Source: Haliotis cracherodii (lineage: Eukaryota). Taken from it: a DNA stretch of 64,000 nt. Positions 1 to 64,000 of this stretch are shown one piece after another. The notes under the pieces are model-generated. The model had not been told where the DNA came from, did not search any database, and worked only from the letters and a program-made list of their open reading frames with translations. Numbering within the stretch: position 1 is the first letter of the stretch; each line of letters opens with the position of its first letter. The stretch lies in contig NW_027266275.1 in assembly GCF_022045235.1 (NCBI RefSeq), positions 372,001 through 436,000 of the forward strand, given 5' to 3'. The position numbers and the translations under genes are program-made.

Positions 1-2380
1 TGTGGGCATGTATACAACTTGTTTATTGTGGGCATGTATACAACGTGTGTATAGTGGGCTTATATACATGTGTATTGCGGGCTTGTATACAATGTGTGTA
101 GTGTGGGCTTGTATACAATATGTGTATTGTGGGCTTGTATACATGTGTATTGTAGAGTTGTATAAAACTTGTGTATTGTGGGCTTGTATACATGTGTATT
201 GTAGAGTTGTATAAAACTTGTGTATTGTGGGCTTGTATACAATGTGTGTATTGTGGGCTTGTATTCAACGTGTGTATTGTGGGCATGTTTACAAATTGTG
301 TATTGTGGGCATGTATACAACGTGTGTATAGTGGGCTTGTATACATGTGTATTGCGGGCTTGTATACAATGTGTGTAGTGTGGGCTTGTATACAATGTGT
401 GTATTGTGGGCTTGTATACATGTGTATTGTAGAGTTGTATAAAACTTGTGTATTTTGGGCATGTATACATGTGTATTGTGGACATGTATGCAACTTGTGT
501 ATTGTGGGCATGTATACAACGTGTGTATTGTGGGCTTGTATACATGTGTATTGTAGAGTTGTATACAATGTGTGTATTGTGGGCATGTATACATGTGTAT
601 TGTAGAGTTGTATAAAACTTGTGTATTGTGGGCTTGTATACAATGTGTGTATTGTGGGCTTGTATACAATGTGTGTATTGTGGGCATGTTTACAACTTGT
701 GTATTGTGGGCATGTATACAACGTGTGTATAGTGGGCTTATATACATGTGTATTGCGGGCTTGTATACAATGTGTGTAGTGTGGGCTTGTATACAAAGTG
801 TGTATTGTGGGCTTGTATACATGTGTATTGTAGAGTTGTATAAAACTTGTGTATTGTGGGCATGTATACAACGTGTATTGTGGACATGTATGCAACTTGT
901 GTATTGTGGACTTGTATACAACGTGTGTATTGTGAGCTTGTATACATGTGTATTGTAGAGTTGTATACAAGGTGTGTATTGTGGGCATGTATACAACGTG
1001 TGCATAGTGGCCTTGTATACATGTGTATTGTGGGCTTGTATACAATGTGTGTATTGTGGGCTTGTACACAATGTGTGTATTGTGGGCTTGTATACAACCT
1101 GTGTATTGTGGGCTAGTATACATGTGTATTGTAGAGTTGTATACAATGTGTGTATTGTGGACATGTATACAACCTGTGTATTGTGGGCTAGTATACATGT
1201 GTATTGAAGAGTTGTATACAACCTGTGTATTGTGGACTTGTATACAACCTGTGTATTGTGGGCTAGTATACATGTGTATTGTAGAGTTGTATACAAGGTG
1301 TGTATTGTGGGCATGTATACAACGTGTGCATAGTGGCCTTGTATACATGTGTATTGAAGAGTTGTATACAAGGTGTGTATTGTGGGCATGTATACAACGT
1401 GTGCATAGTGGCCTTGTATACGTGTGTATTGTTGGAATGTATACAACTTGTGTATTGTTGGCATGTATACAACTTGTGTATTGTGGGCATGTATACATGT
1501 GTATAGTGGACATGTATGCAACTTGTATCTTGTTGGCATGTATACTCCGTGTGTATAGTGGGCTTGTATTTGTGTGTATTGTGGGCTTGTATACAACGTG
1601 TGTATTGTGGGCTTGTATACAACGTGTGTATTGTGGGCATGTTAATAACTTGTGTATTGTGGGCATGTATACAACGTGTGTATAATGGGCTTGTATACAT
1701 GTGTATTGTGGGCTAGTATACAATGTGTGTATTGTGGGCTTGTATACAACCTGTGTATTGTGGGCTTGTATACATGTGTATTGTGGGCATGTTTACAACT
1801 TGTGTATTGTGGGCATGTATACAACGTGTGTATAGTGGGCTTATATACATGTGTATTGCGGGCTTGTATACAATATGTGTATTGTGGGCTTGTATACAAT
1901 GTGTATTGTAGAGTTGTATAAAACTTGTGTATTGTGGGCATGTATACATGTGTATTGTAGAGTTGTATAAAACTTGTGTATTGTGGGCTTGTATACATGT
2001 GTATTGTAGAGTTGTATAAAACTTGTGTATTGTGGGCTTGTATACAATGTGTGTATTGTGGGCTTGTATACAACGTGTGTATTGTGGGCATGTTTACAAC
2101 TTGTGTATTGTGGGCATGTATACAACGTGTGTATAGTGGGCTTATATACATGTGTATTGCGGGCTTGTATACAATATGTGTATTGTGGGCTTGTATACAA
2201 CCTGTGTATTGTGGACTTGTATACAATGTGTGTATTGTGGGCTTGTATACAAGTGTATTGTAGAGTTGCATACAATGTGTGTATTGCGGGCATGTACACA
2301 ATGTGTGTATAGTGGGCTTGTATACTACGTCTGTATTGCAGGCTTGTGGACAACGTGTGTATTGTGAGCTTGTATACAAA
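1..2380. repeat. Complex TG-rich minisatellite, units about 22-27 bp (tgtgtattgtgggcttgtatacaa and variants)
   Basis: Visible tandem units with a palindromic tgtataca core; source of the many spurious YTSPQ/MCIV ORFs. Confidence 0.95.
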
Positions 2381-3546
2381 AAGTGCACTGTGGTACATGC
2401 TTGCACAATAATACAGAGTACAGTGAATACAATATAATGATATAAGTTATACAAGGATTTAATGATATAAGATGTACTAGGATATAATGAGATCTTTTGA
2501 GCCATGACAAAGGTTACAACAGCCAAAGTAAATGTTTAAAACATACAATACATTCTTTCCAACTACACAATAGTTATACGGATATGACTGACATACGTTG
2601 AAGGACACCCATTTCTTTTCACTGCTACTGTGTTTGATTGTGGCCACTTGATGAAGGCCCTTGATGGACTTTATACCCTTAGATTCCTATACAGGGAAAG
2701 CCCCCCCCCCAGACTAAACACTACAAGTTTTTTTAAAAAGAGTATGAAACATAGCTTCTCATTGAAACAGAGTCACCGTAAGTCACAGCTAGTTCTAGTC
2801 AAGAATTGTATTCAAGAAAGGCATCTGTAATTATCCCTGAGAAATTATCGGTTCTTTCCTATTACTGATACAGGTTTGTTTGTTGAAGGCTGTATGATAC
2901 TTGACATTCTCAGGCAAGAATTCCTCATGCACACAACATCCCTTGCAGAACACTGACAGTGCTCTGGTGTGGCACACACAGACTTCCACCTCTCCACATG
3001 CAGATCTGTTGATCTTTCAATACCCACAATTTCAATTTTATACAAGGAAATATGAACTTTGGTCATAAAAATCATTTGAGAATCAATCAGCTCTCACTGG
3101 TTTGCCCTAGCTGAAAATACAAAACACACAGGATAATTTCAAACAATAAATATGTAATAACATGTCAAACATAACAGCAATAGATATATCAATACAATCT
3201 GTGTGAGGACTTCAATATAAATATACAAAAATGTGTTGAGCACTACGATACAAAATGCTGAACATCAACCTCCGAATGTGCAGTGACTGATCTGTTGGGG
3301 ATCGATCATTTGATATTGAGGGTGGGGTTGGGGGTTGTATCAAGATGAGATATTGTTTCAGCTACAGCTACAAAATCAGATATGTTTTTAAATGAACTAT
3401 AAGCCTTAATCCTTCTTTTTTAAGAAAAATGCCTTGCAAAAATGTAATTTTTTAGAGACATTTTATGTTTTTTTGCAAAAATCCCAGACCTCCCCATGGT
3501 GTATCGAATGTCAGTCCCTTACACTGGATGCAAGGGCATTAGAATT

Positions 3547-5105
3547 ATGAGACGTCAACATGCTTCCTACAAACTAGCTTGATGTCACCATGCTTCCTAC
3601 ATAATAGCTTGATATCACCATGCTTCCTACACACTAGCTTGATATCACTGTGCTTCCTACACCCTAGCTTGATCTCACCATGCTTCCTACACACAAGCTT
3701 GATGTCACCATGCTTCCTACACACTAGCTTGATGTCACCATGCTTCCTACACACTAGCTTGATGTCACCATGCTTCCTACACACAAGCTTGATATCACCG
3801 TGCTTCCTACACACTAGCTTGATGAGACTGTGAAGATATACACACTAGCTTGATGTCACCATGCTGCCTACACACTAGCTTGATGTCACCGTGCTTCCTA
3901 CAAACAAGCTTGATGTCACCGTGCTTCCTACACACTAGCTTGATATCACCGTGCTTCCTACACACTAGCTTGATATCACCGTGCTTCCTACACACTAGCT
4001 TGATGTCACCATGCTTCCTACACCCTAGCTTGATCTCACCGTGCTTCCTACACACTAGCTTGATGTCACCGTGCTTCCTACACACTAGCTTGATCTCACC
4101 ATGCTTCCTACACACTAGCTTGATATCTCCGTGCTTCTTACACACTTGCTTGATATCACTGTGCTTCCTACACACTAGCTTGATATCTCCGTGCTTCCTA
4201 CACACTAGCTTGATGTCACCATGCTTCCTACACACTAGCTTGATGTCACCATGCTTCCTACACACTAGCTTGATATCTCCGTGCTTCCTACACACTAGCT
4301 TGATGTCACCGTGCTTCCTACACACTAGCTTGATGTCACCGTGCTTCCTACACACTAGCTTGATCTCACCATGCTTCCTACACACTAGCTTGATATCTCC
4401 GTGCTTCCTACACACTAGCTTGATGTCACCGTGCTTCCTACACACTAGCTTGATGTCACCGTGCTTCCTACACACTAGCTTGATGTCACCGTGCTTCCTA
4501 CACACTAGCTTGATGTCACCGTGCTTCCTACACACTAGCTTGATCTCACCATGCTTCCTACACACTAGCTTGATGTCACCGTGCTTCCTACACACTAGCT
4601 TGATATCTCCGTGCTTCCTACACACTAGCTTGATCTCACCATGCTTCCTGCACACTAGCTTGATGAAACTGTGAAGATATACACACTAGCTTGATTTCAC
4701 TGTGCTTCCTACACACTAGCTTGATGTCACCATGCTTCCTACATAATAGCTTCATTAAACCATGCTTCCTACACACTAGCTTGATATCACTGTGCTTCCT
4801 ACACACTAGCTTGATCTCACCATGCTTCCTACACACTAGCTTGATATCACTGTGCTTCCTACACACAAGCTTGATGTCACCGTGCTTCCTACACACTAGC
4901 TTGATGAGACTGTGAAGATTTACACACTAGCTTGATGTCACCATGCTTCTTACACACTAGCTTGATGTCGACGTGCTTCCTACACACTAGCTTGATGTCA
5001 CCATGCTTCTTACACACTAGCTTGATGTCGATGTGCTTCCTACACACAAGCTTCATTTAACCATGCTTCCTACACACTAGCTTGATATCACTGTGCTTCC
5101 TACAC
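3547..5105. repeat. 30-bp minisatellite (cacactagcttgatgtcaccgtgcttccta)
   Basis: About 50 copies, interrupted three times by a gagactgtgaagat variant (near 3824, 4665, 4905). Confidence 0.95.
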
Positions 5106-5334
5106 AAAATAGTACTGAAACAATAACCTGTCAACTTTGAATACAGATGTGTGTATCAAGAAATTAACACAAAAATAGAGTGCAGTTGTGAGAGATACAA
5201 TCATACAAGAGCCAAGAGAAAGGTGAGCTAAGATGGTGTACATTGTGATAGATACAAGAACTATATTGTACCAGAGACAGAAGCAAGCATGTGATATATA
5301 CTCTACCCCTTAAAATCAAGCATATGGTACATGC

Positions 5335-6238
5335 ACTCACCATGAAACAATGGCTGCACATACACCTGTTGCTTGTGTTAGTGTCACGATGAAACAATAG
5401 CTGCACAGACACCTGTTGCTTGTGTTAGTGTCAACATGAAACAATGGCTGCACAGACACCTGTTGCTTGTGTTAGTGTCACCATGAAACAATGGCTGCAC
5501 AGACACCTGTTGCTTGTGTTAGTGTCACCATGAAACAATGGCTGCACAGACACCTGTTGCTTGTGTTAGTGTCACCATGAAACAATGGCTGCACAGGCAC
5601 CTGTTGCTTGTGTTAGTGTCACCATGAAACAATGGCTGCACAGACACCTGTTGCTTGTGTTAGTGTCACCATGAAAGAATGGCTGCACAGGCACCTGTTG
5701 CTTGTGTTAGTGTCACCATGAAACAATGGCTGCACAGACACCTGTTGCTTGTGTTAGTGTCACCATGAAACAATGGCTGCACAGACACCTGTTGCTTGTG
5801 TTAGTGTCACCATGAAACAATGGCTGCACAGACACCTGTTGCTTGTGTTAGTGTCACCATGAAAGAATGGCTGCACAGGCACCTGTTGCTTGTGTTAGTG
5901 TGACCATGAAACAATGGCTGCACAGACACCTGTTGCTTGTGTTAGTGTCACCATGAAAGAATGGCTGCACAGGCACCTGTTGCTTGTGTTAGTGTCACCA
6001 TGAAACAATGGCTGCACAGACACCTGTTGCTTGTGTTAGTGTCACCATGAAACAATGGCTGCACAGACACCTGTTGCTTGTGTTAGTGTCACCATGAAAC
6101 AATAGCTGCACAGACACCTGTTGCTTGTGTTAGTGTGACCATGAAAGAATGGCTGCACAGACACCTGTTGCTTGTGTTAGTGTCACCATGAAACAATGGC
6201 TGCACAGACACCTGTTGCTTGTGTTAGTGTCACCATGA
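5335..6238. repeat. 47-bp minisatellite (caccatgaaacaatggctgcacagacacctgttgcttgtgttagtgt)
   Basis: About 19 near-identical copies. Confidence 0.95.
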
Positions 6239-6434
6239 CACTAGTTGTCCTAGTTCTGTAACATGTACCTGTGGTACGCTGGGATAACATGTGAGCATGC
6301 ATACCTCACTTCTTCCTTTTCACTGTTACTTCTACTCCAAGAATCTACTAAAAGCATAAACATGTTTTCTATTGTTTTAGAAGAAATTAATATGCACTTC
6401 AGAAGATTCTTGTCACCCTGCTGTGGATGATGTT

Positions 6435-7072
6435 TGTGGGTAGAGGAAATACAGTGTCTTGTTGGTAGAAGAAACACAGTGCCTTGTGGGTAGAGGAAAT
6501 ACAGTGTCTTGTGAGTAAAGAAAAAACTGTGTCTCGAGGGTAGAGGAAACAGTGTCTTGTGGGTAGAGGAAACAGTGTCTTGTGGGTAGAGGAAATACAG
6601 TGCCTTGTGAGTAGAGAAAACACTGTGTCTCGAGGGTAGAGGAAACAGTGTCTTTTGGGTAGAGGAAACACAGTATCTTGAGGGTAGAGGAAACAGTGTC
6701 TTGTAGGTAGAGGAAACATGGCGTCTTGTGGGTAGAGGAAACACAGTATCTTGAGGGTAGAGGAAACAGTGTCTTGTGGGGAGAGGAAACAGTGTCTTGT
6801 GGGTAGAGGAAATACAGTGTCTTGTGAGTAGAGGAAACACAGTGTCTTGTGAGTAGAGGAAACACAGTGTCTTGTGAGGAGAGGAAACACGGTGTCTTGT
6901 GAGTAGAGGAAACACAGTGTCTTGTGGGGAGAGGAAACACAGTATCTTGAGGGTAAAGGAAACACAGTGTCTTGTGGGGAGAGGAAACATGGTGTTTCGT
7001 GGGTAGAGGAAACACAGTATATTGAGGGTAGAGGAAACAGTGTCTTGGGGGTAGAGGAAACACAGTGTCTTA
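6435..7072. repeat. About 24-26-bp minisatellite (gtgggtagaggaaacacagtgtctt)
   Basis: About 25 copies. Confidence 0.95.
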
Positions 7073-7536
7073 CGGGAACACAATCCAACACAATCACACA
7101 GAGTTCTCACGCGGATATTACACAGTGAGTGAAGTATTCAAATTGTGCAGCTCTGTGAGTCGCACACGCGACTCCTCAATAACTTTGTGTATATCATGTT
7201 TCGTATTATTCCAAACATGCATTTACTTTTGCAGTTAACAGTGACCATTACACTGGTCTTTGATACAAAATATCTTTCAGCTGTATATTCCCCCCACTTA
7301 TTTCACGCAAGATGAAATCTCATCTCAATGATCTGCCTGTAGAAGTTATAATCCTCCTGTCTTGTCTCCATGGCAGCTGTTGTCTGATAGCTTGGCAACA
7401 CATCGCCAGGGGTCACACAGGCACACATATGTATAAAGAAGCACAGTCTTCAACAGGAGCACAGACACATCATCATGCAGCTGACTGACCCCGATGTACA
7501 ACTCCAAAAGCGAGGTCATGTGACTGACTTGGACCT

Positions 7537-7634
7537 TCAGGCTGCCTGTTCCTCCACCTTGCTCCGTTTCTTCACGAATTCCTGTGCCTCCTTGTCCCAG
7601 ACCCGCTTTGCCAGGATCTGCAAGGCACCATAAG
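7537..7634 (-). CDS. BAIAP3: BAIAP3-like last coding exon (AYGALQILAKRVWDKEAQEFVKKRSKVEEQAA*)
   Basis: acceptor gtccacag; TGA at 7539-7537. Confidence 0.92.
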
Positions 7635-10600
7635 CTGTGGACGGTAAACAGACATTAGTGTTTCCACAGCATATATTCACCTGGTGCATCATACAATATC
7701 ATTATCCCATTATGACCCTGCACAATACTTGGGCTGTATGTAATCATTTGAGCAGACAGAAAGATGCATTTTAAGACATACAGTGCATTCACCGCCTCAG
7801 ACTAAAACAACAACATAGAACATCCCTTATTGAAACAATAAGCATTGAAATATACAATCCTCTCTGTAACTGGAATAATCATAAAGTCAATGATAGTTTA
7901 CATATAGTGTTTGTAATGTTTTGGGTCAGCTATTGTGTGGACCATGCCAAAGCGGAACCCCCTTTTTTAAATCCTGGAAAACCCTGGTTGGATGCTTTCT
8001 CCTTTCTTATCACTGTAAGAAATAAAACAATGATGCCAGCTCCAACGTAACCGTGGTAACAGAGAACTGTACGCGTAGCATCTTCCCTGGGGATTCTACC
8101 TTTGTGTTTTGGCTGTATGAGAGGGAGGGAGATGATGCTGAGGGCATCATAGCCCTTGACCTCCTCGCCACTGACCCCAGGGACGTCCTCCATCGCCAGG
8201 TACACCTCGCCAGCAAAGTCGTTCTGGAACACCAGGTCGTGGTCCATGACAGTAAACAGCAGCGTGGCCCCCTTGTGCTGGCACTGGCCAGGATTGACGG
8301 CACTGCAGCAGGGGAAGAGAAGTAATAATAATATAATAATGATACATGTAATAATAATAATAATAATAATAATACTAGTAGAATCCTACATATTTTTTAT
8401 ATTTGTATACTTATCCTGCATTACTCCTTAATGCATATTACTGCTTGTTTCTTGACAGAGAAAAGAGCTGTGTGAAGGTCTTTGCTTGAAGAAGCTGTTC
8501 CAACTAGCTGAGAGGCAAGCCCATCACGTAGCTCCCACATGACCAAGGGAAGTGATGTCATGGATCCTCACATTCCTCTGTAGTCCGAAAAATCGGAAGG
8601 CATCGTGGGAAGGTAGATCTGCGACGGGCGGGTCCCTTTAGACACAGTAATGCAGGATAAGTATACAAATATAAAAAATATCTAGGACTTTACTAGATTT
8701 TTTACTTATCCTGCATTACTCCTTAATGCATCTTTGTCGGACGGAACCAGAGGTGGGCATACCTTCTGACGTGGACTTTCATCTGTTATTTCCAGACTCT
8801 GTTCCCTAGCCAATCCTTGGCTGTGTGGTCGGCATCGGGTGACCACTCCATGTGTGGGAACCTCCCATTCCCTTAGCCCGTCTTCGGCTGTGTGGTCGGC
8901 ATCAGGTGACCACTCCATGTATAGGAAACTTTGTTTTCGTCAAAGGATGACCGGACCTGTGGTCGCCCTGGATGACCATTACATTGAAGGGAAGAGTCAG
9001 GTATGAGTATGCGCAGACTTACAATAACGTCCGGTTAGGTCAAGACTGGAGCACCAAGCCGTATGCAAATGGGGCATGAACCTTCTAGTCCAGGGGTTAC
9101 GCCAGGGGAGGTCAAAAGGCCGGCTCTGGACATGGAGGCGAGGTCAGTGATGTGTAGTAGTGGTGACCTGCTGGGCCCCTACTAACGGACCAAAGCTGTG
9201 CGCGCCTTGCCTGTCCTCGAAAGCGACGTCTTGCAGGTAGTTGCCATGGTGGAGGCGACCGCCCGAATCTCGTGCGGGTTGTTGGGAGTGTGGGGGGTCC
9301 AATCCTGCTGCCTCCTAGGCCTGGAGGATGATGGCTCGTAGCCAGATGGCGATCATGTTGCAGCTGACTTCCGCTCGCGAGGTTGCAGATACCGGTAAGA
9401 AGAGGCATCGTCGTTGTCTACGGCGTTCTTTGGATCGTCGGATGTAGCAACGAAGCGCTCTAACCGGACATAGACGGAGCTCTGGTTCATCTTCCGCGCC
9501 CACAATCGATGAAAGAGGGGGGATGAGGAACGATCTATCAGGCTGGCCTGGGAGCTGATTCTTTGCAATGAAGTCCCAGCACAGGCCCAGATGTACGGCT
9601 CCGTGTGCTCCCTGCTCAAAGCGGACCCGTGTGACGTCTAGGGCGTGTAACTCACTGACTGTGGCGAATGCCAGTAGGAAGACCATCTTTTTCGTCAGGT
9701 TGTAGAATGACGTTTCGAGTGGCTCAAGTTCACTGCCCAAGCCAGTGGATTCGGCACTTGAGATATGTAGGCCGTGGATCTGGTAGTTCTGGCTGGTGGC
9801 GAATAGGTCTATGTTGAGGAGACCATGGTCTCGACAAACAAGAGCGAAGGCATCTGGGTGAAGTTTCCACTCTGTGGAAGCCACTTTGTCTGGCCGAGAT
9901 AGGGCATCCGTTATTATGTTTCGGCAGCCCGGGATGTGTTGGACCTTGAACTGAAAGCCCAGATGATCCACCAGGTGAAACAATCGGAGCGAAGTCGAAT
10001 GCCAGCAACCACCCAGTCTCCCACGTACTGGAGTGTCCACAACTTGGACGGCTGGGGATGGAAGTCCCAGTCCCAGTCCCTGCAGTCGGCGTTACCTCCC
10101 TTGGAGTGGCCATGGTGGGACTGTTAACCGCCCGATGCCCTGCCTTTTCCTCTACCCCGAGAGGATGAGGTGGTGCCGCGCCACTGGGGCTGGAGGGTGT
10201 TGCGTCGCAGCTGGTATGAGCCAGGCTGGGTCGCCTCAGCGAAGGCTGGCTGTGACACCCTAGCCAGGATCTTGAGAGCTGTCTTGTCTCGGGCGAAGAC
10301 TGAGACTCGGGATTGAGTCATTGATGTACAGCAACAGGTCGAGTGGTTGCAGTGTTATGCATAAGCAATCATGCAAGCCAGTCTGTACAAATACACTGCA
10401 CGGATCCCATAAGGTCGGTTTACCTGATTACGGTCGACGATGTTTACAGTCGTAATTCTTGACACGTGACATTATGTCGTCCTGTGCAGTAAACTGTAAC
10501 CCCGTTTGCTGAGTGGACTAGTTCAAGCTCCACGCAAGGCCAATCCCCTGTGAACCCTGTGGTTGACAGACCAGTGGTGTGTCCGATTTCTTAGTAGGAA

Positions 10601-13600
10601 CTGTGACGTTGCCGGTGTAGGGGCAAGTTGATCTTGATGATAAGAGTGACGACTGGTACGGTGTTGTGAATGATGACCCAGTTAGGTACCCGGAAGCATA
10701 TGATGATTCTGTTGAATACCGAATTGGTCATGGGGTTATAATCGTCAACTGTGGTGCAGATAATATCTACCAGACGCCGTGGGTAGGGACATCTTTGAGA
10801 GTCTGTTCGCTTTCTTCGAGGAAATGTTCAACCCAAGTTGATAGACGAGGAGAATTGGCGGGAGATTTCCACAGAACCATCACAAGGTTAGGCGCTTCCA
10901 GGACCTTGGGAAGTGTTGGAGCGCCGTTGTATGGACGCCAATCAAGTGTCCGCGTTGGACCGCCGTTGTATGGACGCCAATCAAGTGTCAAGCGACCGCT
11001 CTGGTCTCCGTAGGTAGTTGGCCTTGGGGAGCTGACGATCTCATAGGGCTGTAGAATGAGAGCAGGTAGCAAGGCTAATCGTCCGTCTGCGCAGTTGTCC
11101 CGAGGCGCACTTGGGAGAGGCCCAAGGATAGGCGCAACCCGAGACGCCAGGATAGACGCCTTTATGGACGCTTTTGTAAAGGTGTCGATGAGGCGCTGGT
11201 GTCTGTATAGGCGCCTGACGAGGCGCTGGCGTCTGTATCAGCGCTGTTTAAGGATAGGCGCTATCTGTATAGGTGCTAGTAGAGGTGTCTGCAGAGGCGT
11301 CTATAAAGGTGCTGGCATCGATGGCTGTCTGGCCTGTAAGTACTGAATGTACTGGAGGAGGGAGGCGTCTATCATGGGCTTCAGCGCCGTAGGCGGGGAC
11401 GCCTGTGGGAAAAGGAGCGTCTGTGCCGTAGGCGGGGCGCCTGTGGGAGACCGAGCGTCTGTCTGAAGGATAGTATAGGCGCCGTCTGGTACGTGAGCGC
11501 CGGGCGTCACAGCCGTAAAGATAGACGCTGTCGTGGTTGTCAAAGTGCTCTGGGTAGAGACTACAACCATGGGGTCCGACATTAAGGTAGCAGTTGAGGT
11601 CGGGGGTGGTCATCCGATATAGCCGATCTAGAAGGCGAAACCTAGGTGTAATCTGACATCATGCGCCTGTGTTTCCTTGCACGTTGTGTTCTGCGTTTTT
11701 TACACACGGAGGTACTGTCTGAAAGCTGTGGGCGAAAGCAGTAAACAGTCTTACATTGGTGACCCTGGAGGCATTGAGATGTACAATTAAGGCACAGTGG
11801 GTGGGGATCCCACGCCGACATATAACGCTGGCACTTTGAGCAGGAGGGCATGATATCTGCAACCAAGCAGTGTAAAATCACAATGCGTCCCCGACCGAGT
11901 ATGTATGTTATAATTTGTTTATCCCAAATATTACAACAAACGTTAGACAACATATAACAAAACAAACAATACTTGCGAGGATACGCCAATCGTGGGGTAC
12001 CAAGCAAAAGAATATAGAATGCAAACCAGTTCACAAACTGCTGGCTACGCAAAATATTCAAGATGGCTACTTGGAGCAACAAGACACCTGGCCTTATGTT
12101 TCTTTTGAGAAAACGCCAGTAAGTGTCTAAAAACGTCATGCACATGTTTATCAAACATAGAATGTACAAAAAACAAACCTTAGGCACAACACAAAGACAA
12201 AACAACATTAACCCAGATAACAAACACGTGAGGGTTTGAATCAGTTTTATGTTACAGCAAAAAAACAGGTCTACTCTCATCAAGTGACAAGAGTAATGTG
12301 AGGATCCGCGACGTCACTTCTCTTGGTCACGTGGGAGCTGCATGATGGGCTGGCCTCACAGCTAGTTGGCGCAACTTCTTCAAGCAAAGACCCTCACACA
12401 GCTCTTTTCTCTGTCAAGAAACAAGCATTATGCATTAAGGAGTAATGCAGGATAAGTTAAAAATATTATAATAATAATTGTCTATGTATATTGCGCATAT
12501 TTCAACACCACTCGGGTGCATGCTCAAAGCGCTATTATTACCCCGGTCACTGGATCATTGTGCACTCAAGAATCATTCTCAGCTCCCATGGGAATATACT
12601 GCTTAAACCATTTATGTACCCCTGTAACACGCTAACCCTGTAACACGAGGAGTTGAAACTTTCACTGGGTATTTATTTGCTCATCTGAGAGATGGCTACT
12701 GACAAACTGTAAACATCCAACCTCCTACTGTACCGACTCTGGACATGAGACAAAGAGGCTTGAGATTCCATGTTCGGTGCTGTGTTGCATCAACCGACTT
12801 ACAACTCAAATGACTCCTCAAAGAGTGGATGTAGAGTTTTCTTGACGACCTGCGTGCTCTGCACAGTGATGTCGGGGAACACATGGTCCGGACAGAGCTG
12901 CACCAGCACATAGGGGTCACTGAGACCTGGGGGGAGAGGATACACCAGATGATGGACAGTAGCTTCATCTCAACACTTCATCTACCAAGCGTTACTGGCA
13001 CACTAAATACAGCTCACTTCAGTACGGGTGTCCTCAAATAGAACCATGACAGACTGCAGAAGCTCACATGATTTTTTCAGAAGATGACGTATTACAGGTA
13101 AAACTCTTTGAAAATAAAATAAATGGAGAATAAGACAAATGTGGAAGTTTATGACTGACTTAATATCCTATGTTTCACAGACACAGAAACCCAAATCAAG
13201 CAGGCATCAATCAGACAAACCCTCAATGATGGACTTTCTCTGGTCTTTCATTCACTCACTCACCATTGGCATCGAGTGGGATGAGATCCTTGGCACTCAG
13301 AACTGTAAACAATAACATTGCATATCAGACAGTAACACACACAGATGCCTGGCTATGTCCTGACAAGCTTTACAAATAGAGCCACAAGGCACTAGAGCTA
13401 TATGCTTTACAAATAGAGCCACAAGGCACTAGAGCTATATGCTTTACAAATAGAGCCACAAGGCCATAGAGCTATATGCTTTACAAATACAGCAACAAGG
13501 CCATAGAGCTATATGCTTTACAAATAGAGCCACAAGGCTCTAGAGCTATATGCTTTACAAATAGAGCCACAAGGCTCTAGAGCTATATGCTTTACAAATA

Positions 13601-16600
13601 GAGCCACAAGGCTCTAGAGCTTTATGCTTTACAAATAGAGCCACAAGGCTCTAGAGCTATATGCTTTACAAATAGAGCCACAAGGCACTAGAGCTATATG
13701 CTTTACAAATAGAGCCACAAAGCCATAGAGCTATATGCTTTACAAATACAGCCACAAGGCCATAGAGCTATATGCTTTACAAATAGAGCCACAAGGCTCT
13801 AGAGCTATATGCTTTACAAATAGAGCCACAAGGCTCTAGAGCTATATGCTTTACAAATAGAGCAACAAGGCTCTAGAGCTTTATGCTTTACAAATAGAGC
13901 CACAAGGCTCTAGAGCTATATGCTTTACAAATGGAGCCACAAAGCTCTAGAGCTATATGCTTTACAAATAGAGCCACAAGGCCATAGAGCTATATGCTTT
14001 ACAAATACAGCCACAAGGCTCTAGAGCTATATGCTTTACAAATAGAGCCACAATGCCATATGCTTTACAAATAGAGCCACAAGGCCATAGAGCTATATGC
14101 TTTACAAATACAGCCACAAGGCTCTAGAGCTACATGCTTTATGGTCTAAAGCAACCCATGCTTGTCGTAAGAGGCAACCAACAGGATCGGGTTGTTGGGC
14201 TCGCTGTCTTGGTTGATGCATGTGATCATATCCCAATTCTGTATATTGATGCTCATTTTGTCAATCACTGGATTGTCTGGTCCAGACTTGTTTGTTTACA
14301 AACTGCAGCAATAGAGCTGGAATATTGCTGAGTATGGCATGAAACAACAAACACACAAACACAGGACGTGTTCAACACAGGGGTGATAGTCAACAAGTAG
14401 TGTGGTAAATGTGATAGGGTCAACACATGGAGATGTAATGAACATGAAGGCCTACCTTCCACATACAGAGTGTGAGAGTCATATCTGTACACAGCACGGA
14501 AGTTGAGGACACCAAACTCTGTACTCTCTTGCTGCTTCTAGAAATCAATGTTGAAATGTTCACCATCTGTCATCTTCACAAAATGTTACATTTAACCCAG
14601 CTGCAACCATTATCTCTGTCATGTACTTTTTACAAATTTGTAAACTTTTTGTATGCAATTAAGAAGACACATTAACCCTCATGGTGCCTGGACGTCAGTC
14701 AGCCTGCATACCGCTCAGTGCCACACTGTGATGACATCACGGTTTCAAAGTCTTGTACATTGTATCAAAAGTGTTACAACGTCCTTACTTCTTCACACAG
14801 TGTAACCAAATTATATAACATGCAACTCGAGATGATTGTGTTTCCATCAGTATCTGAAGTCACAAAATCCAAAAGATCTATGCACTGCCTAGCCATCGAT
14901 AAAAGATCTGATATAATAAGTTTCCTACTTTTCTACATTAATCAGAACACGGAAGTACCAGAATATGGCGAGCAAAGTCAAGTAAGGGCTCTTGTTTGAA
15001 TAATGTCCAATAATTCATATCATTGTCAAGTACATGTCCTAACAGTGATAGACATATGACATTTATGTTGAAGTACACATTCACTAAGATTTTTCTGTGA
15101 GTTATATTTACCAATAAAAATATCCCGATGAAATTTTGCGTGTTTTTGACGTCAAAACAAAATTGACGGAAGTGGTCATGATTAATTCAAACGCAGACTG
15201 TTTGAAAGATTATGTCACAATGCGAATGCCAGTTTGGAATGTATATCTTGAAGAAATGGTTACTCCCATGTATGTTTCAGTGACCGTGCTCTTTTATTAG
15301 TGATAAAAACAACTTCGGGGTAATTGACATCGTACATTTTCGAAGGACAAAATGTGAAAGATCGCTAAACAGCCTTAACAATACTCAAATTGACATCGCT
15401 CAATATCGGACATCATTATTATTTCTTGATAATTAACAAGATAAAACTAATGTAATACCACCCAAGAGTAAGTACATGTAGCTTCAATCAAAATTGTTGA
15501 AACGTTTTCATGGGCAGCAAATCTTTTCAACAAACCTATTTTCAATCACTCACAACTGGGGCGCCATATGTCATGGCTTCGTTGTGCAATCACACAAACC
15601 ACTTATTGTTGCTTCGGGAGTCATGATGTGTTGTTAATGGTTGAAATCTAACTTATATAAAGCTTGAAACGAGATGGAATTGGACAATTTTAATACTTGA
15701 ATTTGAAAGCTCAAGAAGAGTAGAGTAGGTTATATTTGATACAAGGAAACACTAACTTGCACAGTACAGGTGAAAGAAGGCAATATTATTGTTTTTACGG
15801 TACAATTATAAATAATATATGTATATAGATTATGTGAAAGAGAACATTACGAAAATACAGCTCATGTTCTCAAAACTCTGAACAAATTTGCTTCACTATG
15901 ACCACTAGAAAACATACATCCTCATCGCAGCATGTATTTCAAACTTGGCTGCCTCAAAATATACTTGTATGGCCAGTCCATGAAATACAACTTTTTCTTT
16001 CACATTGTTTCATAAATACGACTTTAGAAGTGTATTCACACCTAGGTATGTACATGTACATTTAAGGACATATGTGATAGATTTTTTCTAGTAGTTTCCC
16101 ATTCCATCCCATTCTAGTAAAGGAAAAGTTTGAAATAAACTCAACAACATAAGTTCCTGTGACACCAATATTTTAGTGTATTTTTCAAACAAGTAAAGTT
16201 TGGTTTTCAATATTGTAGTACATGTATGGAATCAAGTCACAAAAATGCAACTGCTACAGAAAAGCATGTATTCCATGCAAAAGTTGACTTTTATGCAAGC
16301 CCCATGCATTTCACTACCCAAGAATGGGTATAAAAACGTGCGTTAATAGGAATCCATATGCATTGTTTAGCATTGTGCTGACAACAACCACTCAGAAAAA
16401 CAACAAGATTACATAATTATTCAACATTATGAAATTCGACACCTGTCCGAAAATGAGCGTCTGCGAGCCATTGGTATGCTTGAAGCAGGATTGAGTCTAT
16501 GTGATGTTGCAAGACAATTTAACGTCCACAGAAACACCATTTGGTGCTTATGGCAATGTTGGCAACAGACAAATGCAGTCAGAGACCATCCTCAGAGTGA

Positions 16601-19600
16601 CTGCAAGAAGCATCCCTGGCCTTCGATCTTGACAAACCGTAAGTCGTCGCTTCAGATGTGCAGGGATTGTCGCCTTAAGACCCACCAGACGTCCCATTTT
16701 GACAGGAAACCACAGTGGGGACAAGTTCTATTCACTGACGAGTTTTGTTTTCACCTTCGCCACAGCGATGGACGGGTTTGACTGTACTGACGTCGAGGTG
16801 AACGTTACGTCAATCATTGTGTCATGGACAACGCCCGGCCTCATATTGCTCGACTTGTTCAGGATTCGCTTCAATGTGAATGTCATCCCCTGGCCGGCTC
16901 AATCCCCTGATCTCTCACCAATCGAGCAAATGTGGGATGAGATGGATCGGCGCATTCGACGTCAACCACATGTTCCACAGACACTCCAGGAACTTCTAAA
17001 CATGCTCAGCAGATATTGACAGATATCCCACAGGACTAAGTGCGACACCTGGTCCATTCCATGAGACGAAGATGTGTTGCTTGCATCGCAACGAGAGGTG
17101 GACACACACGCTATTGATTTGTAAATTGACATTTTGGCATGTTAGTGTTTTCTTTATGAAATCAGGCATTTTCTGAAGTCAGTATGGCAAATTATACCAT
17201 TTAAACATTTACAGGAGTCTTTTATCTGTTGCAAACCAATATTGTTTCAGATTTGGTAAAAAACATAACTTTGCATTAAATCTTATTCAATGTCACAGGA
17301 ACTTTTGTTGTTCAGTATAGATAATGATCGTAGGTCAATGAAAGTACTGGAAGTATTGGTCATAAAAGGAAAAATATATTCCTGGTATTGAACCTATAAA
17401 ATTTAACCAACAAAATCTTTAATATAAATGGTTTTCAGTTATTATGTCTTTGCTATTTTTCTTAATTTTGGCTTAGCTAAACTACAGCTTGGAGGGAAGA
17501 TACACAAATTAAAATGGTGAAAAAAGAACCACAAGAATGCTTTGATTTTGCTCTTAAACAAATATTTATTTTACAAAAATCTATTTTATCTAAATACAAA
17601 AGGATACAAAACAAAGTAATTACTACTATGTCACTGATCGAAGTATTTGGTAATTTAGTTAATGAAGAGTGAAAAAATCTATAAATAACACAATATAAAA
17701 CATCAAAACGAAATCACATTTACACTGAAAACATTTGGTCTGTCAAAAATCAATTACCGTATTCGACGTAATAAGCGCCCTGCTCTAATAAGCGCCCACG
17801 GCGATATTTGCTAATATATTGGCTAGTGAACAATCCAAATTAGCACCCCTTCCGATTGATCAATGTAAACAAGACTTATGCATTCGCGTATAATACGCAC
17901 TCCTGTGTTATATGCACCATTAATTATGGGCAATTAAATTCTTGAAAAATATACCTGTCGTACATAAACATTTCAGGCTGTCAGCATAAACCACGAAATA
18001 TATCTTTCAACTCGTTTTTTTCACCAAAATAATATTTTAATAAGAGCCCCCTATTTCTAATTTTGAGAGCGCCCAGAGCGCTTATTACGTCGAATACGGT
18101 ATCTATATATTGTGAGTAGATCTAATTACTTTTACTGTTGATGTTATAAATTGAACCATTCGAGATTCTATTAGACGAAGCTAAAATAATAAAAATCTAG
18201 GTTGTTTAATATTGGATCCATTTTGACAGCTTTCTCACTTTAAAACATTCCATTCTCTTACTCGACTAAATGCACATTATTTTCTTTGAATATCAAGCCT
18301 TTAAACAGATATGAAGCACATGTCAACATACCAAAATTAGAAAACTGCGCTAAATATTCTAACACTGTTAGTCAAATGATAAGCGGTCTCATTCACTCGT
18401 CAGTTGCCGTGGACATTTTCTAGTTCTTTGCTTTCTAGTTCAGTCCAAGAGAATATTGTTATTGTATCCATTATACTACCACAACATTAGATCAGCTGTT
18501 TCATGTGACATCATCAACGTCACAACGCGTGAGGTCAAATCACGCGCACCTGTCCAGATGACAAATTCACAGCGGCGGCAAATCACCGACCATTTATTAG
18601 CCTATTCGAATAAAATTGCAGACTGTAACAAAATAAAATAAAGTTTACTCATTGCTGACATTTCAGATAACATATCAAATAAGAGTTTCAGACTTGCAAT
18701 AGATTTTCATACGTTAATCGAGAGTACAGTGTATATCAATAAGGTGTAAATCTAATATTTATATTAGATCTAATATCCATGGCAGAATGTTGGAAATACG
18801 AGCTGTCGTGTTATGATAATATATTCCAAATTTTTAAGAGATTTGTAATGTGTATTTGTGATATATATGCATACACAATTGGTTATCAATTATCTTGTAC
18901 AATACAGCATGTACCATGTACATTAGACTCACGGAAAATACAATTAAAGCAAACCAATCGCAGCGCCATTATCACAGTTTCAGTGAAAGGAAAAACTAAT
19001 CGAAATCGAACTTTACAGCACATTGTATCCATAAGTGGATAACCCGAATACAAAAAAGGTATTGCTTTAATCATTGTAGATGTTATGTTGATGTTTTCAG
19101 TAGTTGTATTATGTTTATATCACGTGTACCATCGACAGAAAAGGGGGCCGAGCTATCACATGTGGAACAGACCTTGACACAATTTGTTTACAATATGGCG
19201 TTGACTAACATTAGATGTCGTGGCCACACTTTTGAAATCTCCTTTTGCAACAAAATGTGAAACAGTTAGGGCAAGTCACTCACACGGCCATGTTAGAGCA
19301 ATCACACATGACTCTTAGTCATTCCAATTGAAAAAAGTAGCAGTTATTTGTCTTATCGGGCGAGCATGAAGGACAACCGGTAGACAAGAAATCGCGGCAC
19401 AGATATGATGCGAACGTGCCCTGTCGATCACTTCTGGCTTGGCTGTTCAATGTTTAGCTTTTGGTCATGGACTTCCTGCCCATAAACATATAAATAATAG
19501 CTATCTTTAAGTATCTTAGATTTGAATATTTTCTGTAAATCAGCATCATAAACAAAAAGACAATCTGCACTATCATTTCGTCTCTAGCGCCGTGCTAAAT

Positions 19601-22600
19601 CGCCATGACACACAGTCGATAAACATATGCAATACTTGAACAAAACACTACTGTGGCGGACTAAACGTTAGTACTCTTACGCCAATAACTGTACAGTGGG
19701 GAAAAGTAAATCTTTCTGGCCAGTCAGATCAGATTTCTTTTTCAAATTGGCTATCTGATACAATAATGGTTACTTGTATATGACATGGGTGCATAATAAA
19801 TAATTGCCTTCATTTGCATGGAGTTCCACATGGCAGAAAAAGATCGAGAAGCGTGGTAACCACTTTACAAATCTCTCCATATTTCGAATCCGTAGCAGTG
19901 CATAAAATATGAGTTACACGATATTAACGCTGAGATGATTAGGGTGATGATGGTTATAATTTCATTCAATGAACGTCATAAATGTAATGGAAATATACAC
20001 TGTCGTTTTCTCATGTGTACCGACCATTCCGCCATTACCAATAGTCAATAAAAATATACAAAACGTGTAAATAAACTTGTTCGTAAAGGAGTGAACAGAA
20101 ATTTATCTATGTGAATAAGTATACAGTTGTGAGAAACATGTATTCTCACCACTCTGGTCATATTATGTGTTATGAACAAGGATTTTGTCTGAAAATATTT
20201 ATGTGTATGTGACATGGGTTCATAAACAAAATTCACCGTCATGCGCTTGGTGTTCAAACATTTCAGAGAAAGGCCGAGAAGCGCGGAAGCCACTTTACTC
20301 ATCTCTCCATATTTCTAATCAATAGCATTGTATAAAGTATGAGTTGCATGATGTTAAAGCTAAGATGATTTGGGTAATGATGGTTATAATTTTGACTTCG
20401 TGCACTCAGTGTTTGATATCTGAATTCAGTTTACAAAGGGCATTTCTCTCGTGACCATATATGGTCCCTTGGCACTATGTGGGTGTGAAAGGTGTGGGAC
20501 CATATAGGGTCCTGTGACACCAAGAGGGTTAAAGTAAATCATTTCTGTTGTGATGTATGAGGACAGCACCCTTAGGACACAAAAGACTCATCAAACACCA
20601 TCTGCTGGGAAACTCACCTGGATCTCGGCCATCTGGATGTAGAAGGTCTCAATCAGAGACGTGGTGTCCATCTTGTGGAAGGTCAGCAGCTCTCGCAACT
20701 CCTAAAAACATAAATAGAATATGTCATCTACTGTAAAAAAATAGACTCTATAAACTCTATGAACTGGATATTTGACGAATTCACACAAAACTGTGGACAA
20801 TTGATGAACTCACCTGGAACTGTTGGGAAAGGATATCCTCCATGTTCAGCCCTTTCCCTTTAGCATGGAAGAAATCGACCAGAAGACCAAGGGCGTCAAA
20901 CATGCGCTGGTAGAAGATGGGCGGTCTCTGGAAGGGAGTTAACACCTTTCTGTAGATTGCACATACACCATGCAAAACAAACAGACGATAGTGGGAATCA
21001 CCAAGGCATATCTTCTGATCTATTTGGTATTGGCAACTGGAGCTGCAATGATCATAACTGTAGGGGAGTAGGCGGTCTGACCTAAAGAGTTCTAGTCAAT
21101 GTTATTGATATCGGGTAAAACCCACCTCTGTTGGCCAGACATGCACAGCTTCATGCTTCTGAAGAGTTGACCAATGTCACCTAGACTACACACCCCCAAC
21201 CCACAAGTATGTACCACCAACCCACAAGAATGTACCACCAACCCACAAGTACACACCCCAAACCCACAGGTATGTACCACCAACCCACAAGTACACACCC
21301 CCAACCCACAAGTACACACCCCCAACCCACAGGTATGTACCACCAACCCACAAGTACGTACCACAAACCCAAGTACGTACCACCAACCCACAAGTACGTA
21401 CCACAAACCCAAGTACGTACCCCCAACCCACAAGTACGTACCCCCAACCCACAAGTACATACCACCAACCCACAAGTACACATCCCCAACCTACAAGTAT
21501 GTACCACCAACCCACAAGTACATACCACAAACCCAAGTACGTACCACCAACCCACAAGTACGTATCAACAACCCACAAGTACGTACCACAAACCCACAAG
21601 TACATACCACCAACCCACAAGTACGTACCACAAACCCAAGTACGTACCCCCAACCCACAAGTACGTACCACCAACCCACAAGTATGTACCACCAACCCAC
21701 AAGTACGTACCACAAACCCACAAGTACGTACCACCTCCTCATTGTCCAGCACATCCTTGAACTCCTCCAACACTTCCACCCATATTGACTCTAAAATTCG
21801 GTCAAAGTTGGTCTTGAGCAGGTTGTTGTTGAGAGTGAGCAGATTGCTGTCCAGGTACTCCAGGAGGTCACCAACCGCCTGGAAATCCCAGAAAAAGACA
21901 CATGAAGACACAAGAGACAGTCAGACACATGTAGACACAGACAGACACATATAGGCACTGATATTTAGACACAGAGATATGTAGACACACAGATATGTCG
22001 ACACAGACATGTGTGGAGGCAGACATGTAAACAGACATATGTTGGCACAGATTCCACTCACATCGTCTGCAGGGAGTGACTCTGGGGCCCAATTCAGGTG
22101 GAACACATCCTTCTTGATGTCAGGACGCATCTATTAACAAAAAGGTTATTTACTAAACATCTATCAGCCAAGTACCATAGGGAATCACAAACACGTACCA
22201 CAGGGTACTTAAGACCCCAAAGACAAGCTCCTTCACAGCCAGCCGACATGGGATCCTCACTGCCTAACACTACTGCCCCGAGGAAAGCTCCTCCAAGGCC
22301 AGCTGTCGGGGTACCTCACTGCCTAACACTACTGCCCCAAGGAAAGCTCCTCCACAGCCAGCTGTCACGGGTACCTCACTGACTAACACTACTGCCCCAA
22401 GGAAAGCTCCTCCACAGCCAGCTGTCACGGGTACCTCACTGACTAACACTACTGCCCCGAGGAAAGCTCCACCACAGCCAGCTGTCACGGGTACCTCACT
22501 GACTAACACTACTGCCCCGAGGAAAGCTCCTCCACAGCCAGCTGTCACGGGTACCTCACTGACTAACACTACTGCCCCGAGGAAAGCTCCTCCACAGCCA

Positions 22601-25600
22601 GCTGTCGGGGTACCTCACTGCGTAACACTACTGCCCCAAGGAAAGCTCCTCCAAGGCCAGCTGTCGGGGTACCTCACTGCCTAACACTACTGCCCCAAGG
22701 AAAGCTCCTCCACAGCCAGCTGTCACGGGTACCTCACTGACTAACTCTACTGCCCCGAGGAAAGCTCCTCCACAGCCAGCTGTCACGGGTACCTCACTGA
22801 CTAACACTACTGCCCCGAGGAAAGCTCCTCCAAGGCCAGCTGTCGGGGTACCTCACTGCGTAACACTACTGCCCCAAGGAAAGCTCCTCCACAGCCAGCT
22901 GTCACGGGTACCTCACTGACTAACACTACTGCCCCGAGGAAAGCTCCTCCACAGCCAGCTGTCACGGGTACCTCACTGACTAACACTACTGCCCCGAGGA
23001 AAGTTCCTCCACAGCCAGCTGTCACGGGTACCTCACTGACTAACACTACTGCCCCGAGGAAAGCTCCTCCACAGCCAGCTGTCACGGGTACCTCACTGAC
23101 TAACACTACTGCCCCGAGGAAAGCTCCTCCACAGCCAGCTGTCGGGGTACCTCACTGCGTAACACTACTGCCCCAAGGAAAGCTCCTCCAAGGCCAGCTG
23201 TCGGGGTACCTCACTGCCTAACACTACTGCCCCAAGGAAAGCTCCTCCACAGCCAGCTGTCACGGGTACCTCACTGACTAACACTACTGCCCCGAGGAAA
23301 GCTCCTCCACAGCCAGCTGTCACGGGTACCTCACTGACTAACACTATTGCCCCGAGGAAAGCTCCTCCACAGCCAGCTGTCACGGGTACCTCACTGACTA
23401 ACACTACTGCCCCGAGGAAAGCTCCTCCACAGCCAGCTGTCGGGGTACCTCACTGCGTAACACTACTGCCCCAAGGAAAGCTCCTCCACAGCCAGCTGTC
23501 ACGGGTACCTCACTGACTAACACTACTTCCCCGAGGAAAGCTCCTCCACAGCCAGCTGTCACGGGTACCTCACTGACTAACACTACTTCCCCGAGGAAAG
23601 CTCCTCCACAGCCAGCTGTCGTGGTACCTCACTGACTAACACTACTGCACCAGGACAGGCTCCTCCACACTACAGCCAGCTGTCGTGGTACCTCACTTAC
23701 TAAAGCCCCTATCTCACATACACGATTTAAGAAATTGCGAACATGATTTAAGAAAAGTTGAAAAATCGTGTTGATTCGTGCTTGACCTTGTGGTTTACGC
23801 AAATTTCTTAACCAAACACGACCATCATACGACCAAAAACGACCCTCATACGACCTTTATAAGACTGAACACAACACTCATACGACCGTCATAAGATACA
23901 ACACGATTTAACCTCATTTAACACGACCCCAATACGACTGTCAAACGACTTAACATGAAAGAACACGACCACCATTCAATTAAACCCGAATCATTACGAT
24001 GTCCATACGACTACAAAAATAAACATGATCTCCATACGACTGAGCAAGACCTTCATACGACATATTTTTTTGTTTATTTTGGTCATGTGGGTCATGTCGT
24101 ATTTAAGCTGCATTGCAACAGCATTTCTGTGTCAGTCTTCACCATGTTCAACAACGAACAAGACCCGCAAGAAGCAGATTTTGGTGGTGGTTCAGAGGTT
24201 TCAGCTGGCTCATATCTTGTCCCTGGGTACCGGTTGGATGTTCACCCATGGATGGTGGTGAAGGATGTTTCCCTTTCGAAGGTTTTGCTTGGAGGAGCTT
24301 CCTTTTCGGCCGCCTGGGGTTTGGCATGGCTGTAGAATGAGCTTTCCCTTTCAGGGGGTTTCCCACGTTCTCACTCAGTCACGTGATGGGCTCTTCTGGT
24401 CGTATGACAAACGTATGGATTTCGTGTTCAGGCGTATAGGAGTCGTATGAAAGGTGTATGAAAGTTATGCTGAATCGTGTTAAAACATATGAAGGTCATA
24501 TGAGTTTCTTCCCACGCTCCCCAACACGATTGAACACGACTGTCATACGACCTTCATACAACTGAACACGACTTTTCAGCTCGGCTTAAATCATGTCATA
24601 AATTTTTGCATTGCATTGCAAAAATTTATAACACGATTCAAGCTGAGCTGCGACGTTTATATGACCACGCGCGACCGACCACGAATGAACAGGAATAAGT
24701 GAGCGACCTTCATACGTTCTAACACAATTTAAGGAAAAACATTACATCGTGTTCATTCGTGAATGTGAGATAAGGGCTTAACACTACTGCCACAGGGCAA
24801 GGTCCTCCACAGCCAGCTGTCACGGGTACCCCACTGATGTACACTACTGCTACCAGGAAAAGCTCTACATCCAGCTGTCGTCATACCTCACTAACACTAC
24901 TGCCCCCAGGACAAGCTCTTCCACAGCCAGCTGTCATGGGTCGTGGGTACCTCACTGACTAACACTACTGCTACCAGGAAAAGCTCTTCCACTGCACAGC
25001 CAGCTGTCGTGGTACCTCCCTGACTAACACTACTTCCCCAAAGACAAGCTCTTCCACTGCACAGCCAGCTGTAACGGATACCCCCCTGACTAACACTACT
25101 TTCCCTGGACAAGCTCCTCCACAGCACAGCCAGCTGTAACGGGTACCTCACTGACTAATACTACTGCCGCCAGGACCAGCTCCTCCACAGCACAGCCAGC
25201 TGTCACGGGTACCTCCCTGACTTAACACCCATTCTCACGAAGAATGTACAATTTCAAATTTAACCTGTCGCTTAGCCACTAGCCGTATATTTTGCATTAA
25301 ATGAACTTGACAGAGAAAGTAAATGTTGGGAATGGTATTGGGAAAGATATTACACTGACATTTTGGTTGCTTTCCAAACCATATTTTTGCAGCATCAGTC
25401 ATAATAGCAACATTTTAGTATAATGTGATTGTTGATTTTAATATCTATCATGAAACGATTGTGATTGGTTAAATGTCCTTATGTTTACGCAAGTTATTCT
25501 TGGTTTTTCAGTACCTCTGATATATCATGCACTAGAATGCCAAATTTCACAGAGCTATCTTATTTAATGACGAAGTTATGCTTGTTAAAAATGTGTCGCC

Positions 25601-28600
25601 AGTTTTCAGGTAAGCTACGTTACTTTATTTCTGTTTGAAACAGCAACTGTCATTTTGAGATATAAAAACAATATAATTGTTCATAGGACATCACGAATAC
25701 AGCAACGTGAGCCAAAGTGGTGACAGGCATCCTGTAATATGTATAAGCACTTTATGTCACGAAAACAGCACCATTTTTGAGAGTTGAGTTAAGCTTGTAA
25801 GCTACGTTACTGCCGATACATAAAAACTGGTCTCCCGATTATGGTACAGGGATTATGCTCATGTTGCCTAAGTGATGTCTGCTTGTCAAAGTAAGAAACA
25901 AGATTGTAAATATATTCCACATGTGTTGAGGGTGTTTTATAGATCGAGATGTAAGCTACATGATGTAAGCTACGTGATGTAAGCTACGTGATGTAAGCTA
26001 CGTGACATCTTGAAATAAAGAGTTAATTACAGGAACATTAAAGGGGCACTGATCTAACGCAATTCCCCGGGACTGGTTGTTGCCTTTGTTATTGTTTTTC
26101 CCCAGTGAGTACCCGGATGTATAGCAGAAATCTAGACTAGTTCGCGACCTCTGCTGCGCCATTCGTAAGCGCATTAGTCGTTTTTATTGTTAGTTATAAG
26201 GGCGTATGGTCAAATTGATCAACAAAATGAAATAGCATCGGTAATGGTGACGAAGTCACTTGCTTGGTAATTTTGCGATTTTCGTTTACACTACTTTGAC
26301 TTGCAACACAAAGTAAATATTTCACCTGAGCATTGCTTTTTTTATAGTGTGTATATTTTTTTTACTGTCAAATGTGTAACACATTTATTAAACGTCTAAA
26401 TATTCAGTTATTTTACAAAGTGACTGAAAAACATTTCCATCTGTATTATCATGATAACAAATTCCAAACAGTTGAAAAGCTTCTAATCCTACATAATAAT
26501 CTGTTGTGATGTTTGTAGGCCTTTTTGATCGTCTTAATCAATCTGGACAGATTTTTTAGTCGAAATGACTGAAATATTTACACATTTTAAAAAAATTGCC
26601 TGAGAGAATCACATTTTACAAATTGACAGTAATATATTCACGCTTACAAAGGAAAAGACCTGTAAAAATAACGTCTATCGCGCATTGAAGAATTTCCCAA
26701 CCAAGACGTAGAGAAACAAGAACGAATCGGTTTAAAAGAAGGAAAACAAAATGCAAATATCATAATTACAACCTACCAAATTTATGTGTATAAATTTTAG
26801 GTAGCTTCCTTGTTCGAGGAATGTATCCGTGAATATCCACACAAAGGAACAATATCCCACTCATCTGCAGCTGTACAAAGAATCTTATTCGATGTCACGT
26901 GTCTCACTAACAATCAAATATTTTAAAAGATATATATCGTTTTGGGATATTATAACCCATGTTCGTTTCTCAACTGATCACTTGGATTGTTTCAGGTGTT
27001 TTACATAGGTGTCACGTCTCAAAGGTCGGCTGAGAAAGCCCATGTGACAACTATTTTCATAACGTCCACGGTTCCTAAAAAATCCATTGAGTGATAGATA
27101 ACAATGATCAATCAATCAACGTATTATCAGATAACCCTTTGAACAAAGTATGTTGTTTTTACATCGGCACTTCACGCCAATATATGAGTGTATTCCCTTT
27201 GTATTAGAAAACCTAGACATGTAAACACTCACTCTTGACATATCCACTGTGCAAGATAACAGTGATTGATCAATCAACATATTTTCTGTTAATCCTTTGA
27301 TGACTAGGAACGATCCGTTGATTTACAAAACGAAGTAAATCAATTGATCATTCATCTCTTGCTGGGCTGACACGTGCATATTACATAACACACATTTCAC
27401 CTCACTTCAAACCTGGATTTAGATTGAATAATTACCCCAGACACAATAAATGCCAAATGGGAACCTTTGTCAGGTAATGTAAGTGGTGCTACCACTAATT
27501 GTACCTGTAATAAATTCATTAACTGAGCATCAAATGAATGACAACAAATACACAAGTGTAGGGTTATACGAGAAAACGTGGATGACAACAAGGGAGTAGT
27601 AATCGTATTATCGACGCAAGCCGAAATCCTTTCACTGCATGGATACTCTTTTTAGTATTAAACTATAACCATCTGGGGTATTTCCAAATGACATCTGATG
27701 AGCTCCGCTGTTCTTTTGGTCTGTTTGTTTAGGCTGAAGAAATTAATTAACATGCGCCCTTTGTCGAAATCTTTATAGATCACAGTTAACCAATCAGTGT
27801 TTATGCAAAAATGCATAAAACAAATCTTGCCTCCAGCCTCCAAGTTTATTTAGCTGTCCTTGCAGATGGTAGCCCAGTCTCTGGTCACGCTCAGTTGCGT
27901 TGCGTATCATCCGGGTACTCACGGGGGAAAAACAATAACAAAGGCAACAACCAGTCTAACCAGGCGTTAGATTAGTGCCCCTTTAAGTCTACAGTTCATG
28001 CCAACACTGAGAAGGCATAAGTGCTAATTCCCACCAATCAGCAGTTGTTCCCCTAGTTTACCACATGTTTCCAGTCAAAACAGGAGATTTCAAGACAGGA
28101 TAAAACAGAATTTCTGAATTAAAAAGGTGAGAATATGTATATATTTTTCTTTTGAAAGATTAATAGGTCAGAATTTACATAAAACTCAAGCATTATTGAA
28201 ATATAAATCACTTGCCTTTTTTACGTTTTTTGGTGTTATAAGTGCATGGCAGTGATGATATGTTTGTTGCTTGAATAAACAATACTAATGTTTTGAAAGC
28301 CATTGAAATCAAAATTTACATGATCTAAAAGGAAATCAATAAATTTGTTGATCAAGTTTTCTCTCCAGATAAATAATTTTCCAATAGTGTTTCAGTATAT
28401 ACAGTTTTTTATAATGTTTGATGCTTATTACTGGTGGTAACGTAGCTTACACATTTTCGGTGAAGAACATATTTGTTACCTGATCTGTGTCATTATGTGT
28501 TTGTTGGTGGACATTTACAAATCCTAGGTGCCAGATGTAATGATGACAGTTTACATTGAAGAGTAAATACTTAGTCTATCCTTGTTAGTCTTGCTGAAAT

Positions 28601-31600
28601 CACAATATTCATGAAGGTAACGTAGATTACAATTTATGTAACTTAGATTACTATAATCATATCAGAGCAATTACTGATGTTGTATTTAACTCTAAGCGTT
28701 AGTTTGACTATCGAGGTACAAAGTATTTCCAGAATGTATGAACAAAAATATCATCCATGTTATTTAAACACCACGATGTAGTTTAATTTATTGAATATTC
28801 TTAATTCAAATTAAAAATCAGGAAGATTTTCCTTGATATTATTAGATTTTGTTTTTTTAAAAGGTTTTCACTTTAAAACTTCTTTATGTTTCTTAAGAAG
28901 ACAATAACAAGAAATGATTACATTACTGAATCATTGTTACAAGTCTGGAAGCTCCATTGTAAATTTAGTAAAATCTAAATATTTTTTACATTTGTATACT
29001 TATCCTGCATTACTCCGTATTGCATTTACTGCTGTCTTTGACAGAGTGACGAACTGTGTGAGATCCAGCTGCTGAAGAAAGTTGTCCCAACCAGCTCAGG
29101 AGGCAGCGCCCTCTCACAGTCGGCACGTGACCCGGAAGTCATGACGTCACACAAAAACACATAACTGCTTTAAACATAACATCTGAAACTTCGCGGGGAG
29201 GTAGCGTAGCGAAAGGGAGGGCACTTAGACTTCGTAATGCAGGATAAGTATACAAATGTAAAAAATATTTAGATTTTACTAAATTTTTTAACTTATCCTG
29301 CATTACTCCGTATTGCATCTTTATCAGACGGCATGGCCGGTGGGCATACCTGCAGATGTGAACCATATTAAACCCTCGTCAAGGTCCGATGAATCCGCAC
29401 CGCATACAAGTGATGACCGGAACATCTACGACCATTCCTGTCTTCAGGAAACAAGAGTCGATGCAAAAACGAAACGCCCGAATAGGTAACCGAAATACAA
29501 TGAGGCGTGTTGCCAAAATATATAACTTACCGAAGAGCGAAAGCGAAACGCAGTAGAGCCCTCTAATCTGAGGCGATAAACACCAGAGAGTTCGACGGGC
29601 CCCGCTCGGGGAATCGAAGAATCAGCGGCGTCGGCGGCAAAATCTACGACCAATCCCAAGAGCGAATGCGAAACGCAGGATAGCCCTCTAGGCTGGAGGC
29701 AAGGAACACCGGTGAGGTCGACGGGCACCGCTCAGGTATCAGAGAAGCAGCGGCGTTGGCGTCGGCGCCGGTGTCCACATCTACTACCATTCCTGTCGTC
29801 AGGAAACGAGAGTTGATGCAAAAAGTAAAACCCGGATAGGTGACAGCAATAGAATGAGTCGGGTAACCCAAAACTAAAACTGACCTAAGAGCGAATGCGG
29901 AACGCAAGAGATCCGTCTCGTCTGGGGTGATAAACACCAGAGAGGTCGACGGTCCCGCTCAGGGTATCGGAGAATCAGTGGCGTCGGAGATAGATGACCT
30001 GTTGGGCTACAACCAGGGACCAAAACTGTGAACGCCGGCGACAACTTTCAAGGCTACATCACGGAAGTAGTGGTTGGTGAAGGCGGTGTCCGATCGCCAC
30101 GAACAGGCTTCCCTGAACGACTGGATGGAACAGTATACCGTGAAGAACCAGTGTAAATACGATCGCCCTGATCTCATTTTATTTCAGGTGATAGCCTTTG
30201 GGGGGAGGGTCCAATCCGGCGGCTCATAAGCTTTAAGGATGACCGTCCGGAGCCACAGGGAAAAGTATTCCGGCTGACCAACGACTGCGACGAAGGGGAG
30301 ACCGGCAGAAAAAGGTGTTTCCTAGACTTGCGGCAGTCTTTAGATCGTAGAATAACCTTCAGTGCCCTTACTGGGCATAATGACGCTCATCCTCATCCTC
30401 GGCACCCACACTGGACGAGGGGGGAGGGGACAAGGAATGATCTATCAGGCTGTCCTGGGAGTTGAGTCTTTACGCTGACGTCCCAGTACGGTCCATGATG
30501 AACGGCGCCCTGGGTACCGCATTCGAACCGGGCACGGGAGACGTCGAGGGCGTGCTGTACATGGACTCGAGCGGCAGTAGTCAAAACCAGTAGAAACACC
30601 CGTCTTCTACTTAAGGTCGTAGAAGGAAGTCGAGGGGAGTGGTTCGAAGGGCGTTGAAGACCACATTCAGATCCAACGCAGGCGGTCCGAACTTGGCCTT
30701 CAGGTCTTCAAGACTGAACGAGCGCAGCCAGGCCCGTAGGTCGGGAATTTTCGTCTTTCTCCGATCGTCCGGGATGGCCAGAACGGAGTAGATGGCGACC
30801 AGGTGTGTGGGGGTGGTAAGCCCTTCAACCGACGGGTGCTACGCAAGTACAGAAGGAACTGAACCAGGATCTGCGGTGACGCTGTCATCGGATCCTGGTG
30901 TTTGTCAGAACAAAATGCCTGGAACAAGCATCATTTATCAGCATACAGTCCCCCTGTAGATGGACGGTGGGCTGAAGCAATAGCCTTGGTCGCTCAAGCC
31001 GAATAGCCCTTGGCTTTCTGCAGGTGTGTCAGGCGTGCAGACGATAACATGCGGGTATGAGGGTGTGGCAACAGACCGTGTGGATGGAGCAGAAGGTTGT
31101 CTCTGGGTATGTTTCGGAGGTCGATAACCCAACTTCTGGCTGACCAATAAGGCGAGACCAAAGTCAATGGCAGGGGTCGAGTGGCCTGGATCTCTGAAGA
31201 ACCAAGGGAGGGAGAACCGGAGTCGGAAAAGCGTACACGCGTAATCCTTCTCAGGAACGATGGAAGGCTTCGACTGCCACAGCGGTCGTATCCGGCACAG
31301 GTGGAATGGAAGACGACAGCTGGCCACATTCAGATATGAGGCAAACAGATCTAGGGTTGGGGTGTCGACCGTTTGACATATTCTGGCCCGAGGCGCCGGA
31401 GAGCGTGAGGCGTCGGAGAGCTTGAGGCGCCTGGAACGCCGAAGATGGTGATTCTCGGGGGCGCCGGTCGAGTTTGTAGCGCCGGGAGAGGGGCGAGTAC
31501 TCTGGGTCCGCAAACACCACACTACGGTGACGTCGTCAGTGGACACGATCAACAGGGCGTGACCGAGAAAGCACTGTCAGCAAGCGACGTCCTGGATAAG

Positions 31601-34600
31601 CCTTTATCTCGAGGCTGTTGCTGTGCCAATGGTGTTGATCTCTGGATCACAGGTGGTCACAATGTGGGCTGGTGTGGGCCACTAGCCACTGACAAGGTGG
31701 CAGGGGTGGTAGTCAGCAACAGGGGTCTGCGATTGCGTACCGTCGGTACGATTCGGAAAAAGGTGTGATCGCCTGCGAGCCAACCTCAAGTAGACGAAGT
31801 AAACCAGCTTCACAATCGACCGCCGGGGCATCGACGTAACCGGGTAGTAGGAAGTCGAGGCAATATGGCCATTGCACGAAGTAATGAGATCGTTTTCATC
31901 CCTGAAGCGGCGTATAAGTACTCCTGTTCTTATATCGAGGTGACGATGGAGGACGACAACACGATACGAGGCAGGTATGCAACAGGGGTCAGTGGGACGG
32001 CCGAGGGACTTTAAGTATCAAATCGACACTGTGTCCGGTAGTCAAGGCGGAAGATAGGAAGGTGTCGTAGTCGAAAAGATCAAACCGGACGAAGGAAGGC
32101 GATCTTTTCCATCCCTTGAACGCCTATAGGCGCTATCGTTCTTACAGCGAAGGGTTGATGAAACAAGGTTCCTCGTGACAGCCGTGTTGGTAGAGGAGGT
32201 CTATTGTTTCCAACATCCGTGCATGGATGGACTGCGACAGGCGCCTGGTTGAGTGGTAGCACCAAGCGTACAGGTAGACATGGAAACCAATCTGTAGAAA
32301 TACATGGCACCCCTTGCCATGGTAAGTTGACCTAATTCCGGTCGGAGTTGTTGACAGTCCGAGTACTTGACACGTGACATGTAAATCACACTGCGCAGTA
32401 GCCGAGAAAACCGCCTTGGAGTCGGAACTGAGGTGCAAACTCCACACACAGACAATCCTCAATGAACTGCGTGAGAGACGATCAAGTGGTGTACCCGAGT
32501 TTTGCGATAAAACACGGAACCCCATGGGCGTCGTGGAAAACCCGGTGAGCGCCGAGGAAGAGTCTCTTTCAGGAATGCTGGCGCTAGGGTAGGGTAGAAC
32601 AGCGTTGGTGTCGGCGATGTCGACGAAGTAAACTCTTTGTAAGTGGATGTCGTCGTCGAATCTGATACAGACGCTGTTCACATGACGCTCTGTTTCGATG
32701 GAAACCCGCAGGTCATCTCTCCGGAATCATAGCGCTTTAAACGACGGGATTATGGATAACGTCTCAGTGGGCAAGTTGAATCAGACCAACTGTCTATTGG
32801 TTGAAAAGATTCCACCCAGGAAGTAGAACGATAGTCACGATCCCGAAGACCGACGGGAGAGTAGCGACAGCAGCGGCGACAGTTGTTTCACCATGCTTCT
32901 CCGTGTGACGAGTTATGAGACGGCAGCAAGAGAAGAGGGCAGCAAGAGAAGAGGGCAGGGGCGCCGGGGAGGCGATTGCCGATGGTGCCCCTTAAGCCGC
33001 AGTAGAAGATCGGATAGTCGGCTCGTTGATCTGAGCTTGATAAAGCTTGTTGATCTGGGCGCCGGAGGTCATCTTAGGCGCCGGATATATCATAGGCGCT
33101 TCTTCCGTAACTCTTGAGGCGCCGGAGTAGTCAGAGGCGCCAGAGACATTAGAGGCGTCGAAGATCATGAGATTAAAGACCTTAGAGGCGCCGGGAGCGC
33201 CGAAGACATCAGAGGATGCGGAGGCGCCGGAGCGCGGAGACATCAGAGGCGCCGGGAATGCACGAGGCGCCGAGACATCAGAGGCGCCGGAGGCGCCGGG
33301 AGCGCCGGGAGCGCCGGAGGCGCCGAGACATCAGAGGCGCCGGGAGCGCACGAGGCGCCGAGACATCAGAGGCGCCGGGAGCGCCGGGACATCAGAGGCG
33401 CCGGAGGCGCCGAGACAGAGGCGCCGGGAGCGCACGAGGCGCCGGGAGCGCACGAGGCGCCGGGACATCAGAGGCGCCGGAGGCGCCGGGAGCGCACGAG
33501 GCGCCGGGAGCGCACGAGGCGCCGAGACATCAGAGGCGCCGGGAGCGCACGAGGCGCCGAGACATCAGAGGCGCCGGAGGCGCCGGGAGCGCCGGAGGCG
33601 CCGAGACATCAGAGGCGCCGGGAGCGCACGAGGCGCCGAGACATCAGAGGCGCCGGAGGCGCCGGGAGCGCCGGGACATCAGAGGCGCCGGGAGCGCACG
33701 AGGCGCCGGGACATCAGAGGCGCCGGAGGCGCCGGGAGCGCAAGAGGCGCCGGAAGGCCGAGACCGCCGGGACATCGGAGGCGCCGGGAGCGCCGGAGGC
33801 GCCGAGACATCAGAGGCGCCGGAGGCGCCGGGAGCGCTGGGAGCGCCGGGACATCGGAGGCGCCGGGAGGCGCCGGGAAGCGCCGGGAGCGCCGGGAGCG
33901 CCGGGAGCGCCGGGAGCGCCGGGAGCGCCGGAGACATCAGCGTTGATGTGGTGGTGTTGGAGACCGTGAACGGTCGTATGTCGTGCCAGGGGAGGCAGAC
34001 TCTACGTTGGGAGCGCTGGAGCCGCCGGTGGAGTAGGAGACCGTGAACGGTCGTATGTCGTGCCATGGGAGGCAGACTCTACGTTGGGAGCCGCCGTTGG
34101 TGCTGGGAGCACTTGCGAAGCTCCGCTCAGCGCTACTGCCGTCAACGTAGGTGGGGGTCGACGAGCACGTTGAGCCAGGTGTGTCCTGGATACTCGCATG
34201 AGCTGAAGGATCACAGCGACGAATGACTGCAACATCGGCACTGCCTTGTGAAAGTACAGGGCGTCGTACAATCACGGCAGAAAGGGGCGGCCCCGACCAG
34301 ATTTGTTCCCGCGGCAACAAGTGCAGCGAGGCAGAAAATCTGGAATTTAAGCAAAACATAACTATGTGGCAAAGCCACAAAGTGCGGGAAGCATAATGTG
34401 ATTCAGAAACTTTGTATTTCAATGAAGTTTATGAGATCAAACAATGACGCTAAAAGGTAGCGAAAAAGCATAGCTTTAAGCAAACACATAACCATGTGGC
34501 CAATCACAAAGTATGGGAAGCATAATGTGATTCAGAAACTTTGTATTTCAATGAAGTTTATGAGATCAAACAATGACGCTAAAAGGTAGCGAAAAGCATA

Positions 34601-37600
34601 GCTTTAAGCAAACACATAACCATGTGCAAACACGTAACCATGTGGCAAAACCACAGAGTACGGGAGACATAATGTAACTCAAAAACTTCGTATTATATTG
34701 AAGTTTATGAGAAGAAACAATTACGCTGAGAGGTAGCGAAAAGGCAAGGCTTTAAGCACACCAAAACAACATACATAAATGTAATGTATTACCCAAGCCA
34801 AAGAGAGAATTCAAAACGCAGAACACGACATTACGTGGCCACGTGGTGAATGGCCAAAATGGCGGGAAAGAAAACAAAATGGCGGGAACAACATTGCGCC
34901 CGTAAATTACTGTGACGTGAGCCACAGACGAGCGATAAACGTTACAATTTACGAATGGGAAGACCCTAAGGTCACGGCCCATAACAGGTAACAATGTAGC
35001 AGCATATAATGAATGTAGAAACACGCAAAATATAAAAAACAAATAATAAGCTTTAATTTCCACAAGGGATACACAGTACGTCCGTCCGTGGAGGTGACAA
35101 AGCAGTTATGTGTTTTTGTGTGACGTCATGACTTCCGGGTCACGTGCCGACTGTGAGAGGGCGCTGCCTCCTGAGCTGGTTGGGACAACTTTCTTCAGCA
35201 GCTGGATCTCACACAGTTCGTCACTCTGTCAAAGACAGCAGTAAATGCAATACGGAGTAATGCAGGATAAGTTAAAAAATTTGTTTGTTTGTTTGTATAG
35301 TATTATGTAATCTACGTGACTGAATAAGTATTTGTTATCTTGCAAAAATGTATTACTTTATTGTTTAGAGTTTCTGACATGTTACTCTTTGTTGATGAAC
35401 GTATAGATACATACGATCATAGGTTGACTTTGTTTTCCTGAATATTAAGGCATGTAGAAATCATTAACAGGTTTTGTTGAAAACAACCGTCTAAAAATTC
35501 TATTTATTGTTTAAAGGTCAGCTCCATCATTGTTAAACAAGATTGGCATACCTTATTTGTGAACAATTAATTACGTGATGGTTTTCTACAAAGTCATAAT
35601 GATAAACAGGAAAACAGAATTGCAATAACTTAACATTTACATTATTTTATAGACATATGGTGGTCACGTAGATTACATCCTCCTTTGTGGGTTAGTGGCA
35701 TAAATAGTTAATAATTTTGTTATTGGCAAAGCTTGAGTGCCAAAATTTTATATACTTGTTTTTTAATGTTCGTTCTACGAATAAAATATCATTTCATGGT
35801 GAAAGCTGAGACTTTAATTTTTCAAGTTTCCAAACTGTAATTGTACATTCTTCGTGAGAATGGGTGTTAATCTACTGCCACAGGACAAGGTCCTCCATAG
35901 CAAGCTGTCACGGGTACCTCCCTGACAAACACTACTGCCACCAGGACCAGCTCCTCCACAAACAGCTGTCACAGGTACCTCAGTCACTGACACTACCGCC
36001 CAAAGTACAAGCTCCTCCAAGGCCAGCCGTCACGGGTACCTCACTGACTAACACTACTGCCACCAGGAAAACCTCCTCCACAGCACAGTCAGCTGTCATG
36101 GGTACCTCACTGACTAACACTACTGCCACAGGACAAGGTCCTCCACAGCCAGCTGTCACGGGTACCTCAGTCACTGACACTACCGCCCAAAGTACAAGCT
36201 CCTCCAAGGCCAGCCGTCACAGGTACCTCACAGACTAACACTACTGCCACCAGGACAAGCTCCTCCATAGCAAGCTGTCACGGGTACCTCCCTGACAAAC
36301 ACTACTGCCACCAGGACCAGCTCCTCCACAAACAGCTGTCACAGGTACCTCAGTGACTGACACTACTAACCAAAGGACAAGCTCCTCCAAGGCCAGCTGT
36401 CACGGGTACCTCACTGACTAACACTACTGCCACCAGGACAAGCTCCTCCACAGCCAGCTGTCACGGGTACCTCACTGACTAACACTACTGCCACCAGGAC
36501 AAGCTCCTCCATAGCAAGCTGTCACGGGTACCTCCCTGACAAACACTACTGCCACAAGGACCAGCTCCTCCACAAACAGCTGTCACAGGTACCTCAGTGA
36601 CTGACACTACCACCCAAGGACAAGCTCCTCCAAGGCCAGCTGTCACGGGTACCTCACTTTGAAGTTAGGTTCAATGACAATTGTATTCAGGCAGATTACA
36701 GAAATCTAGATAATAACCCAAATACTGAACAAATAGACTACTACAAGAAGCCAAAATTGGAAATATTGTCGCTAAGGTCGGCAATGCCTGATGAGGTGAG
36801 GTGAAATGGGGTTTAACGTCGCGTCCAAGATTATTGCACTTATAAAGGGATGTGCATGTACGTGTGTGTGTTTGTGTGGCTGCTTGTACTAGTCCGGACT
36901 GATGCCGATTTATAGTGCTGGCTCACTGAGATACCATGCCGCAGTTTAACATGAATTCCCAACTCAGACACAGTATACTGACTCCGAGCCGACCAGTCCT
37001 TGTTTTAGCCCCTTAATGCAGAGCGCCAGACAGGGTAACAACAAGTACCATCTTTTAACGTCTTTTGGTATGACGCGGTCGGGGATCGAACCCCGGACCT
37101 TCCACTCTCCGGGCGGACGCTCTACCACTAGACCACGGAGGCGGTCCAATGCCTGATGAAGCACTACAGGTCGTGAGATACACTATAGAACCTCAAATAG
37201 TAGAAGAAGATAGGAATAAACCATGGGTATGGATGGAAAAGTTACGTATTTTCTATACAGGGACCGTCGGTAGTTCATTGATTACAGATAGATTCAGATT
37301 TTGGAATACTAATCAGCTACCACACGAAACAGTACAAGAATGGGAGGTCAAGGTCAGACAATCAGGTAGCTTGTGTGCCTATGCAGCAGTAGGAGATGGA
37401 ATGTGTCGTGACAAATTTGTATTTGGTCTGCATGACAGCAACATTAGAACTGAACTTTTAAAGACACACTTGAAATCAGACAATAGTAAAAAGTTATTGT
37501 CAGATGTTGTCAGTGAAGCCAAAGCCCTTGAATCTGCACAGAAGGCAAATAAACTTATTGATGAATCATCCAAGAATATTGATTAACAGGTACACTGGAC

Positions 37601-40600
37601 TCGTCACAAAGAAATGAAGCTGAAGAGAGAGCCAGGTACATGCCATTGGTGTGGAGATCGACGAGGCCCTCATCCATGGAAGGAGTGCCCAGCAAAAGGA
37701 AAAGACTGTGTGAGATGTGGGTTAAATGACCATTTTGCCAGGGTATGTTTGCAAAATCCTGTCAACCCCACTTCTTATCCAAGACGGGGGCAACAACAAA
37801 GTAGAGGGAACCAGGGTCGTGGTAGGAGGGTACGTAAGGTACGTACAGGGTACGTAAGGTACACAAACCAGCGAGAAAACCAGGACAAGGAAAGTCGAGG
37901 TACAAGCAAATGTCACCAGTCAACTCATCAATTAGATGCACAATGCCACTACACTGATGACTATGAACAGGGAGATGAGTACCAGATATACTCACTAGAA
38001 ACTCAGCAGGCATATAATGTAACCACAAACAAAATGGGCAAGAAATACTTTGTCTACCTGTCGACATCAACATCAGGAAACAAGTTTACACCAGTAAAGT
38101 ACCAGATAGATTCTGCAGCCACATGTAATACCATTTCCGATCAGACTGTTAGAGATATGTTTCCAGAGGCAACTATTCAAAGATCCCCATTCATATTGCA
38201 TCCTTATGGTGATGCAAAGCCCCTTCACCCGTTGGGACTAGTCAGTTTAATATGAGAACGAAAGAACAAGTTTGAACTTTTGACATTTCAAGTACTTCCC
38301 CATGATCAGTTGAAAGGAAAGCCAGCTTTACTTTCTAGCCAAGACAGTGAAAATCTTGGACTGATAAAGATTGAAGCTGATGAGGTATTTACTTTGACTT
38401 CTAAAGTACATGATGTTGCAGATGTTACAGATGGTGGAGACTTACCAGGGTTTCAGGCACGCACACCAGACTGCGGTTCATCAAATCTTCAAGACTTAAA
38501 TGAATCCATGTGCATGGAGGAAAAGAAACAAATGGAAATTACAGATCCCAGTAGTCTATGTGCATGCAATCATCTTGAGACTATACACAGCAAGGTGCCT
38601 GGACACTGCACTATGCCACCTCCAGCAACATGAGAGCCTATTGTACTACCAAGGAAAAGGATGTTACCTCCACCTGGTCAACTCACTAAGCACAATGTGC
38701 TGAAGGAATACCCAGAAAATTTTGAAGGGGTGGGGTCCCTGGTACCTCCAGTTCATTTCAAGGTGAAAACTGATGTTGTTCCCATACAGATGCCAATACA
38801 CACAGTTCCTGTAGCAAAAAGGGATAAGGAAAAGATTGCAATTGATAAATATGTAGAAGCTGGTATACTAGCAAAGGTGGATGAGCCAACACCATGGTGC
38901 TCAAATGTTCTAATAAGAGAAACTCCAAAAAAGTTCAGGGTATGCATAGATCCCAGTCAAACTGTGAACAAAGCCATCCTTCGACCAATATGTCAAATGC
39001 CGACACTCAATGAACAGCTTAACAAATTATGCAAAGCCAAGTGTTTTTCACTGGTAGATGTCCGTGATGGTTTTCTTCATATTCCTTTGGATGAAGAATC
39101 ATCTTCCATGACTACGATGCACACGTCTTATGGCAGGTATAGATGGCTACGCCTGCCATTTGGATTTACAAGTGCACCTGGGGAGTTCCAAATAAGACTA
39201 TCTGCTGCACTTGAAGGTCTAGATCAATGACTGATGACATACTCATATACGGTGAAGGAAACACATATGAGGAGGCGGAACAGGATCATGATCGGCGCTT
39301 TATAGCGTTAATGGAAAGATGCTTGAAGAAAAATATCAAGTGCCAACCTTCTAAACTGAAGTTCAAAATGAAGGAACTGAAATTTGTCGGCAACATAATT
39401 ACTGACAAACGAATGAAAGCGGACCCAGATAAGGTTGCTGAGATCACAGAAATGCCTCCTCCACGCAACAAGGCTAGGCTCCTGAGATTCATAGGGATGG
39501 TCAACTACTTATCACCCTTCTGTGAAAATCTGAGTGCAACAATTCGCCCTCTCACAATGCTCACACAGGAAGGTGTACCATTCTCTTGGGCGTCAACACA
39601 AGAAACTGCATTCAATCAGGCCAAACAACTTATATCAACAGCACCTGTACTAAGTTATTATGACCTGCAAAAGAATGTGGTATTGCAAGTGGATGCTAGT
39701 GAGGAAGGTCTTGGGGGTGCCTAACTTCAGCCTTATGCTAATGGAAAACTTCATCAAGCGGCATTCACATCCTGCAGCATGAATGCAACAGAACAGAGAT
39801 ATTCCCACATTGAGAAGGAGTGTCTTGCGATATGCAATGCATTTGCCAAGTTTGACCAGTGGCTGTACGGAAAGGCAGACATTGAAGTACATACTGATCA
39901 TCAGCCACTGGAAACAATCATGAAGAAGCAACTGAACAAGGCCCCTGCAAGGCTACAAAGAATGTTGTTAAAGTACAACGCTATCACTTCACTGTCAAGT
40001 ACAGGAGCAGCACTACCAACTCCAATCAATGCCAAGGTGACAGGGTATGAAGTATTCCGTCTGGAACTAGAACACGAATATGATGAGCACAATCCACATC
40101 TCCATGAAGAAACTGAGACCAGACTCCGAGAGGAAACTGCGAAAGATCCATTGATGTCTCAGTTGTACACACTGATAGGTCATGGATGGCCAGATGACAG
40201 AAACCTACTGGATCCAGCTTTGGCCTCCTACTGGGGCTATAGAGATGAACTTAGCATCAGCAATGGGATCATATACAAAGGTTCACTTGTGATGATCCCA
40301 AAGAGCATGTACAGAGAGATGCTGGAAAAGATACACTTGAATCACTTTGGAGCTGAATCAAACATACGAATGGCTTGAGAGGTCCTCTTTTGGCCTGGGA
40401 TGAGGAACTCTATTCATGATATGTGCAGTGCGTGTGGAACATGTGCACAGTATGGAAATGAAGCACCCAGAGAACCCATGAAGTCTTTGCCAATACCAAC
40501 CATGTCCTGGCAAATTATAAGTCAAGATTTATTTGCCTTTGAGAAAAAGACTTACCTTGTCACAGTTTGTCACTTCTCTGACTGGATTGAGGTTGACGAA

Positions 40601-43600
40601 TTGGAAGACACTCTCTCCGTTACAGTGATAGCCAAAACAAAGGCTCATTTCTCTCGCTATGGGATTCCGAGTGTGTGTCATACAGACAATGGACCTCAGT
40701 TCATCAGCAAAGAATACGAAGACTTTGCTCAGCAGTATCACTTCAAGCACACAACGTCTTCACCATATCATCCACAAGTAAATGGAAAGGCTGAGTCAGC
40801 TGTCAAAGTGGCAAAAGCTATGATGAAGAAATCTGATGACAAAGAACTGGTATTCTTGAACTACAGAAATACTCCTCAAAAGGGACATACCTATTCACCT
40901 GCCCAATGCATGATGAACCGTCGAACAAGGACTTTGCTGCCGACACCTAATCAACTTCTGCAGCCCCAGGTAGTGGATCCCGAAATAGTTTATAGAGAGA
41001 TCAGGGGCAAAAGAATCTCTAGCAAGACTCAGTACGATAGATCGTCTGGTACAGAGCATGAACCAATAGAAACTGGCAGTTATGTGTATGCTAAACCTCC
41101 ACCAAACCAGAGAGGAAAACCTTGGGCATATGGACAAGTCATCCACAAGGACAATACAAGGTCTTACACAATAAAAACCCATGGTAGCACACTGAGAAGA
41201 AACCGTGTGCAAATCAAGCCAGCAGCTGCGCCACCACCATCAAACAACTACAACTCATCACAGAGGGCGCTTAATCAACTGATCTTGAAGAATGCCGAAG
41301 TCCAAACAGCTGTACCAAGTTCACCCATGAAACCTGTGACAGATCGAAGTGTAACAGCCCAAGCCAGCCCTAACATTACACAGAATGTAGAACAATCAAA
41401 GACTACACAGCCAGGTTTTCAACCTACAGAAAGTGTCACAGATATTACCAAGATATCTGAAGAGAATTGCTCAGTAAAACGTCCACTCAGGGAAAAAAGA
41501 TTCCCTTTAAGATACAATGACTATATAATGCTTGAGTGAATTGATGTAATAATTGTCAACATGGACATGCATGAATTACTGTCCTGAACTTTGAGGCAAG
41601 ACTATAGGATGCGGTTGCATATACAGACAGTGCCTGTGTGAACTAAGCAGATACATTTCACAAACTGATCATTGCAGCTGTTGAGAGCTTTTAATGGTTA
41701 CAATTGTTTAATATCATTTGAGTTAAAGGAGACATACTCTCTTTCTTTTTCTTCTTCTTTTTTTTTGTTTCTTCCAAAGGACGGCAGATGTTAGTATGTT
41801 CATTTCCGAGTTATTCCAATTGTTGGAAATACGAAGTATTGCGAATGTCAGGCCGGAAGTAGCATGGTCGGGTATCCCTAAAAGATATGATCGAGTCCCG
41901 GTGTATCATCAGGCGTAATAAAGCCTCTGCAAATCAAGACAACTGAACTGTGTCTTTATCATTGGTCCAACGAGGTTGGAAACTGTATCTCACTGACTAA
42001 CACTACTGCCACCAGGAAAAGCTCCTCCACAGCACAGCCAGCTGTCGTAGTACCTCACTGACTAACACTACTGCCACCAGGAAAAGCTCCTCCACAGCAC
42101 AGCCAGCTGTCGTAGTACCTCACTGACTAACACTACTGCCACCAGGAAAAGCTCCTCCACAGCACAGCCAGCTGTCGTAGTACCTCACTGACTAACACTA
42201 CTGTCACCAGGAAAAGCTCCTCCACAGCACAGCCAGCTGTCGTAGTACCTCACTGACTAACACTACTGTCACCAGGAAAAGCTCCTCCACAGCACAGCCA
42301 GCTGTCGTAGTACCTCACTGACTAACACTACTGCCACCAGGAAAAGCTCCTCCACAGCACAGCCAGCTGTCGTAGTACCTCACTGACTAACACTACTGCC
42401 ACCAGGAAAAGCTCCTCCACAGCACAGCCAGCTGTCGTAGTACCTCACTGACTAACACTACTGCCACCAGGAAAAGCACCTCCACAGCACAGCCAGCTGT
42501 CGTAGTACCTCACTGACTAACACTACTGCCACCAGGAAAAGCTCCTCCACAGCACAGCCAGCTGTCGTAGTACCTCACTGACTAACACTACTGCCACCAG
42601 GAAAAGCTCCTCCACAGCACAGCCAGCTGTCGTAGTACCTCACTGACTAACACTACTGCACCCAGGACAAGCATCTCCACAGCCATCTTTCATGGGTACC
42701 GCACTGACTAACAATACTGTCCCCAGTACGAGCTCCTCACAGGAATTCCTTTCAAATCGTTTGACATATCCCATTTTGTTGATGTAACATGTTATACATT
42801 GTCTTTCTTGTTAAAAAAACATAACAAAAAGTCCAGGAACTTCCAGTCACATTGAGTTACCTCCCTTATACTACATAGCAATATGACCTTCAAGGCCATA
42901 CACAGTCACTCTGAATTATCTCCCGTTCACTACACAGCAATATGGCCTTGAGGCCTTACAGTCACCTCAGGGTTCAAAATTAAGGGACGCTAAGATGCCA
43001 GATACGTGTTAATTTATGATTTTGCATCTATAAATCAAAATCAAGACGACATTTTTTGCGTCTTGCATTTTTCCATTTCAAAATCGGTTGAGAAATACCT
43101 AAATTCACTGTGATAACTTTTGATTTAACGAAGATTTTCCTTGATTTGTTTACCTCTAGTTTAGAGTTACCTCCCCATTTGCGTTTCCCGGGAAAACATT
43201 TCACTTCCTTTCTTTCTGTTCAACAATGGTGAACATGGACTATTCCGAGCTCTTTTTGACCAATGAACATATAGCACGGAGATTAATATTATGCAAATGA
43301 CGTATGTCTATTTTCGAGAGACCAATCAAATGCTGTAAAAACCATGTCACCGGTAATTTATTCAAAAGACCCAAGGTCGTTTCTTTTTTTAGATGACATC
43401 CCATCCTAGAGTCCCCAGACAACCCCTTGGCTGGTTGACCTACCATGCAGTCACGTCAAATAAGTATATAATTTTATGAACCTACCTGTCATATCATTTA
43501 TTTATTAAATCTATCACATTTCACAACGTCGTATCAAATCCGTATTCCATTTGATTTGATCATTTTTTATCTATAGATCAAAAAATTATTCACTATTTCC

Positions 43601-46600
43601 AGCATTGTTATTGAAAATAAATCTCGGACATACTCTTCGACAATGGGTCCACATCGAACATGTCAAAGAGCAATATAAAGATGTTTCAAGCAAATCTTTC
43701 AATATATTATACAAAGTAGTAAATAAAATCAACAAAAATATATCTTAAAGTTGTCAAACGTATATCTAAGTTATTATTTCCATCTTTTCGTGCGATCGCA
43801 TGTAATGTAAGTCAAATGACATCTCAGCTTTCGTTGCCTCAATTTCCCGGTCGGAGACGATGTTTAATGCAAAAATATAAGCATGAAAATCTTTGTCACA
43901 GCTCGTAACCTCGCACGATACATCCATGAAGCTGCATATTTTTAATATAGATCGCGATTTCCTTCTTGAAACTTTCAGAATAACACAATTTAACAAAATT
44001 CTTACGTCAATTTCTGAAATTCATCATACTATAGATGTAATTTGATTGGCTGACTTAGGTCACGTTCTCAGATTTGACCAATTACGAACCTTGTAGCAGA
44101 TTTCGGCAAAGAAAGTGTCACTAAAAACCAATTTTATCCAAGCTTTCAAGCGATGTATTGTCATAAGGCAGTCTTCGACGAACGTGTTATTCAAAAACGG
44201 AGGTAGTTCTTCAAGTTACAGAGCGGACAGCCGCTGTTATCATGAAATGGGTGACGACAGATACTATTTAGAATTCATTTTAAAATATTTTTCCAATTGC
44301 GTAAACATTTGTTTTGTTTTTTATGAAATCTTATATTTACGAAAATCGTCAATTTTTCGCTTCCTTGGTCCTTAATCTGGACGTTATGAATGTGTTAGAT
44401 TAAAAAAAAATTATTTACAAAGAATTTAATTAAGTTGTAAATGGAGTATTTAAATAATGTGATAACCATAACTTTCACATTTATAAACAATAGGATTAGA
44501 CCTTGAAATGGTGTATAATATGTACGTGGTAGCAAAGATGTTTTACAAGCAGATATTTTCTTTGATAAATGTTGGCTTCATCTGTCACACAAGAGTCTCT
44601 GGGAACTCGGATGTAAACGCTTCTGGTTGACTGGTGTTGAAAGAGTTAATGTTTTATGAGAGTAATTGAATTTCTTTGTTATCTGAATGTCATAACATGC
44701 ATAATCAGTCATTATTTATATGCAGCATATATCATGATCATGCAATCTTGTGATATTTATTTTGAAGTTTTGAGTTGAGAAAAATAATTGCTTGTTGATT
44801 TTTTTTTTTGATTTTAAAACCACAAGCAAAAATTTGCTTGTGGCTAAAATCTTTTTACAAAACAGAGCAACACACTCCAGAACAGTAGCACACTGAATTT
44901 TGTAACTGATCTTGATACCAAGAGGGTAAGAATCACTAATCGTCCGCTCACCTTGTCGGCCACCCTGTCCACCACTTGTGTGATCTTCCTGATCATGGCC
45001 GAGTCGGCCTGACACAGCTTCTTCCTCAGAGAATGCGCATCCAGCTGTTCTGCTCCTTCTCCACCTGTGGCCTCCAGGGCGCGTTGTATTGCGTTAAACT
45101 CCAGCGACTCTGGCAGCACAGACAGCGACCGACGCACCTGCTCAATGTTGTTGATGGTGATGCACAGCTGCAATACAGAGCACAGTGATTGTATGTTAGC
45201 GTGCCCCTCCTTATCCAAGTAGTGCAAAGTACTTTGAGTGAATTACATTGTGCCAGCAGTGGCTAGAGAAGTTGTCAACTGTCAGTTGTCACCTTATTCT
45301 GCTGGTTGTTCCATATCAGTCTGGTGGACACTGGGCATCACTGTGGAGAGCTTACCAGAGATGACCTTTATGTCAGATAGGCCCTTTGAACAAGAAATGA
45401 ACTTGTTTGTGTTACCTGTCCGACAGGATGTCTTGGATTTTCTCTGTCACCTCCTTGATCTTGGGACTCTGGGACTCTGATATGACATTGTTTACTGAAC
45501 GAAGAAAGGGGAATTTATGTCTGGCCTGCAGTGCCAGGGATGTTTGTGCATCTCTTAGCGCACGTAATATTTGGCCAGTCAGGTATGTCTTTATGTAGTC
45601 TTTTTAATCTGTCAGATCTGTTAGGTTTCAGTAATTTCATGGTAGTGATGGAGCATCCTGGCCTTATGGCTTGTGGTCTCTGCACATGCTTTCCAGGTTT
45701 ATTTTCAGGTGCCTTCCTGTGCTGTTGGTAATTAATAAACTTGTGTGCAGGATTACTGTGTTTTTATTGGTTACTTTTGAGCTTTAATAAATGCATGTGA
45801 GAGGGAGCTTACATCAGACTGTCAATGAGTTTCACCAAGTTTACATTTCCCAAGGGTTTAAAAGCAAGGTAACACATAATTGCATTTAGTACTATCTACT
45901 AAATGGCTTTATTGCGCGTATCCAAACCTTGGGCTTATCACTGTTGTAACTCAACAAGGTAAAACAGTAACTGGAAAAAACTCATCAGTTATACTTTAGC
46001 AGGTATTCTGAGATCCACACTATGCAGGGGATGCTGTCCTACATGGAAACAACTAGGACAGTGATGCTCAGATTCAGTGGGGATGCCTGGTCGACCTACG
46101 ACCAACAATTCCGACACAGAATGTCAAGGGACCCCTCAACCCGCTGGGACAACATTGAAAGGGTGTTGTGGCTGAAGTATATGGTCACACAGCCAGTATG
46201 ACAACCAGAGGCAGGCGGACGGGCACAAGGACACACGGTACATTGCCAGTTAGGAATGCTTGGATTCTAATAAATTTGGTTGTAGCAGGCACAACTGCAA
46301 TTACGCTCTCAAATGTGGGAAGTGTAGCAGAAATTCTCACAGCATTAGGACCTGCTTTCGAGGGAATCGAGTCCAAAATACAATCTTTCCCCATACAGCA
46401 AACAAGTCGCCAAGAAAAGTAAATTCAATGGCCCATTCCTCAGTGGATCTCAATGAAATGGCACCCTGGTTACACCAATATGCTGAGGTCATGTACAGAG
46501 ATGCAAATTACTTATGGGTAGGTTTTAGTTTTGGTTTCTAGCTTGAGTTTCAGTGTAGCCGCACGAGTCGCCTTGCACGAAACTTGTGATCAGTCATGCA

Positions 46601-49600
46601 CCAAGACACAGCAGGATATGTCAAACAAAACTACAAAAGGAAGTTGACCATGGCAGGATGTCAAGCCCTTCAAGGACATCCCCCTGGACAACCTCCAAGT
46701 CTCCTCAATAGGCCTGGTGCAAAAGAAGCAGCCAGGCCACGTTCAACAATCCGGTAAGCATGCCGATGATTTCCGTCTACTTCACCATTTTTTTTATCCC
46801 AAGGGCAATTCTATAAAGGAATATGCCTGCTCCATGGTGTATGCCAGGTTTGATGATGCTATAAATATGGTTCAACAACTGGGAAAGGGAGCATTACAAG
46901 CAAAATTTGACATTAAGACAGCCTTTAGAATTTTAACATTAGAAGGTGAATTCTATTTTGATAAATAATTACCATTCCGATGCTCCATATCTTGTGGCAT
47001 ATTGGATACATTTAGTACCTTCTTACAATGATGCATGCAATCCCACCTCCAAACGTGCCAGATCATGCATTTCCTGGCCGACTTCCTAACGGAGGCACAG
47101 CAGGCACTGATTATTTGACAACCTCAGCTGATGTGTACATACACTTGAACAGTTTGAATTCACTACTGCCCACAACCAGACTGTCAGCCCCAGTACATAA
47201 CAGACTTTCTTAGGGTTCGACATTAACACGAATGCAATGCTGATCAGAATCCCGGAGTCCAAGATCAAGGAGGTGACAGCCGAAATCCAAGCCATCCTGT
47301 CGACAGGTAACACAAAGGTCACTAAAAGGGCCCTTTAGTCAATCATAGGTTGGCTTAATTCTATGTGCAGGGCTGGCTGGGGCTTCTAGCCATAGGCTAA
47401 TCGACCTGCTCAGCAAAGGTAAGCAACCATTTCGCCACATTACCGACTGGGTCAAGGAAGACTTACAAATGTGGTTAACATTTCTCACCGGTAATAATGG
47501 CATTTTAGTGTTTAAGGATCAACTATGGGTAGACCTACAACAATCTCTGTCTGAGAACAAATAATCACCATACTACAAAGGTATCAATGCCTTACAACAG
47601 TTCTGGTCTGCATATCATCTACAGGTGTGGATCTGGTTGTTAACTTTATTGCTAACCCGTCCGTCCTAACACAGTCCAGACTTACAATGCTGCGCTGTCT
47701 TCACAACACAAATTCTGCAGGCTCACTGATTGTACAAACCATTTCCTGGTGGGTGAGCTATTAACAGACTTATACAAATCGGCGGTCTGACTAGACAGCA
47801 GAAAATCCATCAAGGCAGATCTGCTGCGGGTAGAAACCAGCCTTCTTGTGGGTTCTTTAGGGTTAGCTAGCTGGTCCAAACTGGACCCTCCAAACCAGGT
47901 TGCTCCATCCACAATGTTAGTTTCTCTGGTAATCCCCAACAGCTATCAATCCATCTCCCACACTCATAGTGTGATCAGTACAATATTGAGGCAACAGTTA
48001 CAATGTCACCTATACCAGGTAATCCACTATGTCCCGTAGTCGCCACAAAGTACCATCTTGAGGCGTGCCCCTCTGGCCCACAACAGACATTTGTTGATTT
48101 CGTTCATTCCCCCACTACTAGGTACCAATTCCAGGCACTGCTTTAAAAGGCCTTAGCTGTGGTAGCTGCCACAATGGTTTTCCAAATTGGTCCAGGAAGC
48201 GGTAGCTGCCAACTATGCTATCTTGGGTTAGGCAGTGGAAGCTGCCTTAGGCCAGCAACGGTAGCTGTTATTGGCAGCGCAGTAGTTGCCAAGCATCGAT
48301 CACGTTTCTTATAACTAAATCTGCTACAGTATGCAGCAGTACTTGCCATTCACATTGGTAGCTTTTCGTGTAATTTACTCGCAGCTTAGTAGCCGACTAG
48401 CACCTGCACACCATCGGCCAGTTAATCCACTCTCATGTCGCTTTGTTCTTATAGTCACGGGCATCCACAGTTTGGTAGCCCGTACCTCACCTTTGGCATA
48501 TCATGTGATATCTGGTAATTGTGGGCTGCTTTAAAGAAGCCCAAGCAGCAGTCAGCGGCAGTCTGGCCTGCTCAGTGACCCCACCTCTCCACGGAATTCC
48601 TTTCACACCAAGGGATCTGCACCTCCAAAATGAAATCTAAGTCCTATTGCTTGTCTGGTGCAACTTACCTGCTCAGAGATATCAAACTGCCCCTCGTCAT
48701 CATAGTAGCCAGCAGCAGTCAGCTTCTCATGCACCAAGTCCGCATACAGCTGAGCCCCATTGCTGATGTCCTGCAGATCAAATGAGGTACAGTGAGTTAA
48801 AATTGCAATAGAGTACAAAGGGTGAGGGTGAGGACAGAGAATGGGGAAGAGGGGGGAGGTGAGGGTCTATTACCTCAACAAGTCGGTGTACAAACTGGTA
48901 GGCTCCCACCAGATCTGGCCAGGACAGCTGCTTCCAGAACTCAGTGATCTGAAGATATGAAAACACCAACAGTCAGGACTACATCAACGTTGAGGTGGAG
49001 TGGGTCAAACATGGCCATCCAAACTGCCATTATCTGGTTTTCACTTGTATGTCCTCAGGACTAAAATAAGCTCTTTGCCCCAACCCCTCCATCCTCTTGT
49101 AGGTTTATTGACATGAGGAGGAGAGATCCTCTTGCAATGGAAGTGTTATAACGGATGTGAAGAGATCCCTTCTCTCTCTCCCTGTTCCTGCTCACCTGGG
49201 CAAAGCAACAGCACACATCCACAGCAGACGTGCTGTACTTCACCACAGCATCCACCTGGGCCACCTGAAGGCAGAAAACAACATGCATTCACAAGCAGTT
49301 AACTCCATACATTCAACAGCAGTTAACTCCCTACATCCCACAGCAGTGAACTCCCTACATCCCACAGCAGTGAACTACATACAGTTCACAGCAGTAAACT
49401 CCATACAGTTCACAGCAGTAAACTCCATACAGTTCACAGCAGTAAACTTCATACAGTTCACAGCAGTAAACTCCATACAGTTCACAGCAGTAAACTTCAT
49501 ACAGTTCACAGCAGTAAACTCCATACATTCCCCCACAGTTAACTCCATACAGTTCATAGCAGTAAACTCCATACATTCCACCACAGTTAACTACATACAG

Positions 49601-52600
49601 TTCACAGCAGTAAACTCCATACAGTTCACAGCAGTAAACTCCATACAGTTCACAGCAGTAAACTTCATACAGTTCACAGCAGTAAACTCCATACATTCCC
49701 CCACAGTTAACTCCATACAGTTCATAGCAGTAAACTCCATACATTCCACCACAGTTAACTCCATACAGTTCATAGCAGTAAACTCCATACATTCCCCCAC
49801 AGTTAACTCCATACAGTTCATAGCAGTAAACTCCATACATTCCACAGCAGTAAACTCCATACAGTTCACAGCAGTAAACTCCATACATTCCCCCACAGTT
49901 AACTCCATACAGTTCATAGCAGTAAACTCCATACATTCCCCCACAGTTAACTCCATACAGTTCATAGCAGTAAACTCCATACATTCCCCCACAGTTAACT
50001 CCATACAGTTCATAGCAGTAAACTCCATACATTCCCCCACAGTTAACTCCATACAGTTCATAGCAGTAAACTCCATACATTCCACAGCAGTAAATTCCAT
50101 ACAGTTCATAGCAGTAAACTCCATACACTCCACCACAGTTAACTCCATACAGTTCATAGCAGTAAACTCCATACATTCCACAGCAGTAAATTCCATACAG
50201 TTCATAGCAGTAAACTTCATGCAATCCTCAGCAGTAAACTCCATACAGTTCATAGCAGTAAACTTCATACAGTTCATAGCAGTAAACTCCATACAGCTCA
50301 CAGCAGTAAACTCCATACAGTTCACAGCAGTAAACTCCATACATTCCCCCACAGTTAACTTAATACAGCTCACAGCAGTAAACTCCATACAGTTCACAGC
50401 AGTAAACTCCATACATTCCCCCAGTTAACTTAATACAGCTCACAGCAGTAAACTCCATACATTCCCCACAGTTAACTCCATACAGCTCACAGCAGTAAAC
50501 TCCATACATTCCACCACAGTTAACTCCATACAGTTCATAGCAGTAAACTCCATACAGTTCATAGCAGTAAACTCCATACATTCCCCCACAGTTAAATCCA
50601 TACAGCTCACAGCAGTAAACTCCATACATTCCCCCACAGTTAACTCCATACAGTTCATAGCAGTAAACTCCATACATTCCACAGCAGTAAACTCCATACA
50701 GTTCACAGCAGTAAACTCCATACATTCCCCCACAGTTAACTCCATACAGTTCATAGCAGTAAACTCCATACATTCCCCCACAGTTAACTCCATACAGTTC
50801 ATAGCAGTAAACTCCATACATTCCCCCACAGTTAACTCCATACAGTTCATAGCAGTAAACTCCATACATTCCCCCACAGTTAACTCCATACAGTTCATAG
50901 CAGTAAACTCCATACATTCCACAGCAGTAAATTCCATACAGTTCATAGCAGTAAACTTCATACAATCCTCAGCAGTAAACTCCATACAGTTCATAGCAGT
51001 AAACTTCATACAGTTCATAGCAGTAAACTCCATACAGCTCACAGCAGTAAACTCCATACGGTTCACAGCAGTAAACTCCATACATTCCCCCACAGTTAAC
51101 TTAATACAGCTCACAGCAGTAAACTCCATACAGTTCACAGCAGTAAACTCCATACATTCCCCCACAGTTAACTTAATACAGCTCACAGCAGTAAACTCCA
51201 TACATTCCCCACAGTTAACTCCATACAGCTCACAGCAGTAAACTCCATACATTCCACCACAGTTAACTCCATACAGTTCATAGCAGTAAACTCCATACAG
51301 TTCATAGCAGTAAACTCCATACATTCCCCCACAGTTAAATCCATACAGCTCACAGCAGTAAACTCCATACATTCCACCACAGTTAACTCCATATACAGTT
51401 CATAACAGTAAACTCCATACAGTTCACAGCAGTAAACTCCATACAGTTCACAGCAGTAAACTCCATACATTCCCCCAGTTAAATCCATACAGTTCATAGC
51501 AGTAAACTCCATACAGTTCATAGCAGTAAACTCCATACAGCTCACAGCAGTAAACTCCATAGAGTTCATAGCAGTAAACTCCATACATTCCACAGCAGTA
51601 AATTCCATACAGTTCATAGCAGTAAACTTCATACATTCCTCAGCAGTTAAGTCCATACATGAACATGAACCCCACCGGGTCTGACCTTATCAAGTTACAC
51701 ATGGATCCCACTGGGTCTGACCGTATCGAGCTACACATGGATCCTACTGGGTCTGACCTGATCAAGCTCCACATGGATCCCACTGGGTCTGACCGTATCA
51801 AGCTACACATGGATCCTACTGGGTCTGAACTTATCAAGCTCCACTTGGATCCTTCTGGGTCTGACCTTATCAAGCCCCACATGAACCCTACTGGGTCTGA
51901 CCGTATCAAGCTTCACTTGGATCCTTGTGGGTCTGACCGTATCAAGCTCCACAAGGATCCTTGTGGGTCTGACCTTATCAAACTCCACAAGGATCCCAGT
52001 GGGTCTGACCTTATCAAGCTCCACAAGGATCCTGCTTAGTCTGACCTTATCAAGCTCCACATGGATCCTACTGGGTCTGACCTTATTAAGCCCAACATGA
52101 ACCCCACCGGGTCTGACCTTATCAAGCTACACATGGATCCTACTGGGTCTGACCTTATCAAGTTACACATGGATCCTACTGGGTCTGACCGTATCAAGCT
52201 ACACATGGATCCTACTGGGTCTGAACTTATCAAGCTCCACTTGGATCCTTCTTGGTCTGACTTTATCAAGCCCCACATGAACCCTACTGGGTCTGACCTT
52301 ATCAAGTTCCACAGCTTTGCGGATCCTCTTGAGAGCCTTGTGTCTGGCGATGCAGAGCCACTTGCTGACAGCGAAGCCAAACCACTCATAGTACTGGCAG
52401 ATGGCCAGACTCCTCAGCTCTCTGTCAGGAGGAAGGATGGAAGATTAACTTAGGCTTTGACCAATTATGGATTTGTCCTGAGTGAAATTAAAGTTTTCAG
52501 TCACAAGGGGGGACATTTAAACATTAATGTTGTTGGTGTCTCAATACTGATGTATTCTACATGACATATTACCCAGGTGGCAAGGTGTGTCTCACTGTAC

Positions 52601-55600
52601 AAGCCTGGTGTATTCTACATGTAATACTACCCAGGTGGCAAGGTGTGTCTCACTGTACAAGACTTGTGTATTCTACATGTTATACTACCCAGGTGGCAAG
52701 GTGTGTCTCACTGTACAAGACTGGTGTATTCTACATGTAATACTACCCAGGTGGCAAGGTGTGTCTCACTGTACAATACTGGTGTATTCTACATGTAATA
52801 CTACCCAGGTGGCAAGTTGTAGTTGTGTCTCACTGTACAAGACTGATGTATTCTACATGTAATACTACCCAGGTGGCAAGGTGTGTCTCACTGTACAATA
52901 CTGGTGTATTCTACATGTAATACTACCCAGGTGGCAAGGTGTGTCTCACTGTACAAGACTGATGTATTCTACATGTAATACTACCCAGGTGGCAAGGTGT
53001 GTCTCACTGTACAAGACTGATGTATTCTAAATGTAATACTACCCAGGTGGCAAGGTGTGTCTCACTGTACAATACTGGTGTATTCTACATGTAATACTAC
53101 CCAGGTGGCAAGTTGTAGTCGTGTCTCACTGTACAAGACTGATGTATTCTACATGTAATACTACCCAGGTGGTAAGTTGTGTCTCACTGTACAAGACTGA
53201 TGTATTCTACATGTAATACTACCCAGGTGGCAAGGTGTGTCTCACTGTACAAGACTGATGTATTCTACATGTAATACTACCCAGGTGGCAAGGTGTGTCT
53301 CACTGTACAATACTGGTGTATTCTACATGTAATACTACCCAGGTGGCAAGGTGTGTCTCACTGTACAAGACTGATGTATTCTACATGTAATACTACCCAG
53401 GTGGCAAGGTGTGTCTCACTGTACAAGACTGATGTATTCTACATGTAATACTACCCAGGTGGCAAGGTGTGTCTCACTGTACAATACTGGTGTATTCTAC
53501 ATGTAATACTACCCAGGTGGCAAGTTGTAGTTGTGTCTCACTGTACAAGACTGATGTATTCTACATGTAATACTACCCAGGTGGCAAGGAGTGTCTCACT
53601 GTACAAGACTGATGTATTCTACATGTAATACTACCCAGGTGGTAAGTTGTAGGTGTGTCTCACTGTACAAGACTGATGTATTCTACATGTTATACTACCC
53701 AGGTGGCAAGGTGTGTCTCACTGTACAATACTGGTGTATTCTACATGTAATACTACCCAGGTGGTAAGTTGTAGTTGTGTCTCACTGTACAAGACTGATG
53801 TATTCTACATGTAATACTACCCAGGTGGTAAGTTGTAGTTGTGTCTCACTGTACAAGACTGATGTATTCTACATGTAATACTACCCAGGTGGCAAGTTGT
53901 AGTTGTGTCTCACTGTACAAGTCTGATGTATTCTAAATGTAATACTACCCAGGTGGCAAGTTGTAGTTGTGTCTCACTGTACAAGACTGATGTATTCTAC
54001 ATGTAATACTACCCAGGTGGTAAGTTGTAGGTGTGTCTCACTGTACAAGACTGATGTATTCTACATGTAATACTACCCAGGTGGCAAGGTGTGTCTCACT
54101 GTACCAGACTGATGTATTCTACATGTAATACTACCCAGGTGGCAAGGTGTGTCTCACTGTACAAGACTGATGTATTCTACATGTAATACTACCCAGGTGG
54201 TAAGTTGTAGGTGTGTCTCACTGTACAAGACTGATGTATTCTACACGTAATACTACCCAGGTGGTAAGTTGTGTCTCACTGTACAAGACTGATGTATTCT
54301 ACATGTAATACTACCCAGGTGGCAAGTTGTAGTTGTGTCTCACTGTACAAGACTGATGTATTCTACATGTAATACTACCCAGGTGGCAAGGAGTGTCTCA
54401 CTGTGCAAGACTGATGTATTCTACATGTAATACTACCCAGGTGGCAAGGTGTGTCTCACTGTACAAGACTGATGTATTCTACACGTAATACTACCCAGGT
54501 GGCAAGTTGTAGGTGTGTCTCACTGTACAAGACTGATGTATTCTACATGTAATACTACCCAGGTGGTAAGTTGTAGGTGTGTCTCACTGTACAAGACTGA
54601 TGTATTCTACATGTAATACTACCCAGGTGGTAAGTTGTAGGTGTGTCTCACTGTACAAGACTGATGTATTCTACATGTAATACTACCCAGGTGGTAAGTT
54701 GTGTCTCACTGTACAAGACTGATGTATTCTACATGTAATACTACCCAGGTGGTAAGTTGTAGTTGTGTCTCACTGTACAAGACTGATGTATTCTACATGT
54801 AATACTACCCAGGTGGCAAGGTGTGTCTCACTGTACAATACTGGTGTATTCTACATGTAATACTACCCAGGTGGCAAGGAGTGTCTCACTGTACAAGACT
54901 GATGTATTCTACATGTAATACTACCCAGGTGGTAAGTTGTGTCTCACTGTACAAGACTGATGTATTCTACATGTAATACTACCCAGGTGGTAAGTTGTAG
55001 TTGTGTCTCACTGTACAAGACTGATGTATTCTACACGTAATACTACCCAGGTGGCAAGGTGTGTCTCACTGTACAAGACTGATGTATTCTACATGTAATA
55101 CTACCCAGGTGGCAAGGTGTGTCTCACTGTACAAGACTGATGTATTCTACACGTAATACTACCCAGGTGGCAAGGTGTGTCTCACTGTACAAGACTGATG
55201 TATTCTACATGTAATACTACCCAGGTGGCAAGGTGTGTCTCACTGTACAAGACTGATGTATTCTACACGTAATACTACCCAGGTGGCAAGGTGTGTCTCA
55301 CTGTACAAGACTGATGTATTCTACATGTAATACTACCCAGGTGGTAAGTTGTAGGTGTGTCTCACTGTACAAGACTGATGTATTCTACATGTAATACTAC
55401 CCAGGTGGCAAGGTGTGTCTCACTGTACACGACTGATGTATTCTACATGTAATACTACCCAGGTGGCAAGTTGTTGGAGTATCTGGCAAACTCCTGCAAG
55501 GCAAGGTACAGCTCAAACAAGGTGGTGCCCATGGTTTGGGGTGGGGCGCCCAAGCTGTCCAGTTCCCGGTCGCAGTCCATCTTCTTGAGGATGACAGAGA

Positions 55601-58600
55601 TATCCTGGTTGACTTCTTCGCCAAGCTAGGGAGGGGCACAATATAAAAACAGGTGATAACTTACACTTCAACTCACAGGGGAACAGGTGATAACTTACAC
55701 TTCAACTCACAGGGGGACAGGTGATCACTTACACTTCAACTCTAAGGGGGACAGGTGATCACTTACATTTCAACTCACAGGGGCACAAGAGAACAGGTGA
55801 TAACTCACACTTCAACTCACAGGGGGACAGGTGATGACTTACACTTCAACTCACAGGGGGACAGGTGATGACTTACACTTCAACTCACAGGGGGACAGGT
55901 GATGACTCACACTTCAACTCACAGGGGGACAGGTGATGACTTACACTTCAACTCACAGGGGGCCACGTGATGACTACAGGGGGCCACATGATGACTTACA
56001 CTTCAACTCACAGGAGAACAGAGAAAAAAGGGGAGATAACTCACACTTTAATAACAAGATAGGGGGACAAGAGAATGGAAATCATTGGAAATTATTCTCA
56101 CCTTAACCAACTTTTGGGTGACAAAACAAGGGAGATGAGAGCACATAGTTTATACTTAACTCATCTCTGAGGACCAGATTGGAGATTAGGGGAGATAACT
56201 CACAGTTCACCCTTACACTGAGGTGTAAGTGGGAAGATCAGGGGAGATAACTTGCATTCTACCAAACTATGGGGCAATCTGCCAAACAGAGGGCGCTGTC
56301 ATAACTTTTTTTACGGGCTTGACTGAAATAACCTAACGTGAGATTGGCTATGGAGCACAAGATCAGGGTACTTCACTCATCTAGTGTACCACTAGACAGA
56401 CTTCAATAGGCCTACCCCCTCCCTATAACACCCTAATGAATATGCAAATTAGTAATATTTTATTTTTATTAACACCCCCTCCCTATATCACCCTAACCCT
56501 CCCTATTTCACCCTCCCACCTCCCTATAACACCCTCCAACCTCACTATAACACTCTCCAACCTCACTATAACACATTTATGAAAATTCAAATTAGTAATA
56601 TTTTATTTTTATTAACACCCCCTCCCTATTATCACCCTCACCCTCCCTATTTCACCCTCCCACCTCCCTATAACACCCTCCAACCTCACTATAACACCCT
56701 CCAACCTCACTATAACACATTTATGAAAATTCAAATTAGTAATATTTTATTTTTATTAACACCCCCTCCCTATTTCACCCTCCCACCTCCCTATAACACT
56801 CTCCAACCTCACTATAACACATTTATGAAAATGCAAATTAATAATATTTTATTTGATAAAATAGAGCATTGTCATTGTGGCAGATGACCTACAGTCCCCA
56901 CGTGCATTGGACAGAGAACACGAAATCACACGCCAGACATGCTGCTACAACTGAATTGTCCCATGATGAGTCCTCGCTCCCTCCACTTGACACCATCATC
57001 ATTACACAGCTTCTTTCTGGTAATTACCACCCAGATGTTAATCTGGTACTTCCAGCGCTAAACTTGCTAACTACCGTTACTTTACACACAGAGTAAATTG
57101 TAGCTGTAACAAGGCAATATACAACCTCTATGAGCAGACTGTTAGTAGATACATGCTGTTAGTGGAACCAGACAGTACTAAGTCAGTATCACACAAACAA
57201 ATATAAGTTAGTCATGGTCTACTTACTGTTAACATCTCACGTGAAGTTACGAGCAAGTTTGTGTACAACAGACACAACGATAAAAAATATGATGGTAGAT
57301 TTCATAAGAAATGTGTATGGTTAGTTTGCATCTAGAAAAGAAAGCTTGTTAGACAAATGTTTACATCTTACATACTGACTGAAAAAGAAATTAATGAAGA
57401 AACAAATAACATCTATAGTGAATGTGAGTGAGAAATTGCCATGTTGTGGATGGGTGGAGCCACCGCAGCCGACACCTCCAAGTGACTCACACTCCTCCAC
57501 AAGATGTCATTGAAGCTTGGAGGCTTTTTTATTCAAGGAATTGAAAAATATTTTATAGTGGCATAAATAAATATTGAGGGAATTTTGAGACATAACGATG
57601 TTGATTATTATGTTATTGAGTATTTTCAAGATTGAACATAGAAAGATTGCCCACTGTTTTCACTGTCTTGTACTGACTTACTTAGAAATATTGTTCTACT
57701 TTCTTGTTCTTGTCCCTCGAATATCAAAACCATGTCTACCTGCAAGCCTTTTAGAGACATTTCATACAACAGGTAGAACTTGCACATAGATCATATGTGG
57801 ATCATACAGGGTAAATGCTGTCAAGGATGTGGTGTAGATCGTCAACTCGGAACTTCTTAAACATTATTATGATTTTCAGGTCATTGCCTGAACGTGTGAC
57901 ACAGGTCTGAGTCTGTGACTTGTGCCACCATTTTATTCCCTGCCATAGTAAACTGTGTTGCTCTCTGTGTATTAATTATCAATACATGAACAAAGCTCAT
58001 GGTGTGACATATGTCCCCAGTAGGTTGCATATGTCTTGATTGAAGATTTTGTGCATGAATCATTGATGTGGTGAATGTGCACACAACAAACTTGTGAACA
58101 TCTATAGCTACTCTAGGTCTAAGATTCATTCTGATGTCTTCATAACTAGCTAATCTATCATTCCAATATAAAAGTTTCATAGTGTTTAAAACATAGGACA
58201 TGACATTTAGAATTATCTGAACTGATATTTAAAAAAAAAGTTAGTGTCTGAAATGGTTGTTTAGTTGCTGAAATGAATGCAGTCGTCAGAACAAAGCAGT
58301 TACATCGGACGTGAACTGGTCTGCTCAGTAATGTCATTGAACTGATGCCTGGCCAAGTATCTACCGGTAGTCTTGAAAACATGACCGCAGCTGTCATTAA
58401 CTTTGAGATTTACGTAGTCTGTTTAACCACTCACCATATACTCCTACACACTCATAGCGGTTAATAAACTGCAAAACCAAAAGGACTACAGTTATCTCGG
58501 CCAGACATGCAGCGGACTGACTGCCTCCACAGCGCTTTGGCTGGACCCACTCGACCTGGTAACACCCAATGATAGTGATCCAAGATAAAAACAGAGCTGA

Positions 58601-61386
58601 AACAGTGACTGCACCAACCGAATAGTGAACGCAAAGCAAATGAAGAGAAAGATAACTAACTGAGTGAGACAAACCTCCTCCTCCAGCCCTTGGCTGATGT
58701 CCGCGGCAAGCTGTCGGGAGAAACACGGTACAATAAACACATACAGATGGACAGAGCGGACGTCTACCACAGCTTCAATACCCCATAGCAGCGCCACCAA
58801 ACAGCCAGTTGTGGGAACATTCACAGCGCGGTTTAGAAGTAGGGATGTTTTTCTTTACACAAAAAAAGTATTGGCACAGTCTCATCATTGAGAACTGATA
58901 TTCATGTGTTTAAATAAGAAATTGGAAAAACGCCACTTTTCAAGAAACATTAGAGGTTGTTTACAAACCTAGCCCCAATATGAGTTAATGGGGCATCAGG
59001 CCATGGTTGTGTTGGATCAAGAAGGGCCCCATCCATCTCCCCTAAGGCATCAGGTCGTGGTTGTAAGGGATCATACAGGGTCTCCCCTCCCATCTCCCCT
59101 GGGGCATCAGGTCATGGATCATACAGGACCTCACCCAACCATCACCCATGGGGCATCAGGTCGTGGGATTGTTGGACCATACAGGGCCTCCCAACCCATC
59201 TCCCATGGGGCATCAGGTTGTGGATGAATAAGGCCTCCCAACCCATCTCCCATGGGGCATCAGGTCGTGGATAAATAAGGCCTCCCAACCCATCTCCCCT
59301 GGCGTATCAGGTTGTGGATAAATAAGGCCTCCCAACCCATCTCCCCTGGCGTATCAGGTTGTGGATAAATAAGGCCTCCCAACCCATCTCCCCTGGGACA
59401 TCAGGTCGTGGATCATACAGGGCCTCCCCACCAGTCTCCCCTGGGGCATCAGGTTGTCGTAGTGTTGGATCATACAGGGCCTCCCCACCCGTCTCTCCTG
59501 GGGCATCAGGTTGTCGTAGTGTTGGATCATACAGGGCCTCCCCACCCGTCTCTCCTGGGGCATCAGGTTGTCGTAGTGTTGGATCATACAGGGCCTCCCC
59601 ACCCGTCTCTCCTGGGGCATCAGGTTGTCATACTGTTGGATCATACAGGGCCTCCCCACCCGTCTCCCCTAGGGCATCAGGTCGTGGATCATACAGGGCC
59701 TCCCAACCCGTCTCCCCTAGGGCATCAGGTCGTGGATCATACAGGGCCTCCCCACCCGTCTCCCCTAGGGCATCAGGTCGTGGATCATACAGGGCCTCCC
59801 CACCCGTCTCCCCAGTGGCATCAGGTCGTGGATCATACAGGGCCTCCCCACCCGTCTCTCCTAGGGCATCAGGTTGTCGTACTGTTGGATCATACAGGGC
59901 CTCCCCACCCGTCTCCCCTAGGGCATCAGGTCGTGGATCATACAGGGCCTCCCCACCCGTCTCCCCTAGGGCATCAGGTCGTGGATCATACAGGGCCTCC
60001 CCACCCGTCTCCCCTAGGGCATCAGGTCGTGAATCATACAGGGCCTCCCCACCCGTCTCTCCTAGGGCATCAGGTCGTGGATCATACAGGGCCTCCCCAC
60101 CCGTCTCCCCTAGGGCATCAGGTCGTGGATCATACAGGGCCTCCCCACCCGTCTCCCCTAGGGCATCAGGTCGTGGATCATACAGGGCCTCCCCACCCGT
60201 CTCTCCTAGGGCATCAGGTCGTGGATCATACAGGGCCTCCCCATCCGTCTCCCCTAGGGCATCAGGTCGTGGATCATACAGGGCCTCCCCACCCGTCTCC
60301 CCTAGGGCATCAGGTCGTGGATCATACAGGGCCTCCCCATCCATCTCTCCTAGGGCATCAGGTCGTGGATCATACAGGGCCTCCCCACCCGTCTCCCCAG
60401 GGGCATCAGGTCGTGGATCATACAGGGCCTCCCCACCAGTCTTCCCTAGGGCATCAGGTCGTGGATCATACAGGGCCTCCCCATCCATCTGCTACCACAG
60501 CTTCCAGAATGCATCCATCCCCTACCACGGCCCTAAAGTTAATCTTGGTATTGGTAGTATCCTGCTATGTATGAAATGCTGTTATGACCAGACATGCTAT
60601 AAGGATCAACACACACAGCACAACATCTGCACCTTGGGGAGCAACAGATCTGTGAGGGAGGCCTGACACGGGGACACCTTGACCCTATCTATAAGGACAG
60701 GCAAACATACTTTCTGGAGAACTATAATTATGCTTCATCAGCAGGTTTAGGACATACTTTATATTATTGCTGAGAGGGTCATTGTTGGGATGTTTCTGTA
60801 GACACAAATGTACCCTTGCTAAAATCAGAATACAGAAAGGTTCATTCAGGTTCATGTTGTAGCACTGGTTCGCCTGATGACAAGTGCATGCTGGGTAATG
60901 CTGTGCATCGTGGAATACTTGAGTATCGTACATACGTCACTGTGTTTGCTCATGTTTTATATAGCACACTGGAATGCGACTCATACAATAGTTCCTATCC
61001 ATTTATGGAAAGGAAATACCAAGAGAACCATATACAACGCGTACTTGAATACACCATGGTTTTGCATCAAGGTCATGTCGAACACATAATTGTTCAAAGA
61101 ACCAGTTTAGCGCATTGCGCAATACAGTCTGCAGCGGATTGAACTCATGCTAGGGCACCTTTCTGTATTCTGGTTTCAGTTGACTTTGACTATACAGAAA
61201 CATACCTAGAGTACATATCTGTAGTACCTGTGTCAACACGACCCCTTCAGCTATATTATTCAATATGTTTAACACCATGCAGGAAATAGATACAGCCATG
61301 ACGTTAAAGCCCCTCAGGCTTACTGAGCCCTCACCATCTTTTCCAGCTGTCGATAGGTCAAGGAAAAGTAGTTCACGCTCACAAGA
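7537..61386 (-). CDS. BAIAP3: BAI1-associated protein 3 / Munc13-4 (UNC13D)-like Unc13 protein, 3' portion (MUN domain + C2B); 17 exons in window, 5' exons lie beyond 64000
   Basis: Manual splicing of exons 61335-61386, 58675-58710, 55459-55625, 52298-52421, 49196-49264, 48874-48948, 48669-48770, 44952-45167, 22062-22130, 21732-21878, 20814-20927, 20618-20701, 14456-14537, 13264-13302, 12803-12926, 8100-8302, 7537-7634 gives one open frame with GT-AG introns. Motifs recalled from BAIAP3/UNC13D: TYRQLEK, LFELYLAL, FWKQLSWPD, LCITINNIEQVR, LVDFFHAKGKGL, DLIPLDANGLSDPY, MDHDLVFQNDFAGE, DKEAQEFVK. Invertebrate gene is probably co-orthologous to BAIAP3 and UNC13D. Confidence 0.93.
8100..8302 (-). 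CDS. BAIAP3: BAIAP3-like C2B exon (AVNPGQCQHKGATLLFTVMDHDLVFQNDFAGE...PKHK)
   Basis: acceptor cctgctgcag, donor AAG|gtagaa; 203 nt. Confidence 0.92.
8323..8373. repeat. (AAT)n microsatellite, continuing at 12465-12478 beyond the DIRS insertion
   Basis: aataat runs on both flanks of DIRS copy A. Confidence 0.85.
8375..12464 (-). mobile_element. DIRS1-like tyrosine-recombinase retrotransposon, internally deleted and decayed (copy A)
   Basis: Diverged ITRs about 8409-8574 / 12295-12457; ICR about 8647-8731 joins complements of both termini; gag-type Cys cluster CSKC..DPHPLCLNC; RNaseH end/MT remnant HIPGCRNIITDALSR..EWKLHP..IDLFATSQN; YR remnant FLLAFAT..SELHAL..LCPVRALRCYI. Confidence 0.9.
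12465..12602 (-). mobile_element. Probable 3' end of an L2-tailed SINE with (TTA)n tail
   Basis: Minus strand reads ...tcccatgggagctgag...agcgctttgagcatg...atgcgcaatatacat..tattattat, resembling L2-derived SINE tails (recalled, not searched). Confidence 0.5.
12803..12926 (-). CDS. BAIAP3: BAIAP3-like C2B exon (LSDPYVLVQLCP...KTLHPLFEESFEF)
   Basis: acceptor ccccccag, donor GTT|gtaagt; 124 nt. Confidence 0.92.
13264..13302 (-). CDS. BAIAP3: BAIAP3-like C2B exon (VLSAKDLIPLDANG)
   Basis: acceptor tttacag, donor ATG|gtgagt; 39 nt. Confidence 0.92.
13367..14140. repeat. 37-bp minisatellite (gctttacaaatagagccacaaggctctagagctatat)
   Basis: About 20 copies; ends about 65 nt from the acceptor at 13302. 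Confidence 0.95.
14150..14360 (+). mobile_element. Decayed SINE-like dispersed repeat of a type common in abalone
   Basis: aacccatgcttgtcgtaagaggc...tggattgtctggtccagact...gctggaatattgctgagt followed by a (caaa)-like tail; recognised from memory. Confidence 0.5.
14456..14537 (-). CDS. BAIAP3: BAIAP3-like exon, start of C2B (KQQESTEFGVLNFRAVYRYDSHTLYVE)
   Basis: acceptor tttctag, donor AAG|gtaggc; 82 nt, phase 0 to 1. Confidence 0.88.
16138..17317 (+). mobile_element. Tc1-family transposon, deleted pseudo-transposase
   Basis: TA flanks; TIR act(c/g)aacaaca(t/a)aagttcctgtgaca; HTH IGMLEAGLSLCDVARQFNVH, VLFTDE, DNARPH, WPAQSPDLSPIEQMWD, RGGHTRY* in broken frames. Confidence 0.92.
17757..18099. 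mobile_element. 343-bp MITE, Tc1/mariner superfamily (Tc2/pogo-type termini)
   Basis: Perfect 22-bp TIR ccgtattcgacgtaataagcgc; TA at 17755-17756 and 18100-18101. Confidence 0.88.
20618..20701 (-). CDS. BAIAP3: BAIAP3-like exon (ELRELLTFHKMDTTSLIETFYIQMAEIQ)
   Basis: acceptor tttttag, donor CAG|gtgagt; 84 nt. Confidence 0.9.
20814..20927 (-). CDS. BAIAP3: BAIAP3-like exon (RPPIFYQRMFDALGLLVDFFHAKGKGL...QQFQ)
   Basis: acceptor cccttccag, donor CAG|gtgagt; 114 nt. Confidence 0.92.
21188..21735. repeat. About 21-bp minisatellite derived from the donor of exon 21732-21878
   Basis: Sense unit ttggtg|gtacgtacttgtggg versus true junction gaggtg|gtacgtacttgtggg. Confidence 0.93.
21732..21878 (-). 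CDS. BAIAP3: BAIAP3-like exon (AVGDLLEYLDSNL...VLDNEEV)
   Basis: acceptor tttccag, donor GTG|gtacgt; 147 nt. Confidence 0.9.
22062..22130 (-). CDS. BAIAP3: BAIAP3-like exon (MRPDIKKDVFHLNWAPESLPADD)
   Basis: acceptor ttaatag, donor GAT|gtgagt; 69 nt; follows a 22.8-kb intron. Confidence 0.9.
22250..23703. repeat. 60-bp GC-rich satellite, segment 1 (gggtacctcactgactaacactactgccccgaggaaagctcctccacagccagctgtcac)
   Basis: About 24 copies; same family resumes at 24779, 35871 and 41993. Confidence 0.95.
23704..24778. mobile_element. 1075-bp non-autonomous PIF/Harbinger-like element
   Basis: TAA duplication 23701-23703 / 24779-24781; 16-bp TIR agccc(c/t)tatctcacat; many internal (c/t)acga motifs; removing it restores the satellite unit. 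Confidence 0.85.
24779..25225. repeat. 60-bp satellite, segment 2 (diverged)
   Basis: Same cactactg...cagccagctgtc...gtacctc core. Confidence 0.9.
26042..27982. mobile_element. Non-autonomous Kolobok-like DNA transposon
   Basis: TTAA at 26038-26041 and 27983-27986; AGG termini; bipartite TIR aggggcact(g/a)atctaacgc plus about 49-bp gactggttgttgcctttg...gtacccggatg. Confidence 0.85.
28961..35282 (-). mobile_element. DIRS1-like tyrosine-recombinase retrotransposon (copy B), intact cis-elements, decayed ORFs
   Basis: 174-bp ITRs 28998-29171 / 35099-35272 identical by eye; ICR 29235-29318 is the exact complement of the joined termini around aaattt; MT remnant PTLDLFASYLN..LVSPYWSARSW; integrase N-terminal remnant FQAFCSDKHQDP..ILVQFLLYL; YR remnant FLLVLTTAARV..HALDV. 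Confidence 0.93.
33105..33940. repeat. GC-rich compound minisatellite of 9-bp modules (gaggcgccg / ggagcgcac / agacatca) inside the DIRS gag region
   Basis: Visible tandem modules; gives PALPALP, GASGAS and Arg-rich ORFs. Confidence 0.9.
35871..36657. repeat. 60-bp satellite, segment 3
   Basis: Same family, with recurring multi-unit variants. Confidence 0.92.
36795..37146 (-). mobile_element. Full-length tRNA-derived SINE (MetaSINE-like) inserted in Gypsy gag
   Basis: 13-bp TSD caatgcctgatga (36782-36794 / 37147-37159); A box tggtctagtgg, B box ggttcgatccc; tail gacgttaaacccc..tcacctcacc; gag frame joins across it (LRSAMPDE|ALQVVRY). Confidence 0.92.
41789..41992 (+). repeat. 3' LTR of the Gypsy element (204 bp, TG...CA)
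   Basis: Starts TG after the purine tract, AATAAA at about 41917, ends CA where the satellite resumes; no second LTR for comparison. Confidence 0.75.
41993..42738. repeat. Satellite segment 4, homogenised 65-bp variant
   Basis: About 10 near-identical 65-bp units (cactactgccaccaggaaaagctcctccacagcacagccagctgtcgtagtacctcactgactaa). Confidence 0.95.
44952..45167 (-). CDS. BAIAP3: BAIAP3-like exon (LCITINNIEQVRR...VVDRVADK)
   Basis: acceptor ttgcag, donor AAG|gtgagc; 216 nt. Confidence 0.92.
45990..48170 (+). mobile_element. Highly decayed Ngaro/DIRS-like YR retrotransposon (gag-RT-RNaseH-YR remnants)
   Basis: WSTYDQQFR..RWD..LWL plus C..C.Y..KC..C gag-like region; YARFDDAINMVQQLGKGALQAKFDIKTAFR, YFDK*LPF; FLGFDINT..IPESK; EDLQMWLTFL; CPV..TRYQF YR-like pieces; ends not resolved. 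Confidence 0.75.
48669..48770 (-). CDS. BAIAP3: BAIAP3-like exon (DISNGAQLYADL...GQFDISEQ)
   Basis: acceptor ctgcag, donor CAG|gtaagt; 102 nt. Confidence 0.92.
48874..48948 (-). CDS. BAIAP3: BAIAP3-like exon (ITEFWKQLSWPDLVGAYQFVHRLVE)
   Basis: acceptor tcttcag, donor GAG|gtaata; 75 nt. Confidence 0.92.
49196..49264 (-). CDS. BAIAP3: BAIAP3-like exon (VAQVDAVVKYSTSAVDVCCCFAQ)
   Basis: acceptor ccttcag, donor CAG|gtgagc; 69 nt. Confidence 0.9.
49283..51660. repeat. 24-bp minisatellite (acagcagtaaactccatacagttc and variants)
   Basis: About 100 copies; begins about 20 nt from the acceptor at 49264. Confidence 0.95.
51658..52312. repeat. 36-bp minisatellite derived from the donor of exon 52298-52421
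   Basis: Sense unit gtggagcttgataag|gtcagacccagtaggatccat versus true junction gtggaacttgataag|gtcagacccagtagg; about 18 copies. Confidence 0.95.
52298..52421 (-). CDS. BAIAP3: BAIAP3-like exon (ELRSLAICQYYEWF...IRKAVELDK)
   Basis: acceptor tcctgacag, donor AAG|gtcaga; 124 nt, phase 2 to 0. Confidence 0.9.
52538..55474. repeat. 58/64-bp minisatellite derived from the donor of exon 55459-55625
   Basis: Sense unit cttgccacctgg|gtagtattacatgtagaatacatcagtcttgtacagtgagacacac; about 48 copies filling nearly the whole intron. Confidence 0.95.
55459..55625 (-). CDS. BAIAP3: BAIAP3-like exon (LGEEVNQD...TTLFELYLALQEFARYSNNLPP)
   Basis: acceptor cccctccctag, donor CCTGG|gtagta; 167 nt, phase 0 to 2. 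Confidence 0.9.
55648..56012. repeat. 34-bp minisatellite (acaggtgatgacttacacttcaactcacaggggg)
   Basis: About 10 copies abutting the polypyrimidine tract of exon 55459-55625. Confidence 0.92.
56415..56853. repeat. Compound C-rich repeat, about 3 copies of a 120-145-bp unit with internal 21-bp subrepeats
   Basis: aaattagtaatattttatttttattaacaccccctccctat recurs near 56446, 56589, 56733. Confidence 0.85.
58675..58710 (-). CDS. BAIAP3: Probable 36-nt BAIAP3-like micro-exon (LAADISQGLEEE)
   Basis: acceptor tttctcccgacag, donor GAG|gtttgt; symmetric phase 0; resembles the segment after RQLERL in human BAIAP3 (recalled as VAEEAWVLTEE). Confidence 0.65.
58990..60490. repeat. 48-bp (and 60-bp variant) minisatellite (ggatcatacagggcctccccacccgtctcccctagggcatcaggtcgt)
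   Basis: About 28 copies; source of the RASGRGSY / DPRPDALGE ORFs. Confidence 0.95.
61335..61386 (-). CDS. BAIAP3: BAIAP3-like exon (LVSVNYFSLTYRQLEKM)
   Basis: acceptor ttttcag, donor ATG|gtgagg; 52 nt, phase 2 to 0. Confidence 0.9.
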
Positions 61387-61452
61387 CTGAAAAACAAAAG
61401 GAACAGATTATTACACGTACATGAGAGGGCACCAACTGTGGTCCACAGACCT

Positions 61453-64000
61453 TGGACATGGAGGACTGCTCAACCACTGTGAGTGAGCAATGCTGGGACA
61501 TGGAGAAGTGCTCAACTACTGTGAGTGAGCAATGCTGGGACATGGAGGACTGCTCAACAACTGTGAGTGAGCTGACCTGGGACACGGAGAACTGCTCAAC
61601 AACTGTGAGTGAGCTGACCTGGGACATGGAGAACTGCTCAACAACTGTGAGTGAGCTGACCTGGGACATGGAGGACTGCTCAACAACTGTGAGTGAGCTG
61701 ACCTGGGACATGGAGGACTGCTCAACTACTGTGAGTGAGCTGACCTGTGACATGGAGAACTGCTCAACAACTGTGAGTGAGCTGACCTGGGACATGGAGA
61801 ACTGCTCAACAACTGTGAGTGAGCTGACCTGGGACATGGAGAACTGCTCAACAACTGTGACTGAGCTGACCTGGGACATGGAGAACTGCTCAACAACTGT
61901 GAGTGAGCTGACCTGGGACATGGAGAACTGCTCAACAACTGTGAGTGAGCAATGCTGGGACATGGAGAACTGCTCAACAACTGTGAGTGAGGTGCCCTGG
62001 GACATGGAGAACTGCTCAACAACTGTGAGTGAGCAATGCTGGGACATGGGGGACTGCTCAACAACTGTGAGTGAGCAATGCTGGGACATGGAGGACTGCT
62101 CAACTACCCTGAGTGAGCAATGCTGGGACATGGGGGACTGCTCAACTACCGTGAGTGAGCTGACCTGGGACATGGAGAACTGCTCAACAACTGTGAGTGA
62201 GCTGACCTGGGACATGGAGACCTGCTCAACTACTGTGAGTGAGCAATGCTGGGACATGGAGAACTGCTCAACTACTGTGAGTGAGCAATGCTGGGACATG
62301 GGGGACTGCTCAACTACTGTGAGTGAGCAATGCTGGGACATGGAGGACTACTCAACTACTGTGAGTGAGCAATGCTGGGACATGGAGGACTGCTCAACTA
62401 CTGTGAGTGAGCAATGCTGGGACATGGGGGACTGCTCAACAACTGTGAGTGAGCTGACCTGGGACATGGAGAACTGCTCAACTACTGTGAGTGAGCTGAC
62501 CTGGGACACGGAGAACTGCTCAACAACTGTGAGTGAGCTGACCTGGGACATGGAGAACTGCTCAACAACTGTGAGTGAGCTGACCTGGGACATGGAGAAC
62601 TGCTCAACAACTGTGAGTGAGCAATGCTGGGACATGGAGAACTGCTCAACAACTGTGACTGAGCTGATCTGGGACATGGAGAACTGCTCAACAACTGTGA
62701 GTGAGCTGACCTGGGACATGGAGAACTGCTCAACAACTGTGAGTGAGCAATGCTGGGACATGGAAAACTGCTCAACAACTGTGAGTGAGGTGCCCTGGGA
62801 CACGGAGAACTGCTCAACTACTGTGAGTGAGCTGACCTGGGACATGGAGAACTGCTCAACAACTGTGAGTGAGCTGACCTGGGACATGGAGACCTGCTCA
62901 ACTACTGTGAGTGAGCAATGCTGGGACATGGAGAACAGCTCAACTACTGTGAGTGAGCAATGCTGGGACATGGGGGACTGCTCAACAACTGTGAGTGAGC
63001 AATGCTGGGACATGGAGGACTGCTCAACTACTGTGAGTGAGCAATGCTGGGACATGGGGGACTGCTCAACTACTGTGAGTGAGCTGACCTGGGACATGGA
63101 GAACTGCTCAACTACTGTGAGTGAGCAATGCTGGGACATGGAGGACTGCTCAACAACTGTGAGGAATGCTGGGACATGGGGGACTGCTCAACTACTGTGA
63201 GTGAGCAATGCTGGGACATGGGGGACTGCTCAACTACTGTGAGTGAGCTGACCTGGGACATGGAGAACTGCTCAACTACTGTGAGTGAGCAATGCTGGGA
63301 CATGGAGGACTGCTCAACAACTGTGAGGAATGCTGGGACATGGGGGACTGCTCAACTACTGTGAGTGAGCAATGCTGGGACATGGGGGACTGCTCAACAA
63401 CTGTGAGGAATGCTGGGACATGGGGGACTGCTCAACTACTGTGAGTGAGCAATGCTGGGACATGGGGGACTGCTCAACAACTGTGAGGAATGCTGGGACA
63501 TGGGGGACTGCTAAACTACTGTGAGGAATGCTGGGACATTGGGGACTGCTCAACAACTGTGAGTGAGCTGACCTGGGACATGAGTGAGCAATGCTGGGAC
63601 ATGGAGGACTGTTCAACAACTGTGAGCAATGCTGGGACATGGAGGACTGTTCAACAACTCTGAGCAATGCTGGGACATGGAGGACTGCTCAACTACCGTA
63701 GACAATGCTGGGACATGGAGGACTGCTCAACTACCGTAGGCAATGCTGGGACATGGCTGACTGCTCAACTACTGTGAGAGAGCAATGCTGGGACATGGAG
63801 GACTGCTCAACCACTGTGAGTGAGCTGACCTGGGACATGGAGAACTGCTCAACTACTGTGAGTGAGCAATGCTGGGACATGGGGGACTGCTCAACTACTG
63901 TGAGCAATGCTGGGACATGGAGGACTGCTCAACTACTGTGAGCAATGCTGGGACATGGAGGACTGCTCAACGACTGTGAGCAATGCTGGGACATGGAGGA
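61453..64000. repeat. 42-bp minisatellite (tgggacatggagaactgctcaacaactgtgagtgagctgacc, with caatgc variant), runs off the window
   Basis: About 60 copies with two interspersed variants. Confidence 0.95.

What the first reader, a model, noticed from the sequence alone, without database searches (positions are those of the whole stretch)
21188..55474. Splice-donor-seeded minisatellites: three introns start with tandem amplifications of their own exon/5' splice-site junction
Seen: at 3 of the 16 complete introns in the window (donors at 55459, 52298, 21732) a tandem array starts exactly at the donor. Each unit is the last 4-16 nt of the exon plus the first 15-46 nt of the intron, so about 48, 18 and 25 units sit behind the real donor, most retaining the GT. 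The three units (58, 36, 21 bp) are unrelated, so these are independent events. In two arrays the distal copies are the most diverged, suggesting growth from the exon side. A fourth donor (13263) shows a micro version (gtgagtgagtgaatgaa). Established: tandem duplication across a splice site is a proposed route to intron gain and alternative 5' splice sites. Inference: a process in this lineage may nucleate or retain tandem duplications at exon-intron borders (nucleosome/methylation boundary, R-loop or Pol II pausing), creating batteries of competing donors. I do not know of a description of this as a systematic phenomenon, but cannot search the literature here.
Basis: partly seen in the sequence, partly recalled or inferred. 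Interest (0 to 1): 0.85.

Follow-up and report, generated by a model that had tools for sequence, protein, structure and literature searches.

The report
Splice-junction "mirage" minisatellites in abalone BAIAP3
Three introns of a black-abalone nerve-secretion gene (BAIAP3) really are filled with head-to-tail copies of their own exon end plus splice donor. This repeat type is already known as a "mirage" minisatellite in lancelets and in human F7, so it is a new animal group for a known thing.

Summary
The minus-strand gene is Haliotis cracherodii BAI1-associated protein 3-like. Its RefSeq protein maps at 100% identity onto 33 exons, and the exons end at 55459, 52298 and 21732 as claimed.

Arrays of 49, 18 and 26 units start 16-22, 15-17 and 4 nt inside those exons. 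49/49, 16/18 and 24/26 units keep the GT. The exon-derived parts of arrays 1 and 2 encode conserved residues, and both arrays are unique in the 1.18-Gb genome.

- The phenomenon is described: "mirage" minisatellites in amphioxus, and the human F7 intron-7 VNTR.
- It is not donor-specific. The same gene has two more donor arrays and two acceptor arrays outside the window.
- All RefSeq isoforms in four Haliotis species splice from the first copy.

Against even placement, donor-spanning arrays are enriched more than 10-fold. Most of that comes from arrays concentrating in short introns and near exons. Shuffling arrays inside their own introns leaves a 2-4-fold donor excess (p 0.001-0.06).

This scan had already found the same thing at least 13 times on other DNA of this genome. 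I could get no RNA reads and no orthologous DNA.

The parts
55459..55625 (-). BAIAP3-like coding exon 19 (167 nt). It ends ...AACAACTTGCCACCTGG | gtagta, in phase 2.
   Evidence: Exact mapping of RefSeq protein P0144 and a unique GT-AG solution. The join NNLPPG|ELRS is gap-free against scallop P0009 and all Haliotis isoforms.
52522..55474 (-). Array 1: 49 copies of a 58/64-bp unit, made of the last 16-22 nt of exon 19 plus the first 42 nt of intron 19. It fills 96% of the 3037-nt intron. All copies keep TGG|GTAGTA. An in-frame TAG follows the first donor at once.
   Evidence: TRF gives 52542-55474. Unit list (the last, degenerate copy starts at 52580). No copy elsewhere in the genome.
52298..52421 (-). 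Coding exon 20 (124 nt). It ends ...GTGGAACTTGATAAG | gtcaga, in phase 0.
   Evidence: The join AVELDK|VAQV is identical in all homologues.
51663..52313 (-). Array 2: 18 copies of a 36-bp unit, made of the last ~15 nt of exon 20 plus the first ~21 nt of intron 20. 16 of 18 copies keep GT. Units 1-6 recur as units 12-18 (higher-order duplication).
   Evidence: TRF, unit list, locus-specific in the genome.
49288..51659 (-). 24-bp x99 array filling the rest of intron 20. It ends 23 nt before the acceptor of exon 21. Homology of that last 23 nt to the unit is only borderline.
   Evidence: TRF, sequence, alignment against shuffles p=0.07.
21732..21878 (-). Coding exon 26 (147 nt). It ends ...GAGGAGGTG | gtacgt, in phase 0.
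   Evidence: The join NEEV|RPPIFY is found in all isoforms.
21192..21735 (-). Array 3: 26 copies of a 21-bp (some 19-bp) unit, GTACGTACTTGTGGGTTGGTG. It starts at the first intron base and shares only GGTG with the exon. 24 of 26 copies keep GT. The host reading frame stays open through the whole array.
   Evidence: TRF, unit list, ORF 21189-21920. GT-rich look-alike arrays of 65-74% identity exist elsewhere in the genome, so exon derivation is weak here.
13247..13263 (-). Start of intron 30: gtgagtgagtgaatgaa, i.e. (GTGA)3 at a GTGAGT donor. This is microsatellite-scale slippage, not an array.
   Evidence: Sequence. RefSeq isoform X4 (P0145) reads into it and ends ...LDANGE*.

Best explanation
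These are 'mirage' minisatellites: locally born tandem duplications whose unit happens to include an exon edge and its splice site.

Proposed sequence of events:
1. A short duplication (21-64 bp) arose in what was a short intron. The unique DNA left in the three introns is about 100, 10 and 260 nt.
2. The mRNA stayed unchanged, because the exon-adjacent (most upstream) copy of a run of identical 5' splice sites is the one used.
3. The duplication was therefore tolerated and expanded by slippage or unequal exchange to 18-49 copies. This inflated the introns to 0.8-3 kb.
4. The mirror-image case, with the last acceptor copy used, occurs at two acceptors of the same gene.

The arrays are most likely by-products without a function of their own.

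Shown here: the anatomy, the independence of the arrays, their local origin, and the unchanged protein models.

Inferred: the duplication and expansion mechanism, neutrality, and the first-copy rule (taken from the human F7 experiments).
For: Gene model and origin of the units:
- The exon ends are fixed by exact mapping of RefSeq protein P0144.
- The unit lists show exon-end plus GT plus intron-start in every copy.
- The exon part encodes conserved residues, so the exon is the source and the array the copy.
- Arrays 1 and 2 exist nowhere else in 1.18 Gb, and the units are unrelated to each other. These are separate local events.

Recurrence:
- The same gene carries further junction-spanning arrays. 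Donor of intron 12: 31 bp = 24 exon + 7 intron nt. Donor of intron 14: 47 bp, with homology reaching 11 nt into the exon, p<0.001. Acceptors of introns 6 (45 bp x38) and 9 (83 bp x11).
- An unrelated myosin gene, sampled blind, has a 79-bp x7 donor array.

Splicing outcome:
- All 13 RefSeq proteins of four Haliotis species join the exons as if the arrays were absent.

Placement:
- Within short introns, array placement fits random placement (Fisher p=0.25).

Literature:
- Mirages in amphioxus do not disturb splicing (PMC3087553, PMC3902484).
Against: - No RNA reads could be laid, so use of the first donor rests on gene models, which favour the open frame.
- Arrays 2 and 3 would add in-frame residues if a later donor were used. 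Such minor isoforms, or NMD-cleared ones from array 1, cannot be excluded.
- Plain neutral seeding does not by itself explain two results. Arrays are ten times denser per unique base in short introns (4.3 against 0.43 per kb, p 9e-11). Terminal arrays in long introns hug the splice sites (Fisher p 2.6e-4).
- A residual 2-4-fold donor excess remains after within-intron shuffling.
- Array 3 shares only 4 nt with its exon and resembles GT-rich arrays elsewhere.
Confidence: 0.7

Rival explanations
1. A junction-linked mutational process seeds tandem duplications preferentially at or next to exon-intron borders in this lineage. Candidates are transcription- or splicing-coupled events such as Pol II pausing or R-loops at 5' splice sites, or an exon-marked chromatin or methylation boundary. 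On this view the arrays are the footprint of a hotspot and not random duplications that were merely tolerated.
For: - Against even placement along the gene's introns, 5 donor-spanning arrays are seen where 0.28-0.43 are expected (p 1e-5 to 9e-5).
- In the half of the gene outside the window, which was not picked for this feature, 5 array starts lie within -25..+35 nt of 16 donors against 0.58 expected (p 3e-4).
- Arrays are ten times denser per unique base in short introns.
- In long introns the terminal arrays lie closer to splice sites than chance (Fisher p 2.6e-4; donors p 0.002).
- After within-intron shuffling, donors are still 2-4-fold over expectation.
- Tandem triples of AGGTRAGT occur 7884 times genome-wide, against 5157 for the reversed motif.
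- Earlier notes of this scan report the same pattern in other genes. These are leads only.
Against: - The sample is one gene plus a few myosin exons.
- The within-intron test loses significance when larger exon overlaps are allowed (p 0.06-0.35).
- Acceptor-spanning arrays are at or below expectation.
- DNA next to exons is older and is protected from transposon insertion. It may therefore simply have had more time to seed arrays than the transposon-rich interior of long introns.
- The genome-wide motif excess is only 1.5-fold and counts copies, not arrays.
- A compact myosin gene cluster has no arrays at all.
- No mechanism was tested.
Confidence: 0.22
2. The arrays are functional. The repeated donors would recruit U1 snRNP to strengthen weak genuine donors or protect long introns. 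Alternatively they would serve as regulated alternative 5' splice sites that give stepwise length isoforms: +12 aa per unit in array 2, +7 aa per unit in array 3.
For: - Arrays 2 and 3 keep the host frame open for 3 units and for the whole array respectively.
- Three of the five mirage donors are off-consensus (GTCAGA twice, GTAGTA).
Against: - No isoform with such inserts appears among 13 RefSeq proteins of four Haliotis species.
- Donor strength does not differ between mirage donors and the other donors (p 0.3-0.6).
- Array 1 meets an in-frame stop at once.
- GT is lost in some copies of arrays 2 and 3, with no sign of constraint.
- Comparable pseudo-sites in human F7 are silent (PMC1557585).
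Confidence: 0.05
3. Coincidence or artefact. The arrays would be ordinary intronic minisatellites that abut donors by chance in a genome that is about 36% tandem repeat, or they would be assembly artefacts.
For: - Repeat density is very high: 77 arrays, 36% of 214 kb.
- Array 3 overlaps its exon by only 4 nt and has look-alikes elsewhere.
- No reads could be checked.
Against: - Arrays 1 and 2 contain 15-22 nt of conserved coding sequence in every unit and occur nowhere else.
- Seven junction-spanning arrays occur in one gene.
- The interspersed 58/64-bp variants and the higher-order structure look like real array evolution.
Confidence: 0.03

Closest known systems
'Mirage' minisatellites of amphioxus (Adh3, troponin C, globins BflGb6/BflGb9, PGBD5)
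   Same: They are tandem repeats whose unit spans an exon-intron boundary, at donors and at acceptors. Units are tens of bp long. Many but not all copies keep GT/AG. Normal splicing is undisturbed, and the boundary copy is excluded from homogenisation (PMC3087553, PMC3902484).
   Different: The host here is a mollusc and the gene is BAIAP3-like. Copy numbers are much higher (18-49, against 3-6 in the globins). Seven such arrays sit in one gene, and some introns consist almost wholly of them. Length polymorphism and somatic instability, which were shown in amphioxus, could not be tested here.
Human F7 intron 7 (IVS7) 37-bp VNTR
   Same: The first repeat element spans the exon-intron boundary, so the authentic donor is followed by identical 5' pseudo-sites that stay silent (PMC1557585). 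That paper supplies the tested rule that the most upstream site is selected, which would make the abalone arrays harmless.
   Different: F7 has a handful of repeats in a single mammalian gene, and its behaviour was shown by minigene experiments. In abalone nothing was tested at the RNA level. Array 1 has a far weaker donor (TGG|GTAGTA).
Intron gain or alternative splice sites by tandem duplication across AG|GT (Rogers model; cases in PMC3265369, PMC2891723, PMC4974935)
   Same: A tandem duplication includes a splice-site motif.
   Different: In those cases the duplication creates a new intron inside an exon. Here the intron positions are old (shared with scallop) and the duplicates only lengthen existing introns. 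No new intron or exon is seen.

Membership tests
Mirage (splice-junction) minisatellite | Head-to-tail array of a short unit (minisatellite scale) | tested here: met
   TRF gives 58 bp x48.8, 36 bp x18.1 and 21 bp x26.3. Units are listed in register.
Mirage (splice-junction) minisatellite | The unit spans a genuine exon-intron boundary (exon edge + splice signal + intron edge) | tested here: met
   Boundaries are fixed by exact protein mapping. Arrays 1 and 2 carry 15-22 nt of conserved coding sequence. For array 3 alone this feature is inconclusive: it has 4 nt of exon and look-alikes elsewhere.
Mirage (splice-junction) minisatellite | Many but not all copies keep the GT/AG signal | tested here: met
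   49/49, 16/18 and 24/26 copies keep GT.
Mirage (splice-junction) minisatellite | Regular splicing uses the exon-adjacent copy and the mRNA is unaffected | tested here: inconclusive
   All 13 RefSeq protein models of four Haliotis species have gap-free joins. These are models, not reads.
Mirage (splice-junction) minisatellite | Length instability or polymorphism between haplotypes | not testable with these tools
   Only one assembly was available.
F7-IVS7-type silent pseudo-donor array | [quoted passage not shown] | not testable with these tools
   This needs minigene or RNA data. Only the sequence identity of the pseudo-sites to the genuine site was shown.

The most novel reading that the evidence does not exclude
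In abalone, tandem arrays may be born preferentially at and next to splice junctions through a transcription-, splicing- or chromatin-linked mutational process, and not merely tolerated there. Mirage minisatellites would then be a systematic, genome-wide driver of intron growth in this lineage, and a natural library of thousands of competing splice sites.
Probability: 0.25. Interest if true: 0.65.

Novelty: new member of a known kind. Interest (0 to 1): 0.4.

Why it matters
- It extends mirage minisatellites from lancelets and one human gene to a mollusc, at unusual density: seven junction-spanning arrays in one 200-kb gene.
- It shows how short introns can grow ten- to thirty-fold without touching the mRNA.
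- The arrays are natural experiments on splice-site choice: up to 49 identical donors or 38 identical acceptors in a row.
- They are also a trap for gene prediction and read mapping.
- The unexplained concentration of arrays near exons is the part worth a genome-wide test.

Tried and rejected
Tools that did not run:
- Unbiased genome sample of exons through Pfam hits: only the myosin-head set could be cut out.

Ideas tested and dropped:
- Pfam on single exons gave only weak C2 and PATROL1-like hits. A homologue search was needed instead.
- Weak donors favour mirages: rejected (p 0.3-0.6).
- A divergence gradient as a sign of growth from the exon side: rejected for arrays 1 and 2.
- Arrays that start 10-34 nt after donors (introns 6, 7, 11, 25) or end 23 nt before acceptors (introns 18, 20) are decayed junction copies: not supported (p 0.07-0.4).
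- The units are transposon-borne: rejected for arrays 1 and 2.

Handling of spliced sequence:
Exons were searched one by one.
- Junctions were checked only inside a script, against the RefSeq protein.
Full report
WHAT IS THERE

The window is G000:C12:372001-436000 of the black abalone genome. It is extremely rich in minisatellites.

On the minus strand lies a Munc13-family gene. A scallop homologue (P0009) found with one exon led to the Haliotis cluster. That cluster contains the species' own RefSeq proteins, BAI1-associated protein 3-like, isoforms X1-X4 (P0144, P0142, P0149, P0145).

P0144 maps at 100% identity onto 33 coding exons spread over about 200 kb (C12:379540-578586). Each of the 32 junctions has a single GT-AG solution.

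THE THREE ARRAYS

- Array 1. Exon 19 ends TGG|GTAGTA at 55459. There are 49 copies of a 58-bp unit, with a 64-bp variant that preserves CTACAACTTGCCACCTGG, 17 of 18 bases of the exon end. Every copy carries the identical donor nonamer. An in-frame TAG follows the first donor directly.
- Array 2. Exon 20 ends AAG|GTCAGA at 52298. There are 18 copies of a 36-bp unit that includes GTGGAGCTTGATAAG, 14 of 15 bases of the exon end. 16 copies keep GT. Units 1-6 recur as units 12-18, so whole blocks including the first unit have been re-duplicated.
- Array 3. Exon 26 ends GTG|GTACGT at 21732. There are 26 copies of a 21-bp unit that begins at the first intron base and shares only GGTG with the exon. 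24 copies keep GT.

The exon parts of arrays 1 and 2 encode NLPPG and AVELDK. These align without gaps to scallop ENLPSG and AVELDK and to all Haliotis proteins. The exon is therefore the source and the array the derivative.

Arrays 1 and 2 have no other copy in the 1.18-Gb genome. Array 3 has GT-rich look-alikes of 65-74% identity elsewhere, so its exon origin is the weakest of the three. The units are unrelated to one another.

- Arrays 1 and 2 show no divergence gradient (rho 0.04 and -0.09). Only array 3 does, mildly.
- The phenomenon is not donor-only. After fetching the rest of the gene I found two further donor-spanning arrays. Intron 12 has a 31-bp unit of 24 exon nt plus GTGAGTT. Intron 14 has a 47-bp unit whose homology reaches 11 nt into the exon, p<0.001.
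- I also found two clean acceptor-spanning arrays. Intron 6 has a 45-bp unit x38, made of 26 intron nt plus the first 19 nt of exon 7. Intron 9 has an 83-bp unit x11, including about 40 nt of exon 10. tblastn sees residues 403-417 nine extra times there.
- A blind sample of myosin-head exons gave one more donor array in an unrelated gene: L041, 79 bp x7, made of 19 exon nt plus 60 intron nt. A compact tandem cluster of muscle myosin genes had no arrays at all.

IS IT MORE THAN CHANCE?

It depends on the null model.

- Even placement. If arrays are placed evenly along the gene's intronic DNA, 0.28-0.43 donor-spanning arrays are expected and 5 are seen (p 1e-5 to 9e-5). In the half of the gene outside the window, which was not chosen for this feature, 5 array starts lie within -25..+35 nt of 16 donors against 0.58 expected (p 3e-4).
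- Short introns. The introns concerned contain almost nothing but repeats. The unique remainder is about 104, 10 and 260 nt.
- Shuffling within introns. If arrays are shuffled only within their own introns, 1.2-2.4 donor-spanning arrays are expected against 5 seen (p 0.001-0.06, depending on how much exon overlap is allowed). Acceptors are at expectation. For both junction types together p is 0.002-0.35.
- Density. What is robust is that arrays are ten times denser per unique base in short introns: 4.3 against 0.43 per kb, p 9e-11.
- Long introns. Even there, the terminal arrays lie closer to the splice sites than chance (Fisher p 2.6e-4; 2e-4 outside the window).
- Genome-wide motif. Tandem triples of the consensus AGGTRAGT occur 1.5 times as often as the reversed motif (7884 against 5157). 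This signal is weak and copy-weighted.

So array edges do concentrate near exons in this gene. The evidence for nucleation exactly at the donor is only suggestive. Older, transposon-free DNA next to exons could explain part of the pattern.

HOW IT MOST LIKELY WORKS

A short tandem duplication in a short intron happens to include the exon edge and splice site. The exon-adjacent copy continues to be used, so the mRNA is unchanged. The array is then free to expand by slippage or unequal exchange.

- Shown: anatomy, local origin, independence of the arrays, and unchanged protein models. All 13 RefSeq proteins of H. cracherodii, H. rufescens, H. asinina and H. rubra join NNLPPG|ELRS (with species variants), VELDK|VAQV and NEEV|RPPI without inserts.
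- Inferred: neutrality and the first-copy rule. [quoted passage not shown]
- Donor strength does not distinguish mirage donors from the others.

COMPARISON WITH WHAT IS KNOWN

Tandem repeats spanning exon-intron boundaries were named 'mirages' in amphioxus Adh3. They have since been reported in troponin C, globin and PGBD5 genes, at both donors and acceptors, without disturbing splicing (PMC3087553, PMC3902484). The human F7 VNTR has the same build (PMC1557585).

I found no description for molluscs in the held library. One abalone paper mentions an ordinary intronic minisatellite only (PMC6905558).

Earlier follow-ups of this scan reached the same identification in at least a dozen other places of this genome. 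I used their term and the F7 hint as leads, and checked the papers myself.

LIMITS

Junctions were verified in a local script only.

VERDICT

This is a new member of a known kind, of moderate interest. The open and interesting part is the exon-proximal concentration of arrays.

Noticed in passing
G000:C12:488580-490288 (intron 6 / exon 7) and C12:468304-469692 (intron 9 / exon 10), outside the window; loci L014 and L012: There are two acceptor-spanning arrays in the same gene. One is 45 bp x38 (26 intron nt + first 19 exon nt). The other is 83 bp x11 or more (about 40 intron nt + about 40 exon nt). The last copy is the acceptor used in the RefSeq model.
   Followed up: yes
G000:C12:460971-461572 (intron 12) and C12:439418-440978 (intron 14); loci L011 and L009: There are two more donor-spanning arrays in BAIAP3. 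One is a 31-bp unit of 24 exon nt plus GTGAGTT (x17). The other is a 47-bp unit containing CTGTCGTAAAG|GTCAGACA (x33).
   Followed up: yes
L041:1707-2273 (G000:C12:62024306-62024872): An unconventional myosin exon ends ...ECNFPQ|gtcagt and is followed by 7 copies of a 79-bp unit, made of 19 exon nt plus 60 intron nt. It was found by blind sampling of Pfam myosin-head hits.
   Followed up: partly
G000:C12:64.58-64.96 Mb (loci L026-L040, L043-L053): A tandem cluster of at least 14 muscle-type myosin heavy chain genes has short introns and no tandem arrays at all in 23 sampled loci. Array load therefore differs sharply between genes.
   Followed up: no
window 58675-58710 (-): A 36-nt cassette exon encodes LAADISQGLEEE. 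It is present in RefSeq isoforms X1, X3 and X4 and skipped in X2, in three Haliotis species.
   Followed up: partly
window 13247-13264 (-): RefSeq isoform X4 (P0145) reads through the exon-30 donor into (GTGA)3 and ends ...LDANGE*. That is intron retention or early termination, which removes the C-terminal C2 domain.
   Followed up: no
window 22225-23669, 24779-25228, 35872-36658, 41985-42683: Four arrays of one related 60-65-bp unit are scattered through the 22.8-kb intron 24. This is a dispersed, probably transposon-borne satellite family, unlike the locus-specific junction arrays.
   Followed up: no
window 55649-55975 (-): A 34-bp x9 array ends 23 nt before the acceptor of exon 19. Its unit carries GTGAGT and GTAAGT on the gene strand. 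No significant homology to the junction was found (p 0.24).
   Followed up: partly
They were only observed.
   Followed up: no
window 55459-55475 (-): The last codons of exon 19, the part copied into array 1, differ between congeners: LPPG in H. cracherodii and H. rufescens, LQHG in H. rubra, FQQG in H. asinina. The surrounding residues are identical. Exchange between array and exon is conceivable but untested.
   Followed up: no
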